Shown here: piece by piece, positions 1 to 55,180 of the stretch
Layout: the number at the start of each line of letters is the position of its first letter
Numbering within the stretch: the first letter of the stretch is position 1
IMG/VR virus record: IMGVR_UViG_3300036845_000183
Coordinates: 1 to 55,180 of that record
DNA from: a virus
Lineage: Duplodnaviria; Caudoviricetes
DNA length: 55,180 nucleotides
Reading direction: 5' to 3' (one strand)
The notes under the pieces: model-generated
Database searches by the model: none
Told to the model about the DNA's origin: nothing
The model's input: only the letters and a program-made list of their open reading frames with translations
Made by a program: the position numbers and the translations under genes

Positions 1-166
1 GTTCGGCATGCCATTGCGCCTGCGTCTTCGGGGTGATGAAGCCGGCGAAGTAGTTGGGCTTTTTCTGCTCCTGCCCTTTGTAGTTCGTGCTCGGTGACCA
101 AAGGTGTCGCATGTCCACGATGCGAACATTAAACAGGGTGAAAGGTTCGTACTGTCTGTTAGCCAT
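1..166 (-). CDS. ssDNA-binding protein (DUF2815-like), N-terminal part cut by the window edge
   Basis: Same N-terminus (MANRQYEPFTLFNVRIVDMRHLWSP) as 51888-52685. Confidence 0.85.
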   Translation of the reverse strand, partial: MANRQYEPFTLFNVRIVDMRHLWSPSTNYKGQEQKKPNYFAGFITPKTQAQWHAE

Positions 167-212
167 TTTCAGTTGCTCACTTTTTCAATTTGCCGGGTCC
201 GCCGGCAGCGGT

Positions 213-659
213 TTACAGAACCTTAGGGTAGCCAATTTCCGCGGATTTCTCGTTGAATACTTCTGTCGCGGCATCGGCGATCATGAACCCGTTCGCTTGC
301 GCAAGCAAGTCTAAGTACACAAATATATCGCCAAGTTCCTTGCGAAGTTTGTTGCGCAATTCTTCTGGCGTTTCTTTGTTACCTTTAACGCCGTCGCGAA
401 CACGATTGAGTTTCTTCGCAATGTTGGCAGCTTCGCCCAATTCGCCAAGCACGGCGACGAACCAATCTGACGTACTCCATTCGTTTAGCTTGTGATTGAA
501 GCCCGACGGGCTCTCGCAACGTTCGCGGTTTGCTTCGCTGAAATTTTCAAAGGTCAAAGTCGCTCTCTGTGGGAGTCCTTTGCAGCTATGCGGCGTTCCT
601 GCCCATAGCTGCTCTCCACACTCGGCGCACCCACCCAAAGCGTCCATGTAATCTGTCAT
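213..659 (-). CDS. mazG: MazG-like nucleotide pyrophosphohydrolase
   Basis: GELGEAANIAKK...KELGDIFVYLDLLA, the EXXE/EXXD all-alpha NTP-PPase signature. Confidence 0.85.
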   Translation of the reverse strand: MTDYMDALGGCAECGEQLWAGTPHSCKGLPQRATLTFENFSEANRERCESPSGFNHKLNEWSTSDWFVAVLGELGEAANIAKKLNRVRDGVKGNKETPEELRNKLRKELGDIFVYLDLLAQANGFMIADAATEVFNEKSAEIGYPKVL

Positions 660-661
660 GT

Positions 662-1609
662 TCAGTACGACGCTTTGAGCGTCCCTTCTGGTTTATGCGC
701 GCCAACAGCGGCGTACATCTTGCCGCTCGCGCCGAGCTTTTCGGCCTGGGCCGGCGAGACTGGCTTAACACCTTTGGCGCCGTATTGCGTATAGAGATGT
801 AGTGCGGCCTGGGTGTCGTCGTTCCAGCTTCGAAAACTTCGGCTCGTCTTCAGTGAAGCGCCTTGCGCTTGGTGCCCGAGTTTGAGCTTGACGGTCAAGG
901 CTTCCTCGTAAACTGGCTTGACGTCGCCCAGCGCGCGAATAAGCCGCAGCAGCCGCACAAGCTCGTCAGCCGTCAGATCTTCGATACGGCGCGTCATCGC
1001 GCCCATGACGAAGCCGGCATCGGTCGACATGGCCGGACAGACCTGAAAAGCCTTGCACCATCTGCACCACGGGCCTGGCTTCGGCGCGCTGCGATCGGCG
1101 ATGGCGCGAAGCACGCGAATTTTGTGCGCTTCGACTTCCGATCGGTGGTGTACCCATTGCTTCCACGGGTCTTCATCCAAGCCATTCGGCTGATAGATCA
1201 CGAAGCGCCACCACTCTGAAGACAGCGACGAAAGCAGACATGCCGCGTACGTCATAAGCTGCAAGTTGTGTTTCGCTGGCACGTCCCATTTGCCAAACTT
1301 ACCGTCAATGATTGTCGTGATACGCCGAGTGGGGTTCATGAGGTCGATAGTTCCGCCGCAGTCGTCAGTCAATTTTACCCGCAGCTCGCGTTCCAAGATT
1401 GGGTAGTCATCGTCGTATTCAAGCTGCGCTAGGAAGGCCTCAACCTCTGGGCTGCCGCCGGCTTCCATCACGACATGCTGCGCTGTACCGGCGTCGGCCG
1501 CTGCGACCGTCTCGGCTTTCTTCGGCGCATCGGGCACGGCGTTCAGCGCCGACCAGGGGCACTCAATCCACGTTGCGGTTGACGATGCGTTGAAAACGTC
1601 GTGGCTCAT
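662..1609 (-). CDS. Cas4-like / PD-(D/E)XK exonuclease (DUF2800-like), allele 1
   Basis: N-terminal WIECP, GTID...IDGKFG, QLMTYA, C-terminal WCRWC..C cluster; GGAG SD before MSHDVF. Confidence 0.85.
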   Translation of the reverse strand: MSHDVFNASSTATWIECPWSALNAVPDAPKKAETVAAADAGTAQHVVMEAGGSPEVEAFLAQLEYDDDYPILERELRVKLTDDCGGTIDLMNPTRRITTIIDGKFGKWDVPAKHNLQLMTYAACLLSSLSSEWWRFVIYQPNGLDEDPWKQWVHHRSEVEAHKIRVLRAIADRSAPKPGPWCRWCKAFQVCPAMSTDAGFVMGAMTRRIEDLTADELVRLLRLIRALGDVKPVYEEALTVKLKLGHQAQGASLKTSRSFRSWNDDTQAALHLYTQYGAKGVKPVSPAQAEKLGASGKMYAAVGAHKPEGTLKASY

Positions 1610-1747
1610 AGTGGCTCCCTGTGCTCGCATCGAACAAGCTTCTAGCACACACTTCGATTTTCGGCTCTGCGTCCAGGTCCTTCATCGGACACGCCTACTG
1701 ACTTCGCATGTGATCGGTTTTAGCCTTATAAACTAACAGGGAAAACT

Positions 1748-1942
1748 TCAACCGTTCGGCTTACTCCGACGCAGTCCGTCCGTGCCATGATCGCGTGCAT
1801 AGCAGGCCTGTTCGTAGCCCGGCGCGCATGCCACCAATGGTGCTACCTGCGTCTGGCAGTAATTTATGGCTTCGATCTGCCGGGGCGTGATCGGTCCCTG
1901 GATAACCAGGGTCAAAAGAATGGAACAAAAAGCTGCGTCCAC
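1748..1942 (-). CDS. Hypothetical small protein with hydrophobic N-terminus, Cys-containing
   Basis: AGGAGG SD; near-identical protein at 54172-54366. Confidence 0.7.
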   Translation of the reverse strand: MDAAFCSILLTLVIQGPITPRQIEAINYCQTQVAPLVACAPGYEQACYARDHGTDGLRRSKPNG

Positions 1943-1965
1943 GGTAGTTCCTCCTGTTAAAATTC

Positions 1966-1996
1966 GGGGGTTGGTAGAGGTTCGATACCAACCCCC
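1966..1996 (-). terminator. Hairpin / probable terminator
   Basis: 11-bp perfect stem GGGGGTTGGTA/TACCAACCCCC followed by GAATTTT on the minus strand. Confidence 0.5.
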
Positions 1997-2020
1997 ACGA
2001 CATCGTCGAACCGACGCCGT

Positions 2021-2470
2021 TTAACTTACGCCCATCAGCTTGGCGATACCCTCCAGCGCCGGCATCGTCAGCTTGGGCAGAAAATGGCTCTTGATCTGGT
2101 CCATTGTGGCCGCCGATGCGTCGTGGCCGTTCTTCGCCAGCTCGCCGCGGAACCATGCCAGTGCCGGCTCAAGCGGCGACCCTGCGGCCAACGTGGCGTC
2201 CAGTTTCGCCGCGATCTTGCCAACCGTAGCCGTGACTTCGGGCGCCGGGCCTGCGGCCTGCGAAACTTGCCAAGCCGGTTGAGAATTGGAAGTGCTGGTG
2301 TTCGGCGGATTGAACTGCGTCGTTGGTACTTGCATCGGCGCCGGCACGTTCACGGCTGCCGCGCCATGCGGGGGCGTGTCGTCGTCGCCCTTGTCTTTCG
2401 GGCCGCGCTTGCCTTTCAGCTCGGCAACGAAGACCTTGACTTCCTCAATGCTGTCAAATTCAAGTTTCAT
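2021..2470 (-). CDS. Hypothetical replication-region protein with Pro/Ala linker, allele 1
   Basis: Homologue at 54456-54923 with conserved C-terminal domain. Confidence 0.8.
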   Translation of the reverse strand: MKLEFDSIEEVKVFVAELKGKRGPKDKGDDDTPPHGAAAVNVPAPMQVPTTQFNPPNTSTSNSQPAWQVSQAAGPAPEVTATVGKIAAKLDATLAAGSPLEPALAWFRGELAKNGHDASAATMDQIKSHFLPKLTMPALEGIAKLMGVS

Positions 2471-2489
2471 GTCTGTTTCCTGGGTTTGA

Positions 2490-2525
2490 GATGTTTTGTC
2501 TTACACTAAATCCGTACAGTGTCAA
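2490..2525 (-). promoter_or_regulatory. Sigma70-like promoter
   Basis: TTGACA-CTGTACGGATTTAGTG-TAAGAC, conserved in both terminal copies. Confidence 0.55.
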
Positions 2526-2528
2526 CTA

Positions 2529-2801
2529 CTATTCTTTGTAGTCCGAAAGATTGAGAGGAACTAGAACCCGTTCGAAAAATTTTATCGTGCCCCACTCAGG
2601 GCACAAACGCTCCGACAGCTCTTTGCTTCTATTGCACTGTGGGTGCCCGTATCCTTCGCCATAGAAAACTAGCCCTTTTTCAGGGTGGACCACCCACCAG
2701 CTATCCAGGTACTGATGCAGGTATGGGCTCCTACTGTGGATGGTTGCATCGTTTTCAGCGACGAAATGGTACATGGCAGAACCAACAACGTACTTTTTCA
2801 T
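2529..2801 (-). CDS. Hypothetical protein
   Basis: ORF coupled to the helicase stop; repeated (partial) at 54981-55180. Confidence 0.75.
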   Translation of the reverse strand: MKKYVVGSAMYHFVAENDATIHSRSPYLHQYLDSWWVVHPEKGLVFYGEGYGHPQCNRSKELSERLCPEWGTIKFFERVLVPLNLSDYKE

Positions 2802-4405
2802 CGTTCGTGCATCCTTCCTTCGGTGTCAATAATCCCGTGCGCCACGTACCGGCCGTTCTGTGACCGCTTCAGGAACACGTTAGCGGGCGATGGCAGGTTC
2901 TGATAGGGCCAGTACGCCGTTGTGAACTTCGTTGTGAGCAGCCAGCCGTCGCCGCTCTTGACCGGTGGTGACACGATCTGCTGCCAGGGCTCATTCTCCA
3001 GTATCTTACGTATACTCACAGCCTCGTTTGCGCCACCGCGGGTTTTCAAATCCTTGCCGGCGCTCGTCACAATCGTGTTATCGTACTGACAAAAGGGGCA
3101 GATCGGATGCAGGAACGCGGCGTAAGTTTCCTGGCATGCTGCGCACTGCTTGATGTCGGATTGCTGCTGGCCACAATGCGGGCACCGCATGCCGTGAAAA
3201 TGCGGGTCGAATCGTTCGCCACAGGCCTTGCACTTCGGGGCGCTGTGGTGAATTTCCGCGCACTTCGGACACGTCTTGCCGTGCTCCCAAGTCTCCCATT
3301 CGCCAGGGCAGATTTCGCCGTCGCAAGTCAGCATGCGGCCCGGCGCTGCCATCACGGCGTCCAAGGCGCCATGCCTGGCGATATTGCCACCGAAGTCCGA
3401 GACGAGACAGTTCTGCGCTAGCGGAGTGATCCGCGCGCCGCGACCCAGCCCCTGAGCGTAGTAAACGGCCGATTTAGTGGCCCTCCCAAAAATTAGGTAG
3501 TCAATGCCCGGCACGTCGAAGCCCGTGCTGAACATGTTGCAGGAAACCAGGATGCCGTTTTCGCACTGCTCAAACCATTCGGTAGCCTTGTCGCGCTTGC
3601 CGTCGATGGATTTCGAGTGGACCCCTGCAACGGGGGCGCCTAGCCGCCTGTACTCTGCTTCTATTTTGTCCACGTGCGCGATGTTGCAGCAGAAGAACAG
3701 CGCTTTTCGGCGGTTAAATTTCTGCATTACGTCCAGAGATGTTTTGACGTGGCTGGGTGCGAGCTTGATCGCCCGCGGCGCCATTTCGTCAAGATCGTAA
3801 TCGCCGGCTATGGTGCTCAACCCCTCAACGCTGATTGTCTCGTCTTCACCAGCGTCGACGGGGACTAGCGGCTTGACATAACCATCACGTAAAGCGTCAA
3901 GAAAAGTATAGCGAAATACAATCGGGCCGAAAGTTTTGGCAAGATCACCGGTGCCGTCGGCTCGGAAAGGAGTACCTGTAAGTCCGTGGATTTTTGCATG
4001 ACTCAGCTTCTCAAATAGCTTGCGGTACTGCGAAGACTTGGCTGGCGGGACCATGTGAACTTCGTCAACCAGGATCGCAACCACGTCTCGGAATAGGTGC
4101 ACGCGATTGATAATAGTTCCGATCGTCCCCACGGTTACGCGTGCGAATGCATTGGTCGATATCGAGGCGCTGCAGATGCCCGGACTCAAACCGATTTTAC
4201 GCAGAGCCAGCGTATTGTGCTGCACCAACTTCTTGTTGTGCGCTACGACCAGCACCCGGCCGAATACGCTGTAATGCGCAGCCAGAATGCCGAGCATGAA
4301 ACTCTTGCCGCCCGCAACCGACACTTCGGCCACGGAGAACTGGCCTTCGTACTGAATGAGGGCTGACGTTCCTTGAAGCTGGTGGTCGCGCGGTACGAAG
4401 GTCAC
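2798..4405 (-). CDS. SF2 (RadD/UvsW-like) DNA helicase with C-terminal zinc ribbons
   Basis: GGKS, DEVH, GLTGTP, TGFDVP, QGLGRGAR motifs; repeated CxxC pairs. Confidence 0.9.
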   Translation of the reverse strand: MTFVPRDHQLQGTSALIQYEGQFSVAEVSVAGGKSFMLGILAAHYSVFGRVLVVAHNKKLVQHNTLALRKIGLSPGICSASISTNAFARVTVGTIGTIINRVHLFRDVVAILVDEVHMVPPAKSSQYRKLFEKLSHAKIHGLTGTPFRADGTGDLAKTFGPIVFRYTFLDALRDGYVKPLVPVDAGEDETISVEGLSTIAGDYDLDEMAPRAIKLAPSHVKTSLDVMQKFNRRKALFFCCNIAHVDKIEAEYRRLGAPVAGVHSKSIDGKRDKATEWFEQCENGILVSCNMFSTGFDVPGIDYLIFGRATKSAVYYAQGLGRGARITPLAQNCLVSDFGGNIARHGALDAVMAAPGRMLTCDGEICPGEWETWEHGKTCPKCAEIHHSAPKCKACGERFDPHFHGMRCPHCGQQQSDIKQCAACQETYAAFLHPICPFCQYDNTIVTSAGKDLKTRGGANEAVSIRKILENEPWQQIVSPPVKSGDGWLLTTKFTTAYWPYQNLPSPANVFLKRSQNGRYVAHGIIDTEGRMHER

Positions 4406-4674
4406 GGTTTGCCTGTTCGCTTGAATCGACGACGCGACGCCCTCACGTCGTCAGCACGGCCCTTCCACATCTCGCATTCTTCGATTTCGTCTCGCAGTTC
4501 TGCGATCTCGGTTTCCGCGTCGGTCAGCGCCCGCAGGTCGTCCACGCAATCGAGGTAGAGTTGCGGCATGCCGGCTTCGATGCCCGCGTACCGCAGCCAG
4601 TCGAGAAAATCTTCGCGCGGCATCGTTGAGCTGAAGTGCTTTGTCTTGCGCCATGGCATCCAAGGTAGGGTCAT
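4402..4674 (-). CDS. Hypothetical protein (begins MTLPWMPW)
   Basis: Start overlaps upstream stop; coiled-coil-like C-terminus. Confidence 0.7.
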   Translation of the reverse strand: MTLPWMPWRKTKHFSSTMPREDFLDWLRYAGIEAGMPQLYLDCVDDLRALTDAETEIAELRDEIEECEMWKGRADDVRASRRRFKRTGKP

Positions 4675-4838
4675 AGGATGCACGCCACGAAAAAGAAACC
4701 GATGAACGCCAGCAGCAGCAACCACCGTTCGTCGAAGGTGACAGATCGCAGCGGTGGCGGCCCGAAGTCGTGGGAGAGCATGCGGCAGACCTCGGCGGTT
4801 GCGGCATGGCGGCGGTGTGCGTGCTGGCGGGGTGTCAT
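4671..4838 (-). CDS. Small protein with C-terminal TM helix
   Basis: GGAGGG SD; WLLLLAFIGFFFVACIL. Confidence 0.6.
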   Translation of the reverse strand: MTPRQHAHRRHAATAEVCRMLSHDFGPPPLRSVTFDERWLLLLAFIGFFFVACIL

Positions 4839-5035
4839 GCCTTGCCCTCCCTTTGGTAGCGCGCCCAGCGCATGGCGCACTCGGCGCCGCGGTCGTAGGC
4901 TTGCTTACCTACTTCGGTTTGCGGCCCGAGACTGGCCGGCGGGCTGTAACTACTGTTATAGTTTTCGAAGCCCGAATCGAACTCACGGAAGTTGTGATAC
5001 GGCGCATAAAGCGCCTTGAGCTGGTCCAGGGTCAT
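4835..5035 (-). CDS. Hypothetical protein
   Basis: Coupled ORF in early operon. Confidence 0.65.
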   Translation of the reverse strand: MTLDQLKALYAPYHNFREFDSGFENYNSSYSPPASLGPQTEVGKQAYDRGAECAMRWARYQREGKA

Positions 5036-5238
5036 GACGCGATCCTCCGTACGTTGATGGTTGTCGATGCGCCCCAGAGCGCCGAACGGCGCTTGCCGTC
5101 AACGTTCTGGAGCAGAACTCCGATCTTGCCGCGCGGCGTTTTCGCTCCTGCGGAGGTGTAGACCACGGTTTCGCCGGACCCGACGACGTCGCCCGGACGG
5201 AGGTATCGGGCGACGATTTTGGTGATTTGTTCGGTCAT
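5032..5238 (-). CDS. Hypothetical SH3-like small protein
   Basis: GGAGG SD; LRPGDVV motif. Confidence 0.65.
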   Translation of the reverse strand: MTEQITKIVARYLRPGDVVGSGETVVYTSAGAKTPRGKIGVLLQNVDGKRRSALWGASTTINVRRIAS

Positions 5239-5241
5239 CGT

Positions 5242-5433
5242 TCAGTCCTCCGCTTGAAACAGGAAATGACCCACCAAGCCGCGACCGCTAAGAAGCGTCG
5301 CAAGGTTGTCATTCAGGGTAGACAGTTCCATTTTGGCGTACCGGTTGCCGGCGGCAAGACGCGCTTCGGTCGCCGCGATGTCGCGCCTGATTTCAGCAAT
5401 TTTCTTGTCGACTCGCTTCTGACTGACCGCCAT
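5242..5433 (-). CDS. Hypothetical protein
   Basis: ORF in early operon. Confidence 0.6.
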   Translation of the reverse strand: MAVSQKRVDKKIAEIRRDIAATEARLAAGNRYAKMELSTLNDNLATLLSGRGLVGHFLFQAED

Positions 5434-5434
5434 G

Positions 5435-5599
5435 TCACGCCGCCTTCGAAAAGAGCTGCACGCCAGCGGGCGGGTTGGCGTTCTGCCAAGCGAAGTGCAG
5501 TTCCTCGGCGAAGAACAGCGCGTACGCCTTGCCGGTCTTGCAGAGGCCGAAACGGCGGCGGGCTTCGGCGTGGGCGGTCTTCATGATCTGGGATTTCAT
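5435..5599 (-). CDS. Small early protein MKSQIMKTAHAEARRRF...LFSKAA (54 aa, not in ORF track)
   Basis: Translated by hand; directly follows the conserved 17-bp leader. Confidence 0.7.
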   Translation of the reverse strand: MKSQIMKTAHAEARRRFGLCKTGKAYALFFAEELHFAWQNANPPAGVQLFSKAA

Positions 5600-5603
5600 C
5601 GGG

Positions 5604-5663
5604 TGCTCTCCAGCGGTTGTTGATGTACGTACGATAGCACGAGTTTCGAGATTGCCTAATCAC
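5604..5663 (-). promoter_or_regulatory. Early promoter plus conserved leader ACAACCGCTGGAGAGCA (copy 1)
   Basis: Exact 17-mer at 5604-5620; upstream GTGATT...GTGCTAT...GTACGTACAT resembles 48317-48375. Confidence 0.8.
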
Positions 5664-5679
5664 TTTTTATTACAAATTG

Positions 5680-6006
5680 TTACAGTCGCAGCTCCAGACC
5701 CAATTCCTGCGCCCGGTCCCACACCCGCGCCATCAGTTCGCCGATCAGCATCATTTCCGCGCCGGGCTGCGGCATGCCCAGGTCTTGAAACTCCGTTGTA
5801 CTGCCATCTGAGAAGCTGCACACGCCCCGCGGAATGATCTGGCCCCGCGGCGTGTTCACCACCATGCGCAGCTCGGGCCGCTCGCTGCGCACCAGCACAG
5901 CGGTGCATGCCACCATCGTCGCCAAGTCGCGCTGGATTAGCGCCACCGTCTCGGCGACGGGCGCAGGCTCCCAGGGCATGCGGTGCGGTACTAGGTTGTC
6001 AGTCAC
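5680..6006 (-). CDS. Hypothetical protein (MTDNLVPHRMPWE...)
   Basis: GTG start near the upstream gene's stop. Confidence 0.6.
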   Translation of the reverse strand: MTDNLVPHRMPWEPAPVAETVALIQRDLATMVACTAVLVRSERPELRMVVNTPRGQIIPRGVCSFSDGSTTEFQDLGMPQPGAEMMLIGELMARVWDRAQELGLELRL

Positions 6007-6247
6007 GTTCTTCAGGCATGAAAAGCGGAAACTCTGGCTTTGATTCAGTATCGACAATCCAGCCGCATACAGTGCAGCGCCGTGACGTCTCCGCCCTCGT
6101 CACTCCGATACCGTGCATGTCGATCACGCCGTCATCCATGAAAGAATGATCGTAACCAGCCTCGCGTAGCTTTCGCGCTATCTCATCGTATGCCGACTGC
6201 GACAGCTCAAGTTCGGCATACGTATGCGTAGAGGTCAGTTTTCCCAC
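5999..6247 (-). CDS. Hypothetical protein with CxxC
   Basis: AAGGAG SD; ORF track. Confidence 0.65.
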   Translation of the reverse strand: MGKLTSTHTYAELELSQSAYDEIARKLREAGYDHSFMDDGVIDMHGIGVTRAETSRRCTVCGWIVDTESKPEFPLFMPEERD

Positions 6248-6250
6248 AGT

Positions 6251-6424
6251 TCACTCCTTTGTTTGGCCGCACACCGGGCAAGTGGTCCATTGCTGTGCAG
6301 TAGAACACCACGCACACGGAGGCTTTTCGATCGGTGCCGGTTTGCCGAGATACCAGCTCCGATCGATGTAATCGCGCTGGTTGCTGACTGGCGTGCATTT
6401 CGGATCGAAACCTAAGTCTCCCAT
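6251..6424 (-). CDS. Small zinc-ribbon protein (57 aa, CAWC...CPVC; not in ORF track)
   Basis: Translated by hand; AAGGA SD. Confidence 0.55.
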   Translation of the reverse strand: MGDLGFDPKCTPVSNQRDYIDRSWYLGKPAPIEKPPCAWCSTAQQWTTCPVCGQTKE

Positions 6425-6543
6425 GGCATCTTTTCCTTCTTTGGCGGCGGTGGTTGATGTGTCGCGCCGAGACGGCAGCGCACGCCGTCAAGCAAAGGTT
6501 TGCCGCAGGCGCAAACACCGTCCCACTCGCCGTTGATGGTCAT
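6412..6543 (-). CDS. Small protein MTINGEWDGVCACGK...KKEKMPWET (43 aa; not in ORF track)
   Basis: Translated by hand; ATGA overlap with upstream stop. Confidence 0.55.
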   Translation of the reverse strand: MTINGEWDGVCACGKPLLDGVRCRLGATHQPPPPKKEKMPWET

Positions 6544-6794
6544 TTGTCGCTGATCAGCAAACGCATATAAAACTTATGGTCGCTCGCTTCCGGCCATGTA
6601 CGCCAGTATAGCGTACCTATTTTGTCTTTCGCGTAGGTGCGGAAAGCTTCGCGAGCCTCGTTTTCCGCGCCGAATCCTTCAAGTTTAACGTATGGTTCGC
6701 CTGTGGGCGCGTAGCCAGGTGCTTTCGGCGTAAACTGAACGACGTGGTACCCCTGTTCAAGTTCTTTGCGAAGCAGGTGCAAAATTACGCTCAC
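6540..6794 (-). CDS. Hypothetical protein
   Basis: GTGA overlap with the primase stop. Confidence 0.6.
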   Translation of the reverse strand: MSVILHLLRKELEQGYHVVQFTPKAPGYAPTGEPYVKLEGFGAENEAREAFRTYAKDKIGTLYWRTWPEASDHKFYMRLLISDK

Positions 6795-8827
6795 TTCCTT
6801 CCCTCCCAAGTCATCCAAGGCATAAGCAGTTCGTGCTTGACGCCGTTCACTGGCGCAAAAACCGCCAGGAACGGGCACCCGCGCATTGTACGGAAATATC
6901 CGCTGTCAAGCAAGCTTTTCAAGACGGCGCGCTCAAACATTTTTGCCGCAGCGTCCTTGTTGATGACATATCCGGGGCGTTCGTCGATTCTGTCGCCAAG
7001 TTCTTCCACACTCTCAAAGGTGACGATGTTTCCGGCTCGGAGGCCATTCATCCCGCCGGCAACTGCGCCAGGCAGCATCGCGGCCAGTCGCATCACGGCA
7101 TTTTGTTCTTGTTGTTCGGGCGGCAAGACAATCTCCCTCTTGAATACGTTCACAGTTGTGATTCGGCCTTTGCTGTCGGTGCCGTAGTTCTCCGACACGA
7201 TCCGGCCAATGTAGCTTTTGGCCTTCGGGGCGCCGCGGGCCTTGCCGCAGTCGATCGAAACCTGATCGCCCTTGCCGGCGGTGACGCGGTAGACAAAACC
7301 TGACTGAGCCGACTTGGCGCCGTTGCCTTTCTGCCACGCGTCTTCATTGCCGAGTGGCAGATGGTCCGTGACGATCGTTGCTGCAGCGGTTCGCTTCGCA
7401 ATCAGTTTGAGCACGAACATCGCCTTCAAAACCTTCTCGGTATCGTTGTCGGCGAAGCACAGCCCCGAGGCGCCCCAGGTGTCAACCACGATCAGATCGA
7501 CACGCTTGCCCATGGCGGCCATAGCTTGGACTTGGCCTAGGCACTGCGATTCGAACGCCAGAGGCTCGGGCACGCCGCGGATCAAATGGAACCTATCAGC
7601 CAGTTCGCCGCCATTCGATTCGAGACGGAGTAAGTGTCTCACGCGTCGTTCTGTGCCGTAATCGTCTTCAGCCGCGACCCATAGTACGTGACTGTCCAGC
7701 CGCTCAACATCAGCCTCAAGCCAACTTCGTCCAGCGAGCAAAGAAACAGCCATGTCGCTAACGACAGTGGATTTTCCCGCTCCAGAGTGCCCAGTAACGA
7801 AATGTAGTTCTCCGCAGAGAACACGCTGATGGAGCAACCATGGTAACTCTGCACTGCTATCCTCCAGTGAGATTTCAAAACCAGTTCGTGCAGCAACCAG
7901 CGTCGGCGCCGTTTGCGCGTCGTGCAGGCCTTGCAACATTGTGCGCCTGTTCATGATCGCTTGCATGATCAGGTTGCCGCGCAGCACGGGCAAGTCGTCG
8001 TGGCGCGAGATTTCTTCGCCTAGAGTGCGACCTCCGAGGCCTTCGTCAAGCGAGTGGCCAGCGCCAGTGATCGCGTCTTCAATTTCCTGCCGGACACAGA
8101 GGCCGTTCAGCTCGGCGAATTTCAGCACGCCAACTAAGGAAAAGATCGTTGAGCCGCGCCCTTCGGTGCGCCCCGTTAGCTCTTGTTTAAGTAGCCCGAG
8201 GTATCGTTGAGCAGCGTCTCGTCCTGCTTGCCATTCGTCCTGCGTTCTTGGCACGGCTTCTTTGAGTTCGTCGAGACTGGCAGTCTCATGGTCTGCAGAG
8301 AAGCGCAGCGAGGTTCCTGCACGCAAGGGTACTTCACTAAGGACTGATTGAAGCTGAGCACTCGTAAGTCGCGGCCACTCGGCGTCCCAGTTTTCCCAGA
8401 CATAATTTTCTCCTGTGTCCTTATGCGGACCGAAGGCGACGAACTGGCCGCCCATGAGCTGCAGCTTGTCGCCATCAGGAAACGTGAACGTGCGGCCGGT
8501 TACCGGAGTGTCGGTTAGGTAAAACGGAATGAGGAAACGAGGCTTCTTCCCCCAGCGTACCGGCACATCGTGCCCCAGCACGCCTCTAAATGCAGCAAGC
8601 AGTCGCATTGACGCGGATGCGTCGCCGCAATCAACATCAAAGGCGGTAAGCCCGCCATCGCCACAACGAAGACCGACGCCCCCGGCTCCAGGGTGTGGTA
8701 TTGGACTTGTCCAGACGTTCCAGCCTTCGCCGATCGGTCGTTTCGATCCTCGGGCGATTGCGAGGGGGAACAGGCCTCTTTGCGTCGCTTCATGCCAAAA
8801 CTCCTGAATTGAGGACGGAAACGGCAT
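6791..8827 (-). CDS. Primase(-polymerase)/helicase fusion: Prim-Pol-like N-terminus plus RecA-family AAA_25 ATPase
   Basis: GVGLRCG..AFDVD and GGQFVAFGPH; Walker A GHSGAGKS, WVAAED, Walker B LIVVDT. Confidence 0.88.
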   Translation of the reverse strand: MPFPSSIQEFWHEATQRGLFPLAIARGSKRPIGEGWNVWTSPIPHPGAGGVGLRCGDGGLTAFDVDCGDASASMRLLAAFRGVLGHDVPVRWGKKPRFLIPFYLTDTPVTGRTFTFPDGDKLQLMGGQFVAFGPHKDTGENYVWENWDAEWPRLTSAQLQSVLSEVPLRAGTSLRFSADHETASLDELKEAVPRTQDEWQAGRDAAQRYLGLLKQELTGRTEGRGSTIFSLVGVLKFAELNGLCVRQEIEDAITGAGHSLDEGLGGRTLGEEISRHDDLPVLRGNLIMQAIMNRRTMLQGLHDAQTAPTLVAARTGFEISLEDSSAELPWLLHQRVLCGELHFVTGHSGAGKSTVVSDMAVSLLAGRSWLEADVERLDSHVLWVAAEDDYGTERRVRHLLRLESNGGELADRFHLIRGVPEPLAFESQCLGQVQAMAAMGKRVDLIVVDTWGASGLCFADNDTEKVLKAMFVLKLIAKRTAAATIVTDHLPLGNEDAWQKGNGAKSAQSGFVYRVTAGKGDQVSIDCGKARGAPKAKSYIGRIVSENYGTDSKGRITTVNVFKREIVLPPEQQEQNAVMRLAAMLPGAVAGGMNGLRAGNIVTFESVEELGDRIDERPGYVINKDAAAKMFERAVLKSLLDSGYFRTMRGCPFLAVFAPVNGVKHELLMPWMTWEGRK

Positions 8828-8921
8828 GTATGCCTTCGAAGGAATGCGGGGTGCCGTTTCTAACGCCGTAGCGGCTCGTCTCGCAAGCCGCTACCCGTGG
8901 TATTTTGTACTGATTCGCAAA

Positions 8922-9080
8922 CTATGAAATGAGAGGCTTGTTCAACGAAGCGAGGTATTCCAAGATTGGTATCGCTTCGTATTTTTCCGTGTTGAGTGCC
9001 GCAACAGCTTTTGGGTTGAAAGTCTCTAAAACGACTTCCTTCGTAACTTTGTTGCGAATGACCCATGAAGCGGTTTTCAC
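8922..9080 (-). CDS. Small hypothetical protein MKTASWVIRNKVTKEVVLETF... (52 aa; not in ORF track)
   Basis: Translated by hand; GGAGGG SD. Confidence 0.65.
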   Translation of the reverse strand: MKTASWVIRNKVTKEVVLETFNPKAVAALNTEKYEAIPILEYLASLNKPLIS

Positions 9081-9083
9081 AGC

Positions 9084-9227
9084 TCAACCCTCCAGTTGTT
9101 CAAGCAAATCGGCAACCGCCTGTTCCTCGGTGTCGCCAGCGCCGTATGGGCTTTCCGGGCCGTCGTACGTGTCGGTATCGATCGCGGTCCATTCGTTGGC
9201 GTAGTGCTGTGTGGTGCGGATGTTCAT
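9084..9227 (-). CDS. Small acidic early protein (MNIRTTQHY...)
   Basis: Follows leader copy 2. Confidence 0.7.
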   Translation of the reverse strand: MNIRTTQHYANEWTAIDTDTYDGPESPYGAGDTEEQAVADLLEQLEG

Positions 9228-9229
9228 CT

Positions 9230-9290
9230 TGCTCTCCAGCGGTTGTTCGATGTACGTACATAGCACACCTAGAAGGGGTGTCAAGCCCCC
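9230..9290 (-). promoter_or_regulatory. Sigma70-like early promoter plus leader (copy 2)
   Basis: TTGACA...GCTATGTACGTACAT...ACAACCGCTGGAGAGCA. Confidence 0.8.
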
Positions 9291-9892
9291 TCAGCAATAA
9301 AAATCAAAATATTTCGAAACGGCAGGGGCGTCGCTTCGCGGTCCCGCGTCTTGTGCTTGCCGCCGACCATCGCCCCAATGCCGATACGCCTGGCTTTCTC
9401 GTATCCATAGCGTTCCAGCGCGACAGGATGCAGTCGTTGCGTGCCTTTCGTCCAGTTCAGTTCGGGCAAGTTCTTCGCCACAGCGTAAAGCCACGTCGGT
9501 TTGCGCGACGCATGGCCGTACCAACCCTGTTCGACGTAGCAGGAACGCCCGCCGTACTGGTCTAGCGCGGTCCATCCTTGATGCCTGACCGGCTTCACCA
9601 TGCCGTGTGCGGACCATGCGTGGCTGTCGCAAGGGTGTTCCAGCACGCCACTCCAACGACGTACCGAGGCCAGCGCGGAGGCGAAGCAACCGTGGTCGTC
9701 GCCTAGCTTGTGCTGGTGCGGTTTCCGCGGCGACCCGTGCCAGTACCGGCCCCAGCGCTGGCACGGAGGATGCGCCACTACAGGCCACGGACCCTCATAC
9801 AGCCGCGCGTCGCGGTCGATACCCCAGCAATCGACGGCCCAAGGCATGCCACTGTAGCAGCCCTGTGGGTCGACGAACAACGCTGCGATCAT
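9281..9892 (-). CDS. Minimal C5-cytosine methyltransferase-like protein
   Basis: HPPCQ (motif IV-like), VLEHP (ENV-like), YGH.SRKPTWLY, R..TP..F. Confidence 0.65.
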   Translation of the reverse strand: MIAALFVDPQGCYSGMPWAVDCWGIDRDARLYEGPWPVVAHPPCQRWGRYWHGSPRKPHQHKLGDDHGCFASALASVRRWSGVLEHPCDSHAWSAHGMVKPVRHQGWTALDQYGGRSCYVEQGWYGHASRKPTWLYAVAKNLPELNWTKGTQRLHPVALERYGYEKARRIGIGAMVGGKHKTRDREATPLPFRNILIFIAEGA

Positions 9893-10095
9893 GCTTGCGA
9901 GTACTCACGTGCGACGTACTCGCGCGCCTCGACAGTCAATCGCCCGTATTGCAGCATAAGCCGCGCCATCCTGACATCGACGATACCCGACTTTTTCTTG
10001 TCGCTTGCCAAAGTAGCCTTAACCTGTGCGAGCGTACGGAGCGGCAGCCCAAGCTTGTCGGCGTCTTCTCGCAGCACGTCACCTACGGTTTTCAT
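9889..10095 (-). CDS. Small early protein (MKTVGDVLRED...)
   Basis: Follows leader copy 3. Confidence 0.7.
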   Translation of the reverse strand: MKTVGDVLREDADKLGLPLRTLAQVKATLASDKKKSGIVDVRMARLMLQYGRLTVEAREYVAREYSQA

Positions 10096-10098
10096 TTT

Positions 10099-10160
10099 TG
10101 CTCTCCAGCGGTTGTTGACGATTTGTATGTACACGCGTTCCGAAGGGGTGTCAAGCCCCC
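10099..10160 (-). promoter_or_regulatory. Sigma70-like early promoter plus leader (copy 3)
   Basis: GGGGGCTTGACACCCCTTC shared with copy 2; exact 17-mer at 10099-10115. Confidence 0.8.
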
Positions 10161-10618
10161 CAAGGCATTTTTTCTTTGGCCGTTTGCGCCATGGCGGCCG
10201 GCAGCTCGTATTTGGCTAGCCGAACTTTCAGTTCTTTCAACTCGGCATACAAGTAACTGAGTTCTTCGGTCATCGTTGCGTTGGCCATGCGGAGCCGCTC
10301 TAAATCTTCATCTCCACCGGGTTGTGCTGCAACCACATTAGAAACCGTAGGCCGCGACGTGCCGCCGCGGGAGCCGGGGCCGCCGTTCCTGCGCTGCGCC
10401 CGGCAGTTCGGGCAGTTCTTCATGAGCAAGCCGGCGTTCTTGGTGAAGCCCTGGAGCGCCTTCTTTGACACGTCAAGGCTGATGGTTGCCGAGCACGTTC
10501 CGCAGGGCCGGGTGACCCGGTAGAGATGGAGATAGTCTCCGTTCCAGTATTTGGTTACCGGCGCTCCGCCAGTCCAACCATCGGGAAATGAACCGTCCCA
10601 CGCTGCATGTCCGACCAT
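10151..10618 (-). CDS. Zinc-finger plus coiled-coil hypothetical protein
   Basis: CGTC...CPNC; ends KEKMPWGA. Confidence 0.7.
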   Translation of the reverse strand: MVGHAAWDGSFPDGWTGGAPVTKYWNGDYLHLYRVTRPCGTCSATISLDVSKKALQGFTKNAGLLMKNCPNCRAQRRNGGPGSRGGTSRPTVSNVVAAQPGGDEDLERLRMANATMTEELSYLYAELKELKVRLAKYELPAAMAQTAKEKMPWGA

Positions 10619-10629
10619 ATCCGTACGTT

Positions 10630-10800
10630 CCTTGTTGTGGTGAATTTACGTCTTGTGATGCGGTGAATATAGTTCACGGTGAAAAAGTCACTTCACAATA
10701 AATTTACTGAGAATTCACCACAATTTACGGTGTTTATTCGTTCTGTGGTTAAATATGGTGAAAAGCCGTGAATTTACAGCGCGTATGATAAGCATCCCCT
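10630..10800. repeat. AT-rich non-coding region with GTGAA/TTCAC and AATTTAC repeats; candidate origin or packaging site
   Basis: 12-bp inverted repeat TTGTGGTGAATT (10635-10646) / AATTCACCACAA (10712-10723); lies at a strand switch. Confidence 0.5.
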
Positions 10801-10911
10801 CGAAGTGGCGGGGGTGGAGGACGAAAGATCACACCCCCAGTAGACGAGGGGTGGGTGGTGGAGTAGACTCAATTCGAAACCCCAGGCACAAATAGTAACT
10901 AAGGCACAAAC

Positions 10912-11352
10912 GTGAACCTACCGGTCGCACGGCTCCCGCAGTACGCAGTCGAGACGGCTGCCAAGCATGCCACACGGATAGGCACGTTCGTACGGGTGCA
11001 AAGTCCGACGCTGACAACGGCTTGTCGCCAGGCGGGTTTGCCGATCGAGTTGGCGGAGCTGTGCGCCGGGCTGCTCGCCTCGGTCGTTGACGACCTCGTT
11101 GAAATCAGCCGGCTGCCGAAACGGGACTTCAACCGGGCGAAACGGATCGAACGGGTTCTAGCGGCTGCAGAAGAACCGGTTGCATCGGCGCTCCGTGTCG
11201 CCATGGCTGCGTCACCGGTCAACGGACGGGCTTGCGTGCGTCACTGGGACGCCATTTGCGACAAGCGCGAAATCGGCAAGCTGGCGTGGCTGCTCGGCAT
11301 GCACACGGACACCGCGGAAAAATATTCGAAGAAAATCGAAAAGAGGGGTTGA
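10912..11352 (+). CDS. Hypothetical protein
   Basis: ORF track; fills gap before next promoter. Confidence 0.55.
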   Translation: MNLPVARLPQYAVETAAKHATRIGTFVRVQSPTLTTACRQAGLPIELAELCAGLLASVVDDLVEISRLPKRDFNRAKRIERVLAAAEEPVASALRVAMAASPVNGRACVRHWDAICDKREIGKLAWLLGMHTDTAEKYSKKIEKRG

Positions 11353-11404
11353 CGGCGCTTTGCGTACGTGCAATAAGAAGGTCGTCAACAACCGCTGGAG
11401 AGCA
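11349..11404 (+). promoter_or_regulatory. Early promoter plus leader (copy 4)
   Basis: TTGACG...CAATAA; exact 17-mer at 11388-11404. Confidence 0.75.
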
Positions 11405-11407
11405 CAA

Positions 11408-11572
11408 ATGCTGATCAACTATACGGTCATCGAGGTCTACAACCGGGACGATGAATTGGTTGGCGAAGGTTGCCACGTGAAATGGATGGTTGGCAGTTTT
11501 TACGAACCCCGAGGTTGGCAGCCTAAGCCTTCGGAGGGCTACTGGATAGTTCCGGGCACGCGAGAAGATTGA
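11408..11572 (+). CDS. Small early protein (MLINYTVIEVY...)
   Basis: Follows leader copy 4. Confidence 0.65.
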   Translation: MLINYTVIEVYNRDDELVGEGCHVKWMVGSFYEPRGWQPKPSEGYWIVPGTRED

Positions 11573-11624
11573 CAACTCCCACAACTTCACGTACTGACAG
11601 CACATAAACAACCGCTGGAGAGCA
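11569..11624 (+). promoter_or_regulatory. Early promoter plus leader (copy 5)
   Basis: TTGACA at 11569; exact 17-mer at 11608-11624. Confidence 0.75.
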
Positions 11625-11626
11625 AA

Positions 11627-11926
11627 ATGACCAAGACCGTTGAAACCCCCGCCATCATCCCGCCGCTTGCCGTTGACGAGCTGGCCGGTATCAAAGCCCA
11701 GATCGCCGTGCTGCAGGAGCGCGAGAAGGCGCTTGTCGACGCGCTCAAGGCGACGGGCATGGAGCGTATCATCGGCACGCTGCACGAAGCCGTGGTGTCG
11801 CTGTCGGAGCGCGAAACCATTGATACCAAGAAACTCCGCGCCGATCTTGGCGACGAAATCATTGCGGAGTACGTTCGCAAGACCGACGTTACGACGCTGA
11901 AGATCACAGCGCGAAAGGTGCATTGA
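11627..11926 (+). CDS. Conserved phage hypothetical protein with coiled-coil N-terminus
   Basis: Follows leader copy 5; strong codon bias. Confidence 0.8.
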   Translation: MTKTVETPAIIPPLAVDELAGIKAQIAVLQEREKALVDALKATGMERIIGTLHEAVVSLSERETIDTKKLRADLGDEIIAEYVRKTDVTTLKITARKVH

Positions 11927-12074
11927 GATGACCATCATCAAAAGCACCGATCGTTTCGGCATTTCGTACATTCATTTCATTCCGACTTCACGCTTGTCGG
12001 AATGGTACCTATACCAGCCAACAGACTATGCCTTGCGTGAGTTCTGGGACCAAGCAACGCTGGAGGGCTAAAAG

Positions 12075-12254
12075 ATGAACGACGGAATTAGCATGTTGCT
12101 TTGGAAGGCTCGCCAAGATTTGTTCTTTGAGCACGACCGCCTATCGTACTGGCGCAAGACTGACAGCCAGGAACTGCGGTTTTACGAACGGCGCTATTGC
12201 TGCGCGCTTGACCGCGTTTGGGAGTTACAGCAAATGTGCGAGGTGACGCTGTGA
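12075..12254 (+). CDS. Small hypothetical protein
   Basis: Degenerate leader CAACGCTGGAGGGC upstream; translated by hand. Confidence 0.55.
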   Translation: MNDGISMLLWKARQDLFFEHDRLSYWRKTDSQELRFYERRYCCALDRVWELQQMCEVTL

Positions 12255-12382
12255 CCAAGAAGCAGCATTTGGACAGACTGCGTAAACGCCTGGAGCCGCC
12301 GCTCAGCTATACGAGCGACGATTTGCGGCGCTTGCGCGATATCCTGAAAGGGATTATTGATCTGTTGGAGGACGAGCTATGA
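12251..12382 (+). CDS. Small hypothetical protein
   Basis: GAGG SD and GTGA overlap. Confidence 0.5.
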   Translation: MTKKQHLDRLRKRLEPPLSYTSDDLRRLRDILKGIIDLLEDEL

Positions 12383-12579
12383 TTGGGTTCCTGACTTGCT
12401 TCGCAGTCGGCTTCATGCTCGGATGCATCGCATGGAAATGTTGGGACACGCCCCTTGCGCAGCTCAACCCGCCGGAGAATGAGCCATGATGGATTTATGG
12501 GCCGCATTTATGGTCTGCTTTGTAGTTGGGTTCGTTGTCGGCTGCGTCGTGACGACGCTGAAGCTTACGAGGAACGACG

Positions 12580-12783
12580 ATGCCAAATGATCCCGATGTC
12601 AAGGCGCTGGTGGAGCGGGCTACTTCTTTGGCGCGTGTACAGAACAGCTTACATGCGCAGGTCATATTGGAGTTAGTTGCCGTCATTACCGCCCAGGCAG
12701 CGGAGATCGAGCGGCTGAAAGTCCGGTGCAGTGACCTCACTCAATGCATGATCGCCGCCGCCATCCGAGGGCTCAAGTCATGA
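12580..12783 (+). CDS. Small coiled-coil hypothetical protein
   Basis: GAGG SD; AQAAEIERLK. Confidence 0.6.
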   Translation: MPNDPDVKALVERATSLARVQNSLHAQVILELVAVITAQAAEIERLKVRCSDLTQCMIAAAIRGLKS

Positions 12784-12971
12784 CCCTCAGCGAATTTGCC
12801 GCGCTCAAGCCAGGCGACAAGATTGAACTGCCGATGTCCGGCGGGCAGGGCACCGTGAACGAAGTCAAGAAAGACGGCGTTATGGTGACCTGGGGCAGTT
12901 CAATCATATCGTGGCATTACAGCGTCGTATCAACGGCGTGGATGCATTGGAGCCGAATTGACCCTGTTTGA
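12780..12971 (+). CDS. Small SH3-like hypothetical protein
   Basis: ATGA overlap; LKPGDKI motif. Confidence 0.6.
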   Translation: MTLSEFAALKPGDKIELPMSGGQGTVNEVKKDGVMVTWGSSIISWHYSVVSTAWMHWSRIDPV

Positions 12972-13120
12972 GCAAGCCGTGCTGCAGGCACTCGTAATTC
13001 TGGGCGGCACGGGTACTCATAACGCCATCGCCGGAGTGAGCGGGCGTCGCCAGCATGCGATGCAAGACAAAGGTTGGATTATCTGCGTGGGTCTGAAAAC
13101 GCATCGGAGACGGTACAACA

Positions 13121-13339
13121 ATGCAACTAATCGACTTGCCACCAGATCCGCGCGGCGGCCAGTTACGCCGTAAGTACGAAACTCAGCTACGTGACCGCGT
13201 CGGCATCGACCCTGCGATCGTCGCCGCCGAGCTGGGGCTGCAGGAGCGCACGGTCATTCGGTTGCAAGTCAAGCTTGGGCTGCGCGGCTGCCGCAACCAC
13301 ATCAACAAGGGACCTGCCAGCGAACGGGCTGTCAGCTAG
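13121..13339 (+). CDS. Small HTH-like DNA-binding protein
   Basis: PAIVAAELGLQERTVIRL. Confidence 0.55.
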   Translation: MQLIDLPPDPRGGQLRRKYETQLRDRVGIDPAIVAAELGLQERTVIRLQVKLGLRGCRNHINKGPASERAVS

Positions 13340-13407
13340 GGAGAGTGCCTGCCAGTGGTTCGCGAACCTGGTAACGCGCTCTCCCGTCATTTTGGAGGAC
13401 TCAGACC

Positions 13408-13575
13408 GTGGACAATGCTAATTTTCTGAAGATGGAAGCCTTGAGAACCGATTTGAATGCGAGTCACGATGCACGACTCTACGCCATCATTGACGCCCAA
13501 GCCGCGGAGATAGAACGGTTGAAGGCTGCTTTGGCCGAAACAAATCAGGTTTTGGGTCCAAACTGGCGTCCCTAG
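13408..13575 (+). CDS. Small coiled-coil hypothetical protein
   Basis: GGAGG SD; AQAAEIERLK as in 12580; translated by hand. Confidence 0.55.
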   Translation: MDNANFLKMEALRTDLNASHDARLYAIIDAQAAEIERLKAALAETNQVLGPNWRP

Positions 13576-13627
13576 ACCCGCTGCCATCTGCCGTGCTACC
13601 GTCCATGCCGGAGCACACGGAGCCGGC

Positions 13628-16600
13628 ATGTCAGGACAGCAAGCATTCGGAGCAGCGTTAAACCAGGGCTTTGGCACGGGTGGTGAAGGCGCCCCCGAGC
13701 CGCCGCTTGACCTAAGCCCGCCAAGCCCAGGCGCCGCGACGCCCGACCAACAGTCGCCGGTATTCGGGTCCGCAACCTCGGGCATGACGTTCGGCCAGCC
13801 GAAGTACACTACTGACCCGAACGCCACTGCGCTGGACCAGTCGGCTAGCCTCATTCAGCAGCGAATCGACCAAGCTACCAAGATCAGCAACAACCCGTTT
13901 GCCGCGATCTTCGCGCCGGACGAAGTCGCCAAGGCGCGGGACTTTGTGCCACAGGCTGCCGACGCGCTGCAGAAGATCAAGCAACAGCAGCAAACCGGCA
14001 TCGACGCCAAAGACACCGCGCGCAACTGGGGCTTGACCAACCCGAATCAGTTCGGGCCGCAAACGACCGACACGACGCTTGCAAACGAGGCGTTGCGGCA
14101 GTGGAAGGACGAAGGCAATTTCAACGCGTACAAGGCGTTGAGCGGCCTCGGGCCGGAATGGAAGAACCGTGCCGAGCTGTACATGCCCGACGCCATGGGC
14201 AAGTTCGCAACGCACGTCAACGCGGTGCAGGACGGCATTACGGCGCTGAATGCCGCGGTCAACACGCGCAGCCAGACGGCGTACGAAGCGGCGCGTGACA
14301 AGTTGATCAAGAGCAACGATTTGTCGGCTATCGGCGTGCGGCCGGAGAACATCCCCGGCACCAAAGAGGGCTGGCTTGCGGCGCGCGGGCCGCTGGAGGC
14401 ACAGTACAATCAGGCGTCGCGCACCATCAAGGCGTTTCAGACGCGCCAGGACCAGCTCAATCAAGCCACGCCAATCACTGACGAGAAAGTTGGTAGCCGT
14501 ATCGAAGGTACGTTTCAATTCGGCAACGGCGAGACTGTGCCGGGCTTCAAGGCTGTATCGCTGCCCGGTTACGGCGATGTGCAAGGCGTCATGGGGCCGC
14601 CAGGCAGCAAAGACATTGCGCAGCGCGGCGTGACGTGGTCGAACGCAGCGCCCGAACAGGTCAAGACTGTGCAGGAGCAGACCAAGGCGCCCGAGGTGCA
14701 AGGCGCCATCAACAAGTACAAAATGGCGCGCGAGTTCAATGAAACTGCGCAAAACGACAAAATGTACAAATCGGCCGCCGGCATTGCGCTGATCAGCGAC
14801 GAACTGGGCGCGATCGGCCGCGACGTGTCGGAGGGCTCGAAAGCCGCTGGCAGCATCGGCCTGACGAAGATGCTGGAGGCGAAGTACGGCAGCGTCGACA
14901 ATGCACGCAACAAGCTTGCGCAAGAGGCCAGCGCCTTGAAAGACTGGCTGAGCAAAGGCGGCGATAAGAACCCGCGCCTGTCGCCACCGAGCATTCAGGG
15001 CATCAAGGACGTGGCGCAGTACAAGCACGACCAAGCGTTGAAAGAAGTACGGGACCGCATCGGGCAGCCGCTCGAAACCGCTGGCCGCTACGGCATGATC
15101 TTGAAGAACCTCGGGCTTGACAAGGAAATTACGGACAGCCCCGAAATTCGCGGCGTTTATGACCAGGCGCTGGCGCGCGGCAACAAGGAACTCGATAGTT
15201 ACCCCATGGTGGCGATCGGCGACCGTCGCGTCATGCTCCCGAGCGGCAGCAGCGTGCAAGGCGCCATCCAGGGCACGATGCAGCATCCGGCCTTGACAAC
15301 GCCCGCACAGCCGGCGCAAGGTGGCGGTGCGCCGGCCTTAACCGGAGCTGGTACTAGCGGCCCCTCGGGGAGCCCTGGCCCAAATTCACCCGCAGGCGGT
15401 GCGGCCCCTACAGCCCCCCAGCCTCCAACTGTGCCTCCTGCGGGTGGAGGCGGCCCCGCCCCGCAGCCCCAAGTCATCGCTGGCCAGTCCGTGAATGCGC
15501 CGATGCCGCCGGGTGCGTCGCCAGGCTACATGCAGGCAACGCAGCGTATCGAAAGCGGCAACGAGGCCAGCCCGTGGGCCGCCGGCACGCCACGCTCCAG
15601 CGCGTCAGGTGCGTTCCAATTTATTAATTCAACATGGGCCGCCGACAAACCGCCGGGCGCCCCCGCTCGCGCGGGCGACGCCACGCCGCAGCAGCAAGCC
15701 GACGCCTTCGCCACCCGCACGGCGAAGAACGCCGCGACGCTGACCAAGGCCGGCTTGCCGGTGAACGATGTCAGCCTGTACGTGGCGCACAATCTCGGCG
15801 AAGGCGCCGGGCCGAAGCTGCTTCAGGCCGACCCGAATGCCGACGCACGATCAATTGTTGGTGATAAGGCCGCAAGCAACAACCCGCGATTTTTCCGCGG
15901 CAAGCCGACCGTGGCAACCGTGCTGCAGCGATATTCCGACGCAATGCAGCCTCCGCAGGGTGCATGGGGCCGGCTAAACAGTCTGTTCATGCAAGGTATT
16001 CCAGCCGGGCAGCGCGCACAGGCGGCTCGAAACGTTGGCACTGCAGCAACCGAAAACGCGCCGGCCATCGGTTCGACGCTCGGCGCCATCGGAGGGTCAG
16101 TTGCCGGGCCGCTGGGCACGGTTGGCGGCGGGGCGGCGGGCGGCGCCGGCGGCCAAGTGCTCAAGGACTACCTGCAGGGTAACCCACAAAGCCCGACAAA
16201 CATCGCTGAGCAGGGTGCACTGGGTGGCGTGCTCGGCGTCGCGCCGGCCGGCAAGCCGTTGGTTGGATTGGCGACGCGCGTGCTCGGCGCGGGCAGTGTA
16301 GAAGCTGGCGCGGAGGCGGCGCGCGGCGGCAGTGCAGAGGACGTGGTCAAGGCCGGCGCGGTCGGGTCCGCGGCGGCGGCCGGCGGCGAAGCGCTGGGCC
16401 GCTTCATCGGCTATTTGGGCCGCCAAGCGCATCAGTTCGTGAGCAAGTACACGCAACCAGCGCAGAAAGAGCTGTTCGAACACGGGACAAACTTGGCCGA
16501 AGCACGGGCGACGCTGGAGAGCACGGAGCCCAAGTTGCCGGGCGATGGCGGCGACAACCCGAAGTATGTCGCTGCTGAGAAAGCGGAGGAAAAGTCAAAG

Positions 16601-17599
16601 GCTGCGATCGAAAAGCTTGGTCACGATCCTGACGACATCGCCTATGCGGCCGAACAGGCAAACCAAAAGGCGACCAAGGGCGAGGCGAACATGGAACGCC
16701 CGCTTGCGGCCGAAAAAGCTTCGGTCGGGCGGGGCTACCAGGCGCAGCGTGCGGAATTGGCTGCAACGCCAGTCAATCAGCACGTCGTGAACTCAGACGG
16801 TTCTGCATGGGACGCGTCCAAAGGCTACGGCATTGCGGACGGCCCCAAATCAATGGTTCGGACGGCTGAGAACCCGAAAGGCGCGGTCGACGAAGCCTAC
16901 GCGGCCGATGCGGAGAGCGCGCAACGGCTTGCGTCGGCGCCGGCCGCCAGTCCTGCGGAGCGCTGGGGCAACGTCGAAAAGGCGCAAGCCGAACTGCTCA
17001 GGAAGGAGCGTGACGCCTATGCGAACAATGATACGACGCGTGCGAACGCCATGCGCACGATGGCGACTAGTCTTCGCGGCGAGCAGGCTCGCATTGCGCG
17101 TGGGTTGCTTCCCGAAGGTCGCGCGCAATCGTTCATGGACGAATTGCATGACCTTGACGAACGGTACGCCAAGGTAATGAAGCTCAGCGAAGGCATCAAG
17201 CAGAGCAAGCTTGATTCGCTGCTGTCGAAGAACACACCGGAGAGCCGGGAGTTCGAAACGAACTTCAAGCGTATCGCGGGCGACGATGTATCGGCTATTC
17301 GCACGTTCAACGCGATCAAGGCCAATGCGCGCAACTCGCTCGGCGGCGAAGCAAAGCTCATGCTTCCCGTGATCGCGGGCGAAGTGACGGCGAACGCAAC
17401 GGGCATTCCGACCATGGGCGCCGCGTCGGCCGCAATTGGGCTGCACCGAACCTACAAGATCCTGGGTGACTGGCTGAGCGCGAAGGCGCTTGGCAAGACG
17501 GTCAAGTTTGCCGATTTCATGCGCCAGGAGACGAAGGCGCCGACCGTGAACGTCGGCGGACGCGCCGCGGTCGGAGCAGCACAGGAGGCACAGCAATGA
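13628..17599 (+). CDS. Large internal virion / DNA-ejection protein with lytic-transglycosylase-like domain
   Basis: 1323 aa, Ala/Gly/Gln-rich; IESGN...SSASGAFQFINSTW...LYVAHNLG; glycine-zipper segments. Confidence 0.8.
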   Translation: MSGQQAFGAALNQGFGTGGEGAPEPPLDLSPPSPGAATPDQQSPVFGSATSGMTFGQPKYTTDPNATALDQSASLIQQRIDQATKISNNPFAAIFAPDEVAKARDFVPQAADALQKIKQQQQTGIDAKDTARNWGLTNPNQFGPQTTDTTLANEALRQWKDEGNFNAYKALSGLGPEWKNRAELYMPDAMGKFATHVNAVQDGITALNAAVNTRSQTAYEAARDKLIKSNDLSAIGVRPENIPGTKEGWLAARGPLEAQYNQASRTIKAFQTRQDQLNQATPITDEKVGSRIEGTFQFGNGETVPGFKAVSLPGYGDVQGVMGPPGSKDIAQRGVTWSNAAPEQVKTVQEQTKAPEVQGAINKYKMAREFNETAQNDKMYKSAAGIALISDELGAIGRDVSEGSKAAGSIGLTKMLEAKYGSVDNARNKLAQEASALKDWLSKGGDKNPRLSPPSIQGIKDVAQYKHDQALKEVRDRIGQPLETAGRYGMILKNLGLDKEITDSPEIRGVYDQALARGNKELDSYPMVAIGDRRVMLPSGSSVQGAIQGTMQHPALTTPAQPAQGGGAPALTGAGTSGPSGSPGPNSPAGGAAPTAPQPPTVPPAGGGGPAPQPQVIAGQSVNAPMPPGASPGYMQATQRIESGNEASPWAAGTPRSSASGAFQFINSTWAADKPPGAPARAGDATPQQQADAFATRTAKNAATLTKAGLPVNDVSLYVAHNLGEGAGPKLLQADPNADARSIVGDKAASNNPRFFRGKPTVATVLQRYSDAMQPPQGAWGRLNSLFMQGIPAGQRAQAARNVGTAATENAPAIGSTLGAIGGSVAGPLGTVGGGAAGGAGGQVLKDYLQGNPQSPTNIAEQGALGGVLGVAPAGKPLVGLATRVLGAGSVEAGAEAARGGSAEDVVKAGAVGSAAAAGGEALGRFIGYLGRQAHQFVSKYTQPAQKELFEHGTNLAEARATLESTEPKLPGDGGDNPKYVAAEKAEEKSKAAIEKLGHDPDDIAYAAEQANQKATKGEANMERPLAAEKASVGRGYQAQRAELAATPVNQHVVNSDGSAWDASKGYGIADGPKSMVRTAENPKGAVDEAYAADAESAQRLASAPAASPAERWGNVEKAQAELLRKERDAYANNDTTRANAMRTMATSLRGEQARIARGLLPEGRAQSFMDELHDLDERYAKVMKLSEGIKQSKLDSLLSKNTPESREFETNFKRIAGDDVSAIRTFNAIKANARNSLGGEAKLMLPVIAGEVTANATGIPTMGAASAAIGLHRTYKILGDWLSAKALGKTVKFADFMRQETKAPTVNVGGRAAVGAAQEAQQ

Positions 17600-17865
17600 T
17601 GCACGACTTGCCACTGCTCCAGCAGCTAACCAAGCAGCTCGAAACTTCGGGCACGAAGGACGCGCGTAACAAGGCGATTGCTATTTTGCGTGACCGCGGC
17701 CACATGCACAAGGATTCGGAGCGGTTGACTGCGGAGGGCCAGAGGCGGGATGCGATGGGCGCCGCCGGCCGCGCAATCGACAGAGCTTCGAAGGCGAGCG
17801 GGAAGCCTCCGCACCATTACGAGTACAACCCGCATACGAACAGAGCGACTTTGAAGAAGCGATGA
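17596..17865 (+). CDS. Small basic hypothetical protein
   Basis: GGAGG SD, ATGA overlap. Confidence 0.7.
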   Translation: MMHDLPLLQQLTKQLETSGTKDARNKAIAILRDRGHMHKDSERLTAEGQRRDAMGAAGRAIDRASKASGKPPHHYEYNPHTNRATLKKR

Positions 17866-17866
17866 C

Positions 17867-18178
17867 GTGCTTCCCTGGTTAAACCAGTTCCAACCCAAGC
17901 AACCTGAGACGCCGCGGCAAACCATGCTGCGGCGTATTGGCGAGGGCGTGCCCCTCGAACTGGCGACACGCGCTGCTGGCGTAACGATGGACAGCCTCAA
18001 GGGCGACCCGGAGGCTGACAAAGCGCTGGCCGAAGGCGAAATCCTGCTATTCGAGCGCGCACGCGACAGCGGCGTTACCGGCGTCGTCAGGGCTGCGATG
18101 CGTCGGGAGGCGAATAGTTGGCTTCCCAAGGCAGAGGTGCAGACTGGGCTTTCGCTGGAGGACTATCTGAAAGACTAG
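17867..18178 (+). CDS. Putative terminase small subunit / HTH protein
   Basis: IGEGVPLELATRAAGV HTH-like; A.AEGE..LF..A pattern of TerS-like proteins. Confidence 0.45.
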   Translation: MLPWLNQFQPKQPETPRQTMLRRIGEGVPLELATRAAGVTMDSLKGDPEADKALAEGEILLFERARDSGVTGVVRAAMRREANSWLPKAEVQTGLSLEDYLKD

Positions 18179-18308
18179 GCCAGACGACTTTCGGATTGTA
18201 ACCGGAGAACAGTGGCGGCCCTTCTCGCACTGACATCGGCGGCAAGTCCATAAACGGCGCGCGGTTGTCTTTGTCGCGTCGCAGCGCTTCGGGAATGTCT
18301 TCGTTCAT
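18087..18308 (-). CDS. Hypothetical Pro-rich protein (3' end overlaps the putative terS antisense)
   Basis: ATGA coupling with upstream ORF. Confidence 0.4.
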   Translation of the reverse strand: MNEDIPEALRRDKDNRAPFMDLPPMSVREGPPLFSGYNPKVVWPSLSDSPPAKAQSAPLPWEANYSPPDASQP

Positions 18309-18436
18309 CCCAGCCCCCATGGAAGCCCCAGCCACGGCGTCGGCTTCGATTTCAGGTCTCTCCGAACCAAGCGTACGATCCGGTATGCGTGTCGCGCCAC
18401 GCTAACGGCGCCGATTGCAGCAAGTACATAGATCAT
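18305..18436 (-). CDS. Small membrane-associated protein (ends PTPWLGLPWGLG)
   Basis: GGAGGG SD; ATGA overlap with gcrA stop. Confidence 0.55.
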   Translation of the reverse strand: MIYVLAAIGAVSVARHAYRIVRLVRRDLKSKPTPWLGLPWGLG

Positions 18437-18819
18437 ACAACCCTCCGTGAAACGTGTTGATGAAATGCGCAGTAGCGAAAATCTATCGTTGACAGACCGC
18501 AGAACATCGCACCAACCGGCCACTTGCACATGCCGTCTTTAAGCTGGTCGAAGGTCACGGCGTCATCGGGTGGCGGCTCCACAGGGACGATTTTCTTTGC
18601 CCGCGCCACTACGGGTTTCTTCTCATACACCCGATGTTGATGGCCGCCGAACTTCGTATTCAGCGATCTGATACCGTACCGGCTGCGGAAGCTCATGATG
18701 GCGTTTCGCGTAGTGCCGAGTTCTTTCGCGATGCTGAGGCCGGAGCCACCTTCGGCCGAAAGTTTCGTGACCGCGGACAAGCGGTCGTCGTGCGTCATGT
18801 TTGCCCAGATCATTTTCAA
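18433..18819 (-). CDS. gcrA: GcrA-like cell-cycle transcriptional regulator
   Basis: S...IAKELGTTRNAI HTH and L....CKWPVG..FCG...YCAFH C-terminal motif. Confidence 0.88.
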   Translation of the reverse strand: MKMIWANMTHDDRLSAVTKLSAEGGSGLSIAKELGTTRNAIMSFRSRYGIRSLNTKFGGHQHRVYEKKPVVARAKKIVPVEPPPDDAVTFDQLKDGMCKWPVGAMFCGLSTIDFRYCAFHQHVSRRVV

Positions 18820-18968
18820 ATTCCGTTGATCGCAATCACGCTGATGAAAAATAGCACAATCAGCGCACCAGTGCCAAGTAACGCACCGATAAAGACGCGT
18901 GCTGCGGTTTCGCCAAATGCGAAGGCGATAAATCCAGCCAAGCCGGCAGCGATCAGCAGGATGTGCAT
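18816..18968 (-). CDS. Small two-TM membrane protein
   Basis: GAGGG SD; two hydrophobic helices. Confidence 0.6.
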   Translation of the reverse strand: MHILLIAAGLAGFIAFAFGETAARVFIGALLGTGALIVLFFISVIAINGI

Positions 18969-19065
18969 TTTACAACCCTCTAAGTGAAAAACAGGTACCA
19001 AACGGAGTACATCGCCAGCGCGACCGCGCCTTGCGGAATTGCCAAGATGTAGAACATGCGGTCGC

Positions 19066-19272
19066 TCATGATCGCGGCCTCACGTAAACCCAGTGCGTGG
19101 CGTCGGCTCCTGCTTTTTCGAGCCATCCGATGGCGATGGTAGCGCGTACTTCTGCCCTTGAGAACTCATCAGCGCTCGCGGCTTCCACCGCACGCCGTGC
19201 TGCGACCGTAGCCAGAACAGCCCACAGACGTTTCGATTCTCGCAGGACGGGTATGGACGTTTTGTTGCTCAT
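19066..19272 (-). CDS. Hypothetical protein
   Basis: GGAG SD. Confidence 0.55.
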   Translation of the reverse strand: MSNKTSIPVLRESKRLWAVLATVAARRAVEAASADEFSRAEVRATIAIGWLEKAGADATHWVYVRPRS

Positions 19273-19471
19273 CGTTAGCTCCAGGCAGATGCGCAGTAGG
19301 TTGGAATCTACGGCAGTCCCTGCGCATCCTTTTGCCCCTCCACCGCGTTTCCGAGGGCGCCAATTTTGCGTGTGTACGCCTAAAATGTATGACAGTCAAG
19401 AGCCTATTTGACGTCCGCCGCATTGTTCTGTACCGTGTGCTTGAGTTTGTCATACAATCGGAGGCCAAACA

Positions 19472-20230
19472 GTGGTCAATATCGTCAACCAGGGCACGCT
19501 TGGCGGCGGGTTTCGCCATTATTCCGGCCTCTTGCCTGCGATCAACGGCGCGGGCGATCCGCATCACGCATCTGTACGCCTTTTCCACGTCCCGGCGGCC
19601 AACGTGGCGACGATTTTTCGCGGCGACATCATGGTGTTCGGCGGCGCCGTAGTCGGCAACCAGGGCGCGGCGGATATCCCGTCGAACATTTCGGCGCCAT
19701 CCACCTCAGTTGTGATCGGCAACGGCGGTGGTTCGGGGCTCGGTAACCAATCGATCGCGCCGAACGTCATCAAATGGACGCCTGGCGACGCTACCACAAC
19801 CAGCATCATCGCGGGTGTTTGCGTCGGCTTCGGCCCGCTTACGCTGTACATGGCCAAGAACGGCTTTCAGTACATCCCGACGCTTACGGAGGCCTGGGTC
19901 TATGTCGAGACCGACCCGGAAATCGAGATGTACGCGACTGTTCCGACCGTACCTGGCACCGCATTCAATTTGCTGCTCAACGACGGTTGCGACGTCAAGG
20001 CGAACGCTGGTTTCCAGTCAACGCGGTTCGGCGTGTCCGGCGTGTCGATCGACCCGGCTTCTTTCGCCACCACGGCGACGCTGCCGCTTCGCGTGCTGTC
20101 GTCCGGCGAGCAGATCGGCAACGACCCGACCGCCACCGGCTTCGTTGCGAAGGTGACCTTCAACAAGCTTCGCCACTACAAAGGCAACCCCGGCAGCGCC
20201 GCCGCGAACGTTCCGTTCGTCGCGGATTAA
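19472..20230 (+). CDS. Putative head-associated / capsid decoration protein
   Basis: GGAGG SD, strong codon bias; IFRGD...GVCVG...VYVETDP...ATTATLPLRVL resembles the gene usually next to this capsid type. Confidence 0.6.
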   Translation: MVNIVNQGTLGGGFRHYSGLLPAINGAGDPHHASVRLFHVPAANVATIFRGDIMVFGGAVVGNQGAADIPSNISAPSTSVVIGNGGGSGLGNQSIAPNVIKWTPGDATTTSIIAGVCVGFGPLTLYMAKNGFQYIPTLTEAWVYVETDPEIEMYATVPTVPGTAFNLLLNDGCDVKANAGFQSTRFGVSGVSIDPASFATTATLPLRVLSSGEQIGNDPTATGFVAKVTFNKLRHYKGNPGSAAANVPFVAD

Positions 20231-20244
20231 CAGGAGCAACCACG

Positions 20245-20769
20245 ATGAAGAAATTTCTGATTGCCGCGCTCTTTGCGCTGCTTCCTGCGATGGCGTTTGC
20301 GCAAACCGTCACGTCACTTCCCGAGGTCATCCCCTCCGGCGCCGTGACCGATCTCGGCAACGGCCCGCTGGAATACAAGCTGGTACAGGGCAACGCCGGC
20401 TTGTTTACGTCGCAAGGTTCCGGTACCGGCAGCACGTCGGGTTCGTCTACGGCGCTGACACTGACCGCGGTACCGACAACGCCGCCCTGCCAAGGTTGCA
20501 TCATCGCGGGCGCCGGCATCACATCGGGCACGACGGTAGCTGCATTCAATGCGGTTACCAGCATCACGCTTTCGGCGGCGATGACCGTAGTTGGCGGTAC
20601 CACGGTCACGTGGGGCGCCGCGTGCCCCGCTATCGGCAGCGCGCCTTCGGCTCTGGTGCAGGCCAGCGTCGGCGGCGATGTTCCGTTCTATACGCAGTCT
20701 CGCGTCTGCGGCTCCGGCAACTTCGGCCCTGGCGCTCAGGTACTGCCCTTCGCCATCGGCGCGCACTGA
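20245..20769 (+). CDS. Secreted beta-rich protein with Sec signal peptide
   Basis: AGGAG SD; MKKFLIAALFALLPAMAFA|Q; Thr/Ser/Gly-rich; 4 Cys. Confidence 0.8.
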   Translation: MKKFLIAALFALLPAMAFAQTVTSLPEVIPSGAVTDLGNGPLEYKLVQGNAGLFTSQGSGTGSTSGSSTALTLTAVPTTPPCQGCIIAGAGITSGTTVAAFNAVTSITLSAAMTVVGGTTVTWGAACPAIGSAPSALVQASVGGDVPFYTQSRVCGSGNFGPGAQVLPFAIGAH

Positions 20770-20772
20770 GTT

Positions 20773-21843
20773 GTGTTCTGGCTGGGCGCCATCGTCGCAC
20801 TTTGCTACGTTCCGGGCTTAACCGGAGCGTATATTGCGACGCAGTGGCCCGTCTTGGCCGTGGTCATGTCGTTCGGTTTGTTGCGTAGCGCCCCGTTTAC
20901 GTTGCTTCATTTACTCGGGGCGCTTTTTCTTCTTTACGCTGCGGTGCATGCGTTCTTCACGCCCGCCCCCCATGACGCGGTGTTCGGCCTGTGGCTGGTC
21001 GTCATCATGGCGCTGACCGTCCGGTTTGGGTCGACCGTGACTGACACGCGCGGACTGTACGCGGGCTTGGCGCTCGGCGCCGCAGTATCGTCGGCCCTCG
21101 CTGTGGCGCAGTATTTCGGCCTGTACTGGCCGCCCATGTCGTCACCCGCGCCGGCAGGGCTCTACGTAAACAGCGTGCAGCAAGGTACTATTCTGGCGTT
21201 GCTGATCGTCGCCTTGATGACTGAGCGCATGTGGTTTTGGGCGCTGCCGCTTCTGCCGGGCTTGGTTCTGGCGCAGTCCCGCGGGGCATGGCTGGCCCTC
21301 GCAATCGGGCTGCTGGGTTGCCGCATCCGACATGTCGGAGTGCTGGGACTGGTTGTGGCGGTTGGCTGCGCTATTCTATCGGTCACGCTGTCATCATCCG
21401 ACCAGGAACGCATGCTGATCTGGAACGTCGCGTGGCACGGCCTGACATGGTTCGGTCGCGGACCTGGCATGTTCTATGCGGTGACGATTTGGCGAGAAGG
21501 TACGGCATGGTTTCCGGGATATGTGCACAATGACGCACTTCAGCTTATTTTCGAGTACGGCGTGGGGGCGGTGTTGCCGATCGCTGTTTTCGGTTTCGTG
21601 CTCAGTCGAACTGAGGCCAGAGAGTGGCCCGTTGTGCTCGCCTTTGTGGCGGCGAGCTGCTACACGATGCCGCTCTACATGCCGGTTACCGCTTTTCTGG
21701 CTCTGGTCGCTGTGGGGCGTGTTCTTCGTACTCATGCTCGGATTCTCGCTAGCAGCAATCACCGCCGACAGTTTGGCGTACCGAGGCGATCCGATGGCAG
21801 CTACCAAAGCGGCGCAACTGTTTCCGTGGAACCGAGTTATTAG
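20773..21843 (+). CDS. O-antigen ligase (WaaL/Wzy_C) or O-oligosaccharyltransferase-like polytopic membrane protein
   Basis: About 10 TM helices; GLYVN, QSRGAWLAL, ER..IW..A, FGRGPGMF, HNDALQL.FEYG.G. Confidence 0.85.
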   Translation: MFWLGAIVALCYVPGLTGAYIATQWPVLAVVMSFGLLRSAPFTLLHLLGALFLLYAAVHAFFTPAPHDAVFGLWLVVIMALTVRFGSTVTDTRGLYAGLALGAAVSSALAVAQYFGLYWPPMSSPAPAGLYVNSVQQGTILALLIVALMTERMWFWALPLLPGLVLAQSRGAWLALAIGLLGCRIRHVGVLGLVVAVGCAILSVTLSSSDQERMLIWNVAWHGLTWFGRGPGMFYAVTIWREGTAWFPGYVHNDALQLIFEYGVGAVLPIAVFGFVLSRTEAREWPVVLAFVAASCYTMPLYMPVTAFLALVAVGRVLRTHARILASSNHRRQFGVPRRSDGSYQSGATVSVEPSY

Positions 21844-21857
21844 AGAGAGGGTGCCCC

Positions 21858-22208
21858 GTGGCTGATGTCGATGCGCTAAACCTGTACCCCAATAGCTACA
21901 TGGCGAAGGCCGTCAAGCTCGGGCAATCCCGGTTCATTTCGGTGGACCAGCCCTCGCTACCGATCGGATCGCAGAACAACGTGTCAATCGCCGCGGCAAC
22001 GACGCTGACGGTGCCCGCCACAGCCGGCTACGCGATCATTACGGCGGTCGGCGGCCCGCTCTACCTCACGACGGATGGCAGCACGCCATCGGCTGCGAAC
22101 TACTCGATTACGCTGGCCAGTGGTGCTTCGGTGTCGTTCTACGGCCAAGCGACCCTGACGGCAATCAAGGTGCAGGGTACCAGCATGTCGGTGGAGTACC
22201 TGCAGTGA
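21858..22208 (+). CDS. Beta-sandwich-like putative virion protein (no signal peptide)
   Basis: GAGGG SD; LTVP..A..AII......YLTTDGSTP. Confidence 0.7.
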   Translation: MADVDALNLYPNSYMAKAVKLGQSRFISVDQPSLPIGSQNNVSIAAATTLTVPATAGYAIITAVGGPLYLTTDGSTPSAANYSITLASGASVSFYGQATLTAIKVQGTSMSVEYLQ

Positions 22209-22657
22209 GCGGACGATCATTTTTCTGGGTTCTGCTTCTCTTTGCCGTGCTCGCTGGAGCTAGCTTCGGATTACGAGCAGAACCCGGCTTGCCGAATGGC
22301 GGGACCGGAGGAGGCGCCGCCACTTCGATCACCATAACGCCGAACGTCACGCCAACTGACTGTTCGGGCTCTATTACCGCGGGCGGCACGGCGCAGCCGC
22401 TCATAGCCGCTCAGACTACGCTGCACGGCTTTACTGTCGTGAATATCGACACTGGGCACAATGCCGAGCCGCTATGGCAGTCATTCACGGGGACCGCGGC
22501 GCCTCTCACTGCCGGGTCTTATCCACTGCCGGCACCAACGGCGACGACATTTGCAGGCGCGGGGTCGTGGACTTCACCACCTGGTTTCGGAACCAATCAC
22601 GCCGTCTCGATTATCGGCGCTACGACCGGGCACATCTTTTCCTGCACGTGGTGGTGA
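22205..22657 (+). CDS. Secreted beta-rich protein with signal peptide
   Basis: MSGRSFFWVLLLFAVLAGASFGLRA|E; Thr/Gly-rich; 2 Cys. Confidence 0.75.
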   Translation: MSGRSFFWVLLLFAVLAGASFGLRAEPGLPNGGTGGGAATSITITPNVTPTDCSGSITAGGTAQPLIAAQTTLHGFTVVNIDTGHNAEPLWQSFTGTAAPLTAGSYPLPAPTATTFAGAGSWTSPPGFGTNHAVSIIGATTGHIFSCTWW

Positions 22658-22659
22658 AC

Positions 22660-23130
22660 ATGCGCGGTTTCATAACCCTCCTGTTTCTGCTATGCGCGAG
22701 TGCCGCCTCAGCTCAATGGGGCGGCGGGGGCGGCACTACGAATAGTGTTTCGACGGCCAGCAACACCCAGCGGCAGCTTTGCTCGATTCGCGCCGCGGAC
22801 TTCAATTCCACCGCCGATCAGTTGTGCGTGCTGCCGGCCGCCGTGACGACCTACAAGATCATTGAGATATTTGAGACCAACTGTTCGTCGTCACCCGGCA
22901 GCGCGGCCGGCGGCGTGTATACGGCTGCATCCAAAGGTGGTACCGCCATCGTCGCGGCGTCGCAGACGTTCGTGACGGCGCAGGCGATCGCACCGACCAT
23001 TCCCAACACCTTAGCCACCAACATGGCTACCACCCGTTTCACCGCCAACCCTCTGTACCTCAGCTTGACCACTCCGAAGGGCAGCGCCGTCACGTGCGAC
23101 ATGTACGTGATTGGGGTGGACCTGACGTGA
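22660..23130 (+). CDS. Secreted beta-rich protein with signal peptide
   Basis: MRGFITLLFLLCASAASA|QW; 4 Cys in mature part. Confidence 0.75.
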   Translation: MRGFITLLFLLCASAASAQWGGGGGTTNSVSTASNTQRQLCSIRAADFNSTADQLCVLPAAVTTYKIIEIFETNCSSSPGSAAGGVYTAASKGGTAIVAASQTFVTAQAIAPTIPNTLATNMATTRFTANPLYLSLTTPKGSAVTCDMYVIGVDLT

Positions 23131-23951
23131 ACTGGTTTCTGCTTGCCCTATTCTTGCTCGGCTCGGCACCAGCCGCCGCGCAGTGGGAGGGCTGCGCACC
23201 GGGGTTTTGCAACCTAGCGGGAACATCAGCAGGAGCGCCGCAAACGCTTGATGGCGTGGCTACCGGTACTGGCCACGGTAGCCTTACCGTGCCAACAGCG
23301 GGGCTGACGACGACCAAAACCAACGATATCTTGGTAGCTTACGTCGTAAATAACAGAACAAGTGGGCAGGGCAGCGCAACTACGGTGTCAGGTATCACGG
23401 ACAGTAGCTCGTTGTCGTGGGTTCGACGTGGCAGCGCTTGCAGTTTTCAGAGCGGCGCGGCGGGAACGCCGTTCGTCACGGTGGAAATCTGGTGGGCGCT
23501 GGCGGCTTCCGTACAGGCCTCTGACGTACTGTCAATCACGTTTGCGGCTGCGTACGACAATGCAACTGCTATCGTTTTCGGAGTTTCGGGAAGCAAGACG
23601 AGTGCACCTTTTGACGTAAACGCTTCGTTGCCAAATTGTGCGAACAGCAGCGCGACGTCGGCCCCGACTGCTACGGCCGTGTCCACTACGTGCAACAACA
23701 CGTTCATGATCGCAGGGGCTGGGTCGGCAAACACCGCAGCCAACCCAGGCGCTCAAACGGTCGGAACATCCCCAGTTACCTTTACCGCGATAAGCTTGAA
23801 CAACCTGCAAGCCGGGGGCGTTAATTTTATGCAAGCTGTCGCTGAATACTCAGTTTTTTCGTCGGCTCAGTCTTCCATCAGTCCTGGGTTTTCTTCAAAC
23901 TGGGCTGGCTGGGATATTTTGGTTGATGCTTTGCAATCTGCGTCATGCTAG
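23127..23951 (+). CDS. Secreted Ser/Thr-rich beta protein with signal peptide
   Basis: MNWFLLALFLLGSAPAAA|QW; 6 Cys; GTGA overlap. Confidence 0.75.
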   Translation: MNWFLLALFLLGSAPAAAQWEGCAPGFCNLAGTSAGAPQTLDGVATGTGHGSLTVPTAGLTTTKTNDILVAYVVNNRTSGQGSATTVSGITDSSSLSWVRRGSACSFQSGAAGTPFVTVEIWWALAASVQASDVLSITFAAAYDNATAIVFGVSGSKTSAPFDVNASLPNCANSSATSAPTATAVSTTCNNTFMIAGAGSANTAANPGAQTVGTSPVTFTAISLNNLQAGGVNFMQAVAEYSVFSSAQSSISPGFSSNWAGWDILVDALQSASC

Positions 23952-23961
23952 GGAAATAATC

Positions 23962-24219
23962 ATGCGCCTGACAATCATCAAAGACGACAATATGGTGTCG
24001 GTGAACGGCGAGCACCGCACGGTCGACTGCAGCGACTTGCCGGCCGACTTTCACGCGTTGCAGTGGTACGGCGAACTGAAAACCGGCGAGGTCGAGTACC
24101 GCGTGGTGAAGTGCGAGCACTGCGGCAGTCGGCACAAGAAATCGAACTTGGACATCTCGGACGTCGCCCCCTATCAAATTTACGTGGACCGGTGGAATGT
24201 TGCCAGACCCCAAAGTTAA
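23962..24219 (+). CDS. Tail-fibre-associated (chaperone-like) protein
   Basis: MRLTIIKDDNMV.VNG...HALQW....GEVEY pattern seen beside phage fibres. Confidence 0.55.
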   Translation: MRLTIIKDDNMVSVNGEHRTVDCSDLPADFHALQWYGELKTGEVEYRVVKCEHCGSRHKKSNLDISDVAPYQIYVDRWNVARPQS

Positions 24220-24550
24220 GTGCCCTGCGACGGCCTTCACGAAAACGTGTCGGTCGGTCGTCACTAAGTGCGACTGCCCGAAGTTCGTCACGATCCGCGG
24301 TAAAGACCCGCAGACGGGCGCCGAAGCTGATCGCGTCGGCTGCGTGGACAGCTTTCTGCCGCTGTTGCTGATCGAAAATGCGCAGATGTCGCGGCAAACG
24401 GGCGCCGCGGTGGAAAGCTTCCGTAACGAAGTTGTGAAGGCCAGGGAGGCGGACGAACAGGCTCGCCATGAGTTCTTAATGCTGGCGCGGGGCGGAAGGA
24501 GTAAAGCAGATGCGAACGGCAACTACTTACCGTCCCTGGATGGGACCTGA
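24197..24550 (+). CDS. Conserved Cys-rich phage protein (tail-fibre-associated)
   Basis: CP...C...C...GKDPQTG...C...LPLLLIEN....RQTGAAVESFRNE. Confidence 0.7.
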   Translation: MLPDPKVKCPATAFTKTCRSVVTKCDCPKFVTIRGKDPQTGAEADRVGCVDSFLPLLLIENAQMSRQTGAAVESFRNEVVKAREADEQARHEFLMLARGGRSKADANGNYLPSLDGT

Positions 24551-24551
24551 A

Positions 24552-24821
24552 ATGCATCCTGAGCACCACATTTTCTCCGACGGCGCTACGTGGTCGATCG
24601 CCTTCGCTACGACGTCCGTGCTGCCGTGGCTCGATACGCTATGGGAACACGTGCCTTCGATCACGGTGGCGTACATGGCCGTCTCAGGCGCGTTCATGCT
24701 GTTCCAGGTGGCCGATCGCATGGGGTGGCTGGACAACCTGAAACAGCGTCGGTTGCCGCTCATCTCAGTCGACGATCCACCACCGGAGTCCGACCATGCC
24801 AAAACGCTACGAGGCCGTTAA
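24552..24821 (+). CDS. Small membrane protein (holin-like candidate)
   Basis: Two hydrophobic segments and charged C-tail. Confidence 0.5.
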   Translation: MHPEHHIFSDGATWSIAFATTSVLPWLDTLWEHVPSITVAYMAVSGAFMLFQVADRMGWLDNLKQRRLPLISVDDPPPESDHAKTLRGR

Positions 24822-24942
24822 GCGCAGCATCCGCAAGCGGAACCCTGGCATGAGTTCCGCAGCGGTGAAGACCAAAGCAGCCAAGATCGCCAACGGAACA
24901 CGCAAGCCTGGGCAGGCGAAGGTAACTCGGGGCTCTAAATGA
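24796..24942 (+). CDS. Small very basic protein (MPKRYEAVKRSIRKR...)
   Basis: GGAG SD; translated by hand. Confidence 0.6.
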   Translation: MPKRYEAVKRSIRKRNPGMSSAAVKTKAAKIANGTRKPGQAKVTRGSK

Positions 24943-25127
24943 GCAACGGGCTTCCGAACAAGGCAAAAGTCGGTATTCCCGGCAAGTCGGTCGAGATTTC
25001 GCCGGCCACCTACTTCGTCGCCAAGCGGATGGAAGACCGAGGCTTGCTCCGGCCGGGAACAGCGCTTATGCTAGCGGCGACCCTGCCGAACACCAAACCG
25101 GCACCGAAGAAAGGTAAGCGGCGATGA
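24939..25127 (+). CDS. Small basic protein
   Basis: ATGA coupling both ends. Confidence 0.65.
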   Translation: MSNGLPNKAKVGIPGKSVEISPATYFVAKRMEDRGLLRPGTALMLAATLPNTKPAPKKGKRR

Positions 25128-25453
25128 CCCGATTCGTCGGACACAAGACGGGCTTCAACACCACTGGCAGCAACGATTGCTGCCCGAACGAAATGGGGCC
25201 GCCCAGCACGAAGTTCGGCGGCCGACCTGCCGTGCCTGCCGGGCCGCTCAAGCGCTACCCAGGCGCCACGGCGGATATCAGCAACGGCAATCGCCGGCTC
25301 GCCAAGTCGAAGCACGGGGCCGGCGAGGGCGATGGCGTGGCCTTCAAGACGCATACGGCCTTCGGCTCGGGCGAGAAGGGTTCACCCAGCGGCCGGAAGC
25401 CCGGCGGCATGGGCGGCAAGCGCAGCCGGGACATGTCCGACAACAAGAAATAG
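25124..25453 (+). CDS. Gly/Lys-rich disordered basic protein
   Basis: ORF track, strong codon bias. Confidence 0.7.
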   Translation: MTRFVGHKTGFNTTGSNDCCPNEMGPPSTKFGGRPAVPAGPLKRYPGATADISNGNRRLAKSKHGAGEGDGVAFKTHTAFGSGEKGSPSGRKPGGMGGKRSRDMSDNKK

Positions 25454-25465
25454 CGGGAGGTTGTA

Positions 25466-25882
25466 ATATTTTACCGTCCAGGCGGCACCGCGAACGCGCC
25501 TAATCGTCAGTACGATTATGTATACGTCGATACCATCGGCGGCGCAACCGATTGGCTGCCCATCAACAAGGGCGACACGATCGCGGTGAACATCTGCCGC
25601 GCGTCGATCGCGTTTACGACGCCGGCCGCCAGCAAGGTCACGAAGTCACCCGTTGCCTACGAAGCGCTGATCTTGCTGGAAATGAAAATGTTCGGTGGCG
25701 ACAGTGATTCGGAAGCATGGCCCATCGACAACTGGTCCAATGTCGTTGTTGCCACGGACCGCCGCGCGCATCGCGCCGGCTGGGTGCGGCTGCGGCTCGT
25801 CAACGTCAACAACGCTGACGGTACGGGTGTAGCCATGGCGCTGCAAATCAGTCGGACGGGGGAATCAGGTGCAGTCACGTAA
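25466..25882 (+). CDS. Putative virion beta-sandwich protein, apparent ATA start
   Basis: GGGAGG-TTGTA-ATA; frame open for 40 codons upstream of the first GTG (25586). Confidence 0.65.
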   Translation: MFYRPGGTANAPNRQYDYVYVDTIGGATDWLPINKGDTIAVNICRASIAFTTPAASKVTKSPVAYEALILLEMKMFGGDSDSEAWPIDNWSNVVVATDRRAHRAGWVRLRLVNVNNADGTGVAMALQISRTGESGAVT

Positions 25883-26015
25883 GCCAACTATTGAAAATCT
25901 GGCGGCTGAACTTGACCGCGCAATGGCGACGTTCAATCGCATTACTTTCTGGGTTGTAGTCGGCGGGCTGGCGTCCATGGCCGTCTTGGGAGCCCTGTGG
26001 TATGGCGGGTTTTGA
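25869..26015 (+). CDS. Small single-TM protein
   Basis: Translated by hand; GGGGGA SD. Confidence 0.45.
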   Translation: MQSRKPTIENLAAELDRAMATFNRITFWVVVGGLASMAVLGALWYGGF

Positions 26016-26016
26016 G

Positions 26017-26178
26017 ATGAATGAGCAGTACATCCGCGGCTGCATGAAGTCGCTTGGCGGCGCGATTGATAGTCAAGAAGAAAAAATCGCGCTGGCGGCT
26101 GCGCTGGAATTGTTGACGATCGTGATCGTCGATTTACACCGTATTGCCAACGCGCTGGAGAAACACCACGGGAACTAA
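26017..26178 (+). CDS. Small hypothetical protein
   Basis: Translated by hand; fills gap. Confidence 0.5.
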   Translation: MNEQYIRGCMKSLGGAIDSQEEKIALAAALELLTIVIVDLHRIANALEKHHGN

Positions 26179-26180
26179 CC

Positions 26181-26819
26181 ATGGCAGGCTTCGACAACGG
26201 CACGGCGCAGAGCGGTATTTTCAGCCAGGTCAAGCAATTTGGCCCGATCTTGCGCGGCTTCGGCCCACCAGTGCCGCAGGCCGGCGTCGTTGGTGACGTC
26301 TACATCGATACGCAGACTTGGTTCCTCTACACCAAGCGTTCGCCGGATGCCGGCGGTGACGTAGACCCGTGGGGGCATTACCTCTTTCAGGTGCCGGCGA
26401 CCTACCGTACGGCGCTGAAGTGGTTCACGGTCAGCCAGCCGACCGACGATATCGGCCTCACGGGTGACTACGCGCTGCTGTGGGGTGGCTATTCGAACTA
26501 CGGCCTCCAGCCCTCGATCTACGGTCCCAAGCAGCTCACGGGCTGGCCTGAGAACGGCAACGGCCCCAACGTGCCGATCGCGACGGCCGGCGCCGGTACG
26601 GTGCTTCAGATCGGCCTGGTGGACGAAGGCGCTGCGCTGCCCGACAGCGCGAGCACGCAGCTCATCGTCGTCGGGCTGGTGGACGAATACATTCTTGGCG
26701 TTCCGGTTACGGCAGCCGCCGGCAGCCCGGTAGTTCAGACCGGATTGCGATCAGGACCGGCGCAGGTTGCTGTCGTGCTCAACCCCCTATACACATCCGA
26801 AGATACCCACGCAGTCTAG
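26181..26819 (+). CDS. Tail adaptor-like protein A (G..GD.Y/..YGPK modules)
   Basis: GVVGDVYID, GLTGDY, IYGPK; paralogue of the next gene. Confidence 0.75.
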   Translation: MAGFDNGTAQSGIFSQVKQFGPILRGFGPPVPQAGVVGDVYIDTQTWFLYTKRSPDAGGDVDPWGHYLFQVPATYRTALKWFTVSQPTDDIGLTGDYALLWGGYSNYGLQPSIYGPKQLTGWPENGNGPNVPIATAGAGTVLQIGLVDEGAALPDSASTQLIVVGLVDEYILGVPVTAAAGSPVVQTGLRSGPAQVAVVLNPLYTSEDTHAV

Positions 26820-26828
26820 GAGGCGGCC

Positions 26829-27266
26829 ATTTCAGGGTTCGACAACGGCACGCTTCAGGGTGGGATCTTCGCGCAGGCGAAGCAGTTCGGTTCCGTATTG
26901 CGCGGGCTCGGGCCGCCCGTGCCGCAGGCTGGCGTGGTCGGCGACCTGTATCTGGATTCGCAGACCCGGTTCCTGTATCTGAAGCGTTCGCCCGATGCGG
27001 GTGGCGATGTCGATCCATGGGGGCACTACCTGTTTCAGGTGCCTCTGACCTATGCTGCAACGCTGAAGTGGTTCAGCGCCTCCGCACCGACAAATGATGT
27101 CGGCGTTGATGGCGACTATGCGTTGCTTTGGGGCGGATACCCGAATTACGGGCTCCAGCCCTCAATTTTCGGCCCGCGGGCGCTGGGCGTCTGGCCGTCC
27201 AGCCCGGTGAACGTCGCCGTGACCTTGAATCCTCTGTACACTTCGGAGGATAGCCACGCGCTATGA
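26829..27266 (+). CDS. Tail adaptor-like protein B, paralogue of A, apparent ATT start
   Basis: AGGAGG-CGGCC-ATT TCA GGG TTC GAC AAC aligns codon for codon with ATG GCA GGC TTC GAC AAC at 26181. Confidence 0.8.
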   Translation: MSGFDNGTLQGGIFAQAKQFGSVLRGLGPPVPQAGVVGDLYLDSQTRFLYLKRSPDAGGDVDPWGHYLFQVPLTYAATLKWFSASAPTNDVGVDGDYALLWGGYPNYGLQPSIFGPRALGVWPSSPVNVAVTLNPLYTSEDSHAL

Positions 27267-28570
27267 GCTACAATTCCACCACAGATTTTTTGGGCCTTTG
27301 GCGGAATAACGCCGGCCAAGTCTCAAAAGTCGAGATGCCCGGCCTGGACTACATCGTGGCCGCGCTGGCGCGCGCCGGCCTCCTTGTGGTGTCGGTCTCG
27401 GCGACGGCGCCCGTCGCCAACCAGCCGACCACGGCTTGGCTGCAAACCGCCGTCCCGAGCTTTTCGGGCGAAGGTGTCTTCCAGCTCTGGAACCAAGATA
27501 CCGCTTCATATGCTCCGGCCACGCCCGAGCTGTTCATGGACTTCCTGCAAGCATCGGCGGGTGAGAGCGGCATATCGTGGTGGACGACCACGGGGCCGCC
27601 AATCAACACTCTCGGTCAAAACGGTGACTTGGCGATCCGCCTGGATCTCCCGAACGGCATTTACGGCCCCAAGACCGCAGGTGCTTGGCCGACCACGCCG
27701 ATATCGGGTACTGTAGCAGGATTGACGAGCGCGGAGTTCGACGGCCTGTTTGGCTCCACTCCGGGGCAGTTGATTTACCGCGGCGCTTCTGCTTGGCAGT
27801 CGCTTCCGGTCGGAGGGGGCAATAATACAGTTCTTGCGTCCCCCTTCGGCACCCTACCCGTGTGGGAGAGCTTCTATACATTGCTTGATAATTTGATAAG
27901 CAGTGCGCAGGGCTCCATAATGTTCAGGGGTTCTGCCATATGGCAGCCGCTGCCACCCGGCAGCACTGCAAATCAGTTGTTAGTTACAGGTGGCGCAGGC
28001 GCTAATCCGGCATGGGAAAATCTATCGACGCTTTTCGATGCGACTTTCGGAGGATCCGCACAGGGTAGCATTCTGTATCGTAATGCCAGTGTTTGGGCTC
28101 AACTAGCACCTGGCACCGCAGGCCAACTTCTGACCACGGGTGGCGCAGGCACGAATCCGGCATGGGCTAACTCTCCCAATCAATTTCCATCCGGCACTGT
28201 CATGCTATTCCAGCAGTCAGCCGCACCCACGGGATGGACGAAGTTAGTTGCAGTTAACGACGTAGGACTTCGTATCGTAAGTGGGTCCGTTACTGCGGTA
28301 GGCGGGGTGGCATTCAGCACGGTGTTTGCGCAGACTGCGGTAGGCAATACGACGTTGTCGGTCTCGCAGATCCCTGCACATACTCACCAAGTGGTGGCCA
28401 GCCCCGGCGTCAATGGAACGACGTATGCACCTAACACAGGTGCTAACCAAGGCGCCTCTCCTGCTTCATCCATCACCAGCGACGGCGGTACGGGCGGTGC
28501 GGGTGCTCATGCGCACGCCGTAACTCTAAACTTGTCCTACATCGACGTGATCATGGCGAGTAAAACTTGA
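27263..28570 (+). CDS. Tail fibre 1 with internal repeats and collar-like C-terminal domain
   Basis: Shared MSY...MPGLD anchor; three G.I.(Y/F)R....W..L repeats; FPSGTVMLFQQSAAPTGW, H.H motifs. Confidence 0.85.
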   Translation: MSYNSTTDFLGLWRNNAGQVSKVEMPGLDYIVAALARAGLLVVSVSATAPVANQPTTAWLQTAVPSFSGEGVFQLWNQDTASYAPATPELFMDFLQASAGESGISWWTTTGPPINTLGQNGDLAIRLDLPNGIYGPKTAGAWPTTPISGTVAGLTSAEFDGLFGSTPGQLIYRGASAWQSLPVGGGNNTVLASPFGTLPVWESFYTLLDNLISSAQGSIMFRGSAIWQPLPPGSTANQLLVTGGAGANPAWENLSTLFDATFGGSAQGSILYRNASVWAQLAPGTAGQLLTTGGAGTNPAWANSPNQFPSGTVMLFQQSAAPTGWTKLVAVNDVGLRIVSGSVTAVGGVAFSTVFAQTAVGNTTLSVSQIPAHTHQVVASPGVNGTTYAPNTGANQGASPASSITSDGGTGGAGAHAHAVTLNLSYIDVIMASKT

Positions 28571-30549
28571 TGTCCTATAGCCCGACGACTGATTTTTTCG
28601 CTCTCGTACGCCAGACTTCGGGCGGCGAAGAATTTGCGAGCATGCCGGGCCTCGATATGGTCGTGGCCGCGCTCATGCGCGCCGGCTTGGTTACCTTGGT
28701 GGTCGGGCAGACGGCGCCGATCGTAAATCAGCCAAGTACGGCATGGTTCAAGCCCTCGGTGCCTTCGTGGGTTGCGGAAGGTGTGCTGTTCCTATGGAAT
28801 ACGACCACGCAGCAGTACGAGACTGCGACGCCGCAGCTATGGACCAACATCCTCACGCTGCATGCGTCGTTCGTCGCCGCGGCTGCCACGAGCGATCCGT
28901 TATCCGTCAAGGCAACGGGTGCTCTGGGCGACGGCGTCACGGACGACACCTTTGCCATTCAGACGGCGTTGAATACGTCGAAAAATGTGTTTGTTCCTGT
29001 CGGTACCTACATCGTGTCGGCTACGCTGCAGATGCAGCCGGCCGGAGCAATTCGCGGCTCAAACAGGGACACCGTTCAGATACGGCGCTCGACGGCGTAC
29101 GGTCCTACACTGCAGTGTGGCAGCACTGTGATAGGCGTCAACGCGGGCTCCTGCACTGTCGAGAACTTGTGGTTTTTCCAAGTTACGCAATTCAACAACG
29201 GCCCGAGTTACGTCGCGGGAGTGTCGACGGTCATCCTCAACAAAGAAACGAACCCGCACGTTGCGATTTACAAAGGGCAGAATGTTTTGCTCAACGGTCT
29301 CCGGGCAACCGGTGCCGGCGGCATCAGCATATATGGTTGCACCGCCGCATTTTGCGACAGCCTGTTTGTTAACGGTTGCTGGGATGACAACCAAGTTGGG
29401 CTGCAAGAGTGCTTCGCCAACATCGGCTTTTACCAGTTCACGGATGCCAACAATAACGTTTCGTTCAACACAGAGTGCCGCGTTCGCAGGTGCTATTTGG
29501 GCGGCTTCGGCCACACGCCAAATCAGAATGTGACGATAGGCAACGTGGTCATTTCGTTGCCGGGCAACTTCGGCTCGGCTTCCGGCATTTACTGCAACGC
29601 TTCCGAGGGTTTTGAGGTCCACGACAGTTACATCGGCGGCAACAACCGCAACAACATCATGCTGGACCGACAAGGCATCTTCGGCTTGGTCCGCATCCAC
29701 CATAATTTCTTCGACAGCGCTCGCACAGGCTCCATAAAAATTCAAGCCAGTGCAGCGGGCGGCGGCCCCAGCATTGTTGAGATTGACCACAACGTCTCCC
29801 AGGGTTATGGCTTCGATCAGAGTTTCTTAGTTGTTGCTGATCTCGGTATCGGCGAGCCGGCTTGCGCCAATTTGGACATCAGCAATAACATCGGCCAAGG
29901 GTACAACCAGTGCGCCGTAAGCCTGAGCGGTGTGCGCGGCTTCTCGCACAGCAACAACCAGTGGCGCGACTACAACAAATGGGGCAACACGAACAACGAT
30001 CCGGCTATCAACTCGGGCCTGTACGCCCTCAACTGCACCATGGGAGACAGTTCGAACAACTGCTACGGCGGCGGCACCAACGATCCGTCCGGCGCCAATA
30101 CTTGCCAGTACGGAAGTACGTTCGTCAACCCTACCACTTGCACGGCTTCGCACGAGAACGGCCAAAACTTAGGTTTAATTGTTTTGGGTTTGTCGGGTTA
30201 CGAAAGCAATCTTGACCAGTGGATTGCTTACACCCCGACCGTTTCGTCACAGACAGGCGCCTACGGAGCTGCTTCGGCAACGGGCTTCTACCGGGTGGAC
30301 AGCAACACGGTTCACGTTCACTACCACGTAACAGTTACGGGCGTAGGCACTGCGACAACGGCGTCACTCATAACGCTACCCCTGACGGCTGTCGTACCCG
30401 TGCAGACGGGCTCGGCGCGCGACGAAACGGCTGGCTTCCAGTTGATTTCTTACTGTTCAGACCAAGTGCATCTGTTTCATCAGAAATACGATGCAACATT
30501 TCCGCCTGGCAGTTACAGCGGCAGTTTCACGTATGAAAAGATAAGCTAG
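28570..30549 (+). CDS. Tailspike with right-handed beta-helix (pectate-lyase-3-like depolymerase)
   Basis: SVKATGALGDGVTDDTFAIQTALN...VFVP.GTY; Asn-rich rungs. Confidence 0.88.
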   Translation: MSYSPTTDFFALVRQTSGGEEFASMPGLDMVVAALMRAGLVTLVVGQTAPIVNQPSTAWFKPSVPSWVAEGVLFLWNTTTQQYETATPQLWTNILTLHASFVAAAATSDPLSVKATGALGDGVTDDTFAIQTALNTSKNVFVPVGTYIVSATLQMQPAGAIRGSNRDTVQIRRSTAYGPTLQCGSTVIGVNAGSCTVENLWFFQVTQFNNGPSYVAGVSTVILNKETNPHVAIYKGQNVLLNGLRATGAGGISIYGCTAAFCDSLFVNGCWDDNQVGLQECFANIGFYQFTDANNNVSFNTECRVRRCYLGGFGHTPNQNVTIGNVVISLPGNFGSASGIYCNASEGFEVHDSYIGGNNRNNIMLDRQGIFGLVRIHHNFFDSARTGSIKIQASAAGGGPSIVEIDHNVSQGYGFDQSFLVVADLGIGEPACANLDISNNIGQGYNQCAVSLSGVRGFSHSNNQWRDYNKWGNTNNDPAINSGLYALNCTMGDSSNNCYGGGTNDPSGANTCQYGSTFVNPTTCTASHENGQNLGLIVLGLSGYESNLDQWIAYTPTVSSQTGAYGAASATGFYRVDSNTVHVHYHVTVTGVGTATTASLITLPLTAVVPVQTGSARDETAGFQLISYCSDQVHLFHQKYDATFPPGSYSGSFTYEKIS

Positions 30550-31764
30550 ATGAGCTATTCACCCACTTCTGACTTGCTGGCTTTGCTGCGGCAGACGCCG
30601 GGCGGCATGCGTTCGATACGTATGCCCGGCTTGGACTGGCTTATTTCCGGCATGTCGCGCGCGAACATTTTCAATCTGTGGGTGGCGCAAACGCCGCCAC
30701 CGGTTGCTGCGCTGTCGACAGTGTGGTTCAAGACCGCATTTCCAAACTCGGGAGCCGCCGAAGGTAAGGCCTTCATCTATAACGTCGCTGCAGCACAGTA
30801 CCAGCAAGCCACCCCGCAGCTATGGACTTCCGTTTTTACGAGCGGGTCAATCGACGCAGGCAGCATCACAACCGGCACGCTGAGCCCCGCCAGACTGCCC
30901 GCTTTCGGTTCGGGCGACGTGTCTTTCGCGGCAGCCGGCGGCGCCGGTACGATTGCCATGTCGGCGGTTACGTACGCCAAGATGCAGCTTGAAGGTGCGT
31001 CGTCGCTTTTGGGAAATCCGACAGGCGCACCGGCTACGATCAGCGAAGTTACCTTGGATGGTAGCTTTCTTACTTTCAGCGGCACCAACATCACGCTGGT
31101 AGCGCACGGCATCACATACGGCAAAATACAGAACGTCGCAGCGTCGTCGCTGCTTGGCAACCCGACTGGTGCACCAGCCACGGTTAGCGAAATCACTCTG
31201 GACGCCAGTTTTCTTACGTTCAGCGCCAGCGTCATCACTCTCGTAACGAACGGGGTTACGAATGCCAAGCTGGCGCAGATGGCCACTAAGACCCTCAAAG
31301 GAAACAACACGGGCGGCACTGCAAACGCTGCTGATTTGACGGTATCTCAGGTAAACGCAATGTTAGGCGTTGCGCAAACGCCGGGGCAGGTTTTTCTAAC
31401 GGGTAGCGATGTCGCTCTGAACAACACAGCGAACTATTTCGATGTCATCAACACTGGATCGATCGGCGCTTCAGGCCAAGTGTGGAAAATTACGGCTTAC
31501 GCCTGCGCAGCAGATACCGTTTCCGCAAAGATTAACGTCAGGATATGGGACGGCACCACCGTCTATGCCGAGTCATCGTCATTTGTCGGCGGCGGTAGCT
31601 TCACCAACACAATTCCCGTCATCGCTATCGTGTCGCTTTCGGCCGCTACGACTTTCAAGCTTTCCGCCAAGGACGTTACCTCTACTGGTGGGCTCATACA
31701 GGCTACCGGATTTGCCGGTACCGCCAACAAAGCAACCTGCATCATCGCAGAGAGGATTTCGTGA
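30550..31764 (+). CDS. Tail fibre 3
   Basis: Shared anchor; ITTGTLSPARLP; repeated (V/I)T.(A/G)K.Q...SLLGNPTG. Confidence 0.85.
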   Translation: MSYSPTSDLLALLRQTPGGMRSIRMPGLDWLISGMSRANIFNLWVAQTPPPVAALSTVWFKTAFPNSGAAEGKAFIYNVAAAQYQQATPQLWTSVFTSGSIDAGSITTGTLSPARLPAFGSGDVSFAAAGGAGTIAMSAVTYAKMQLEGASSLLGNPTGAPATISEVTLDGSFLTFSGTNITLVAHGITYGKIQNVAASSLLGNPTGAPATVSEITLDASFLTFSASVITLVTNGVTNAKLAQMATKTLKGNNTGGTANAADLTVSQVNAMLGVAQTPGQVFLTGSDVALNNTANYFDVINTGSIGASGQVWKITAYACAADTVSAKINVRIWDGTTVYAESSSFVGGGSFTNTIPVIAIVSLSAATTFKLSAKDVTSTGGLIQATGFAGTANKATCIIAERIS

Positions 31765-32342
31765 TGGTTGATTTGCATCAGTTGACCACCTCAAATGCAG
31801 TTCGTTGGGGCGCAGCTCATGTCCACCCCGATCTCATCCCGCTGCTTGACCGCGTGGCGTGGCGTTTGGCGGGCGCAAAGACTCGGTACCAGACAGTAGA
31901 AGCCAAGACCGGCATTCCGTGGGCCGTCATCGCCGTAATTCACGAGCGCGAGTCATCGCAGAGCTGGCTGGCTTCGTTGGCGCAGGGCGACCCGTGGAAC
32001 CGGGTATCGATCCACGTTCCGGCGCATCGGGGGCCTTTCACGTCGTGGGAGGCAGCCGCGGAGGACGCCCTAGTCATCTGCCCGCCGCATGCAGCCCATT
32101 GGACCGATTGGCGCATTGGCGGGGCGCTGTGCTTGCTGGAGCAGTACAACGGGCTCGGCTACGCTGCGCATGGCATGCCGTCGCCCTACGTGTGGGCATC
32201 CACCGACAGGTACCAGCGAGGCAAGTACACCGCAGACGGTCACTTCGATCCGAATGCAATAGACCATCAGCTTGGTTGCGCTGCACTCTTAATGCGAATG
32301 ACGTTGATTGACCCGTCGATCGCTGGAGAGTGGCACCCCTAG
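31764..32342 (+). CDS. Endolysin (COG5526-type lysozyme family)
   Basis: IPW.VIAVIHERES, QGDP, LEQYNGLGY, SPYVW, GKY.ADG.FDP. Confidence 0.85.
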   Translation: MVDLHQLTTSNAVRWGAAHVHPDLIPLLDRVAWRLAGAKTRYQTVEAKTGIPWAVIAVIHERESSQSWLASLAQGDPWNRVSIHVPAHRGPFTSWEAAAEDALVICPPHAAHWTDWRIGGALCLLEQYNGLGYAAHGMPSPYVWASTDRYQRGKYTADGHFDPNAIDHQLGCAALLMRMTLIDPSIAGEWHP

Positions 32343-32350
32343 GCTTGATC

Positions 32351-32380
32351 TGCCGTACTTGGTATGACATAAGTACGGCA
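32351..32380. promoter_or_regulatory. 10-bp inverted repeat whose loop carries GTATGACA
   Basis: TGCCGTACTT-GGTATGACAT-AAGTACGGCA. Confidence 0.55.
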
Positions 32381-32408
32381 TCGTCTCAAAACCTTGCAGG
32401 GGTACCCC

Positions 32409-32585
32409 ATGAACTGGAAAGACATTGCGCATTATGGCGCCGCCAGCCTCGCTATTCTGGTCGGCGGCGTGAGTGAACTCGGCATTTCGTTGCCTGGTAT
32501 CGTCGTCAGTGACCCGAAGATGACCATTACCATGGGCATCGGCATTCTGGTCGCCGGCCTCAAAGGCGGCTGGACGGCGCACTGA
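32409..32585 (+). CDS. Probable holin (2 TM)
   Basis: Small hydrophobic ORF next to the endolysin. Confidence 0.55.
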   Translation: MNWKDIAHYGAASLAILVGGVSELGISLPGIVVSDPKMTITMGIGILVAGLKGGWTAH

Positions 32586-32587
32586 AC

Positions 32588-34126
32588 GTGCTACCCTGGG
32601 AGACGCCTGCACCTACCAAAGAGGAAGTGCGGGCGAAGCTCCATGATTTCGATGTTTACCGTGAACGGTTTCTGCGGGTCCGACCGCGACAAGGCGGCGA
32701 CCGTATCCCCTTCGTTCTGAACGCCGCCCAACGCGTGCTGCATGGGAAAGTGGAGGCTGAACGGGCCGCCTTTGGGCTGGTGCGCTGCCTCATTCCCAAG
32801 GCGCGGCGGATGGGCGTCAGCACCTACATCGGCGGTCGCTACTTTCAACGCACCGCAACCGAGTACGGGCGCCGCGCCCAAGTTGTGGCGCACCGATCGG
32901 ACAGCGCTACCAACCTCCACCGTGAAATCAAAGAGTTCTATGAAGGGCTGCCACAATCCATCCGCCCCCATCTCGGCGCGTCGAACGCTCGGGAGTTGAT
33001 TTTTGACAAGCTGAAATCGCTCTACAAGGTTGGTTCGGCCGAAGGTGGCGACATCGGCCGTTCCGATGACTTTCACTTTCTGCACCTATCCGAGGCTGGG
33101 TTCTTCGACAACACGGAAGACTTGTCGTCCGGTTTGCTGCAGACGGTGCAGAACTTACCAGGCACTGAAATTGCCATGGAGAGCACTGGCAACGGGCAAT
33201 CCGGCATGTTCTACAACATGTGCGAGGAGGCGTACCGCCAGAACAACAAAGGACCGTGGCGGCTGCATTTCCTGCCGTGGTTGGTCATGCCCGAGTACCG
33301 CACCGAGGTTCCGTTTGGGTGGAAGGCGCCGCAGGATTTTGAGGATTACGCGCGGTTGCACGGCTGCGACCGCGAACAACTCTATTGGTTTTGGTTACAG
33401 AATTACACCATCGGAACCATGAATGGCGGGCAGCCCGAGAAGATCCACCCTCTTACCCGTCAGGAATACCCGGCCACGTATGCCGAGTGCTTCATGGCCG
33501 ACAGTACGATGGATTTCTTTCCGGCCTCCATGGTTGCCGCAGCGATGGCACGCAAGCCGGCGCCCTCCGCTGGAGCGCTGAAGTTGCTCTGCATAGACCC
33601 GGCTGGCGACGGCCAGGACAAGCCTTTCGTTTGCGATCGCCAGGGCTCTGCGATCGGAGCGCGTCTATGGGGCGAAATAACCAATCGAGATTACAACGTT
33701 CAAGCTGACTGGCTGGTGCAGCAATTCGACAATTTCAGCATGGACGCCATTTTGATCGACGTAACCGGCGGGTACGGAAAAGGACTGAAAGACGCCGTCC
33801 GCTTGCGGATGAAAAGCCGCGGTCCCGAGAAAGTGGTTGCGGTTGATTTTTCATTCGGGGCGCTGAATTCGATACAGTGCGGCAACCGGCGTGCGGAGCT
33901 CCACGACAAATTGCAGCGGTGGCTTCAGGGCGACGTGTCATTGCCGAATGACAAGCTGTTGCAAGAGGAAGCATCGGCCTACAAGTGGGGTACCAGCGGC
34001 TGTCACCGTGACGAAAAGGGCCGGCTGTTCATGACTCTCAAAGAGAAAATCAAGAAAGAACTGAAGCCCGTGCGGTCACCGGACAGATTGGACGCATGCG
34101 CGGTTTCTATGGCAGTAGACGGGTGA
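32588..34126 (+). CDS. terL: Terminase large subunit
   Basis: LNAAQ, KARRMGVST (Walker A), LHLSE (Walker B), ESTGNG, CIDPAG nuclease, NRRAE, SPDRLDA. Confidence 0.93.
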   Translation: MLPWETPAPTKEEVRAKLHDFDVYRERFLRVRPRQGGDRIPFVLNAAQRVLHGKVEAERAAFGLVRCLIPKARRMGVSTYIGGRYFQRTATEYGRRAQVVAHRSDSATNLHREIKEFYEGLPQSIRPHLGASNARELIFDKLKSLYKVGSAEGGDIGRSDDFHFLHLSEAGFFDNTEDLSSGLLQTVQNLPGTEIAMESTGNGQSGMFYNMCEEAYRQNNKGPWRLHFLPWLVMPEYRTEVPFGWKAPQDFEDYARLHGCDREQLYWFWLQNYTIGTMNGGQPEKIHPLTRQEYPATYAECFMADSTMDFFPASMVAAAMARKPAPSAGALKLLCIDPAGDGQDKPFVCDRQGSAIGARLWGEITNRDYNVQADWLVQQFDNFSMDAILIDVTGGYGKGLKDAVRLRMKSRGPEKVVAVDFSFGALNSIQCGNRRAELHDKLQRWLQGDVSLPNDKLLQEEASAYKWGTSGCHRDEKGRLFMTLKEKIKKELKPVRSPDRLDACAVSMAVDG

Positions 34127-34520
34127 CGCGCTTATAAAGCAGGCTGCCGCGCGTTGTTTCATACGCCGCTATGAGTTCTGATGCGATGATTTGCATCGCG
34201 TACGCTTCAAATTCGGAAGACGGTTCTTTCTCCCCAAGCGCTTCGCGGAGGTCTTGCCACACGTGGGCGCCTTCGTGAACTAACAGCGACATGATCGCCC
34301 GAGGCTCTGTCACGGAGGTGTTTATGGTGACCAGGGCGACGCGGCACTTGGTCACTTTCTGCTGAAATAATGAAGTACAGCCCCGATGCGTCGGGTAGTC
34401 ATCCTCCTGCATTTTGGAGGCTCGCATGTAGGTGCGCCACGCTTTTTCGCTGGGGCAGAAGCCGTATTTGTGTGGCAGCCGCCAGCTATCGCACCAGACT
34501 ATTTGGTCACGTCTTGACAT
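34107..34520 (-). CDS. Hypothetical protein with HExxH motif
   Basis: VHEGAHV...E.EAY. Confidence 0.7.
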   Translation of the reverse strand: MSRRDQIVWCDSWRLPHKYGFCPSEKAWRTYMRASKMQEDDYPTHRGCTSLFQQKVTKCRVALVTINTSVTEPRAIMSLLVHEGAHVWQDLREALGEKEPSSEFEAYAMQIIASELIAAYETTRGSLLYKRVTRLLP

Positions 34521-34568
34521 GCTCAGGTACTTACATTACTAGATTTTGTACGTCAACAGGAGCGCGTA

Positions 34569-34706
34569 ATGAGCGAAGAACTACGATCCGAACGGCTGGA
34601 CCTTCGGCTGACGAAGACCGAAAAAAGGAAGTTGCTGGCCAAGGCGAAGGCAACCGGGTGCACCGTGACCAGCATCATTTCCGAGATGATTGCGCAGTTC
34701 AAGTAG
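34569..34706 (+). CDS. Ribbon-helix-helix regulator (45 aa; not in ORF track)
   Basis: AGGAG SD; RLDLRLTKTEKRKL...A...G.TVTSII. Confidence 0.7.
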   Translation: MSEELRSERLDLRLTKTEKRKLLAKAKATGCTVTSIISEMIAQFK

Positions 34707-35291
34707 TCAATGGAACAATAGCGGCAGTCCGCCGAAGCCGCCGACGATCGTTGGCAGGGTCAAGCCGATGCCGCCGGTTGCCGCCACAGCGCCCGTGATG
34801 ATGCCGAGCTGCACCAGCGTATTTTGCACGTCCATGGCCAGCGGGGCGCATGCGAGATTGAGTTGCGCCATCGGGCCGTTGGGGCTCTGCAGGTTAGCCA
34901 GCATGGCTTTGGCATCGCGAGCCTTCTGCAAGGCCTGGAAAATGCCGAGACTCTTGGGAAGTATCCCCTTGATGCCGCTGGCCTGCTGCACGAGCGGAAT
35001 GAGCGCTGTGTAGCACTGGACCGCGGCCTGGTCCGGCGGGTTCTGCGCCTGTGCGTCGGCCAGCGCGTTCTGCAGATCCGTGACGGTGAACTGCTGCAAC
35101 ACGGTCACCGGGTCCGCAGTCGCCGTCGCCTTGGTGATGGGTGCCACCACGGGCGCAGCGATGGACGCCGCCGGGACGGCCGCCATGGCGTCAAAGACGG
35201 ATGCCTTGTGCTTCGTATGACGGGTCGTGGCGGCGTCGGCCAGCGTGCAAGTCGACAAGAGTACGCAGGCGGTAATCAAGTGTCTGAACAT
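34707..35291 (-). CDS. Exported protein with C-terminal hydrophobic tail
   Basis: AAGGA SD; N-terminal signal; C-terminal LGIITGAVAATGGIGLTLP... Confidence 0.75.
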   Translation of the reverse strand: MFRHLITACVLLSTCTLADAATTRHTKHKASVFDAMAAVPAASIAAPVVAPITKATATADPVTVLQQFTVTDLQNALADAQAQNPPDQAAVQCYTALIPLVQQASGIKGILPKSLGIFQALQKARDAKAMLANLQSPNGPMAQLNLACAPLAMDVQNTLVQLGIITGAVAATGGIGLTLPTIVGGFGGLPLLFH

Positions 35292-35302
35292 GGCAGTTCC
35301 TT

Positions 35303-35491
35303 TCAGTAGTACCCGACTGGGCTGTTCTTTTTCGATTTCGGGGGCGGGTTCTCCGCGTCCATCAGCTCGGCTTTCGCACCGTGCAGCCGGGCTTTTGCAT
35401 GGTGGGTACTGGCCATCTTGCGATGGTCATCGGCCGTCATGGTCTTCGGGGCTGCCTTTTTGGCGCCCTTACCACTCGGTTTCTTCGCCAT
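35303..35491 (-). CDS. Small Lys/His-rich basic protein
   Basis: ORF track. Confidence 0.7.
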   Translation of the reverse strand: MAKKPSGKGAKKAAPKTMTADDHRKMASTHHAKARLHGAKAELMDAENPPPKSKKNSPVGYY

Positions 35492-35493
35492 CG

Positions 35494-36036
35494 CTATACC
35501 TTAATGCGCCAGCCGGCGCCGTCGAATTGCGCCTTGCTGCCGCCGATACGGCCCGCATTCTCAGTGTACTTGCCGTTCAGTTCCTTGTTCGCCGGGTCCA
35601 TGCCGGCGTACAGACTTGCGAGCTGCTTGCGGTGCTCCCGGCGGACGTGATCGCCGACAGCCTTCGGCCGCGCCATCAGAAGGGGCCGGAATGCCTTGCC
35701 GTCCTTGTCCGTGCCGGCATGCAGATCGGCGAACAACACCGTCAGCTCCGGGTCTGTGATCGCTTTCCAGCCCTTGTTGTGCGCCGCAGCGATTTCCTGC
35801 GGAATACTGTTGATGACCCGGAACTCCCAGTCCGGGTACCGGTTCTTGTTCGGGATATACAGCTTCAGCGGCCGGTCCAGCACCAAGCCCGCAATGATGC
35901 TGTCGACGTCCTGGGGCTCGCTGAACGGCGATAGCCGCGCCGTAGCGTCGCCGGCACTCGGCGCCGCGGGAATCTCGCCAGGCGGGTTCGGAATGAGGTT
36001 CGGCGTCAAGCCGGATTGAAACGGGTTGCTGCTCAC
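35494..36036 (-). CDS. Conserved head-module protein
   Basis: GTGA overlap; EFRVIN...GWK.I...AGTDKDG...LLMA pattern typical between scaffold and capsid genes. Confidence 0.7.
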   Translation of the reverse strand: MSSNPFQSGLTPNLIPNPPGEIPAAPSAGDATARLSPFSEPQDVDSIIAGLVLDRPLKLYIPNKNRYPDWEFRVINSIPQEIAAAHNKGWKAITDPELTVLFADLHAGTDKDGKAFRPLLMARPKAVGDHVRREHRKQLASLYAGMDPANKELNGKYTENAGRIGGSKAQFDGAGWRIKV

Positions 36037-36269
36037 GTCGCCAATTCCCAGTCGGCTGCCAGTAGGTCGGTCTGCGAGCACAGCCAAGGTACGAAATGGT
36101 TATCTGCCGTTTTCATGTACACGTACGGCAAGCTCATCTTGGAGTGCAAATCCGGGACTTGCAACTTCAGATACATGTTTCTGCCGTTCCAGTTGGCGCG
36201 GCGGACGCAATCACCGTTGTGGAGCTGCTTGACCGCCCACCCGATGGTCTGCTGAGATGTTCGTTCCAT
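36033..36269 (-). CDS. DUF2829 / Tad2-like protein
   Basis: GWAV..L..G..V.R..WNG..MY...PW..SQTD.LA.DW. Confidence 0.85.
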   Translation of the reverse strand: MERTSQQTIGWAVKQLHNGDCVRRANWNGRNMYLKLQVPDLHSKMSLPYVYMKTADNHFVPWLCSQTDLLAADWELAT

Positions 36270-36913
36270 TACTTCTTTCCTTTGGCGCGCTGGTGCGCTT
36301 GGTAGTGGCTTTCGAGCGCCTTCGAAATGAACGATTCGCGCTGTTCCTTCGTGGCTTTCGCGGAAACGAACTTATCCGCCTGCCGCTTGACGTCAGCCTG
36401 AACTTCCCGCGGTGCGTCGGAGAGCTTCGTCCACGGGCCGGACTTGGCACGCGTAGTACCGGCGCCGGCCGTGTCGCTGTCTTTCGGGCCGTCCGTCTTC
36501 TTTGGTTTGGCCGGCGGATCTTGTTCGCCATCCGGGTCCACATCTTCGTCCAGTTCTTCGTCATCTTCCGTCTTGGCCGGCGGCTTGAACTCATCGTCAA
36601 CGGCCTTAATCAGGGCTTCCGCGAACGCCTCCGCGCTGGCGAACTTCGATAGCGTCAAGGCCTTGCCGAACTCGTGAGCCTTCGCCGTTTTCTTCGGATC
36701 GGTGCCGAACCACGGCGCCTTGGTTTCGAGGGCCGCTTTGATTTCGGTATCGCCGAACGGCGGCGCTTTGGGCGCCGTGCTGACCTCCAGCTTGACGATG
36801 TCCGCCATGATCTTGCGCGCGGCTTCCGTGTCGCCATCGGTCACGGCCTTGTCGTGGTGCGCCATCAATCCGGCGCGCGCCTGTTCGCGCATCATCATAT
36901 TGAGGTCGGTCAC
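36269..36913 (-). CDS. Probable capsid scaffolding protein
   Basis: Helical and charged, PWFG.D motif, acidic linker; position downstream of portal. Confidence 0.7.
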   Translation of the reverse strand: MTDLNMMMREQARAGLMAHHDKAVTDGDTEAARKIMADIVKLEVSTAPKAPPFGDTEIKAALETKAPWFGTDPKKTAKAHEFGKALTLSKFASAEAFAEALIKAVDDEFKPPAKTEDDEELDEDVDPDGEQDPPAKPKKTDGPKDSDTAGAGTTRAKSGPWTKLSDAPREVQADVKRQADKFVSAKATKEQRESFISKALESHYQAHQRAKGKK

Positions 36914-37452
36914 TTGATCACCCCGTAAGGATGCGTGTCGGGTTGAACATCGTACCCTGTGCGCTCGCGGATGCTGTCGTATATCGTACGCTCACGGATG
37001 CTATCCCGCCACGGATCGACGGCCGGAGCTTCCGGCGTTGCGGGCTTCGCTGGCTTTGACATGTCCCACTCCAGCGTTACCGGGTCGGGCATGTGTTCGG
37101 CTGGGATGACGCCGATCACGTCGCCGAAGCTGGACACGTAGCGCCAGCCCCCGGTGACTTGGATCTGGCCGCCTTGAACCATGGTGCCTGCGAACGGCCG
37201 GATGACGACCCAATCGCCGATATTGGCCTCCTGCACCTGCAAGCCGTCCGCGTCCTTGTACGAGAACGCCAGCGGTCCCTTGGCCACGATGCGCCCGTAC
37301 ATGACGTTGTGCTGTGCCAGTTCTCTGGTAGCGTCGGCCAGATGCACGCTGCCGACCATCTTCGGCGGCATGGGGATGCGGATAATCACCATGTCTCGCG
37401 TCGGCTGCACCTTCTCATAGGGGGCTTCGAAACCGTGAACGCCGACGCTCAT
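36910..37452 (-). CDS. groES: GroES-like co-chaperonin
   Basis: QP..DMVII...GRIVAKGP.A...IGDWV....AG...D.IGVI. Confidence 0.8.
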   Translation of the reverse strand: MSVGVHGFEAPYEKVQPTRDMVIIRIPMPPKMVGSVHLADATRELAQHNVMYGRIVAKGPLAFSYKDADGLQVQEANIGDWVVIRPFAGTMVQGGQIQVTGGWRYVSSFGDVIGVIPAEHMPDPVTLEWDMSKPAKPATPEAPAVDPWRDSIRERTIYDSIRERTGYDVQPDTHPYGVIK

Positions 37453-37679
37453 TTCAGCTCCTGTTCAAAGGCAAGTCGCACGGCCGACGCCGGGGCGGTA
37501 AGTAGACTTTCAAGGTCATGGTACGCCGCCGCCCGCCCCTGCGTTGTCGGGTCCACCGAGACTCCCCCCAGGAACTGCTGGACCGCCCCCGCCTGCCGGC
37601 GGCGCAGCACCTCCACCAGCGCCTTGGTCTCCGGGCTGTTGAGCCATTCCGTCAAGCCCGCCCCCCGCACCAGCCACAT
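37449..37679 (-). CDS. Small head-module protein
   Basis: GGAGG SD; EWLNSPETKAL; overlaps portal tail. Confidence 0.65.
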   Translation of the reverse strand: MWLVRGAGLTEWLNSPETKALVEVLRRRQAGAVQQFLGGVSVDPTTQGRAAAYHDLESLLTAPASAVRLAFEQELK

Positions 37680-39459
37680 TGCCCGCCTCCTGCATCATCA
37701 TTTGTACAGCTTGCTCTAACTGAGCCATTTGGAGCAGTGCCGTACGATTGTCAAGCATGCCGCCGCTGGCTTCGACCAGATTTTTCAGCGCCTGCGTGAG
37801 CTGCACCGCAACGGCGCCCGTAACCTTGATCTTTTCGGACTGCTGCTTCATCAAGCCGATTGCGCCTTGCATCTTTTCGTGCGGCGTCGCCTGGGGCTGT
37901 TGCGGCGGCGCAATCAAGTCCTCTGGGTTTGATATCCGAAGCGTTTGCAGCAGCCGCAACCCGACTTTTTGAGGGTTGAATACCACCGGTAGCTCTAGCA
38001 GTTCCTTGTATACGCCAGCCAGCGCACTGCGGTGCATCTCCGTCGCAAGTTGCGGGTCCGCAGTGATCGCGATGCCAGCGGCCTGCGATACCGACACGCC
38101 ATCAGGCAGCATGTCGTAAGCATCGGCCATCCGCACGAACTGGCGAATTTCTTGCGTCAGGGACGACACGAGCCGGCGGTGCACTGCCGATTGAACCTGC
38201 GTCCCGCTGTCGATCAGTCCCTTGGCCAGTGTCGCTGTCATGGATGCCGGGGCGTTCTCCATGAGGTTGAGCGTACCGGCCAGGCGATCGCCCAGCGTCA
38301 TCATTTTTTCGAGCACTTGGACGGAGCCCGCGGAAACTGACTTGACCGGAAACATGGTCGTTGAGTCGGCGAGCGGGCGGCCCTCAAGTGGGAGGAAATT
38401 CATTCGGTTGTTTTTTAGTTCAACCTTATCGGGCACCCCAATTCCAGGGCTGCTCGCGATGCCGCCGTTCTGTGCTTCCGATTGCGCGGTGTCCACGATC
38501 GACGCAAGCAAACCGTCCGCGGAGCTTTCAATACGGTGCAGCAACTTTCCGAAACCGATCGGCAGGAAACCACCTTTCGGGTCCGGTAGCATGCGGTACG
38601 GGTAGAACCGCTGTACGGGGTTGAAGAATAGCGCATCGTTGGTATCGACGACCGTTTTCTTCGTCCATCGTGGCGTAATCTTGACGACTTCGGCCGTATC
38701 ATCGCACGAAATTACGATGGTCCACGGCTCGTCAATTTCATCGCCGTCCAGGTCCAACCACAGATCGGTCTTGTAGAATTTCTTCGGTGCCTGCGGGTCC
38801 AGGTCGTCAAACTTCGGGTCGTAGTCAATCCAGTGCCCGCGTTGAATTGATCGTTCGATCTCGTAAGGGTAGCGCTCAAACCGGAGCGTGATACGCGGCG
38901 CCCGCTCAATCGAACGCACGTTGGCGTTGATGATGACTTCCTGGAACGTACGAAACCACGAATGAAACTCGCGGTCGTCCACATCAAACTCTCGTTCGCG
39001 CCATGCCAAGCCGGTAACGGACATGTGAACAATTAGCGGATCGGTATCAAGTAGCCAGTTCGGGTCCGCAGTGCGAAGTTGGCTTGAAACCCAGTCCGCC
39101 AGCTTTTCGCCGCCGGGTTCGCTGGCGCGGGCCAGATCAGGTTCGCCAAGTAGCGCGTCGGTAGCGCGGGCCGAAAACTGAATGACGGCCGATAGCGTCA
39201 TTTCGGTAGCTGGTGGCGGCTCCTCTCCGGCGCCTTCCTGTTCGCGATTCTCCGGCTTGGCGTTGCCGTGATCGGCTTCGACGCTGTCCAGATAGCCTTG
39301 CGCTTCGCCGGCCCAATCCGACATGCTGCTTTCGTCGATACCGATCAGCTCAATGATGTCGGTGGCGAGTTTCCGGCGTTCGTCGGCGTCCAGCTTTTCA
39401 GCCAGATTTTTGAACGTTTCGGGTTTGCTCAGGTCGAACTTAAGAACCGGAGGATGCAT
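37516..39459 (-). CDS. Portal protein
   Basis: 647 aa; D..S...W, AVIQFSARA, DLDGD...EP, GF.PIGFG.LL, VHRRL; Gln/Gly tail. Confidence 0.88.
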   Translation of the reverse strand: MHPPVLKFDLSKPETFKNLAEKLDADERRKLATDIIELIGIDESSMSDWAGEAQGYLDSVEADHGNAKPENREQEGAGEEPPPATEMTLSAVIQFSARATDALLGEPDLARASEPGGEKLADWVSSQLRTADPNWLLDTDPLIVHMSVTGLAWREREFDVDDREFHSWFRTFQEVIINANVRSIERAPRITLRFERYPYEIERSIQRGHWIDYDPKFDDLDPQAPKKFYKTDLWLDLDGDEIDEPWTIVISCDDTAEVVKITPRWTKKTVVDTNDALFFNPVQRFYPYRMLPDPKGGFLPIGFGKLLHRIESSADGLLASIVDTAQSEAQNGGIASSPGIGVPDKVELKNNRMNFLPLEGRPLADSTTMFPVKSVSAGSVQVLEKMMTLGDRLAGTLNLMENAPASMTATLAKGLIDSGTQVQSAVHRRLVSSLTQEIRQFVRMADAYDMLPDGVSVSQAAGIAITADPQLATEMHRSALAGVYKELLELPVVFNPQKVGLRLLQTLRISNPEDLIAPPQQPQATPHEKMQGAIGLMKQQSEKIKVTGAVAVQLTQALKNLVEASGGMLDNRTALLQMAQLEQAVQMMMQEAGNVAGAGGGLDGMAQQPGDQGAGGGAAPPAGGGGPAVPGGSLGGPDNAGAGGGVP

Positions 39460-39465
39460 GTTTTG

Positions 39466-40206
39466 TCATACAACTTTCTTGGCTGCGGTGTCAACGACGG
39501 CTTGGCAGAAGGCAAGCATCTCGGCTTCGGGAAGTTCGTGCTTTGCCAGATTGTACCAGTTGCAGACGATTTGCACATTTCCGCGGATGTAGCCCTTCGT
39601 GCTGTCGATTCGATCAATTGAAGGTGCAAAAGGGTGCCGGCGCAGTTCTGGATGCGGTGCCAAGTCGAACAAAAAGCCGGTTCGAGGGCAAGTACCGGCG
39701 GCAACGAGAACATAGATGTCATCAAAAATGAGGTCGAACTCTCGATTTTCTTTCACTGCACGATTACGCGCGCCGTGCAGTAGCATCCCGGCGCGGCCTT
39801 GCACTGTGGCATAGCGAGCAGCGCGCCACGCTTTGTCTTGCCCCGTCTCTCGATAGCGTGCGGTCGCGGCTGCCTGAGAGGCCTTCCCTTTTTCGCTTGC
39901 GTTATACTTCGCACTGGCTCTGCTCTGTGCTGTTAGGTATTCGCGGTCTCCTTTAGCAACCTTGGCAGCGTGGCGGCGACGTTGGTATTCATTCGCACGT
40001 TCCGAATTTTTGCTTTGCCAATTTGCTGAGCGTTGTTTTGTACGTGCTTTAAAATTTGGATCTGTCGCGTACCGCTCTTTAAGTCGAGCGCTATTTTCCG
40101 CAGACTTGCAAGCTTTGCATTTTAGCTTCCACTTTGGAAAGAGCGACAGCGATTTTTCTTGGTTGCACGTACTGCAAACTTGTGTTTCTTCTACTGAATT
40201 TGACAT
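39466..40206 (-). CDS. HNH-like (His-Me finger) homing endonuclease
   Basis: CSTC..K...CKAC; PSIDRIDS.KGY..GNVQIVC..YN.AK; lower GC than flanks. Confidence 0.8.
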   Translation of the reverse strand: MSNSVEETQVCSTCNQEKSLSLFPKWKLKCKACKSAENSARLKERYATDPNFKARTKQRSANWQSKNSERANEYQRRRHAAKVAKGDREYLTAQSRASAKYNASEKGKASQAAATARYRETGQDKAWRAARYATVQGRAGMLLHGARNRAVKENREFDLIFDDIYVLVAAGTCPRTGFLFDLAPHPELRRHPFAPSIDRIDSTKGYIRGNVQIVCNWYNLAKHELPEAEMLAFCQAVVDTAAKKVV

Positions 40207-40292
40207 TTTAGCCCCCCTTTGATATTTTGCGTCATCATCGATCGCGGACACTTATTAGCATCAGGCCAGTAAGATGTCAATAGGAGGTTGTC

Positions 40293-41225
40293 ACGCAAGT
40301 CATTGACAGAAGTTTGCAGAGCTCGCAGTACTGGCCGGGTTTGTTTGCTTTGTTTGGGCTCGATTACGAAAGATTGAGTCCGATCTATACGCAGTTCTAC
40401 GACCCGAAGTCGTCAGAGAAGGCGTTTGAGGAATTCATGACAGAGCGCGCCGGCCTCGGACTCGCCGTCCAGCAACCCGAACTGGAGCCCGTGCAGTTCG
40501 ATATTCCGAACGAAGGCTACCGCACCCAGGTCACGCACGCCTCCTACGGCCTCGCCGTCGCAATCTCCCGCGAAGCGAAAGACGACAACCTCTACGAAGA
40601 CGTCGGCTCGCGCATGATGAAGGAACTGGCCTTCAGCGCGCGGCAGACCGAGGAATACATTGCTCACGCGCCGCTGAACGTAGCCGGCGATGCAGTGAAC
40701 GGCCTCCGTGCCGACAACGTCCCGCTGATCAGCGCCAGCCACCCGACCGCAACCGGCAACCAATCGAATCAGCTCATTTCGGCGAACGTATCGGAATTGG
40801 CTTTCGAGAACGCCGTCATCCAGATCAGTTACGCCCGCAATGGCCGCGGCTTCATCATCAATCTGCTGCCGAAACGTGTCATCGAATCGGTGGAAAGCGG
40901 CCCGGAAACCCGGCGTATTCTCGGTTCGCCGCTGCAGTGGAACGCGCAGACCAACAACATCAACGTGCTGCGTTCCACCGGAGCGCTGCCGGAGGTCGTC
41001 GAAACGCCGTACCTGGTCGACAAGGACAACTACTTCATCCAGACCAGCGAGCAGGACAAAGACAACGGCCAGGGCTTCACGTTCTGGGAGCGCAGCCAGC
41101 TCGAAATGCGCGAAGACAGCAACTGGGCCAACCAAGCTTCGCTCATGGCGATGTGGTTCCGGTGCTCCGTTTCGATTGTTGACTTCCGTACGGTTTTCGG
41201 TAGTTTGGGCGCTGACGGCACCTGA
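40293..41225 (+). CDS. Major capsid protein, apparent ACG start (alternative TTG at 40314)
   Basis: WPGLFALFGLDY...S.KAFEE...YGLA..IS.EA.DDNLY; AGGAGG-TTGTC-ACG; strong codon bias. Confidence 0.9.
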   Translation, partial: TQVIDRSLQSSQYWPGLFALFGLDYERLSPIYTQFYDPKSSEKAFEEFMTERAGLGLAVQQPELEPVQFDIPNEGYRTQVTHASYGLAVAISREAKDDNLYEDVGSRMMKELAFSARQTEEYIAHAPLNVAGDAVNGLRADNVPLISASHPTATGNQSNQLISANVSELAFENAVIQISYARNGRGFIINLLPKRVIESVESGPETRRILGSPLQWNAQTNNINVLRSTGALPEVVETPYLVDKDNYFIQTSEQDKDNGQGFTFWERSQLEMREDSNWANQASLMAMWFRCSVSIVDFRTVFGSLGADGT

Positions 41226-41234
41226 TGGCTCCGT

Positions 41235-41314
41235 CGCCCTACTTGGGCGTTTCCTCCCCAGACTTAGGGGCCTCCCGACTAGCAAATTGGCTGACCGGAG
41301 GCCCCTCTTTTTCT
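41235..41314 (+). terminator. Terminator after the capsid gene, preceded by a small hairpin and a TTTCCTCCC tract
   Basis: AGGGGCCTCC...GGAGGCCCCT-CTTTTTCT. Confidence 0.75.
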
Positions 41315-42193
41315 TCAGGCAGCTTTGGCCATCGGTGGCAACCAGTCGGGCGGCGCGGGCAGCTTGATATCTGGCGCCAGCCGCGCGGCCAGCGGCCGAT
41401 GAAAGTCGATGACCGACAGAAGTGCCAACCCGGCATCCGCGGCTTTCGGTCGCGGGCCGACTGAACGCGCCGCCATGTCGATACGCGGCCAACCAAGGTC
41501 CACCAGCCGGCGGCCGTGCTCCCGAATGGCCGGGTAGTGGTGCACCAGCCAGACGAAGCCCAGCGTTGCGTGCTCGGTCACCAAGGCATTCGCAGGCGCC
41601 AGTCCGGCAATCAGCTCCAGCGCGGCGTTCAGCTCGCCAAGCGGCACTGGAGCGGCCCGTTTGGCGTAACTCGGCGAGCCATGGCCGAACAGCGATTTCA
41701 GCGCTCCGATGCATGCGATCTTGGGAACTGCGAATTCTTGCTGCGCTATGTTGGCGTCCACGATCGCCAAGCCGGCCTCCTGTACCAGCCTGTTCAGCGC
41801 AATCGCTTCCGGGTCGCCGGCCGCCACTTCGGCCATGAATAGCATGCCCTGCGGAACCTTGCGGATGCGCGTGTTGCAGGCGAGGAAGATTTCGATTTCG
41901 CGTTTGCGGTCGTGCACGTCGTAAATGTCGCACGGCAGCACCTCGCGGCCAGCAATCAAGCCGCCCTCCCATCGGTGGCGACCGTCTACCACAAACAGCG
42001 CTCCGTTCGCGCGGCGCACAACCCGGAGCCGGCCGAACACGGCGAGGTCGAAATGACGGCCGATTTCACGTATCAGCCGCGGGTTGCGAGGTGCGATAGC
42101 CTGGTAGGTGGTGTCGATGTTGAGTAGCGAGGCCGGCACGTCGGCGGGCTCGGGTCGTTCTTCCAGCATCATCTCCCAGGGGAGTAAGTTCAT
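41315..42193 (-). CDS. ParB/Srx-like N-terminal domain protein (DUF6551-like)
   Basis: LNID..YQ...FD....G.L.V..R.....VVDGRHR; E..IF...N. Confidence 0.8.
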   Translation of the reverse strand: MNLLPWEMMLEERPEPADVPASLLNIDTTYQAIAPRNPRLIREIGRHFDLAVFGRLRVVRRANGALFVVDGRHRWEGGLIAGREVLPCDIYDVHDRKREIEIFLACNTRIRKVPQGMLFMAEVAAGDPEAIALNRLVQEAGLAIVDANIAQQEFAVPKIACIGALKSLFGHGSPSYAKRAAPVPLGELNAALELIAGLAPANALVTEHATLGFVWLVHHYPAIREHGRRLVDLGWPRIDMAARSVGPRPKAADAGLALLSVIDFHRPLAARLAPDIKLPAPPDWLPPMAKAA

Positions 42194-42250
42194 TACGCGT
42201 CTCCATTGGTTAAGCCCCATGCCCGTACAACTACGAAGGACCTGTGTGTA

Positions 42251-42270
42251 TGTCAAGTACGTACTTGACA
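42251..42270. promoter_or_regulatory. Perfect 20-bp palindrome with back-to-back TTGACA boxes
   Basis: TGTCAAGTACGTACTTGACA between divergent genes. Confidence 0.8.
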
Positions 42271-42328
42271 AGTTCCCGCGGGGCGCCGCTTATGTCGGCC
42301 GCCGAACATAAGGCACGAGGGCAAAACC

Positions 42329-42553
42329 ATGACGGGAGACGGGTATTTTTGGGCTCGGACGCCCAAGGGAGAGCTATTTGTAGTGCTGGTCGTCAGCGGG
42401 CAGGGCTATGTGGCCGCCGTTGAGTGTGCTATAGATTTGGTGCAAATCGATATTCTGGAGCCCGTCGCGTGGCCTACGGCATCCGCAGCCCCAAACCAAA
42501 GTTCCGACCGTACGAAACATGGGCTGCATGTAGTCGGTGCAATGCTCGCGTAG
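42329..42553 (+). CDS. Hypothetical protein
   Basis: GAGGG SD. Confidence 0.5.
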   Translation: MTGDGYFWARTPKGELFVVLVVSGQGYVAAVECAIDLVQIDILEPVAWPTASAAPNQSSDRTKHGLHVVGAMLA

Positions 42554-43083
42554 CGTACCGCACCTTGGCCCGAGAGAGGCTCACTGGCTTGCTGGTTTGC
42601 ACGAAGGCCTCGGGCCGCGCGGTACGGCCTTGTCTCGACCCTTGGCCGGCGGTGTACGATTTCCAGGCCTTTCCCGACAAGTCAATCGAACCGCCGCCGG
42701 AACCCTTACCGCTGCGCTACAATCTGGACGCCATATGGGGCAGCGGCCCCGTGTCCGGCACGACGGCGACCTTTGCCAACGCTCCGGCGCCGGCCCCCGA
42801 CGATGCGACGCGATTGAATGCGCTGGTGAAGTCGGTGCCGTACTACGCCACGATCGGCAAGTCAGCGGCATTCCCGCCTATCAACCCATCGGTGCAGCAG
42901 ACCATTCTTGACGCGGTCACCATCATACCGGCAAACTACGACGGTACATTTTTGCCCTCCAGCTCGGTTCGAACCGTGACGCCGCCGAACGAAGCTGCTG
43001 AACTGGCCGCGGCCTCCGGCATGGACCCGGACGTCACCGACAAGATATGGTCGCCACCATGGACCGTGAACCAAGGAATATAA
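42469..43083 (+). CDS. Zinc-finger-bearing putative virion protein
   Basis: CSRC...L..E..TGLLVC...CLD; GGAG SD before GTG. Confidence 0.7.
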   Translation: MAYGIRSPKPKFRPYETWAACSRCNARVAYRTLARERLTGLLVCTKASGRAVRPCLDPWPAVYDFQAFPDKSIEPPPEPLPLRYNLDAIWGSGPVSGTTATFANAPAPAPDDATRLNALVKSVPYYATIGKSAAFPPINPSVQQTILDAVTIIPANYDGTFLPSSSVRTVTPPNEAAELAAASGMDPDVTDKIWSPPWTVNQGI

Positions 43084-43220
43084 GCACGTACGGCCCCGAG
43101 GACTGGGTGCGGTTCGCGTTCCGTTTGATTGCGGTCGGGCTGGCTTTTGCGGTACTGTTGATGATGGCAGGCTTAGCGGGGGTGGGCTGGGTGCTTTTTC
43201 ATCTGATTGCGGGGTGGTGA
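43059..43220 (+). CDS. Small membrane protein
   Basis: Translated by hand; long hydrophobic stretch. Confidence 0.45.
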   Translation: MDREPRNISTYGPEDWVRFAFRLIAVGLAFAVLLMMAGLAGVGWVLFHLIAGW

Positions 43221-43310
43221 CGTGCTGCGTGTTATGTTGACTGCGTTGGCTATGGTTGCGTGGGTCGTGCTTATCAGTACGGGCGCCGGCCTGATTTTGG
43301 GGGGCCATTG

Positions 43311-43994
43311 GTGACCACAGCCGCTCAACTGATCGCGAACGCACTGCATCTTTTTGGGATCACAGACCAAACGGAGCAGCCGACCGCGACCGACATCGCA
43401 AACAACGTCATCGTGCTGAATGATCTGTTGCGCAGCGAAATGGCTGACGGTGCGGTGCAGTTCATGATGAAGCGTGTCACGGTGCAACTGCCGATCGGCA
43501 CGACGGGGCAGATTTACTCGTTTTCGATCGGGACCGCGAACACCGGGTACTTGGTTCAAGCCGACGCGGTCGCGGTCAAGTCGATCTGGATGAACGACAT
43601 CAACAACACCGTCAATCGCGAGACGCGCATGGCGCCGATCGCGGACGTGGTGCGGACAACCCAAGTCGGCATCATCACGAAATGGCACCAGGAACGTCAG
43701 GTTGATGGCTCGATACTGATTACGGCTTGGCAGCCGCCGCGCGCCGCAGCCCCGGCGCTCATTGAGTACGGAGGGCGGCTGCCGCCGATCACTGCGGCGG
43801 CCGGCACTGACATCATTGCGCTGCCGCCGGAGGGTATTCACGATGCTACGCTGTTGCTCGGGTTGACCGTCTATAGCAGTTACGGACGCCAGTTCGCGCC
43901 CACTGACCCGCTCCTGATGCGCGCACAGCGCGTTGACGACCGCTGGCGCTCGTGGGCGCGCGGTCAAATGTGGCTTCGGTTCGTACGGGCATGA
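43311..43994 (+). CDS. Head-to-tail adaptor (P22 gp4-like)
   Basis: TAAQLIANAL...G......PT.......LNDLL; position before gp10-like gene. Confidence 0.7.
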   Translation: MTTAAQLIANALHLFGITDQTEQPTATDIANNVIVLNDLLRSEMADGAVQFMMKRVTVQLPIGTTGQIYSFSIGTANTGYLVQADAVAVKSIWMNDINNTVNRETRMAPIADVVRTTQVGIITKWHQERQVDGSILITAWQPPRAAAPALIEYGGRLPPITAAAGTDIIALPPEGIHDATLLLGLTVYSSYGRQFAPTDPLLMRAQRVDDRWRSWARGQMWLRFVRA

Positions 43995-44158
43995 CAGCGG
44001 ATCGCGTCTACTACGACCGTATTGCGAAAGCTGAGCAGGCAATCATAGACGCCGGCTACATGCGCGACAGCCAGCGTCACCAGTGGGTGAACTGGAAAGG
44101 GCAGACGACCAAAGTCATGCGTGAGGAACCCGGAAAATTTTACGTGGAATGGCCGTAG
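43991..44158 (+). CDS. Small hypothetical protein
   Basis: ATGA overlap. Confidence 0.5.
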   Translation: MTADRVYYDRIAKAEQAIIDAGYMRDSQRHQWVNWKGQTTKVMREEPGKFYVEWP

Positions 44159-44170
44159 TGGTGCGACAAA

Positions 44171-45643
44171 ATGCCGCCGCTTAATATTTTAGGCTCCTTT
44201 GCGGACCCGCTCAATCTCGACCAGGGCGCCGGGAAGCTCGTCAACGTACGCGTGGTGCCGCGCGCTGCGGAGGAAGGCAAGCCGTCGTCGGTGCGCTTCA
44301 TCGGTGCGCCTGGTCTGGATGCAGTCTGCCGGCCGACGTCCGCGGCGTGTCTCGTGCTTTGCCATGCACAGGATACGGTGTGGAGTGGCCACGCGGATGG
44401 CTCAATCTTCCGCGGCGTCGAAACAGCATCGCCCGTGTTCGTCGGCACTGTGGCCGTAAACCCTCTTGCACCAATCATCCGATTCGCTGAAGAACGCACC
44501 GCGCTTTGCATTGCATCCAACGCAAATGTGCTTGGCGGCGGCCGTGCGGGCACCAGCTACACCGCGTCACTTGCCGGCGGCCTGACTAATTCCGGTTTTG
44601 ATTCCTCCATAAACTTCGACCCGACTGCTACCGTCGTGCTCGATAACTTTGCTGTGTGGTCTGGCGCATCTAATTTCTACGCAAATCAAAGCGACCGGAT
44701 GTACAGCTCGGTTGCGTTACAGCCGGCAAACGTGTTGCCGAACAGCTTCGCAACAAAAGAAGCGCGTTCTGATCGCGTCGTTGACCTGGCAATATCGGGC
44801 CGCATCCTGTGGCCGCTCGGTTCGCGGTCGCTGGAGCAATGGTACGATCCCGGCGGTGCCACGGATTTTGCTTTCGTCGCCTACCCCAATTCACTGCTTT
44901 CCGTAGGTCTGGCCGCGCGGCTGACGCTGGCCGTATTACGCGACCGAATCGTGTTCGTGGGTACGGATCGCCGCGTGTGGCTTTGCGAGGGTCAATCCGG
45001 GCAAGCGGTATCGCCAGCATGGGTCGATCTGCTTTTGCAGCAACTCACGCTGGCCCAGTTAGGGCAGCTTACCGGGTACGCCTACGGCCAAGGTGGTAGC
45101 GATTTCTACGTGCTCACGCTGCCTAACCAGTGGTCCCTGGAGCTGGCGGCCTCCGGCGTGTGGTCCTATCGGCAGTCGCCAGGGCGGCTTGACCACGCCG
45201 GGCGTTGCGCTACGGAGCATGACGGCGGCGTGACCTACATCGGGCTCGACAGCGGCCAGGTATGCACACTCGACATTGACAGCGCCGCGGAGCCGGCCGG
45301 CACGCTGGCCAGAACCATGATTACGCCATGGGTCGGCGGCAGCGCGGGGAACCTGCTTTCGTCGGGCACCAGCGGACAGGAAACGCGCCAGACCTTCAAC
45401 ACGATCGACATTACGTCGTCCATGGGGCCGTCAGCCGGTACGTTTCAGCTCGATTGGAGCGAAGACCGCGCCGTGACATGGCGCGGTGTCCGGCAGATCA
45501 CACTGCCGCAACCGGGTACGCAGCGCGCCATCGCCCGCGATCTCGGAACTGGCCGGCGCCGGCAGTTTCGTTTGCAGTACAGCGGCACGCAAGCGCCATT
45601 TACGATCGATGAATGGTTTGCGGGAGTTACGCCGGGCACATGA
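44171..45643 (+). CDS. Tail hub / packaged-DNA stabilisation protein (P22 gp10-like)
   Basis: 490 aa beta-rich; FAT.E..SD, G..S.E.W, G..FYVLT, L.WS.D...TW, LG.GR.R.F. Confidence 0.85.
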   Translation: MPPLNILGSFADPLNLDQGAGKLVNVRVVPRAAEEGKPSSVRFIGAPGLDAVCRPTSAACLVLCHAQDTVWSGHADGSIFRGVETASPVFVGTVAVNPLAPIIRFAEERTALCIASNANVLGGGRAGTSYTASLAGGLTNSGFDSSINFDPTATVVLDNFAVWSGASNFYANQSDRMYSSVALQPANVLPNSFATKEARSDRVVDLAISGRILWPLGSRSLEQWYDPGGATDFAFVAYPNSLLSVGLAARLTLAVLRDRIVFVGTDRRVWLCEGQSGQAVSPAWVDLLLQQLTLAQLGQLTGYAYGQGGSDFYVLTLPNQWSLELAASGVWSYRQSPGRLDHAGRCATEHDGGVTYIGLDSGQVCTLDIDSAAEPAGTLARTMITPWVGGSAGNLLSSGTSGQETRQTFNTIDITSSMGPSAGTFQLDWSEDRAVTWRGVRQITLPQPGTQRAIARDLGTGRRRQFRLQYSGTQAPFTIDEWFAGVTPGT

Positions 45644-46134
45644 CACAGAAGATCCCGCCGCCGCCGAATCTGGCCAAAGAAAATCCGCAGCTTAACCGTT
45701 GGCTACTGGAAGTGACGTCCATCCTCAATTCGCAGGGCGCCGTCACTCAAAGTTCGGTCGCCGGCTTGAACGATATCGTAGTGCAAGTTGGCAGCAACAC
45801 GGTCGACATCACGGCGTTGAGCGCCCAAGTTACGACGAACACCGCCAACATCGCCACGAATACCGCCAACATCGCCACGAATACCGCCAACATCGCCACG
45901 AACACCGCCAACATCGCCACGAACACCGCCAACATCGCCACGAACACCGCCAACATCGCCACGAACACCGCCAACATCGCCACGCTGACGGCGCGCAACC
46001 AAGTGTTCAGCGGCGCAGGCGCTCCGGCTGCTGGCCTTGGCGTCAACGGCGACTGGTACGGCAACACAACGGGCGGTGCAGGCGCCAGGATCTACATCAA
46101 GATCGCGGGGACGTGGACGGCGTTTGCGTTCTGA
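45640..46134 (+). CDS. Tail needle (gp26-like trimeric coiled coil) with C-terminal knob
   Basis: Heptads TNTANIA x7; GVNGDWY...IYIK.AGTW; follows gp10-like gene. Confidence 0.75.
   Translation: MTQKIPPPPNLAKENPQLNRWLLEVTSILNSQGAVTQSSVAGLNDIVVQVGSNTVDITALSAQVTTNTANIATNTANIATNTANIATNTANIATNTANIATNTANIATNTANIATLTARNQVFSGAGAPAAGLGVNGDWYGNTTGGAGARIYIKIAGTWTAFAF
45835..45981 (+). repeat. 21-bp tandem repeat x7 (ACGAAYACCGCCAACATCGCC)
   Basis: Direct reading; only C/T variation at one wobble position. Confidence 0.95.
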
Positions 46135-46513
46135 GCGACCATGCAGCGTTCACGGTTCCTTGAAACTCCTCCAGCGTACGAGCGATAAAATAGGTACCGC
46201 CTGCGTCTTCCCATTGACGCCGGAACTTGATTTGATCAGCGTCTTGTTCGCCTTCATCGTCCTTCAGCTCGATAGCCACCCGGTAACCCGGAACAAACAG
46301 AAGCCAATCGGCGACGCCTTTCCGAACGCCCATTCGCTTGAAAAACATGTGCGTGCCAAAGCTACCTTTGCGCTCGTTCGCCACGTGAAAAATGAGCAGT
46401 CGATCCCAAAGCCCGGACTTGTCGAGCCACTGTTTACAGTGCATCTGCAGGCAAGTTTCATCGTTCGTGACGGTCTTAGCGGGCTTTTTTCGTAAGGACG
46501 CCGAGTTTTTCAA
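46097..46513 (-). CDS. VRR-NUC domain nuclease
   Basis: FHVANE...MGV..GVAD...IELK...G.Q...Q; GGAGG SD before TTG. Confidence 0.85.
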   Translation of the reverse strand: MKNSASLRKKPAKTVTNDETCLQMHCKQWLDKSGLWDRLLIFHVANERKGSFGTHMFFKRMGVRKGVADWLLFVPGYRVAIELKDDEGEQDADQIKFRRQWEDAGGTYFIARTLEEFQGTVNAAWSLRTQTPSTSPRS

Positions 46514-46676
46514 GCTGTTCCTCCAAGGGTGGTAACCACGCCTCCAGGGCTGCCTGGACGGCCTCTGAGCGACTGTTGGCGCCGACGTCAATGTTGCGCA
46601 CTACGAAGTCTATGCGAGCCACCAGGGAGGCCGGCACACGTGCGGAAATCATGATCGTTTTGCGTTCGGATGCCAT
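46476..46676 (-). CDS. Ribbon-helix-helix (CopG-like) regulator
   Basis: MISARVP..L..RID......SRSEAV..AL..WL. Confidence 0.8.
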   Translation of the reverse strand: MASERKTIMISARVPASLVARIDFVVRNIDVGANSRSEAVQAALEAWLPPLEEQLEKLGVLTKKAR

Positions 46677-46725
46677 CAGTGCTAGTCTGTACTCCGAAAA
46701 TGTATGACATTGCAAGGGGCTCGGC

Positions 46726-47490
46726 ATGGCCGGTTTTGGCGAGGGTTTGGGGCAGATCATCGGGGCGCAGGAGGCCTCGGGCGACCTGAACGCCGGCTTG
46801 ATGAACGTCAACGGCACGTCGCGCACTGGCTTGGCAGGCATCAGCGATACAGCGAACGCGGGCGTCGCGAACATCAACGCTACGGCGGGTACCTTCGGGC
46901 CACAAGTGCAGCCGTACAATCAGTTTGGCCAGTCGTTCCTGGCGCCGACGACCGCCGCGGCGCAGGGTGTGCAGAACACCGCCAACGCGGGGGTGACTTC
47001 GTACGACGATTTCATGAAGAACTACCAGACGTCGCCGGCTGAGAAGTACCTGACCCAGCAAGCCGACGCGACGCAGAACAGCAGCGCGGCAGCGCACGGC
47101 GGCTTGCTTTCCGGTGCCAACGAGCGGGCGCTGAGCGGCATCAATGAAGGCATCGCCAGTCAGTACAGCAATCAGGCTTACCAAAATTATCTCCAAGGCA
47201 ACCAGCAGCATTTCGGCCAGCTCGAAACCGCCTTCGGCAACATGCTCGGTTCGATCGGCGTTGGCACCACGGCTACCGGACAGCAAGCCGGCGTCACCAC
47301 GGCGCAGATGGGTAACCAAGCTGGCATAACCGCCAGCCAACTAAGCCAGCAAGGCAACATCGACGTCGGCCAGATGAACAATCAATCATCGATCGCCCAG
47401 GCTCAGGCGAAGAACGATCAGAGCAAGGGTTCCGGCCTGGGATCGATGTTTTCCGGCATGAGTTCGATATTGCCAGCGTTCGCGTTTTGA
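46726..47490 (+). CDS. DNA-transfer/ejection protein (P22 gp7-like)
   Basis: Gln/Gly/Ala-rich; PY.Q.G, SP...Y...Q......SAAA.GGLLSGA...AL. Confidence 0.8.
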   Translation: MAGFGEGLGQIIGAQEASGDLNAGLMNVNGTSRTGLAGISDTANAGVANINATAGTFGPQVQPYNQFGQSFLAPTTAAAQGVQNTANAGVTSYDDFMKNYQTSPAEKYLTQQADATQNSSAAAHGGLLSGANERALSGINEGIASQYSNQAYQNYLQGNQQHFGQLETAFGNMLGSIGVGTTATGQQAGVTTAQMGNQAGITASQLSQQGNIDVGQMNNQSSIAQAQAKNDQSKGSGLGSMFSGMSSILPAFAF

Positions 47491-47634
47491 TCGTAAATAA
47501 ATTCCACAGTTTCTCGTCTCAAGAAACCGCTATTGTAAGCAGATATCTCGGTATCCGACACTGTGAGGCAGCGCCACCATGGAATGTTTGGGGCGCAGCC
47601 GGTCGCGTAAGTCACCCGGCATTTGAACACTACG

Positions 47635-48138
47635 TCACCTCGTTATCGAGTACGAAAAAACGTCCTGCGGTTCGTGGCTCAGGTTCGGGAACACTTCGAA
47701 CCGTCGCAGCCGGCCCTCACGTTCTGCACCCATGCGTGACAGTACCCTTTGTACGGGCAAATTGTCAACATGGCAGTACGCCCAAACACGCCAAATGTTC
47801 GGGTGCGTGAAGATCCACGTCACGAACGGAACCGACAGTTCCCGGCCGGCGCCGCGGGCTTTCTGGGTGCGGTTGAATGCGATTGTCAGCGCGACTTGAT
47901 GGCCTTGGGCTTCCATGCCGACGATGCCTAGGAACTTCGCATCGTCCAGCACGGCCAGCCATCGCGTCGGCGACGTAGCGTAGCGCTCGATCAACGCCGA
48001 CGCCTCCGCAACGCCCCGGAGCTGCCGCAAGCCCATGTAGCGCACCGTCTGCGCATCGCCGAACAGCGCGAGCAGCTCCGGGGCGTCCCATAGATTGACG
48101 TCCCGGAGGGTAAAACGGCCAAGGGTGGCGGATGTCAC
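47635..48138 (-). CDS. GNAT N-acetyltransferase (RimJ/RimL-like)
   Basis: RGAG, RVWAYC.VDN...QRVL..MG...EG.LRR. Confidence 0.85.
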   Translation of the reverse strand: MTSATLGRFTLRDVNLWDAPELLALFGDAQTVRYMGLRQLRGVAEASALIERYATSPTRWLAVLDDAKFLGIVGMEAQGHQVALTIAFNRTQKARGAGRELSVPFVTWIFTHPNIWRVWAYCHVDNLPVQRVLSRMGAEREGRLRRFEVFPNLSHEPQDVFSYSITR

Positions 48139-48314
48139 TCAGCACGCTCGCGGTTGAGGAAGGGCTTGCGCAGCGTCGGCGCCTTCACGGGCCTGCGGGT
48201 ATTGAATGCTACGAACGGGTTGGCGAGGGCCGTGACGGGCTTCAGCACTGAGATCGGCATTTTGTCGGTAACGAAGCGGTAATCGTTGGCGGGAAGTTCG
48301 GTCTTGTGGGTCAT
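48135..48314 (-). CDS. Small early protein (MTHKTELP...)
   Basis: Follows leader copy 6. Confidence 0.65.
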   Translation of the reverse strand: MTHKTELPANDYRFVTDKMPISVLKPVTALANPFVAFNTRRPVKAPTLRKPFLNRERAE

Positions 48315-48316
48315 GT

Positions 48317-48375
48317 TGCTCTCCAGCGGTTGTCGATGTACGTACATAGCACGTTTCGCCCCACAGCCCAATCAC
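48317..48375 (-). promoter_or_regulatory. Early promoter plus leader (copy 6)
   Basis: Exact 17-mer at 48317-48333; ATGTACGTACAT palindrome at 48336-48347. Confidence 0.8.
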
Positions 48376-48382
48376 ATTTTCG

Positions 48383-48880
48383 TTACTCCCACGGCATCCG
48401 TTCTGGTGCGGCCTCTAGAGGCGGCATGTCTTCCGGGCGCAATTGGAACACGAGCAAACCCGCCTTTGTCTGTCCGACGTAGCGAAAACCAGCTAAAACC
48501 CATGTGCGGCCCCATGTCGGACAACTTCGAATGGTCGTCGGCTGTACTTTTGTGTGATCGATGAACGTCACCATGCCTAACGTGGGTGGCTCGCCATATA
48601 CGGCACGCGTGGCCGCTACGGCTTGACGTATTAGATCGGACGCAGCCCCAGCACCTTCGGAACGGAACGCGGAACACACCCATGCGCCAGCCCACGCATG
48701 CTTAACGTACTCCGCAAATGGCCACGAAGTCACCCAAAAAGCACGTTGGCAGTCGGATAGCAGAACCACACAACGACCCGGCGGTACGAATTGCGGGCTG
48801 CCGACCTTCTGTCGGTTGTAGTGTCGGTCTGCCAGTGGCAACGCCATGGGGTCCGCACGGTGGCTCCTACGCCATTTCAT
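48383..48880 (-). CDS. Conserved phage protein, possibly Mom/GNAT-like
   Basis: ADRHY.RQ..G..QF.PPG; CS.FR.EG; MVTF.D..K; AGF..VG.TK; ends PERMPWE. Confidence 0.6.
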   Translation of the reverse strand: MKWRRSHRADPMALPLADRHYNRQKVGSPQFVPPGRCVVLLSDCQRAFWVTSWPFAEYVKHAWAGAWVCSAFRSEGAGAASDLIRQAVAATRAVYGEPPTLGMVTFIDHTKVQPTTIRSCPTWGRTWVLAGFRYVGQTKAGLLVFQLRPEDMPPLEAAPERMPWE

Positions 48881-50790
48881 TTGGACATTCTTTGCGCCGT
48901 GTAGCCCTCGCAATCCAGCGGCAACCCGGCCGTCCAGTGCCGCGGCCGGCGCATGATCGCGCGCATTTGCTCCGACCGCTCTTTCGCTACGGCTGCCGGC
49001 GCCAGGGCCAAAATCGAGTCGTACACGTCCAAGATCAACACGACGTCCGGCAGCTCGCGTTCAATGTCGGCTTCGGCGGCGGTAACCAAGTCCCTGGTAC
49101 AGCTCTGGCAAAAAATTTCCAAAAGCGAGCCGCCGAACGCCTTTTGACGAAGCATCGCGCCAAACTTCCCGCGAAAGAAGCACGCTTCGCCTTCGTGCGT
49201 AATGTGCGCCGAGTAATGCGGCACTGCGCGGCCCGAGGGTAGCAGCATCCACACGGTTCCGTGCTGATCTTTCTGAAACGCAGTTTTGCCGGCGGGGAAG
49301 ACGCGGCCTGGTTGCTCATAGATCGCAAACCTGAATGCGTCGGAAAGTTCGTACCATGCTTTCCGCAGGAGCGGATTCGCTTCGCGATACCCGTCGATAT
49401 CCGATCGGGCTTCGTTTTCGGTCATGTTCCGGCCCGCGCGGCGCTGGTGCGCCATGTACGTCTTCCAACCGAGTTGATAGTTGCCCCCCAGCGTGACTGA
49501 TTTGAAATTCTGGCGTTCGATCGGATGGGTTTTCTTAGTCGCGGTTGCTGGCAACTTCAAAATCGTTCTGGCGTTATGCATGTACAGATCGCCATCCGGC
49601 TGTGCCAGAATGCTCAAACGCTCAGTGTCGCCGGCTTGCCACAGGGCTATGAAAAGCTCCGCACTTTTCAGATCGTTGTCGCAAATCATCCAGCCTGGAG
49701 GTGCGACGATGCAGCCACGAAGCGCGTCAGTCAACGCAACGTTGCCGTACTTGAAACCCATCTTCAAACCGGCAATGACTTGTTCGGTATCGTACTTGCC
49801 AGAGGGCCGCGCGATGTTGAACATATTGGCGCCTTCGGAGGTGCCCCGACCCGATCGGGCACCGAAGTACCGCGTAGCGTCTTTGTAGAAGCCGCCGACG
49901 TGTCTATCGAGTAGTGCTTGTGCTTTGAGCGGTGCCGAACCGCCCTCTGCTTGAAGCAGTTCCAGCACGATACGAACTTCGGGCGGCATGTCTTCATCGG
50001 CGAGTGATTCGGCAATGATATGCTTTTGCGTGCTTTCCAATCGGTAGCCGCGGCTTTGGCACCACTCAGCGATGCGCTGACGCTGCGACAGTTTCGTCAC
50101 GGCGTTCTGCGTCAACTCCATTAGCTTGACGGTGCTCTCCTGTTCAATGTCCTGACGGCGTAGCGCGATCGCGGTTGCCAACTCGATATCGATCGGGAGC
50201 CCGATTTCATTCTTACGCCACGTTCGCTCAAAGATCAGGCGTTCGTCGGCCGATAGCGGCGGCAAGCGCGCGTCAAGTTCGACCAGACAGCGGACATCTT
50301 GAACGTTGTATTTGAGCAGCCCTTCGAACAGGTGAATGCGCTCGTCAAAGGTGCCGTCACGTTGCGGCCTGCATGTCGCCATGACGAGCGCACGGCCCGC
50401 AGGATCTTTGCCTTTGAGCCCAAGCACCGTGCAAACTTCATCCAGTCCGCCAGGCAGTGCGAGCGCTTGGGCGCGGCCCATTGTGCAGTCGATTTTTGAA
50501 AGTGGGATGTCGAGAAATGGATTTTGCCGTTTGATGACATTGACGTCAAAATTGGCATGGTGTGCGACGAAGCGCCGGCACGCGCGGATGTCGTCATAGA
50601 AAGCCGATATGGGGTGCGACCCGAGCTGCGGGTGTACGGTGCATGAAGTTTTGAGTTGATTTCGGAACTGCCAAACCGCGGTCGTGATCTGGGTCGAAGG
50701 GTCGGCTGCGTACCGACGCGCGCCGGCCTTTTTCAGGTCTACTCTCGATCTTGTCTCAACGTCGGCTAGCAGACTATCGGGGCATATCAT
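48877..50790 (-). CDS. polA: Family A DNA polymerase with 3'-5' exonuclease domain
   Basis: D.ETRS, AHHANFD, YNVQDV; motif A DLKSAE, motif B RQ..K...LG..Y, motif C VYDS. Confidence 0.92.
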   Translation of the reverse strand: MICPDSLLADVETRSRVDLKKAGARRYAADPSTQITTAVWQFRNQLKTSCTVHPQLGSHPISAFYDDIRACRRFVAHHANFDVNVIKRQNPFLDIPLSKIDCTMGRAQALALPGGLDEVCTVLGLKGKDPAGRALVMATCRPQRDGTFDERIHLFEGLLKYNVQDVRCLVELDARLPPLSADERLIFERTWRKNEIGLPIDIELATAIALRRQDIEQESTVKLMELTQNAVTKLSQRQRIAEWCQSRGYRLESTQKHIIAESLADEDMPPEVRIVLELLQAEGGSAPLKAQALLDRHVGGFYKDATRYFGARSGRGTSEGANMFNIARPSGKYDTEQVIAGLKMGFKYGNVALTDALRGCIVAPPGWMICDNDLKSAELFIALWQAGDTERLSILAQPDGDLYMHNARTILKLPATATKKTHPIERQNFKSVTLGGNYQLGWKTYMAHQRRAGRNMTENEARSDIDGYREANPLLRKAWYELSDAFRFAIYEQPGRVFPAGKTAFQKDQHGTVWMLLPSGRAVPHYSAHITHEGEACFFRGKFGAMLRQKAFGGSLLEIFCQSCTRDLVTAAEADIERELPDVVLILDVYDSILALAPAAVAKERSEQMRAIMRRPRHWTAGLPLDCEGYTAQRMSK

Positions 50791-51560
50791 TCAAAGCACC
50801 CACACGGTTTTTCATCGTGCGGATCATCGGCAGGAGCTGTTTTCGTGTGTAGAAAATTCTCCCACGAAAATGTGCGTCCCAAGCCTTTTACTTTTTTGGC
50901 CCCCACCAAGCCACGCCGTTCAATTTCTAAAGCGCGCTGCATCAGATCCGGGTACTCGGAAGCTAAGTCCAAAATTTCAGCTTTCCGCATGTGCGGGCAG
51001 AAGAAACACGAAGACTTACCCGGCAGCGGCAGCCGGTGCTTTAGTATCTCCACTTCGCATTCCGGGCGCCCCCACTCCCATTCGATAAGTGGGTACCGCA
51101 TCCTATATTTGCCGTCCACTACGCCAAAACGTGCACGTTGCGGCTCTCCAAAGTCGTAGCCGATTAACTTAGTTACCAACTCTCCGCGGCCCCAAACTTC
51201 GCGTAACACGGGATTATTATTGCACCACTTATTTTGCGGTTCTATCTTAAATTTCTGACTGCATGTTTTCCAACCATACGCAACTGATGGTAGCGTCCCC
51301 AACCGTAAACAATCGTCTTCTAAAGACTTCCATTGTTTATCACGTCTGGAACGATGCAGGATTGTGATCGCCGGGTAGCCTCGCCGTACTAAGTACTCGG
51401 AAAATAAGTGAAGATTCTTGTATGTTTTCGGTTTCTCTCCTCCGGTATCCGCAAAAAGGATAGCATAGGGTGCTGGCTCGTTTCGATCGAGCATGCCGAG
51501 ATACATAGCTTCGGAGTTTGTACCTCCACCGAAAGAACCTACTACAACATCTTGAGTCAT
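50787..51560 (-). CDS. PAPS-reductase-like (PP-loop) protein
   Basis: SFGGGTNS, FADTG.E, CS..FKI.P, YPL, KSSC.FCP, terminal CGC. Confidence 0.8.
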   Translation of the reverse strand: MTQDVVVGSFGGGTNSEAMYLGMLDRNEPAPYAILFADTGGEKPKTYKNLHLFSEYLVRRGYPAITILHRSRRDKQWKSLEDDCLRLGTLPSVAYGWKTCSQKFKIEPQNKWCNNNPVLREVWGRGELVTKLIGYDFGEPQRARFGVVDGKYRMRYPLIEWEWGRPECEVEILKHRLPLPGKSSCFFCPHMRKAEILDLASEYPDLMQRALEIERRGLVGAKKVKGLGRTFSWENFLHTKTAPADDPHDEKPCGCFE

Positions 51561-51638
51561 CAGTACGTCAACCCCCGTCTTGTGCGTTCCCACCATATGA
51601 AGCGATGCCAACCCCACCAGTAGGGGTTGGCAAAACTG

Positions 51639-51878
51639 TCACGAACGATCAGTGCTTTGGACAGCATGCTTTTCTTTCGCGGCAGCCAGCACGCGCGCCG
51701 TTACTGTCCAGTCTGCCCCGATCGCGTGGTGCCTCGCATCCCAGTACGTCGCATCATAGTAGTAAGTGATCGGCGCTTTGCCGCCCAGCTTGCGTTCTCT
51801 GATACGTTGTGGAATGCCCTTGTCGTCGAAGTGGACAGCGAACTTGCGACCATCCACTTCGACCCAGACCTTCTTCAT
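51639..51878 (-). CDS. Hypothetical protein
   Basis: ORF track. Confidence 0.6.
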   Translation of the reverse strand: MKKVWVEVDGRKFAVHFDDKGIPQRIRERKLGGKAPITYYYDATYWDARHHAIGADWTVTARVLAAAKEKHAVQSTDRS

Positions 51879-51887
51879 TTCCAACCC

Positions 51888-52685
51888 TCAGCGCGGCGGA
51901 AACGGCTGACCGCTAAAAGGGGATGTCGCATTCCCAGGACTTGTGGATGGCGCTCCAAACGGGGCCGGGGCATTTTGGAAAGCAGGTCCTGATGTTGTCC
52001 CTGGAGCCGTCGTACCGAATGAAGCCGGGGCAAACCCCTGGGGCAGGCTTAGACCCGGCTGCTGAAAACCCGGCGCCCCCTGCGGCTGAAAACCTGGCGA
52101 CCCGGAGAACCCCGCCACCTGCAGACCCTGCTTCTGTGCTTGCTGCATCAGTTCAGCGCCGGACACTGAGTTGGCGAATACGATCTCCTCGCCGGGTGCC
52201 GAGAACACGACGGCATTGAGATACAACTTCGCAGCTCGGTTGTTCTGCTGGCTGACGGCTGCGGTGCCGCCGACCATACAGTAGTCGCCGGATTTCACGC
52301 CGACCTTGTTCTGAAGCTTTACGAGCGCACCGCCAGCCTGAACGATTTCGACGTTCGGCGGGCTTTCGGTGGACGCGTTGAACAACCAGTGGCCCTTGGC
52401 GAACTCGGACGACTTGCCGTCCGCGCTCGGCAGATCGCCGTCCTGAATGCGCCAATCCGTGATCTGCGGGTTGTTGGCGTGCAGCTTCATCAGTGCCGCC
52501 GTCAAGCCGGCGAGCGCCGGTTCGGCATGCCATTGCGCCTGCGTCTTCGGGGTGATGAAGCCGGCGAAGTAGTTGGGCTTTTTCTGCTCCTGCCCTTTGT
52601 AGTTCGTGCTCGGTGACCAAAGGTGTCGCATGTCCACGATGCGAACGTTGAACAGGGTGAACGGTTCATACTGTCTGTTAGCCAT
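51888..52685 (-). CDS. ssDNA-binding protein (DUF2815 / gp2.5-like)
   Basis: IQDGD, GHW..NAS...P, SG.Y, LYLN.V.F...GE; disordered Pro/Gly/Phe tail; near polA. Confidence 0.8.
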   Translation of the reverse strand: MANRQYEPFTLFNVRIVDMRHLWSPSTNYKGQEQKKPNYFAGFITPKTQAQWHAEPALAGLTAALMKLHANNPQITDWRIQDGDLPSADGKSSEFAKGHWLFNASTESPPNVEIVQAGGALVKLQNKVGVKSGDYCMVGGTAAVSQQNNRAAKLYLNAVVFSAPGEEIVFANSVSGAELMQQAQKQGLQVAGFSGSPGFQPQGAPGFQQPGLSLPQGFAPASFGTTAPGTTSGPAFQNAPAPFGAPSTSPGNATSPFSGQPFPPR

Positions 52686-52734
52686 TTTCAGTTGCTCACT
52701 TTTTCAATTTGCCGGGTCCGCCGGCAGCGGTAAA

Positions 52735-53046
52735 TTAGTCAACTACATCTATACCATACTGTAAAATGGAAAGGCCGCAGTTATCTGCGAGCCCGCGTTC
52801 CGTTGTGGCTCCTTTCGAAGCCGGCCAACCCGGCAGCAAAACAATCGTGCAAGCTTCTTCGCAGATGAACTTCGCGTACTCTGCAAACGCCTTGCGTATC
52901 GGAAACTTTCCCGGCCCATATGCGAACTCAGCGGGGTTGTAAACGACGTGGCCGGCACCGCGCAGCTCCGCAGCGACGCGGTGGAATAGTGGGTAGTTTG
53001 ATTCCGGGTACCCTCTCATGGGTCCGCTGAGGTATATCTTCCGCAT
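52735..53046 (-). CDS. DUF4406 / nucleoside 2-deoxyribosyltransferase-like protein
   Basis: IYLSGPM.G....N...F, NPAE, LPGW..SKGA..E. Confidence 0.85.
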   Translation of the reverse strand: MRKIYLSGPMRGYPESNYPLFHRVAAELRGAGHVVYNPAEFAYGPGKFPIRKAFAEYAKFICEEACTIVLLPGWPASKGATTERGLADNCGLSILQYGIDVVD

Positions 53047-53979
53047 TCAATACGACGCCTTGAGCGTCCCTTCTGGTTTGTGTGCGCCGACAGCGGCGTA
53101 CATCTTACCTTCCGTGCCTAGCTTTTCAGCCTGGGCTGGCGAGACGGGTTTGACACCTTTGGCGCCGTACTGCGTATATAGATGCAGTGCAGCTTGGGTG
53201 TCGTCGTTCCACGCGCGGTAGCTTCGGCCCGTCTTCGGCGGGTCGCCGTGACCGAGCTTTTGATGCACGAGCAGCGCTTCCTCATAAACTGGCTTGACGT
53301 CGCCCAGCGCGCGAATCAGTCGCAGCAGCCGCTGCAATTCGTCGTGGGTTAGGTCTTCCGGCCGGCGCGTGATGGCGCCCATGACAAAACCGGCATCAGT
53401 CGACATCGCCGGGCAGGCCTGAAACGCTTTGCACCAGCGGCACCACGGGCCTGGCTTCGGCGCGCTGCGATCGGCGATGGCGCGAAGCACGCGGGCTTTG
53501 TGCGCTTCGACCTCGCTGCGGTGGTGTACCCATTGTTTCCAAGGGTCCTCGTCCAGGCCGTTCGGCTGATAGATGACGAAACGCCACCATTCCGCGTCGT
53601 TCTGATCAAGCAAGCATGCGGCATAGGTCATGAGCTGCAAGTTATGCTTTGCCGGAACGTCCCACTTGCCGAACTTGCCATCAAGAACGGTTGCCACGTT
53701 GCGGTAGATCGGGTCGTTAAAAACGTCGACCGTACCCCCACAGTCGTCCGCCAACTTCACACGTAGTTCTCTGCGGATGTCCCCGTCTTCAAGCTGCGCC
53801 AGAAACGCTTCAACCTCCGGAATGCCGCCGGCTTCCATAACGCCATGCCGCGCCGTACCGGCATCGGCCGCCGCGATCGTCTCGGCTTTCTTCGGCGCAT
53901 CAGGTACGGCATTCAAGGCCGACCACGGGCATTCGATCCATGTCGCGGTAGACGATGCATTGAAAACGTCGTGGCTCAT
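53047..53979 (-). CDS. Cas4-like exonuclease (DUF2800-like), allele 2
   Basis: Homologous to 662-1609 with indels. Confidence 0.85.
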   Translation of the reverse strand: MSHDVFNASSTATWIECPWSALNAVPDAPKKAETIAAADAGTARHGVMEAGGIPEVEAFLAQLEDGDIRRELRVKLADDCGGTVDVFNDPIYRNVATVLDGKFGKWDVPAKHNLQLMTYAACLLDQNDAEWWRFVIYQPNGLDEDPWKQWVHHRSEVEAHKARVLRAIADRSAPKPGPWCRWCKAFQACPAMSTDAGFVMGAITRRPEDLTHDELQRLLRLIRALGDVKPVYEEALLVHQKLGHGDPPKTGRSYRAWNDDTQAALHLYTQYGAKGVKPVSPAQAEKLGTEGKMYAAVGAHKPEGTLKASY

Positions 53980-54179
53980 TCGCCGGCTCTCGTCATGGAC
54001 CTGTGCCAGTCGCTCAGCAACCGGCTGTACTTGTTCCCGTTTTCCGTGTTTTCGTATACGATGTTGATAGGATACTTCAGGCGGTCGCCGGGTTCATTTG
54101 TGAACATGATGACGCGGTACTCGCATCCGTTCCGGTGTCGCCAAATCGATCCGATCGCAGGTTTTTCGGTGTCAGCCAT
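53976..54179 (-). CDS. DUF1653-like small protein (absent from the left copy)
   Basis: GS.WRH.NG..Y.V......VYE......YSR.L..W. Confidence 0.65.
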   Translation of the reverse strand: MADTEKPAIGSIWRHRNGCEYRVIMFTNEPGDRLKYPINIVYENTENGNKYSRLLSDWHRSMTRAGE

Positions 54180-54366
54180 TCGGCTTGCTCCGGCGCAACC
54201 CATCCGTGCCATGGTCGCGTGCGTAGCAGGCCGCCTCGTAGCCCGGCGCGCATGCCACCAATGGCGCTACCTGTGTCTGGCAGTAATTGATGGCCTCAAT
54301 CTGCCTGGGCGTGATCGGCCCCTGGATAACCAGGGTCAAAAGAACGGAACAAAAAGCTGAGTCCAT
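54172..54366 (-). CDS. Hypothetical small protein, allele 2 of 1748-1942
   Basis: AGGAG SD; near-identical protein. Confidence 0.7.
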   Translation of the reverse strand: MDSAFCSVLLTLVIQGPITPRQIEAINYCQTQVAPLVACAPGYEAACYARDHGTDGLRRSKPNG

Positions 54367-54455
54367 GGTGTTCTCCTGTTGAAAATTCGGGAGCCGACTA
54401 AGGCGCGGTGTACGAACCTACTTCCGCTCGCCGGCTCCCTACCCTGCAGGGGTTA

Positions 54456-54923
54456 CTATCGCAAGCCCATCAACTTGGCGATGCCTTCGAGCGCCGGCAT
54501 CGGAAGCTTGGGCAGGAAATGGCCTTTGATTTGGTCCATCGTGGCCGCCGAAGCGTCGAAACCGTGTTTGCCGATCTCGGTTCGGAACCATGCGAGCGCC
54601 GGTTCTGCGGGCGACCCGCCGGCGATCGTCGAATCAAGCTTGGCTGCGACTTCATTGACAACCTTCATGATTTCCTGTGCCAAGCCGGCGGGCGCTGTGC
54701 TGGGGAACGCGCCGCCTTGCGGAAACGTCGTGCTGGTGGCCTGCGGATTGAACTGCGTTGCGGTCGGTATCGCCATCGGCGCGGGCACGTTCACGGTTGC
54801 CGTGGTGTGCTGGGGCGGCGTCGCTGTCTGTTCGTCGTCGCCTTTCTTCGTCCGCGTCTTCTTGCCGCTGGTCTTGAAGGCTTCGAACTCGTCTTCGTTG
54901 TCAAATTCGACAGTGATTCGCAT
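54456..54923 (-). CDS. Hypothetical protein, allele 2 of 2021-2470
   Basis: Shared C-terminus DASAATMDQIK.HFLPKL.MPALEGIAKLMG. Confidence 0.8.
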   Translation of the reverse strand: MRITVEFDNEDEFEAFKTSGKKTRTKKGDDEQTATPPQHTTATVNVPAPMAIPTATQFNPQATSTTFPQGGAFPSTAPAGLAQEIMKVVNEVAAKLDSTIAGGSPAEPALAWFRTEIGKHGFDASAATMDQIKGHFLPKLPMPALEGIAKLMGLR

Positions 54924-54980
54924 GCTCGGTTCCTTGTTTGAGATGTTTTGTCTTACACTAAATCCGTACAGTGTCAATTA

Positions 54981-55180
54981 CTATTCTTTGTAGTCCGAAA
55001 GGTTGAGAGGAACTAGAACCCGTTCGAAAAATTTTATCGTGCCCCACTCAGGGCACAAGCGCTCCGACAGCTCTTTGCTTCTATTGCACTGTGGGTGCCC
55101 GTATCCTTCGCCATAGAAAACTAGCCCTTTTTCAGGGTGGACCACCCACCAGCTATCCAGGTACTGATGCAGGTATGGGC
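54981..55180 (-). CDS. Partial copy of 2529-2801
   Basis: Near-identical DNA; cut by the window edge. Confidence 0.75.
   Translation of the reverse strand, partial: PYLHQYLDSWWVVHPEKGLVFYGEGYGHPQCNRSKELSERLCPEWGTIKFFERVLVPLNLSDYKE

Follow-up and report, generated by a model that had tools for sequence, protein, structure and literature searches.

A hydrophobic-Pro-Trp peptide motif at the termini of unrelated proteins in an uncultured phage clade, with a possible role in docking on a shared platform

Distribution of the PhiPW motif

The window, that is, the whole 55,180-nt stretch of DNA analysed here, is a complete phage contig of about 55 kb from a large, uncultured clade. At least nine (about ten) of its unrelated proteins carry a hydrophobic-Pro-Trp tripeptide (M/F/Y/L-Pro-Trp, hereafter PhiPW), often as PhiPW[EQ] and in Pro/Lys-rich surroundings, 0-9 residues from an end. 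The carriers are non-structural: a primase-helicase, two Zn-finger proteins, a GNAT/Mom-like protein, the large terminase (TerL), a ParB-like protein and several small proteins. A six-frame scan of the window with three-frame views located all eleven peptides listed in an earlier note on this DNA; nine are backed by conservation in relatives and two, at 9839 and 18317, are unsupported. All counts in relatives are drawn from kin sequences, so that the events are not independent. The C-terminal sites are as follows.

6421..6429, minus strand: MPW of the tail ...KKEKMPWET-stop, 43-aa Zn-ribbon-like protein (gene 6412..6543); ORF views, family conservation
6422..6424, minus strand: ATG within the CC-ATG-G of the same Pro-Trp codons, putative start of ORF 6251..6424 (57 aa, CxxC...CxxC); ORF view
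6815..6823, minus strand: MPW in the tail ...HELLMPWMTWEGRK-stop, Prim-Pol/AAA_25 primase-helicase (gene 6791..8827); Pfam, tail alignments
10160..10168, minus strand: MPW of ...AKEKMPWGA-stop, Zn-finger and coiled-coil protein (gene 10151..10618); ORF views, alignment A3
48389..48397, minus strand: MPW of ...APERMPWE-stop, GNAT/Mom-like protein beside the DNA polymerase (gene 48383..48880; longest ORF to 48913); PHROG hit, structure model, fold matches, tail comparisons

Homologues of the 6412..6543 protein (NGEWDG.CACGK...LGATH) were found at 25 loci, and PW lies within the last 6 residues in 15 of 24 family members. The ATG at 6422..6424 is a putative start because ORF 6251..6424 has no homologue in loci L001-L064. 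At the primase-helicase C-terminus, PhiPW is present at 28 of 28 loci and in 110 of 120 cluster representatives, where the residue before PW is F (48), M (44), Y (6) or L (5). The residue after W is most commonly Q (54/104), not E, and a Q stands three residues ahead of the hydrophobic position in 25 of 104 distinct tails (background 4.4%). Two copies lie 8-16 residues apart in 93 primase-helicase tails, the inner one often being IPF, and Zn-ribbon tails hold 1-5 copies; the window primase-helicase retains its inner MPW while the outer (last) copy has decayed to TW. The tail motif of the 10151..10618 family is found in 24 of 26 relatives, and P152 and W153 are two of only seven invariant columns in alignment A3 (22 sequences, 29-64% identical to the window protein), the remainder being three Zn-site Cys, one Trp and one Arg. 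The TGA stop of this gene sits within TTGACA, a -35-like hexamer.

Five further carriers bear the motif at the N-terminus.

4651..4668, minus strand: LPW-MPW at the N-terminus MT-LPWMPW-RK, protein of about 90 aa (gene 4402..4674); relatives compared
5971..5979, minus strand: MPW of the N-terminus (M)PWEPAPVAETVALIQ, protein of about 100 aa (gene 5680..5979; 5680..6006 if GTG is used); relatives compared
17870..17878, plus strand: LPW of the N-terminus M-LPW-LNQFQP, 103-aa all-helical protein (gene 17867..18178); relatives compared
32591..32599, plus strand: LPW of the N-terminus M-LPW-ETPAPT, large terminase (gene 32588..34126); relatives compared
42176..42184, minus strand: LPW of the N-terminus MNL-LPW-EMM, ParB-like/DUF6551 protein (gene 41315..42193); PHROG/Pfam, alignment A4

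The N-terminal motif recurs in 6 of 7 distinct relatives of the 4402..4674 protein, in 23 of 23 for the 5680..5979 family (Pro codons CCC 7, CCA 7, CCG 6, CCT 3), in 7 of 8 for the 103-aa protein and in 21 of 21 for the ParB-like protein, with P5, W6 and E7 invariant in alignment A4. The former designation of the 103-aa protein as a putative TerS found no confirmation. All 13 distinct TerL relatives have the N-terminal PhiPW; none of the TerL representatives whose identity is 44% or lower has PW at the N-terminus, and only 4 of 150 representatives have it in the first 25 residues. On these comparisons, the TerL motif is a clade-specific gain.

Three other sites are doubtful or were rejected.

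43057..43062, plus strand: PW in ...WSPPWTVNQGI-stop, 7 residues before the end of protein 42424..43083, a possible extra member; relatives compared
18317..18325, minus strand: LPW of ...PTPWLGLPWGLG-stop, ORF 18305..18529, taken from the earlier note and unsupported; ORF only
9839..9847, minus strand: MPW 14-16 residues into protein 9281..9892, rejected as a member; homologue comparison

Relatives of 42424..43083 keep [PYV]PW at the site ([PY]PW in all but four), and membership is uncertain because the residue before PW is mostly P. ORF 18305..18529 overlaps a GcrA-like gene (18433..18813, Pfam) and has no homologue in loci L001-L064. The SGMPW at 9839 was ruled out as a terminal motif, as it belongs to an internal conserved block, G[MQ]PWAVDCW, with Q as the first residue in a homologue. 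Nor did any match bear out the description of this protein as methyltransferase-like: in the scans of submitted ORFs, PHROGs gave an unnamed family only and Pfam nothing.

Selection on the peptide and not on the DNA

PhiPW is a real, terminal and conserved motif that is selected as a peptide. We shuffled residues in 90 window ORFs picked blind to the motif, a set that undercounts since the longest ORFs were used for 4402.., 5680.. and 41315.. and 48383..48913 is missing from it; [MLFYWIV]PW fell in the last 10 residues of 3 proteins (0.22 expected, P=0.0008), in the first 15 residues of 2 (0.43 expected, P=0.07) and, with both ends pooled, in 5 (0.65 expected, P=0.0004). Across 43 related sequences (765,140 nt with 10,312 ORFs of at least 45 codons), PW is found 59 times with one residue between it and the stop, 41 times with two and 31 times with three; at positions 4-39 before the stop it is found 9-28 times per position (mean 17.4). 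At the nucleotide level, the window holds ATGCCNTGG 8 times, all on the minus strand, versus 1.83 expected (0/100 shuffles reach 8), and CCNTGGGAG 7 times versus 1.51 expected (0/100 shuffles).

Sites of this kind may also be made by DNA. Start-associated or boundary sequences at phage gene junctions, for instance those of cluster K mycobacteriophages, are likewise recurrent short elements at gene boundaries that overlap translation-initiation signals, but they are DNA or RNA elements regardless of frame, whereas PhiPW is frame-locked and its synonymous sites vary. The Pro-Trp codons could be a junction by-product, in which case the peptide would do nothing by itself; the signal behind them might be an overlapping start (CC-NTG-G), a TGGGAG ribosome-binding site, an upstream element of a promoter or a recombination linker. 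Several junctions have this appearance. The Pro codon of the primase-helicase tail is CCA or CCG at 28 of 28 loci and RTG opens the next gene, and among the 67 distinct C-terminal contexts there are 42 whose NTG within CC-NTG-G opens an ORF of at least 40 codons. CCC is rare in the C-terminal contexts, at 3/67, compared with 21% for Pro codons in general. The ...PKESFPW tails have an AAGGAG 8 nt upstream, TGGGAGG is the ribosome-binding site of gene 6540..6794, and the 10151 family tail adjoins TTGACA.

The reading frame speaks against this as the general cause. In 815 genes called comparatively, the CCNTGG matches at codons -5 to -3 before the stop number 69 for the Pro-Trp frame and 4 for the two remaining frames combined, with baselines of 1.5, 2.3 and 1.0 per codon position. 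Moreover, no such ORF follows in 25 of the 67 C-terminal contexts, several of which precede terminators or promoters, and the hydrophobic position swaps non-synonymously among M, F, Y and L. The TGGGAG string is not required, because in primase-helicase tails W is most often followed by Q rather than E. Ordinary start codons do not favour a CC..G context either: among 288 starts with a ribosome-binding site, CC is found at -2/-1 in 43, G at +4 in 81 and both in 17. Codon usage points the same way, with all four Pro codons at motif sites, as the earlier note had said, CCC used freely at N-terminal sites (14/49), and TTT/TTC, TAT/TAC and CCN all variable at TerL N-termini. A nucleic-acid by-product is thus largely refuted as the general cause and we regard it as highly improbable; the next-gene start codon in CC-NTG-G is a side effect at C-termini. 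The earlier note had proposed that selection acts at the protein level on a short linear motif at protein ends, and since enrichment over shuffles is present and conservation is tied to the frame rather than to the DNA, both having been tested, this proposal is supported. It had missed the next-gene start within the Pro-Trp codons.

GNAT/Mom-like tails and a possible link to the sliding clamp

A peptide-level function, as a docking site or a tag, is very probable for PhiPW. Its shape recalls the C-terminal tip of bacterial SSB (consensus DDDIPF) in that both have a Phi-P-aromatic tripeptide, IPF versus MPW or FPW, but SSB offers one tail to many partner pockets while here many proteins bear the tail, which has no acidic run and does not require a free C-terminus.

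Comparison of GNAT/Mom-like proteins suggests a different parallel. The nearest homologues of 48383..48913 in the database supply 117 distinct tails, of which 10 have PhiPW (shuffled 0.6), 51 have [PGAS]LF (shuffled 3.8, maximum 10; interior 6/843) and none has both. In homologues from other phages, xLF or QLxLF-type tails occupy the PhiPW position, and a set of 67 distinct tails from IMG/VR contains 15 that fit Q..[LMIFV][FWLYM] (shuffled mean 3.4, maximum 8; interior 0/542 windows) and 11 with the hexapeptide form. Q-anchored patterns are not enriched in the 117 nearest tails (5 versus a shuffled mean of 6.6), so the xLF tails are called clamp-binding by resemblance only. There is also a long form of the motif, x-L-[TV]-Phi-P-[WF], as in ELTIPF, SLTIPW, NLTYPW and PLTFPW, which is similar to the Hda and HdaA hexapeptides given next.

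Beta-clamp partners carry terminal peptides, namely QL(S/D)LF at protein ends (PMC9690074) and the N-terminal hexapeptides QLSLPL of E. coli Hda and QFKLPL of Caulobacter HdaA (PMC3836487). These motifs resemble PhiPW in being short hydrophobic peptides placed right at one end, N- or C-terminal, of many DNA-transaction proteins that are not related to each other, in the Phi-P-Phi ending of the hexapeptide, in the Q or L often found at the matching upstream register of PhiPW tails and in the alternation of xLF and PhiPW tails at one place in the GNAT-like family. PhiPW is a short linear motif, and the N- and C-terminal tails that bear it are flexible. We hypothesize that it may dock all of its ten or so unrelated carriers on a single platform located on replicating phage DNA. 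The leading candidate for this platform is the host beta sliding clamp, in which case PhiPW would be a Trp-based version of the clamp-binding hexapeptide (QL[SP]LPL type). Recruitment to one hub, like any binding by PhiPW, is something we infer from sequence; this reading as a whole seems to us evenly poised, and the clamp itself a tentative though reasonable candidate for the receptor.

If this were true, one ring would anchor replication, DNA modification and packaging alike, much as T4 gp45 gathers replication, transcription and packaging proteins on DNA by terminal peptides (PMC9690074 and PMC9026906). There, gp33 and gp55 bind gp45 via a C-terminal LDFL (PMC9690074), and TerL (gp17) is linked through gp55, which it binds and which in turn binds the clamp (PMC9026906), whereas here TerL itself bears the peptide. 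T4 also encodes its own clamp, while a search for DnaN domains found none encoded in the window. This result, and the lack of canonical pentapeptide tails among the 67 clade families with at least three members, are in keeping with the proposed reading.

Several features argue against the clamp or set PhiPW apart from known clamp-binding motifs. It differs from these in the obligatory Trp, the mostly absent Q and the E/Q and Pro-rich sequel. We found no published clamp consensus that fits both the residues after Trp and the many N-terminal sites with a Pro-rich sequel (PWEPxP). Up to five copies per tail would be unusual for clamp binders, a pocket that the universal QLxLF already fits would not be expected to have a binding motif confined to a single phage clade, and the apparent positional equivalence comes from one family only. 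The phage module is, furthermore, T7-type, with a family-A polymerase (PHROG hit; Pfam score below cut-off) and a gp2.5-like SSB, and the polymerase of T7 needs no clamp to be processive (PMC9690074), which by analogy would speak against one here.

Other receptors and readers

A clade-private motif would suit a clade-private receptor, and the platform could belong to the phage replisome and not to the host, as either the DNA polymerase (48877..50790) or the gp2.5-like SSB (51888..52685). The window's T7-type module comprises the polymerase, the SSB, an exonuclease and the primase-helicase; the last has two tail copies, and the SSB family has an aromatic tail of its own, ...NPF[AG][PQ]R-stop. 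In T7, the gp4 and gp2.5 C-terminal tails dock on the polymerase likewise. The gp2.5 tail anchors to the polymerase's front basic patch, and in PDB 6P7E a DTDF peptide stands in for the tail of gp4 on gp5 (PMC12339929). However, the T7 tails are acidic with the aromatic residue last, whereas those here are Lys/Pro-rich with residues after Trp. Half of the sites are N-terminal, and TerL, ParB-like and GNAT-like proteins have no known link to a T7-type polymerase. With clamp-like tails at the same place in GNAT-like homologues as well, we consider a replisome receptor rather unlikely.

Less likely still is a degradation or localisation tag, read by a protease/unfoldase or by a membrane or polar scaffold for timed turnover or placement of early proteins. 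Terminal peptides do serve as recognition signals in the ClpX signal classes, and PhiPW resembles such signals in its occurrence at either end and at variable distance from it; the carriers are, in addition, non-structural. Against this, TerL is needed late in infection and no phage protease was found in the PHROG or Pfam scans of submitted ORFs, while docking is better fitted by the several copies per tail and by the mutual exclusion of PhiPW and xLF tails in the GNAT-like family.

PhiPW peptides at protein ends

PhiPW, a hydrophobic-Pro-Trp peptide (M, F, Y or L before Pro-Trp, often with E or Q after it) found near protein ends, is a real feature of this phage and is conserved throughout a large clade. 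All eleven terminal [ML]PW peptides listed in the earlier note were located where it had placed them by a six-frame scan and three-frame views. The window holds 8 copies of ATGCCNTGG against 1.83 expected and 7 of CCNTGGGAG against 1.51, with 0 of 100 shuffles as high in either case. The concentration at protein ends was also borne out when we shuffled the residues of 90 window ORFs picked motif-blind: PhiPW was found at 3 C-termini against 0.22 by shuffling (P=0.0008), at 2 N-termini against 0.43 (P=0.07) and at 5 ends pooled against 0.65 (P=0.0004). This set is conservative, because the longest ORFs mask three N-terminal cases and 48383..48913, which encodes a GNAT/Mom-like protein and is a gene on the strength of its PHROG match (6e-45), is absent from it.

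The same pattern was seen in 43 related sequences. Among their 10,312 ORFs, PW with 1, 2 or 3 residues between it and the stop codon occurred 59, 41 and 31 times, against 9-28 times per position further inside (mean 17.4). PW began at residue 2, 3 or 4 after the first candidate start in 13, 19 and 13 of 4,758 ORFs, and at residues 2-4 after interior start-like codons in 22, 14 and 16 of 15,309, an N-terminal excess of about three-fold.

The genome and its clade

The window is a complete single-contig record of 55,180 bases, classed as virus with a completeness estimate of 100%. PHROG and Pfam scans gave the following gene content:

2798..4405, SNF2-type helicase
6791..8827, Prim-Pol + AAA_25 primase-helicase
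18433..18813, GcrA-like protein
32588..34126, TerL
41315..42193, ParB-like/DUF6551 protein
48877..50790, family-A DNA polymerase
51888..52685, gp2.5-like SSB
also exonucleases, endonuclease VII, a capsid protein and a 1323-aa transglycosylase-bearing protein

No near relative was found among the 50,697 deposited phage genomes of INPHARED, where the primase-helicase had no match, the GNAT-like protein was matched in only 6 records, and TerL was about 30% identical to TerLs of Vibrio and Pseudoalteromonas phages. Many relatives, 63-80% identical in protein sequence and mostly on contigs of 51-54 kb, are present in IMG/VR, and from them we took 28 loci around the primase-helicase, 14 around TerL and 22 around the ParB-like gene. 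The protein database gave 154 primase-helicase clusters at E <= 0.001, and the best 120 of the 154 were examined. A profile search for distant ParB-like relatives returned the same clade again. The GcrA-like protein matches Pfam PF07750 at 33.2 bits (cut-off 26.9) over its C-terminal part only, which hints at an alphaproteobacterial host; a scan of GTDB genomes with the primase-helicase gave no match, and a database search with the GcrA-like protein returned only itself and one fragmentary relative.

Conservation of terminal PhiPW by family

Primase-helicase, C-terminus: 28/28 loci; 110 among the best 120 of 154 representatives
Primase-helicase, second Phi-P-[WFY] copy 8-16 residues upstream: 93 among the best 120 of 154 representatives
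Family of 10151..10618 (Zn-finger/coiled-coil): 24/26
Zn-ribbon family of 6412..6543: 15/24 within the last six residues; 1-5 copies per tail
TerL, N-terminus: 13/13 distinct relatives
Family of 5680..5979: 23/23
Family of 17867..18178 (all-helical): 7/8
Family of 4402..4674: 6/7
ParB-like: 21/21

In the primase-helicase representatives (best 120 of 154) the residue before PW is F in 48, M in 44, Y in 6 and L in 5. The window's own primase-helicase is an exception, with its inner MPW intact and its last copy now TW, which sits within a ribosome-binding-site-like stretch. By strict criteria the C-terminal form is present in 4 of 67 families with at least three members, and the N-terminal form in 3 of 67 plus the 5680 family, in counts drawn from loci that span only part of each genome. 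Families were counted with a homology-based gene caller limited to the regions within those loci; codon-model callers overlooked the small real genes 6412..6543 and 48383..48913.

Two sites from the earlier note fell away on comparison with homologues. SGMPW at 9839 is not a member: it belongs to an internal block, and a homologue has Q as the first residue of that block. The site in ORF 18305..18529 is also unsupported, that ORF having no detectable homologue in the 64 loci L001-L064. The six-frame scan also caught an internal E-L-P-W in the primase-helicase (7838-7846), where E327, L328 and W330 are invariant and P329 nearly so in the family alignment; this is a fold element, not a terminal motif.

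The label of putative TerS that the note gave to 17867..18178 found no match in PHROG or Pfam. Its model (pLDDT 72) is all-helical and gave no Foldseek row below E=1, with Sf6 TerS at E=5. The C-terminus of this family reads ..Q.GLSLED[YL]L[KR]D*; 3 of the 8 members fit a QLxLxL-type pattern there, and judging from the model this end may simply be a helix.

The PW-rich ORF that follows the primase-helicase in the relative L011 is a real Zn-ribbon protein. Its PhiPW-rich disordered tail overlaps, in another frame, the opening ~40 codons of the following gene (L011 12210-12490; also in L012, L014, L026 and L028), a small protein with an MFPW.. start whose relatives end ..YP.D....PhiPWE*. The two are a possible overprinted gene pair, since both frames look conserved.

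Selection on the peptide

If the DNA were conserved whatever the frame, as the earlier note allowed, PhiPW would be a by-product of a nucleic-acid signal; five results point to the peptide instead. Among 815 homology-called genes, CCNTGG at codons -5 to -3 from the stop lies in the Pro-Trp frame 69 times against 4 in the other two frames, with interior baselines of 1.5, 2.3 and 1.0 per codon position in the three frames. Position 1 varies non-synonymously among M, F, Y and L, with F written TTT or TTC, Y TAT or TAC, and P CCN. In the Zn-finger/coiled-coil family, 22 sequences that are 29-64% identical to the window's and have very different linker lengths share only 7 invariant columns: two from the tail (P and W), three Cys of the Zn site, and a single Trp and Arg. 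After many PhiPW tails comes a terminator hairpin or a promoter and no gene start, and in 25 of 67 distinct C-terminal contexts no ORF of at least 40 codons starts at the inner NTG. Finally, RBS-supported ordinary starts have CC at -2/-1 in 43 of 288 cases, G at +4 in 81 and both in only 17, so these phages do not use CC..G as a start context. Junction elements of DNA or RNA (Shine-Dalgarno, start context, boundary sequences) are conserved independently of frame, and PhiPW differs from them in its frame bias, its synonymous variation and its CC..G context, unlike that of general starts.

A nucleic-acid layer is nevertheless truly present on top of this peptide selection. In 42 of the 67 C-terminal contexts the NTG within CC-NTG-G opens an ORF of at least 40 codons. 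At all 28 primase-helicase loci Pro is CCA or CCG and the resulting ATG or GTG starts the gene that follows; AAGGAG frequently lies eight bases 5' of that start and is read in the tail as Lys-Glu. The Pro codon CCC is scarce at C-terminal sites, with 3 of 67, against 14 of 49 at N-terminal sites and 21% of all Pro codons. From these frame, substitution and codon results we conclude that selection acts on the peptide and that the next start codon is often placed inside the Pro-Trp codons, an arrangement that would amount to genome economy and a neat example of overlapping coding constraints.

A promoter-like TTGACA-N17-TACAT(A/G) followed by a conserved palindromic block GTACATGTACGTACATCG was seen at window positions 10130-10160 and 48330-48385, and the same arrangement lies 3' of the 10151-family gene in L009, L011, L012, L014, L016, L026 and L028. 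The upstream gene's TGA stop falls within the -35 hexamer TTGACA. In relatives GTACA also recurs ahead of the ParB-like gene, between its ribosome-binding site and its start, and the GTACATGTACGTACATCG/GTACA block may be an operator.

Candidate receptors for PhiPW

Hub-and-tail wiring, as in clamp-binding motifs, PIP boxes and SSB tails, coordinates cellular DNA transactions, and to our knowledge its phage examples come mainly from T4 and T7. PhiPW carriers are non-structural, DNA-acting proteins that bear the motif 0-9 residues from an end, in segments that are Pro/Lys-rich, length-variable and often multi-copy. Because it is terminal and has these properties, PhiPW has the signature of a docking motif, and very probably serves in docking or as a tag. 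The prediction that homologues in other clades would lack it held for TerL: only 4 of 150 representatives have PW in the first 25 residues, and N-terminal PW is absent at <=44% identity. Judging by these homologues, PhiPW is private to the clade.

Among known systems the closest likeness is to peptides that bind the beta clamp, DnaN. In excerpts of PMC9690074 and PMC3836487, clamp-binding motifs are short peptides in exposed N-terminal, C-terminal or linker segments of DNA-transaction proteins; PhiPW is likewise an exposed terminal peptide on such proteins. The bacterial pentapeptide is given as QL(S/D)LF in part of PMC9690074, and a hexapeptide class ending Phi-P-Phi as QL[SP]LPL in part of PMC3836487, which cites Dalrymple 2001 and Kurz 2004, with N-terminal examples in E. 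coli Hda (QLSLPL) and Caulobacter HdaA (QFKLPL). Phi4-P5-W6 of PhiPW fits this hexapeptide, whereas the consensus Q1 and hydrophobic residues 2, 4 and 5/6 are only partly present: 25 of 104 distinct primase-helicase tails have Q three residues ahead of Phi (background 4.4%), L occupies position 2 in xL[TV]PhiP[WF] forms, and most [KR]-M-P-W-E tails have neither. Longer clade forms that align with the hexapeptide are ELTIPF, SLTIPW, ELLMPW, NLTYPW and PLTFPW.

Only the GNAT/Mom-like protein offers a comparative clue to what PhiPW binds. The model of 48383..48913 is confident (pLDDT 94.3) and matched GNAT folds only weakly, phage Mu Mom (8bv8, E 0.04) among them; a PDB profile search with the family found nothing below E=0.7. 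With 6,922 proteins at E <= 1e-10 this is a very large family, and we compared tails from loci L065-L141 and database proteins P0273-P0392. In other phage clades a conserved ...P.DMP.P linker leads to QLSLF, QLRLFT, QLSLW, QLNLF, QLGLAL and similar ends. Of 67 distinct IMG/VR tails, 15 carry Q..[LMIFV][FWLYM] (shuffled mean 3.4, max 8; interior 0/542 windows) and a further 11 fit the hexapeptide form, with only 1 of 77 ending in PW. The nearest database homologues supply 117 distinct tails, of which 51 carry [PGAS]LF (shuffled 3.8, max 10; interior 6/843), most within ...PRSMHGxPLFD..., and 10 carry PhiPW (shuffled 0.6). No tail has both, so PhiPW and xLF are alternatives at one position. Q-anchored patterns number 5 in this nearer set, no more than the 6.6 of the shuffles. 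Small windows of ±3 kb around the GNAT-like gene of other clades gave only one more clamp-like tail, QLPLWEII*. If the reading is true, the clamp-tethering of a DNA-modifying enzyme would be notable in its own right.

There is precedent by analogy for a phage that brings its replication, transcription and packaging together on a clamp. Phage Mu MuC reportedly enlists the beta clamp. T4 gp33 and gp55 bind gp45 through a C-terminal LDFL, according to an excerpt of PMC9690074, and T4 TerL binds gp55, according to one of PMC9026906. No DnaN domain is encoded in the window, and none of the 67 clade families has a canonical pentapeptide tail. Several points weigh against the clamp. The swap with a canonical-type tail at the same position comes from the GNAT/Mom-like family only; its nearer set lacks Q-anchored enrichment, and the xLF tails are clamp-binding by resemblance. 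The replication module is T7-type, and T7 polymerase is described as clamp-independent in part of PMC9690074; the tails of T7 gp4 and gp2.5 dock on that polymerase, according to part of PMC12339929, and the SSB family here has an aromatic tail of its own. A clade-private motif suggests a clade-private receptor, and up to five copies per tail would be unusual among clamp binders. Caulobacter DnaN (Swiss-Prot reference) co-folded with residues 625-678 of the window's primase-helicase, using the family alignment, scored 0.09 against a mark of 0.32, which speaks neither for nor against. Because of the points against it, we put the host clamp as receptor, given a docking or tag function, at somewhat less than an even chance.

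It is rather unlikely that the receptor is instead a phage replisome protein. The T7 gp4 and gp2.5 tails are acidic with the aromatic residue last, whereas PhiPW tails are K/R/P-rich with 0-4 residues after W, and the motif is also N-terminal. The SSB tip DDDIPF likewise differs: SSB itself carries it, and it combines an acidic stretch with a terminal Phe carboxylate, whereas PhiPW is found on partner-type proteins. The aromatic tail of the SSB family here is NPF[AG][PQ]R; in 51888-52685 and homologues this gp2.5-like tail reads ...SPFS..NPF[AG][PQ]R* and is non-acidic, unlike the acidic, Phe-terminated tail of T7 gp2.5. Two conserved early proteins without known function were considered as possible receptors, and an ESM Atlas search with them gave no usable match. 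A degradation or localisation tag seems improbable. A limited literature search found nothing relevant on a terminal Pro-Trp motif in phage proteins.

With many proteins sharing one terminal peptide, PhiPW appears to behave like a clamp-binding or PIP-type motif, and we would place it with hub-docking terminal motifs as a variant without filing it as a member of the clamp-binding or PIP-type family. We tentatively hypothesize that it may be a clade-private interaction code, gained independently by at least ten proteins and read by one receptor, either a new clamp-binding chemotype or an unrecognised phage-encoded platform. Such a code would gather the primase-helicase, the Zn-finger factors, the Mom-like DNA modifier, the ParB-like protein and both ends of the packaging pathway into one DNA-bound assembly. 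In this uncultured clade of ~52-kb phages, for which the protein database has at least 154 clusters of the primase-helicase, one tripeptide marks about 10-15% of genes, including TerL and the primase-helicase. Its receptor, if found, would reveal physically coupled phage processes and offer a handle for annotating many 'hypothetical' small proteins as replisome or packaging parts. Were it DnaN, a Trp-based chemotype would join the clamp-binding peptides, which are drug leads.

Repeats and paralogous genes

The contig ends (1-2728 and 52520-55180) form a diverged direct repeat. Its flanks are 98-99% identical (1-212 with 52520-52731; 2484-2728 with 54936-55180), and its middle, 77-89% identical, carries an exonuclease and two small genes. 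This looks like assembly once round a circularly permuted or terminally redundant genome of ~52.4 kb into a co-occurring variant, a size consistent with the relatives' 51-54 kb contigs. Gene 45640..46134 contains seven tandem 21-nt units (AACACCGCCAACATCGCCACG) at 45796-46005 that encode a seven-residue repeat. Positions 26181-31764 hold a run of paralogous genes of one family, in which 26181..26819 and 26898..27266 share a C-terminal ..NPLYTSED.HA and the genes starting at 27263, 28570 and 30550 share an N-terminal MSY(N/S)(S/P)T.D; these are probably tail-fibre or receptor-binding proteins.

Follow-up and report, generated by a model that had tools for sequence, protein, structure and literature searches.

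A WaaL-like membrane protein encoded among predicted exported proteins in an uncultured soil phage

In an uncultured soil phage, four ORFs (A, D, E and F) carrying Sec-type leaders flank a membrane protein, B, within a block at positions 20245-23951 of the 55,180-nucleotide stretch that was analysed (the window). Our preferred explanation, which we favour only tentatively, is that B moves a host undecaprenyl-pyrophosphate (Und-PP) glycan onto an exported phage protein, with A as the first candidate. The fold and conserved residues of B, the adjacency of A and B, the constraint on A together with its Ser/Thr-rich stretch, and the neighbourhood of acceptor genes in bacteria all argue for such a pair. 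Arguing against it are the lack of PglL_A matches among 38 members of the B family, the score of B under the Pfam cut-off, the existence of D-E-F without a ligase, and the weakness of the matches to A.

In the mechanism we propose, A would be exported via Sec late in infection, its leader would be cleaved at AxA↓Q (arrows mark predicted cleavage sites), and the protein would be oxidised in the periplasm. B would take an Und-PP-linked glycan, presumably made by the host given that the phage lacks glycan-synthesis genes, and would pass it as one block to an acceptor at the periplasmic side of the membrane. The likeliest acceptor would be the phage's own exported protein, A first, in which case A and B would work as a transferase and its dedicated acceptor, as in TfpO-pilin and PglS-ComP. 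D, E and F would be a swappable exported set of fibre- or lectin-like proteins that B, where it is present, could modify. Donor, acceptor, glycosylation and the later role of the exported proteins are all parts of this scheme that we infer.

The genes are packed tightly, with gaps of 2-14 nt (3 nt between A and B) or 4-nt overlaps, and are arranged as follows.

19472..20230, + strand: cement-like gene, 252 aa, no leader, conserved, opens the block; may be a capsid cement or decoration protein (a lead only)
20245..20769, + strand: A, 174 aa, predicted exported, all-beta; leader residues 1-19, AFA↓QTV; MKKFLIAALFALLPAMAFA↓QTV
20773..21843, + strand: B, 356 aa, predicted polytopic inner-membrane protein of the Wzy_C family with a WaaL fold
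21858..22208, + strand: C, 116 aa, no leader; variable slot 3' of the ligase
22205..22657, + strand: D, 150 aa, predicted exported
22660..23130, + strand: E, 156 aa, predicted exported; ASA↓QWGGGGG; mature chain with four cysteines
23127..23951, + strand: F, 274 aa, predicted exported; AAA↓QWEGCAPGFC; six cysteines; alternative GTG start at 23094

Predicted exported proteins and the adjoining cement-like gene

A preliminary description of this DNA had assigned Sec-type leaders to the proteins starting at 20245, 22205, 22660 and 23127, two of them ending A-x-A↓QW, and both assignments held. With a rule-based score for a charged n-region, an uncharged hydrophobic core and small residues at -3/-1, A, D, E and F reached 5.92, 5.81, 5.27 and 5.08, respectively, and the QW sites are those of E and F. 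Among the window's 67 genes with coding potential, comparable scores at a plausible start occur elsewhere only for a 61-aa membrane ORF (18816-19001, - strand) and for 34707-35291 (- strand). The leader of A varies in length and sequence across 39 aligned homologues, with A(-3) and Q(+1) invariant and A(-1) conserved in at least 90%. Given the recognizable n-, h- and c-regions, the residues at -3/-1 and a site that is conserved while the leader drifts, we classify these leaders as predicted Sec type-I signal peptides. Glutamine also stands at the predicted +1 position in 15 of the 24 ORFs near ligases that have a strong leader, and AxA↓Q lies a few residues further on in six more (both counted by eye). 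One relative carries a Tat-like leader as well.

Even cysteine counts in the mature chains (four, two, four and six in A, D, E and F) were likewise confirmed, as was the reported richness in Thr, Ser and Gly: these residues make up 34-41% of the leader proteins and charged residues 3-9%, the corresponding values for 12 long genes from this phage being 23% and 19%. Four even counts would arise by chance alone about once in 16 cases. C82, C85, C127 and C155, however, are invariant in the 39 aligned A homologues. Conservation across these homologues is stronger evidence than even counts, and the leaders look real.

Protein A is under strong constraint, with 334 homologues at E ≤ 1e-3 and a mean column identity of 66% in the alignment of 39; the Ser/Thr-rich stretch GSTSGSS..LTLT and the C-terminal IGAH are invariant. 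We know of no sequon for A. In its AF2 model (pLDDT 86.7), the central part has as its best solved-structure match the decoration protein of Arthrobacter phage Bridgette (8eci), a weak match (Foldseek E 0.13, probability 1.0, 73 columns, 33% identity, rmsd 2.7; VIA Z 7.5, with cupins close behind at 7.4; hmmsearch E 0.5 against the 8eci sequence). Viral-library matches are to tail fibre, collar and virion structural proteins (E 6e-5 to 1e-2, TM ~0.3). The modelled A therefore may partly, and weakly, resemble a capsid-decoration protein, all of its structural matches being weak; together with cassette relatives that have Tail Collar or LamG-like parts (see below), this upholds the earlier portrayal of the exported proteins as virion-like.

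The block had also been placed directly after a head-associated gene. The adjacency stands, and the head role is only a lead. The gene at 19472-20230 is present in 13 of 15 related loci (tblastn, 60-78% identity), has no Pfam, PHROG or NCBIfam match and does not resemble Bbp16 of locus L015 by BLASTP. Among named Atlas clusters it lies closest to phage cement families, at scores (0.82-0.85) under the tool's 0.9 bar.

A WaaL-type fold and its possible acceptors

B matches Pfam Wzy_C (PF04932) with E 5.8e-4 and 20.1 bits, under the cut-off of 31.7. Within its family, 33 of 38 members match Wzy_C at E ≤ 0.01 (best 2.5e-9), no other Pfam family matches at this threshold, and two members that were checked pass the cut-off (32.1 and 35.2 bits). 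The AF2 model of B (pLDDT 78.6, pTM 0.81) aligns with WaaL chain 7tpj_B over 290 residues (Z 18.0, rmsd 4.4) and with 7tpg_B by Foldseek (E 9.8e-6), the next structural matches, RodA and FtsW, having Z ≤ 9.2. Searches gave no sequence-level match to solved chains and no hhalign alignment with E. coli WaaL. As modelled, B has a WaaL-type polytopic fold, which agrees with the WaaL/Wzy_C-family membrane enzyme originally recognized between the leader genes.

Published evidence (PMC3643930) indicates that R215, R288 and H338 of E. coli WaaL are essential. The K-12 segments around these periplasmic-loop residues, TQTR/ATLL, GAR/LAMY and HLH/NEII, resemble AQSR170/GAWL, QER213/MLIW and YVH252/NDAL of B. 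The first and third pairs (R215-R170 and H338-H252) are consistent in Pfam offset, and R288 is paired with R213 by motif likeness only. Across 38 B-family sequences R170 (SRGAW) and R213 (ERMLIW) are invariant and H252 (HND..L) is at least 90% conserved, and we presume these residues to be the catalytic set. The same paper gives the PglL_A motif (Pfam PF15864) as distinguishing PglL from WaaL. The suggestion that HMMs would separate the two did not bear fruit for a PglL assignment, as PglL_A matched 0 of 38 B-family members at E ≤ 0.01. Lipid (WaaL), glycan (Wzy) and protein (PglL) acceptors of B are not separable from sequence.

There are 184 relatives of B. No relative turned up in 50,697 cultured-phage records (tblastn) or 185,579 species genomes (pattern scan), and we therefore regard B as a phage-specific branch rather than a recent host pick-up. 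The absence of glycosyltransferase and flippase genes noted at the outset was borne out, with no Pfam match to these or to integrase families among the ~50 window ORFs scanned; no repressor family was found in the same set, and family searches of the phage genome found no LPS genes. A GNAT gene lies at 47635-48138, 24 kb from the block. The phage has three leaderless tail fibre/spike paralogues, of which one contains a pectate-lyase-like domain (28567-30549; Pfam E 1.4e-9), which suggests that it probably binds surface polysaccharide.

These observations bear on a different role for B, which we judge rather unlikely: B may be a ligase or polymerase whose target is the host's lipid A-core, O-antigen or exopolysaccharide, and may so change or mask the receptor. 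Superinfection would be excluded and progeny kept off debris, and the exported proteins would be separate periplasmic or surface factors for exclusion or adhesion. The only solved relative of B is a true WaaL, the pectate-lyase-like fibre fits a phage that binds surface polysaccharide, and the D/E/F slot turns over quickly, as in an arms race. Moreover, the phage-borne Wzy_C genes known from PMC9658991 encode seroconversion polymerases whose small partners are membrane proteins or exported. However, with no integrase or repressor among the ~50 ORFs and no bacterial-genome relative, there is no lysogen to convert. In addition, B is fixed in its clade beside structural genes, unlike a sporadic moron, and at 356 aa falls ~50-60 residues short of the WaaL proteins used for comparison (403 and 419 aa). 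Host-surface remodelling also leaves the strict conservation of A and its exclusive linkage to B unexplained.

Linkage of the core pair and independence of the D-E-F cassette

The cement-like gene, A and B occur together in all 13 close relatives, which are uncultured phages of ~52 kb, and A is found in 13 of 15 related loci, each time directly 5' of B. Conversely, A without B was found in none of 39 loci examined, and A was not seen in any of the 23 loci with a D-type gene but no ligase. Unrelated leader-bearing ORFs also flank two distant ligases (L015 and L016, 37-41% identical); the linkage of ligase and leader-bearing genes predicted for relatives thus extends to the 13 close and two distant ones. 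Throughout the clade B belongs to the fixed core and adjoins structural genes, and it is not a sporadic moron. In bacteria, O-oligosaccharyltransferase genes commonly lie beside the acceptor gene, with 21 of 31 PglL-homologue genes adjoining pilin genes, according to PMC3643930.

The genes downstream behave differently. The slot after the ligase differs in almost every relative: C homologues occupy this position in six of 15 loci and an unrelated ORF of ~103 aa in four others. C has no Pfam or PHROG match and is absent from all 24 loci with a D-type gene. D matches phrog_22789 (E 2.1e-7), and its C-terminal ~104 aa form a widespread domain ending SCTWW; its 75 homologues are 60-77% identical over residues 47-150, joined to varied N-terminal parts, with an evident leader in 13 of the 21 fetched and several of the remainder truncated. 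Homologues of E (46-58% identity) lie directly 3' of the D-type gene in eight of the 24 viral loci that have one, and a weaker E relative is located on a leader-bearing 278-aa ORF in L016. F has a ~230-aa domain from a large unnamed family (992 representatives at E ≤ 1e-3, 348 at E ≤ 1e-10), which is also found inside giant proteins with Laminin_G_3, GP38 or SPRY. Among 27 fetched stand-alone relatives of F, inspected by eye, ~15 have a leader and ~12 begin straight at the domain. The N-terminal module of F, Q[FW]xxCxxxFC, is common to at least 11 leader-bearing ORFs with other downstream domains.

D-E-F also occurs, with its order kept, after capsid and cement genes in other phages, and no Wzy_C gene was found in the five complete genomes of such phages, in a search that detected its positive control. 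In the L015/L027 lineage, where the capsid proteins are 91% identical, the ligase is present in one and absent from the other. The initial proposal that the ligase and the four leader proteins form a single unit is therefore not supported: the core (cement-like gene, A and B) and the D-E-F cassette are two separate parts of the cluster. Because D-E-F exists in ligase-less phages, D, E and F are independent of B, and the export of fibre- or lectin-like proteins is wider than the ligase, which is an add-on. Given that the ligase also comes and goes, such exported proteins evidently work without phage-driven glycosylation.

The same mobility could mean that cargo tends to accumulate at the junction 3' of the head genes, where B and the leader-bearing genes are functionally unrelated neighbours. 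D-E-F moving independently of B, the ligase difference between L015 and L027, and the changeable downstream slot are all as expected from chance assembly. We nevertheless find this improbable, as A adjoins B without exception in the 13 relatives, A never appears without B in the 39 loci, and two distant ligases again have leader-bearing neighbours.

A further reading, of which we are doubtful, makes A, perhaps with D, E and F, particle proteins that are exported for disulfide formation (and glycan addition with B) and bind virions at lysis. It is consistent with the solved-structure and viral-library matches of A, and with leader-bearing genes 3' of capsid and cement genes in three phage groups (L015 and L021, with MCP GP7 and Bbp16; and L027). 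Likewise, a Tail Collar domain occurs in leader-bearing relatives (L026, E 2e-5), the F domain is leaderless in almost half of its fetched relatives, and the Q[FW]xxCxxxFC module precedes differing C-terminal domains, as in fibre adaptors. In model phages, decoration proteins and fibres are capable of attaching to particles in vitro. However, neither a cultured relative nor a docking partner was identified, leaders are missing from all three fibres of this phage, the fold matches are all weak and partial, and beta-sandwich, lectin and collar domains are frequent in ordinary secreted proteins too. In its broadest form, which we also consider a long shot, groups of uncultured soil phages would assemble part of the particle extracytoplasmically, from decoration, fibre and lectin components that are exported, cut at a common AxA↓Q site ahead of cysteine modules, oxidised, glycan-coated where a WaaL-like enzyme is present, and joined at lysis.

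Our literature searches found no published description of this arrangement of ligase and exported proteins. If, as we prefer, B glycosylates exported phage proteins, this would be the first phage-encoded periplasmic protein-glycosylation system, and A-B would form a compact transferase/acceptor pair, complete in itself (356 aa + 155 aa), that might be useful in glycoengineering. If the exported proteins reach particles, virion assembly would include an extracytoplasmic step, which to our knowledge has been seen in no model tailed phage, and which would explain disulfide-stabilised, glycan-cloaked surfaces of soil phages. If B instead remodels the host surface, enzymes of the seroconversion type would reach beyond lysogens into phages that appear to be lytic, where they would be a core function. 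In either case the families are large and none is annotated (184 relatives of B, 334 of A, 75 of D and 992 of F).

Comparison with known systems

B shares its predicted fold over 290 residues, its Pfam domain and the local motifs around the Arg/Arg/His set with WaaL (Cupriavidus metallidurans, PDB 7TPG/7TPJ; E. coli K-12), and from family knowledge its donor is presumably an Und-PP-glycan. WaaL is longer (403-419 aa vs 356 aa) and its gene lies in an LPS core locus, whereas B is phage-encoded, outside any LPS locus, and fixed beside an exported protein.

TfpO-pilin and PglS-ComP are dedicated O-oligosaccharyltransferase/acceptor pairs. PglL-type enzymes have the same R/H/R set as B, but the PglL_A model fits no member of the B family, and B is much shorter than PglL. 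The neighbour of B, rather than a pilin, is a beta-sandwich protein with a predicted type-I leader. As in the present block, a Wzy_C enzyme is encoded beside a small exported protein in PglL, TfpO/PilO-pilin and PglS-ComP systems; PMC3643930 gives this gene order for 21 of 31 PglL homologues.

Phage-borne Wzy_C proteins co-oriented with small membrane or leader-bearing proteins are described in PMC9658991 for Pseudomonas phage D3 (wzy-beta/iap/oac) and Variovorax phage VarioGold (VG_p25-p28, where VG_p25 is accompanied by the leader-bearing VG_p26). Those modules are sporadic cargo of integrating phages, located by lysis or lysogeny genes, whereas B belongs to the clade core and lies among structural genes. 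A D3-like seroconversion module was ruled against, with no integrase, repressor, Iap- or Oac-like match among the ~50 ORFs.

Lom/Bor of lambda, Llp of T5 and Cor are leader-bearing proteins that act at the envelope, often in exclusion, and they are transcribed with virion genes, as the exported proteins of this block appear to be. They are single small genes without a glycan enzyme, whereas each genome here has four to six leader genes, whose products share the AxA↓Q site, bear cysteine modules at the N-terminus and contain domains resembling those of fibres, lectins or decoration proteins.

Exported proteins of the block

The block under study begins with a gene of 252 codons, and the six ORFs that follow it (A to F) were confirmed at the positions listed here.

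19472-20230 (+), first gene of the block, 252 aa, no leader (the upstream gene)
20245-20769, A, 174 aa, leader-bearing
20773-21843, B, 356 aa, putative ligase of the Wzy_C superfamily
21858-22208, C, no leader
22205-22657, D, leader-bearing
22660-23130, E, leader-bearing
23127-23951, F, leader-bearing

The preliminary description had assigned Sec-type leaders to A, D, E and F, and rule-based scores of 5.1-5.9 uphold this assignment for starts at 20245, 22205, 22660 and either 23127 or 23094. Each leader consists of a short charged stretch followed by an uncharged hydrophobic core, with small residues at -3 and -1. Among the 67 window genes with coding potential, comparable scores were otherwise given only by a 61-aa membrane ORF and by 34707-35291 on the opposite strand. 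The latter gene (-, 194 aa) adjoins head genes, matches no family and has a leader-like N-terminus (…TCTLADA/ATT) and a hydrophobic Gly-rich C-terminal tail; a membrane-bound or spanin-like product is possible. Lipoprotein (type II) leaders were rejected for A, D, E and F because they lack a lipobox carrying Gly, Ala or Ser at position -1, as was sorting of the exosortase/PEP-CTERM type, since none of the four has a C-terminal membrane anchor.

The mature chains have the even cysteine counts (4, 2, 4 and 6) and the Ser/Thr/Gly richness (34-41% versus 23%) initially ascribed to them, and charged residues are scarce (3-9% versus 19%). Across 39 aligned homologues of A, the leader varies in length and sequence while A(-3) and Q(+1) never change and A(-1) hardly does; the mature protein has a mean identity of 66% and four invariant cysteines. 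We regard this evolutionary conservation as the best validation of the predicted leaders. One relative of A, in the viral locus L012, lacks both CxGC cysteines, which were lost together.

AF2 confidently models A as all-beta (pLDDT 86.7). Among solved structures, A comes closest to the ‘Decoration protein’ (126 aa) of Arthrobacter phage Bridgette (Foldseek E 0.13 and prob 1.0, with 33% identity across 73 columns and rmsd 2.7; VIA Z 7.5, with cupins next at Z 7.4; hmmsearch E 0.5). This match alone is not significant. The partial matches of A in a viral structure library are with fibre, collar and virion structural proteins, and an Atlas look-up of A gave nothing beyond viral clusters without names (0.84) and structural rows whose TM did not exceed 0.51. 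Decoration of particles by the exported proteins after lysis would fit the gene positions and these weak fold hints, and we consider it improbable.

The domain of F has 992 relatives, and giant proteins that carry it also contain Laminin_G_3, GP38 or SPRY domains. Among 27 fetched stand-alone relatives, approximately 15 have a leader and 12 do not, as judged by eye, and a Tail Collar domain occurs on leader-bearing relatives elsewhere. Many leader-bearing relatives of F (among P0325-P0359) end in ...ATASCG...LLGVGK or a close variant, and the leaderless ones end otherwise; F itself stops just at the ...SASC point of this ending. A leaderless LamG protein in L016 (3146-4012) ends in ...LVGVGT.

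At least 11 leader-bearing ORFs with differing downstream domains, F included, carry a Q[FW]xxCxxxFC module right after the cleavage site (window 23127-23160; L013, L019-L023, L026, L031 and L033-L035). This module may be a common docking or disulfide element, and its attachment to differing domains would be analogous to the build of fibre adaptors. A loose leader scan of all loci yielded 205 candidates, of which many are spurious ORFs, and was used for this module only, not for rates. In L027, a related locus described below, two ORFs have twin-arginine-like leaders (7713-8576, SRRHLLRGG...ASA; 10504-11517, TRRGLLRAAG...APA/QFTGCLPAFC), and a leader-bearing ORF of 535 aa (12448-14055) has a tail-collar-like motif. 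Tat export in this locus, if true, would mean that fibre-like proteins are sent out already folded.

The WaaL-fold enzyme and its phage

On its own, B gives only a sub-threshold match to Pfam Wzy_C, and 33 of 38 relatives match this family at E<=0.01, two of them exceeding the Pfam cut-off; no other family was matched. The AF2 model of B (pLDDT 78.6, pTM 0.81) resembles the WaaL ligase with Z 18.0 over 290 residues (Foldseek E 9.8e-6), and RodA/FtsW follow at 9.2 or less. PMC3643930 names R215, R288 and H338 as essential residues of Escherichia coli WaaL that are conserved in PglL. The motifs around them recur at R170, R213 and H252 of B, which are invariant or nearly so across the B family, and Pfam model offsets agree for R170 and H252. 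These residues were mapped by offsets and local motifs because hhalign produced no alignment between the B family and E. coli WaaL, and B-family profiles run against solved chains returned nothing relevant.

A PglL-specific model (PglL_A), by which WaaL-like and PglL-like enzymes were to be separated, matches none of the 38 family members. Given the Wzy_C matches, the WaaL fold, the absence of PglL_A and the failed profile alignment with E. coli WaaL, we file B as a WaaL-fold protein that probably belongs to the Wzy_C superfamily, and not as WaaL, PglL or Wzy proper. No match to B was found by tblastn against cultured phages, no B family member by a pattern scan of species genomes, and no NCBIfam family for any of the seven cluster proteins. 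A complex prediction for B (1-325) with mature A (20-174), run without controls, gave a score of 0.01 and a mark of 0.32, from which nothing is concluded.

The phage looks like a short-tailed type on the basis of its gene content, which includes the following features.

Replication and packaging genes: family-A DNA polymerase, primase-helicase, Gp2.5-like SSB, large terminase
Portal, 647 aa, with distant likeness to the portals found in podophages of Alcaligenes, Caulobacter, Pelagibacter and Roseobacter
Internal protein, 1323 aa, with a transglycosylase part
27263-31764, three consecutive fibre/spike paralogues, including one whose body is pectate-lyase-like
18433-18819 (-), GcrA-like gene (Pfam E 8.7e-8)
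41315-42271 (-), ParB-like gene (PHROG E 4e-8)
45613-46134, ORF with weak tail-fibre PHROG matches

The three fibre/spike genes have a common N-terminal adaptor (MSY..T.DF..L.R...MPGLD), differing bodies and no leader. Within 45613-46134, approximately ten tandem 21-nt units (45796-46005) encode a heptad-like NTANIAT repeat. The GcrA-like gene hints at an alphaproteobacterial host; taken as leads, it and the distant likeness of the portal to those of Caulobacter, Roseobacter and Pelagibacter podophages would indicate an alphaproteobacterium from soil. A scan of approximately 50 window ORFs returned no integrase family, and the earlier observation that glycosyltransferase and flippase genes are absent held in the same scan. 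The region 19400-24600 has no DNA match among cultured phages by blastn. Terminator-like sites in 18800-25200 are no more common than in shuffled sequence (7 versus 6.3), and therefore this promoter/terminator scan does not set operon limits.

The 55,180-base window, which is the whole IMG/VR record, is rated complete. Its ends (1-2728 and 52520-55180) repeat each other over approximately 2.7 kb at 83-99% identity, and each contains a copy of an exonuclease gene (662-1648 in one, 53047-53979 in the other). It is probable that two strain variants were joined and that the record overlaps itself, and thus the true genome would be nearer 52.5 kb, as in relatives.

Linkage of the A-B core and the D-E-F cassette

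Searches identified 184 homologues of B (E<=1e-3) and 334 of A, many on contigs of approximately 52 kb. In 15 fetched viral loci scored by tblastn, the upstream gene is present in 13, A in 13 and B in all 15, in constant order; C is in place in six, D in one, E (weakly) in one and F in none. In most relatives, the slot after B holds other leader-bearing ORFs (213-406 aa). Two distant ligases (37-41% identity), one of them in L015, also adjoin leader-bearing ORFs, which are unrelated. Leader-bearing ORFs are only about twice as dense near ligases as in the flanks (24 in 104 kb versus 13 in 118 kb), by a filter that dropped A owing to a hydrophobic strand; further leader-bearing genes lie farther downstream in the same operons.

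The last 104 or so residues of D form a domain common to 75 proteins (60-77% identity) with varied N-terminal parts; 13 of 21 fetched examples clearly begin with a leader, and among the other eight several are truncated. This domain occurs in 24 viral loci, which were gathered through the D family. Within 10 kb, a B-like ORF, or indeed any ORF with at least seven hydrophobic windows, was present in only one of them, whose contig is that of L013. Five of the genomes are complete, and none matches Wzy_C or the B profile, which finds B in the window at E 2.2e-6. The proposed linkage of ligase and leader genes therefore stands for A and fails for the D domain, which in 23 of 24 loci lacks a ligase within 10 kb. 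Since A is absent from all 23 ligase-less loci, we consider it tied to the ligase.

A homologue of E (46-58% identical) directly follows the D-type gene in eight of the 24 loci, and in one a weak relative of F comes next. In L021, a portal gene, a GP7 capsid gene, Bbp16 and one ORF precede four leader-bearing ORFs; in L015, the leader-bearing neighbours of the ligase come after GP7-type capsid and Bbp16 cement genes. The capsid proteins of L015 and L027 are 91% identical, whereas only L015 has a ligase. Taken together, these comparisons indicate that D-E-F is a mobile cassette with no need of a ligase. Mere neighbourhood of genes with unrelated functions would fit this cassette but does not fit the A-B pair, and we judge it an improbable overall explanation.

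Candidate acceptors and known systems

The comparisons show a WaaL-fold enzyme that is specific to phages, retains its catalytic set and has a fixed neighbour in an exported protein under strong conservation; exported fibre-like proteins form a second set, which is mobile. B would use a host Und-PP-glycan as donor. We tentatively favour a protein acceptor, with A as the first candidate, while giving this somewhat less than even odds. It is favoured by the exclusive A-B linkage, by the bacterial precedent of transferase genes adjoining their acceptors (PMC3643930) and by the absence of any sign of lysogeny, which would make seroconversion useful. Remodelling of the host surface by B, to which we give a somewhat lower probability, is a serious rival: phage Wzy_C genes have no other known function, and a lipid-directed ligase is the sole relative of B with a solved structure.

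In literature mostly outside subscription journals, we found no account of any phage WaaL-like enzyme accompanied by virion-like proteins that are exported, none of such an enzyme as a core gene of an apparently lytic phage with an exported decoration-like partner, and none of fibre-like phage proteins that commonly carry export leaders. The nearest described systems are phage Wzy_C genes with leader-bearing neighbours, described in temperate phages (PMC9658991), and the transferase/acceptor gene pairs of bacteria (PMC3643930).

Follow-up and report, generated by a model that had tools for sequence, protein, structure and literature searches.

Proposed initiation of a phage gene at ATT behind a strong Shine-Dalgarno sequence, and recurrence of the arrangement in a clade of soil phages

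Which codon starts gene B? The gene lies in the window (the whole stretch of DNA analysed here, 55,180 bp, a complete IMG/VR phage record with a completeness estimate of 100% and a G+C content of ~59%) directly downstream of its longer paralogue, gene A, and an ORF finder begins it at TTG 26898, the first ATG, GTG, or TTG in its frame. Twenty-three codons upstream of that TTG stands an ATT with a perfect-looking Shine-Dalgarno sequence (SD) in front of it, and the preliminary description of this DNA proposed that translation begins there. The letters and the spacing are as that description gave them. A and B share one reading frame, the sequence at their junction is TAG GAG GCG GCC ATT, and no in-frame ATG, GTG, or TTG is found between TAG 26817 and the conserved codons of B; the same holds ahead of the conserved codons of two further genes of the window, U and C. 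From the comparisons reported below we consider it very probable that B is translated from ATT 26829, by SD-driven initiation at a near-cognate codon. The coordinates of all features are collected in Table 1.

Table 1. Features of the window at the three gene starts considered here (SD, Shine-Dalgarno sequence)
Feature	Position	Strand	Remarks
Gene A	26181-26819	+	212 aa; ATG start, TAG stop at 26817-26819; longer paralogue of B
SD AGGAGG of gene B	26818-26823	+	Overlaps the TAG stop of A
Spacer CGGCC, 5 nt	26824-26828	+	Length always 5 in the non-canonical B starts of relatives, sequence variable
ATT, proposed initiation codon of gene B	26829-26831	+	Would be decoded as fMet
Gene B	26829-27266	+	145 aa; TGA stop at 27264-27266; small beta-rich protein, tail-fibre region
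TTG picked by the ORF finder for gene B	26898-26900	+	Rejected start
SD GGGAGG of gene U	25455-25460	+	5 nt before ATA; TAG of the upstream gene at 25451-25453, in frame
Gene U	25466-25882	+	138 aa; aligned first codon ATA 25466; GTG 25586 first canonical codon, 40 codons on
Sigma-70-like promoter before gene C	40200-40228	+	TTGACA, 17 nt, TATTTT; 10 of 12 matches; TG before the second hexamer
Gene upstream of C	39466-40251	-	
SD AGGAGG of gene C	40282-40287	+	5 nt before ACG, within TAGGAGG
Gene C, Mu-gpT-like major capsid protein	40293-41225	+	310 aa; aligned first codon ACG 40293; next canonical codon TTG 40314

Protein-level constraint ahead of the first canonical codon

A BLASTP comparison of A with B (E = 3e-71) aligns an N-terminal part, in which 92 of 125 residues are identical, and a C-terminal part, in which 16 of 22 are; A can thus be described as B with an insert of ~65 aa. 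Among the 22 codons that follow the ATT, 15 specify the same residue as in A, and six of these do so by a different synonymous codon, a sign of selection acting on the protein. The pattern extends beyond the paralogous pair in an alignment of 41 sequences of the family: G3, G12, K18, and G21 are invariant and F4, D5, G7, T8, Q10, Q16, and Q19 are conserved in at least 90% of the sequences, and all of these positions lie upstream of TTG 26898. The earlier claim that the 23 codons before the TTG are probably translated is thus supported, with constraint at the protein level seen both against the paralogue and across the family.

The identity of the protein is less well defined. Neither PHROGs nor Pfam gave a family for A, B, or U, and a tblastn search with B against 50,697 reference phage records returned no match. 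The AF2 model of B (pLDDT = 78.9, pTM = 0.75) is a small beta-rich domain, in which the N-terminal 15 residues are conserved and predicted to be disordered. No clear structural relative of this model was found, the best Foldseek match in the PDB being an iridovirus capsid chain (E = 5.9e-3) and the best match in the wide VIA-align comparison reaching only Z = 4.1. A and B directly precede two tail-fibre/tailspike-like genes, one of which shares a short stretch with B (E = 6.9e-5). A public protein collection contains 523 relatives of B with lengths of 79-254 aa and 19 with lengths of 255-2000 aa; 16 of these 19 match only the first 86% of B, and in P0121, P0128, and P0139 an A- or B-like N-terminal module is followed by an unrelated C-terminal domain. 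Given the neighbouring fibre genes and the B-like modules at the head of varied proteins, our best guess is that the B-like domain may serve as an attachment module of fibre-like proteins. Scans of genome contigs with the capsid protein and with the A/B alignment revealed no relative and no prophage or host, and a GcrA-like gene in the window points weakly to a host among the Alphaproteobacteria. One relative of B is binned in a Planctomycetota MAG.

Start codons and Shine-Dalgarno sequences in three gene families

IMG/VR contains 43 loci with relatives of B. After alignment to the window, the codon opposite the ATT was read in 43 B-type genes, that of the window among them. It is canonical in 34 (ATG in 30, GTG in four) and non-canonical in nine (ATT in four, ATC in four, GTT in one). 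All nine non-canonical starts carry GGAGG exactly 5 nt upstream, versus none of 32 canonical starts, two of the 30 ATG rows (L041 and L042), which align only from residue 12 in the pooled comparison, being left out of the pooled counts. The nine 5-nt spacers are CGGCC, CAGCC, TTCCG, CGAAA, CAGCA, CTATA, TTGCG, CGGCT, and CGATA. That the same aligned codon is non-canonical in nine of the 43 genes, each time with GGAGG at this distance, supports the interpretation of the ATT as a start. In the canonical relatives the SD is weak or missing, and their ATG or GTG mostly overlaps the A stop (ATGA); where A is adjacent, B starts at a distance of -4 to +3 nt from the end of A in 25 genes out of 31 (ATGA, TGATG etc.), which is the layout of translational coupling without an SD. 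Four canonical B genes do have a GGAGG, located 14 nt upstream as part of the codons for the conserved AED at the C-terminus of A. The nearest homologue of B in the protein collection (P0001, 97% identical) begins with Val, that is, GTG, at the position of the ATT. On the tree of B genes the nine non-canonical cases need eight changes, of which at least four are forced, and they are no more clustered than shuffled labels (248/500).

A scan of every GGAGG in the window, combined with a codon-usage gene map of 70 ORFs, identified two other genes with the same anatomy, U and C, in both of which the coding signal of the map begins well ahead of the first canonical start. This recurrence of the signature within one phage lends further weight to the interpretation of the ATT of B. 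Relatives of U begin with MFYRPGG at the position aligned to ATA 25466. The first codon in 38 U genes is ATG in 18, TTG in nine, GTG in seven, ATT in three, and ATA in one, and the three genes with ATT (L027, L034, and L045) each have TAGGAGG and 5 nt in front of it.

Gene C matches the Pfam family Phage_capsid_4 (PF25209; E = 1.9e-8, 35.3 bits with a cut-off of 27), and its 30 nearest atlas matches are all in clusters of Mu-like gpT major head proteins (score 0.98). As regards an HK97-type fold, a PDB profile search with C gave no matches, and its AF2 model, built from a shallow alignment, has a pLDDT of 33.5, too low to be of use. The relatives of C are 80 viral loci of the 106 matching capsid stretches in IMG/VR (84-92% identical); two of the 80 are too near their end to be read, so that 79 genes were counted, window included. 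Their first codons are ATG (35), GTG (18), TTG (13), ATT (11), and ACG (2), the two ACG starts being those of the window and of L054. Immediately behind the start, QVIDRSLQ is conserved throughout the 79 genes, and AGGAGG followed by 5 nt precedes 13 of the 13 non-canonical starts. Ten of these 13 loci have an in-frame TAG that is the T-A-G of TAGGAGG itself, with 0-45 open codons before it and no real ORF; in L054 and L096 an upstream in-frame TTG or GTG occurs only at or before the promoter hexamers. As C comes first after a promoter-like site, with its neighbour on the opposite strand and no ORF upstream, ribosomes would have to start at or next to the SD, and since QVIDRSLQ is conserved in all 79 genes, de novo initiation at ATT or ACG appears to be the only reading at the capsid gene.

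For the capsid gene of the window we regard ACG 40293 as the probable start, at a confidence clearly below that for the ATT of B. The alternatives are ATT 40302 (14 nt after the SD) and TTG 40314, both of which lie at poor distances from the SD. ACG, present at 2 of 79 loci, and the GTT of L011 are the weakest links of the analysis, because the efficiencies reported for E. coli seem too low for a major capsid protein; the GTT, seen in 1 of 43 B-type genes, may represent a transient state between GTG and ATT. A +1 frameshift into C from a short out-of-frame ORF (ATG 40274 to TGA 40306) was also considered and rejected: the one place where a shift could occur lies 13 nt from the SD, and the QVI codons ahead of it are still conserved in the frame of C.

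When the window and five whole relatives were scanned for GGAGG with a non-canonical in-frame codon ahead of the first canonical one, only the U, B, and C families emerged; at the remaining GGAGG sites of the window, ATG, GTG, or TTG follows after 6-8 nt. Folding the RNA over 100 nt at each of the three starts gave no significant structure (z = -1.41, +1.42, and -0.12).

Pooled over the three families, GGAGG is found at positions -10 to -6 of 26 of 26 non-canonical starts versus 2 of 132 canonical ones, and of 24 of 24 versus 2 of 99 when distinct 20-nt contexts are counted. Both canonical exceptions are TTG; no ATG start has GGAGG at -10 to -6, and the intermediate combinations encountered pair GGAGG with TTG or GTG. 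Non-canonical starts are polymorphic and not fixed in each family (9 of 43 in B, 4 of 38 in U, 13 of 79 in C), and the relatives combine ATG with a weak SD or with coupling, GTG or TTG with an SD of the GGAGA type, and ATT or ACG with AGGAGG. Mean energies of the SD duplex in the C family are graded in the same order (ATG -6.6, GTG -7.2, TTG -7.7, ATT -10.6, and ACG -11.7 kcal/mol), and the B-type arrangement of AGGAGG with a 5-nt spacer gives approximately -10 to -12 kcal/mol, all of these values being computed with a generic anti-SD, from which the 16S sequence of the host may differ.

The start codons turn over repeatedly. On a capsid tree built from the DNA of the 79 C genes, with the first codon excluded, the non-canonical state needs 10 changes, and well supported branches force at least nine of these; changes of start codon of any kind number 22. 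Start class differs within nine phylogenetically independent capsid pairs, and the SD goes along with it in 8-9 of them and against it in none (median p = 0.004, sign test). The upstream regions of the window and of L054 are homologous (~30 of 36 bases), though their coding regions are not sisters. With homologous 5' regions in non-sister genomes, part of the turnover may be due to recombination of leader modules instead of fresh mutation, and a single 5' module moved in this way may account for some of what looks like repeated origin. An in-frame stop lies within five codons upstream in 22 of the 26 non-canonical cases, because TAG, GAGG, and 5 nt together make up four codons; these nearby stops leave room for some read-through or coupling.

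Proposed mechanism and competing readings

In the mechanism that we propose, the AGGAGG overlapping the stop of A would pair with the 3' end of 16S rRNA and hold the 30S subunit in a position where its P site is occupied by the codon 5 nt downstream. The initiator tRNA would then read AUU as a near-cognate of AUG; in AUU, AUC, AUA, and ACG alike, two of the three bases could pair with it. As it would be the initiator tRNA that decodes AUU, B would begin with (f)Met and not with Ile. In E. coli, IF3 is known to repress AUU starts, and rejection by this factor would be offset by the long SD duplex, so that a weak codon and the strongest possible ribosome-binding site would balance each other. 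The same trade would be made at U (ATA 25466), at C (ACG 40293), and repeatedly in the three families of this clade of ~52-kb soil phages, and selection seems to maintain the product of codon strength and SD strength. Initiation at the ATT, the Met N-terminus, and the level of expression are what we infer from the comparative pattern. A search of 47 further ORFs of the window revealed no domain resembling IF3 or any other translation factor.

At B and U, ribosomes that end the upstream gene 9-12 nt away may also re-initiate. A stronger form of this, in which the ribosomes on B and U are mainly those that have just terminated upstream and the output of B is tied to A, seems to us rather unlikely, and it is a sub-variant of initiation at the ATT and not an alternative start. 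It draws on the classic coupled layout of the canonical relatives described above, on the stops within five codons upstream at seven of nine non-canonical B loci and four of four U loci, and on the overlap of SD and stop in TAGGAGG. However, in L045 and L027 the gene before B ends in another frame or across the start of B, and the capsid gene has the same signature of SD, 5 nt, and ATT or ACG with nothing translated upstream, so that coupling is not required for the mechanism. A greater departure from SD-driven initiation is the alternative that had been offered with the preliminary description, an A-B fusion arising through read-through of TAG 26817; in its strict form, this fusion of ~360 aa would be the sole product containing B. 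Programmed read-through of a stop codon produces the extended A1 protein of phage Q-beta, and, as in that case, A and B are two in-phase frames with a single TAG between them, a layout that is also present in L011, L029, and L044 (TAG) and in L010 (TGA). Unlike the Q-beta case, the phase is not conserved in relatives: A ends in a different frame in L045, the end of A and the beginning of B overlap in different frames in 18 relatives, L035 has two in-frame stops (TGA, then TAA, the TAA nearest the start), in L023 a different gene of 70 aa lies between A and B and ends at the TAG, and in L027 an inserted HNH-like gene in another frame overlaps the start of B. The window of 55,180 bp contains no tRNA gene according to ARAGORN, and hence no suppressor tRNA; none of the 19 longer homologues (294-335 aa) is a fused A-B tandem; and the conserved C-terminal 22 residues are kept as a free end in both A and B. 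The junction also differs from that of Q-beta A1 in having an SD and a near-cognate start, and under read-through nothing would account for a GGAGG that never varies and keeps a constant 5-nt distance while the spacer letters change. Nor can read-through explain the start of C, which has no upstream gene in the same frame. We therefore set aside read-through as the route to B and regard it as very improbable.

A start of B at TTG 26898 has an even smaller chance. It would give a product of 122 aa, and the resemblance to A ahead of the TTG would then be left over from the duplication. This TTG is the first canonical codon in the frame, but no SD precedes it and the aligned Leu codon is not a start in relatives; we reject it because 23 conserved residues, four of them invariant in the 41 sequences and specified with synonymous variation, would be lost. 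Least probable of all is that the ATT is a sequencing or assembly error, or that B is a recently inactivated pseudogene. One soil-metagenome DNA run (X1) contains 98% of the sampled words of the stretch, and among the Logan contigs of this run a 502-nt contig spans 26759-27260 with 0 differences at a word depth of 41.8, and 39431-40532 is likewise spanned with 0 differences (word depth 41.5). The letters at the B, U, and C sites are identical in this second assembly, made by a second assembler, and no variant is listed over 25300-41300. The sole run with this DNA may itself be the source sample, in which case the check is not on independent DNA: it excludes a slip of the assembly, whereas an artefact of the library is excluded by the 25 further non-canonical starts with the same signature in other contigs. 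Against a pseudogene, the ORF of B is intact and conserved like its relatives (81% identity to L005). None of the RNA runs among the sequencing runs searched contains the stretch.

Known near-cognate starts and implications for the phage clade

A near-cognate start made usable by a strong SD is of a kind already known. In E. coli, infC (which encodes IF3) and pcnB are the two confirmed AUU-initiated genes (Hecht et al., preprint). As proposed for B, they have an AUU that is read by the initiator tRNA, a weak start, and a beginning that is missed by standard gene callers. They are, however, conserved cellular regulatory genes expressed at a low level, with infC autoregulated by IF3, whereas here the genes appear to be phage structural genes, the major capsid gene included. 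A further difference is that the codon alternates here with ATG, GTG, and TTG among close relatives, and that ATA, ATC, ACG, and GTT also occur. The efficiencies measured in E. coli are 1-2% of AUG for AUU, AUC, and AUA and 0.1-1% for other codons, and ACG yielded Met-initiated protein (Hecht et al., preprint).

A further likeness is to Staphylococcus aureus, where all non-canonical AUU and AUA starts have an extended SD and give ~10% of AUG in reporters (PMC13009471). The genes cvfC1 (AUU), ccpN (AUA), and infC (AUA) combine an extended SD with a near-cognate start in the way proposed here; they are host regulators with a conserved codon, documented by ribosome profiling and reporters (PMC13009471), whereas the present cases are phage late genes with frequent switching, documented by comparison. 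Belinky, Rogozin, and Koonin (2017; PMC5622118) reported for cellular genomes that weaker start codons go with stronger SDs, and that a change from AUG to AUU occurred once among 61,358 ancestral AUG starts. Theirs is a weak statistical trend for GUG and UUG, whereas in the three orthologous families here non-canonical codons make up 26 of the 158 starts, with an all-or-none association; start turnover in the present families is also far above that reported for cellular genomes (PMC5622118). For GTT in L011, the precedent of a GUN codon other than GUG is sigR of Streptomyces, with a GTC start repressed by IF3 (mBio 2017; PMC5472188), which is a single regulatory gene of an actinobacterium; the GTT here is a putative start on a single contig. 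Phage SPP1 has only AUG, GUG, and UUG starts. A phage precedent for near-cognate starts behind a strong SD was not found in the literature outside subscription journals, which is weak evidence that none exists.

As far as can be judged from the comparative data, what is unusual here is the frequency (3 of ~70 ORFs in a single phage, and 26 among the 158 starts of the three families), the lability (at least nine changes among capsid genes that are at least 84% identical), the apparent use in structural genes, and the all-or-none coupling to GGAGG at 5 nt. For annotation, gene callers restricted to ATG, GTG, and TTG would shorten B by 23, U by 40, and the capsid protein by 7 residues, and effects of this kind are visible in the public protein collection, where one relative of B appears truncated at the N-terminus (P0098) and another wrongly extended to an upstream GTG (P0093). 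The three families also provide a natural series of the trade-off between codon and SD, in which compensation would be testable with a handful of natural 5' regions.

A capsid gene that starts at ACG or ATT is hard to square with the efficiencies of 0.1-2% in E. coli (Hecht et al., preprint): either much less initiation suffices, or the fidelity of initiation differs in the host or during infection. It is conceivable, although in our opinion unlikely, that start-codon proofreading is relaxed in this phage clade or its host, such that AGGAGG with 5 nt lets AUU, AUC, AUA, and even ACG and GUU drive high-level synthesis of structural proteins. If this were true, a start codon and its SD would form an interchangeable, fast-evolving pair, and the phage might tie the translation of its late genes to the balance of IF3 to ribosomes in the infected cell.

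Proposed start codons of gene U and the capsid gene

The proposed start of gene U has the same anatomy as that of gene B: its ATA at 25466 is preceded by GGGAGG with a 5-nt spacer, and 40 codons separate it from the first canonical start downstream. In relatives the protein start, MFYRPGG, falls at this very position. In the Mu-gpT-like capsid gene, the aligned first codon is ACG (40293), with TAGGAGG and a 5-nt spacer ahead of it; 11 relatives carry ATT at the corresponding position.

Features of the window
Feature	Position	Strand	Remarks
DUF2800 / PD-(D/E)XK nuclease gene	665-1648	-	E 1.6e-24
GcrA cell-cycle-regulator-like domain	18436-18819	-	PF07750, E 8.7e-8
Gene U	25455-25882		Including GGGAGG; 138 aa, without known family
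Two small ORFs between U and A	25869-26178		About 49 aa and 53-58 aa
Tail-fibre or tailspike-like gene, first	27263-28570		Consecutive with second
Tail-fibre or tailspike-like gene, second	28567-30549		Consecutive with first
Thoeris anti-defence Tad2-like gene	36036-36269	-	PF11195, E 2.5e-22
Mu-gpT-like major capsid gene	40200-41225		Including upstream sigma-70-like promoter
DUF2800 / PD-(D/E)XK nuclease gene	53050-53979	-	E 1.5e-20

Surroundings of genes A and B

In most relatives U is followed directly by A, the longer paralogue of B, with stop and start adjoining; in the window two small ORFs lie between them, the ~49-aa one containing a hydrophobic stretch.

The A-B junction differs among related viral loci. 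In L027, an HNH-like gene of ~167 aa (2511-3014 of that locus) lies between A and B, in a different frame and overlapping the ATC start of the L027 B gene; its protein has the C-terminal end ...HVDHVVALAKGGSNNPDNLQLLCPTCNMSKG..., and the gene resembles an inserted homing endonuclease. A different gene, of 70 aa, is found at the same place in L023 (2779-2991). One contig of the soil-metagenome run X1, in which the DNA of the window is present, matches the window to 26810 and continues with 255 letters of different sequence, and therefore represents a co-occurring relative with a different gene after A.

Genes elsewhere in the window

The two DUF2800 / PD-(D/E)XK nuclease genes are paralogous and lie one near each end of the linear record, which may reflect either terminal redundancy or a true duplication. 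The GcrA-like domain hints weakly at an alphaproteobacterial host.

A and B as a possible module of fibre-like proteins

The products of the two tail-fibre or tailspike-like genes have a common N-terminus (MSYNSTTDFLGLWRNN / MSYSPTTDFFALVRQT); that of the second also contains a pectate-lyase-like domain (PF12708, E 1.4e-9). Similarity to residues 79-131 of B is found at 27572-27715 (E 6.9e-5). Among the public proteins related to B, five of 241-335 aa (P0065, P0107, P0128, P0139 and P0121) have a B-like or A-like module as their N-terminal part, with unrelated C-terminal domains that begin right after the conserved ...NPLYTAED.H end. This arrangement points to A and B as the module that anchors fibre-like proteins.

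Follow-up and report, generated by a model that had tools for sequence, protein, structure and literature searches.

A near-cognate ACG codon behind a strong Shine-Dalgarno sequence as the probable start of a phage major capsid gene

Where does translation of the major capsid gene of this soil phage begin, and how can an abundant protein be made from the codon found there? The reading frame is closed by a stop just upstream of an ACG, and an ACG start is unexpected for a highly abundant structural protein. The analysis was based on the complete IMG/VR record of the virus (55,180 bases; CheckV 100%), and this whole stretch is called the window in the following. The features around the start site were as follows:

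40281..40283, plus strand: in-frame stop TAG, 4 codons 5' of the start, part of TAGGAGG (read from the sequence)
40282..40288, plus strand: Shine-Dalgarno sequence (SD) AGGAGGT, 4–5 nt 5' of the start codon (sequence and duplex energy)
40293..40295, plus strand: ACG, probable capsid initiation codon (homologous codon in relatives; purifying selection on codons 2–8)
40293..41225, plus strand: coding sequence of the major capsid protein, 310 codons plus stop, PF25209, length as in most relatives
40314..40316, plus strand: TTG, the expected pick of a standard gene caller, rejected as the start (no SD; present in 5 of 18 near-cognate variants)

The letters after the TAG read GAG GTT GTC ACG CAA GTC ATT GAC AGA AGT TTG, and the TTG at 40314 is the first in-frame ATG, GTG or TTG. 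GGAGG (40283–40287) and the spacer TTGTC (40288–40292) place the SD 5 nt from the ACG at 40293. The capsid SD formed a duplex of -10.9 kcal/mol with ACCUCCUUA, which we take to be the anti-SD sequence here and in all duplex energies below, and from which the host's 16S rRNA may differ. A preliminary description of this DNA had proposed the ACG as the start, with the TAG at 40281, GGAGG, TTGTC and ACG in this order and no SD at the TTG; its coordinates and letters were correct.

The capsid frame matched the Pfam family PF25209 (Phage_capsid_4) with 35.7 bits (cutoff 27, E 1.5e-8). By tblastn, at least 80% of the query was covered in 20 of 20 phage records, and 13 of the 20 matches coincided with an annotated capsid or head protein gene. 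The PHROGs contained no family for the protein, and a PDB sequence search with it gave no relative. The N-terminal pattern that the preliminary description had given for this capsid family fitted the actual one, MQVIDRSLQPSQYWPGLYALFGLDY, only roughly.

A protein search gave 80 capsid relatives, mostly 308–310 aa long, whose first residues MQVIDRSLQ aligned exactly with the window's ACG. Some were recorded as LQVIDRS or VQVIDRS, and one (P0027) read through from upstream with a T at the start position. The DNA of the relatives was taken from viral contigs and metagenome contigs. Two of the 80 fetched loci were cut by contig ends and three were re-anchored, leaving 78 to be counted: the homologous start codon was ATG in 35, GTG in 18, TTG in 13, ATT in 11 and ACG in one. 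All loci, including those of a metagenome scan, were then pooled and dereplicated to 90 distinct 105-nt start regions; one pattern match (L184, codon CCT) was dropped as apparently unrelated. ATG was found in 38 of these regions, TTG in 19, GTG in 15, ATT in 14 and ACG in four. The relatives were not uniformly ATG, and their homologous codon for M, V, L or I lay exactly at the proposed start. Apart from the window, ACG was seen in three further distinct sequences from other records (L084, which equals L007; L118; L187).

ATT and ACG differ from AUG by one mismatch and are called near-cognate here. Codons 2–8 read Q(V/I)IDRSL in all 18 ATT/ACG variants, while the DNA was free at synonymous sites and included six-fold switches in Ser (AGY/TCN), Arg (CGN/AGR) and Leu (CTN/TTR). 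In these variants, codons 2–8 show purifying selection and are translated. The TTG at codon 8 was missing in 13 of the 18 variants, and six had no canonical start at all in the first 20 codons. Conservation through synonymous change, together with the absence of the TTG from most variants, argues for initiation at the near-cognate codon, and translation of the window's capsid gene very probably starts at ACG 40293.

The ACG is no sequencing error: a second assembly agrees with it, and ACG occurs in four distinct sequences. The Logan contigs of run X1 covered 39900–40532 with 0 differences at a word depth of 41.5; as X1 is possibly the source sample, this comparison tests the assembler rather than the sample and is not fully independent.

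The start codon was very labile on the capsid protein tree (66 rows). ACG needed two changes and ATT eight, of which well-supported branches forced at least six; the window and L007, both with ACG, were not sisters. The capsid protein of one relative (L001) was identical to the window's, yet its start was GTG.

Start codon and SD were traded against each other. GGAGG was present in positions -20 to -1 of 0 of 38 ATG, 1 of 15 GTG, 5 of 19 TTG, 14 of 14 ATT and 2 of 4 ACG regions, with a spacing of 5 nt in all 14 ATT variants; the other two ACG variants had GGAGAG at 7 nt. This corresponds to 16 of 18 near-cognate against 6 of 72 canonical regions (Fisher p 4.5e-11), and ATG combined with GGAGG never occurred at the capsid gene among the 90 regions. 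The mean duplex energies with the assumed anti-SD were -6.5 kcal/mol for ATG, -7.5 for GTG, -7.75 for TTG, -10.5 for ATT and -9.6 for ACG. In eight phylogenetically independent near-cognate/canonical pairs, GGAGG was concordant in 7.8 on average and opposite in none (sign test p 0.0078). Among 10 independent ATG/non-ATG pairs, GGAG was opposite in 8.3 and in the same direction in none. SD and codon are 5 nt apart and co-inherited, and many near-cognate variants have upstream sequence in common (GGCCAGTAAG..TGTCAA). Recombination of one allele could therefore mimic independence and inflate the count of 'independent' codon/SD events.

The surroundings of the start site were inspected as well. 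The capsid gene is alone on its strand; a 647-aa ORF upstream (no family matches) and a ParB-like gene downstream lie on the opposite strand. The following features were found near the gene:

39466..40251, minus strand: HNH / endonuclease VII-like gene (phrog_3322, E 2.1e-29), inserted, with the 647-aa ORF on one side and the capsid gene on the other
40200..40228, plus strand: candidate sigma-70-like promoter of a monocistronic capsid transcript, TTGACA-17-TATTTT with TG (consensus match only)
40264..40271, plus strand: GGCCAGTA, 5' arm of a tentative 8-bp helix, paired with 40329–40336 in the centroid fold
40329..40336, plus strand: TACTGGCC, 3' arm of the tentative helix, codons Tyr13-Trp14-Pro15 (centroid fold)

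Among 62 distinct regions upstream of the capsid gene, 11 contained the HNH gene. Near-cognate starts were found in 6 of the 11 regions with it versus 5 of the 51 without it (Fisher p 0.0023, not corrected for relatedness). Co-conversion beside a mobile endonuclease could be one way in which the near-cognate allele spreads. The promoter candidate matched at 10 of 12 positions, and two promoter-like sites were found against 0.5 expected in shuffles.

The 8-bp helix is only a lead, because the sequence set was chosen for having the motif. In the 21 motif-bearing sequences, the pair of columns 25 and 90 was GC in 11, GU in six, AU in four and unpaired in none, and the covariation score of this selected set was reached by 16 of 500 shuffles. 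An outward extension of the helix was rejected, since its pairing, seen in six of 21 rows, did not exceed chance. The fold of 40236–40345 was not exceptional (z-score 0.25).

Two further sites of the window had the same arrangement as the capsid gene:

25456..25468, plus strand: initiation region of gene A, GGAGG + TTGTA + ATA, at the relatives' start codon; coding sequence 25466–25882, 138 aa
26817..26831, plus strand: initiation region of gene B2, TAGGAGG + CGGCC + ATT, from relatives and paralog; coding sequence 26829–27266, 145 aa

At gene A, GGAGG (25456–25460, within GGGAGG) precedes the ATA at 25466, the frame opens four codons upstream, and the stop codon TAG of the upstream gene (25451–25453) lies just 5' of the SD. 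Seven gene A relatives from viral contigs begin M/V/L-FYRPGG at the ATA codon, four with ATG, two with GTG and one with TTG. At gene B2, GGAGG (26819–26823) precedes the ATT at 26829, the frame opens three codons upstream, and the TAG of TAGGAGG is the stop codon of the tandem paralog B1 (26181–26819). B1 begins ATG-AGFDNGT and the B2 relatives begin M/V-SGFDNGT; ATT or ATC behind GGAGG was also found at B2 in G003, G009, G010 and G014. Hence the alignment with relatives, which begin at the same codons, confirmed ATA 25466 and ATT 26829 as the putative starts of two further genes, as the preliminary description had proposed.

ACG 40293, ATA 25466 and ATT 26829 each have one mismatch to AUG, and all three stand 5 nt behind GGAGG with duplex energies of -10.2 to -11.0 kcal/mol under the assumed anti-SD. 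Relatives start canonically at the same codons, and no canonical alternative is conserved. With the same anti-SD, the near-cognate starts of genes A and B2 had -10.2 to -11.0 kcal/mol, and the ATG starts of B2 had -1.9 to -4.1 kcal/mol in seven of eight genomes. As judged from these energies, the codon/SD trade also holds in families A and B2.

The window contained no other GGAGG site with a near-cognate codon at 5 nt heading a long frame opened 3–4 codons upstream. The scan was extended to 19 genomes (the window and 18 complete or near-complete relatives) for GGAGG, a spacer of 4–8 nt and a codon heading a frame of at least 80 codons. Of the sites found, 10 had a canonical and 19 a near-cognate codon, and 53 lacked any start-like codon in range. 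The spacing was 5 nt in 13 of the 19 near-cognate sites, and all 13 belonged to the capsid, gene A and gene B2 families:

Capsid gene, 5-nt spacing: ACG in the window (G000); ATT in G015–G018
Gene A, 5-nt spacing: ATA in the window (G000); ATT in G004 and G012
Gene B2, 5-nt spacing: ATT in the window (G000); ATC in G003; ATT in G009 and G010; ATC in G014

The remaining six sites had other spacings, and in at least four of them a canonical start follows within a few codons, in two of these after no more than two; these six look like chance. The three near-cognate starts occurred together in the window only, and 10 other genomes had one each. All three genes had been called structural in the preliminary description. 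This is correct for the capsid gene; genes A and B are placed within the virion-gene block and had no PHROG or Pfam match. The predicted model of gene A (pLDDT 85.9) showed a beta-sandwich, and the tail, tail-fibre and carbohydrate-binding domains that matched it did so only weakly (TM ≤0.54); the atlas leads for genes A and B were below 0.9 for named clusters.

How could the capsid gene function with such a codon? Plain codon/SD compensation is the simplest reading of the pattern, and it is likely that the ACG start with its perfect SD represents one of two balanced designs that selection on the initiation rate maintains. The initiator fMet-tRNA would pair with two of the three bases of ACG, while the 30S complex would be held by the 7-nt perfect SD AGGAGGT at the optimal 5-nt spacing. 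The capsid protein would begin with Met-Gln-Val-Ile-Asp, as in the relatives. In one design, the strong codon ATG would go with an SD that is weak or missing; in the other, a near-cognate ATT, ATC, ATA or ACG would stand 5 nt behind GGAGG. The two would be interchangeable, with GTG and TTG intermediate between them. Selection would keep the initiation rate in a range, a change in one element being offset by the other. The second design would also be used at the virion-block genes A (ATA 25466) and B2 (ATT 26829).

Compensation of a weak codon by a strong SD is already known and is extended here to genes of a phage virion region. According to Belinky et al. (PMC5622118), non-AUG starts in prokaryotes go with stronger SDs and AUG starts with weaker ones. 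The effects described there are weak, concern AUG, GUG and UUG genome-wide, and come from data in which near-cognate codons are almost absent. In contrast, the trade observed here is nearly all-or-none, extends to ATT, ATC, ATA and ACG and centres on three orthologous phage genes. A nearly all-or-none trade inside one orthologous gene was unexpected.

A comparable single gene is sigR of Streptomyces, whose GTC start is described as lying behind the extensive ribosome-binding site AGGAGGTG, the authors tying the strong site to the weak codon (PMC5472188). As in the capsid gene, a non-canonical start is combined with an unusually long SD (AGGAGGTG versus AGGAGGT). However, sigR encodes a low-abundance regulator and its GTC is conserved and functionally required, whereas the capsid protein is very abundant and its weak codon is optional. 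Searches of open-access papers and bioRxiv yielded no phage capsid gene described with a natural ACG or ATT start.

That near-cognate codons can initiate was reported by Hecht et al. from E. coli reporters with all 64 codons (bioRxiv 10.1101/063800). There, AUA, AUC, AUU and CUG gave 1–2% of AUG and the other 57 codons, including ACG, 0.1–1%; an ACG-start protein carried an N-terminal Met by mass spectrometry. Those reporters were engineered and reached about 0.1–2% of AUG, whereas the natural genes described here appear reliant on such codons. This also marks the weak side of the compensation reading: a better SD may not recover a loss of at least hundredfold for the most abundant virion protein. 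Moreover, the near-cognate frequency of 18 of 90 hints at something more than neutral compensation, and the confinement of the design to three gene families is not accounted for by a general rate-balancing rule. The depth of the codon handicap and this frequency are unusual, though compensation is a known principle.

A regulatory role of the weak codon is unlikely, although several observations speak for it. The near-cognate codon would be sensitive to IF3, keep the virion genes low early and bring them up when IF3 is limiting or inhibited late in infection, and the SD would steepen the switch. As described in PMC5472188, IF3 represses non-canonical starts, and infC (ATT) and sigR (GTC) exploit this repression for control. 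The AUU of infC in E. coli and other bacteria resembles the present sites in the one-mismatch codon, the initiator tRNA and the discrimination by IF3 (PMC5472188). However, the product of infC is IF3 itself, which autoregulates, whereas here the products are virion proteins (for the capsid gene, a PF25209 protein), the codon varies between close relatives and there is no sign of feedback. The design recurs in 11 of the 19 genomes, only in three families of virion-block genes, and the at least six changes on the capsid tree stand against a rarity of such switches in bacteria, given for AUG to AUU as only one among 61,358 ancestral AUG starts (PMC5622118). ACG is very weak in E. coli (10.1101/063800), so that help late in infection would make sense.

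Several results speak against such gating. Most relatives serve the same genes with ATG, GTG or TTG and weaker SDs; therefore, the weak start is not needed for the life cycle. Moreover, the three genes switch independently within and among genomes, so that the proposed genome-specific fidelity-relaxing factor is unlikely. The window had 0 tRNA genes, hence none to read ACG or AUU, and its PHROG matches included no translation factor. One gene had been named as a candidate modifier of fidelity:

47635..48138, minus strand: GNAT acetyltransferase (PF13302, E 5.1e-16)

Twelve of 20 relatives had this gene, irrespective of their start-codon type. It was absent from G016 and G018 (ATT capsid), G004 (ATT gene A) and G010 (ATT gene B2) and present in the ATG-capsid genomes G001–G003. 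With four near-cognate genomes lacking it, the GNAT gene was rejected as a requirement for near-cognate starts. A trait of the shared host, or a useful but dispensable IF3-dependent timing, is possible.

A more elaborate reading, to which we attach little probability, would make TAGGAGG + 5 nt + AUU/AUC/AUA/ACG a dedicated class evolved by this phage group for a few virion genes, a switch that senses the initiation state of the host (the availability of IF3 or of free anti-SD). The tentative helix between the 5'UTR and codon 13, which surrounds the start site, and an mmgR-like anti-SD RNA derived from the 3' end of the capsid transcript would then belong to the same circuit.

Re-initiation or translational coupling is very improbable. 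Ribosomes terminating just upstream, at the TAG of the previous gene (A, B2) or at the TGA of a short upstream ORF (capsid gene, ATG 40274 to TGA 40304–40306), would be handed by the SD to the near-cognate codon, and codon discrimination would matter less. The stop of the upstream gene does lie 9–12 nt 5' of the start at A (TAG 25451) and B2 (TAG 26817, overlapping the SD). At the capsid gene, 12 of 18 near-cognate versus 6 of 72 canonical variants have an in-frame stop at most five codons upstream; however, such a TAG is an automatic consequence of TAGGAGG with 5-nt spacing. The 10-codon ORF from ATG 40274 spans the SD and the ACG in the window and in L084, but no same-strand gene precedes the capsid gene and the short ORF has no SD of its own. 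It was rejected, since it is not conserved in the relatives, which can have TTG or GTG in place of its ATG or no start at all, and whose ORF ends lie between a point before the start codon and +68.

A start at TTG 40314, with a capsid protein seven residues shorter, or an ACG due to a sequencing error or a defective variant is hardly credible: gene callers do pick such downstream starts (12 of 80 capsid protein records are 2–24 residues short at the N-terminus), but the TTG has neither an SD nor a place in most variants, and four ACG and 14 ATT distinct sequences come from many records.

Compensation as the likely explanation has consequences for annotation. Standard gene callers cannot call ATT, ATC, ATA or ACG starts. 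This blindness accounts for the short capsid records and for the window's gene A, which is stored as 98 aa (P0168) instead of 138. GGAGG + 5 nt + a near-cognate codon heading a conserved frame is a simple signature with which more such genes could be sought. Moreover, ATG, GTG, TTG, ATT and ACG, each with its own SD, form a natural allelic series that can gauge the combination of codon and SD and can serve to ask whether phages exploit IF3 fidelity.

A separate observation concerned the region directly 3' of the capsid stop, where an mmgR/suhB-like small RNA (RF00519) was found at 41229..41319 on the plus strand. The match reached 54.4 bits (gathering score 41) over the full model (1–77) and included the anti-SD motif UUUCCUCCCC in single-stranded form; a terminator-like hairpin follows. 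Of 40 relatives searched, 15 had an RF00519 match in the same position (41.6–64.2 bits), and the RNA was unrelated to the start-codon type. Pairing with the three initiation regions was rejected: a duplex scan across the window ranked 2025 sites, and none of the three was among the best 25. Among the open-access and bioRxiv papers listed by a search, none concerned a phage-borne mmgR by title or abstract. MmgR is described as an Hfq-dependent small RNA of alpha-rhizobia with an anti-SD motif (PMC7143759).

Regarding the host, genome_contigs contained no capsid relative and the phage collection gave no DNA match. One gene B relative carried the label of a Planctomycetota MAG, whereas the mmgR-like RNA would suggest a host among the Alphaproteobacteria.

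The capsid protein encoded at L001:1501-2430, the DNA locus of a capsid relative, was identical to that of the window across 309 residues. The DNA identity of the two capsid genes was only ~90%, and the L001 gene started with GTG, preceded by TAGGAG. The same protein with diverged DNA and another start region indicates that the capsid protein is under very strong purifying selection and that the initiation region is free-running.

Features flanking the capsid start and stop
39466-40251, minus strand: HNH/endonuclease VII-like gene, inserted between the capsid gene and an opposite-strand 647-aa ORF upstream
40264-40271 with 40329-40336: 8-bp complementarity of GGCCAGTA (5' leader) with TACTGGCC (capsid codons 13-15)
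40274-40306, plus strand: 10-codon ORF (ATG to TGA), in another frame than the capsid gene, spanning the SD and the ACG start
41229-41319, plus strand: suhB/mmgR-like small RNA (Rfam RF00519; 54.4 bits, gathering score 41)

Of the 62 distinct regions compared upstream of the capsid gene, 11 contained the HNH gene. Near-cognate starts (ATT, ATC, ATA or ACG) were enriched beside it: 6 of the 11 regions with the gene had one, compared with 5 of the 51 without. This distribution and the enrichment suggest that the HNH gene is a mobile element, its flanks carrying the initiation-region allele.

One pair of the complementarity between leader and codons 13-15 covaried (GC in 11, GU in 6 and AU in 4 of 21 sequences). 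The exact 8-mer complement was found in 0 of the 38 ATG-class variants. The counterparts of the 10-codon ORF in relatives started with ATG, TTG or GTG, and their end position varied; some short ORFs ended 1 nt upstream of the capsid start codon.

The RF00519-like RNA begins 3 nt past the capsid stop codon. An anti-SD motif, UUUCCUCCCC, forms part of it, as does a hairpin resembling a terminator. A match at the equivalent position was found in 15 of 40 relatives. It is a phage-borne version of a regulator of Alphaproteobacteria and doubles as a clue to host identity.

Where the real start was near-cognate, the stored proteins of relatives were N-terminally truncated. Short capsid records accounted for 12 of 80 (P0021, P0022, P0029, P0046, P0052, P0056, P0058, P0060-P0063 and P0065). 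Likewise, P0168, the record of the window's ATA-start gene at 25466-25882, was stored with 98 aa (138 expected).

Tandem paralogs
26181-27266, plus strand: B1 (212 aa) and B2 (145 aa, ATT start), with a common N-terminal (A/S)GFDNGT domain

A family search with B1/B2 gave no match. In relatives, this N-terminal head was found on proteins of 209-300 aa, and B1/B2 look like modular tail-fibre-type proteins.

In a self-comparison, the window ends (1-2728 and 52520-55180) were diverged duplicates of a single region.

End repeats
1-212 and 52520-52731: 98% match
661-1609 and 53046-53979: 78.6% match
1748-2728 and 54172-55180: 78.5% match

The contig probably wraps round a ~52.5 kb genome, with two strains joined. 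The diverged copies account for the two exonuclease genes.

Genes adjoining the DNA polymerase
50790-51617, minus strand: PAPS-reductase-like gene (phrog_424)
52738-53046, minus strand: nucleoside 2-deoxyribosyltransferase-like gene (phrog_355)

This pair may form a DNA-modification module.
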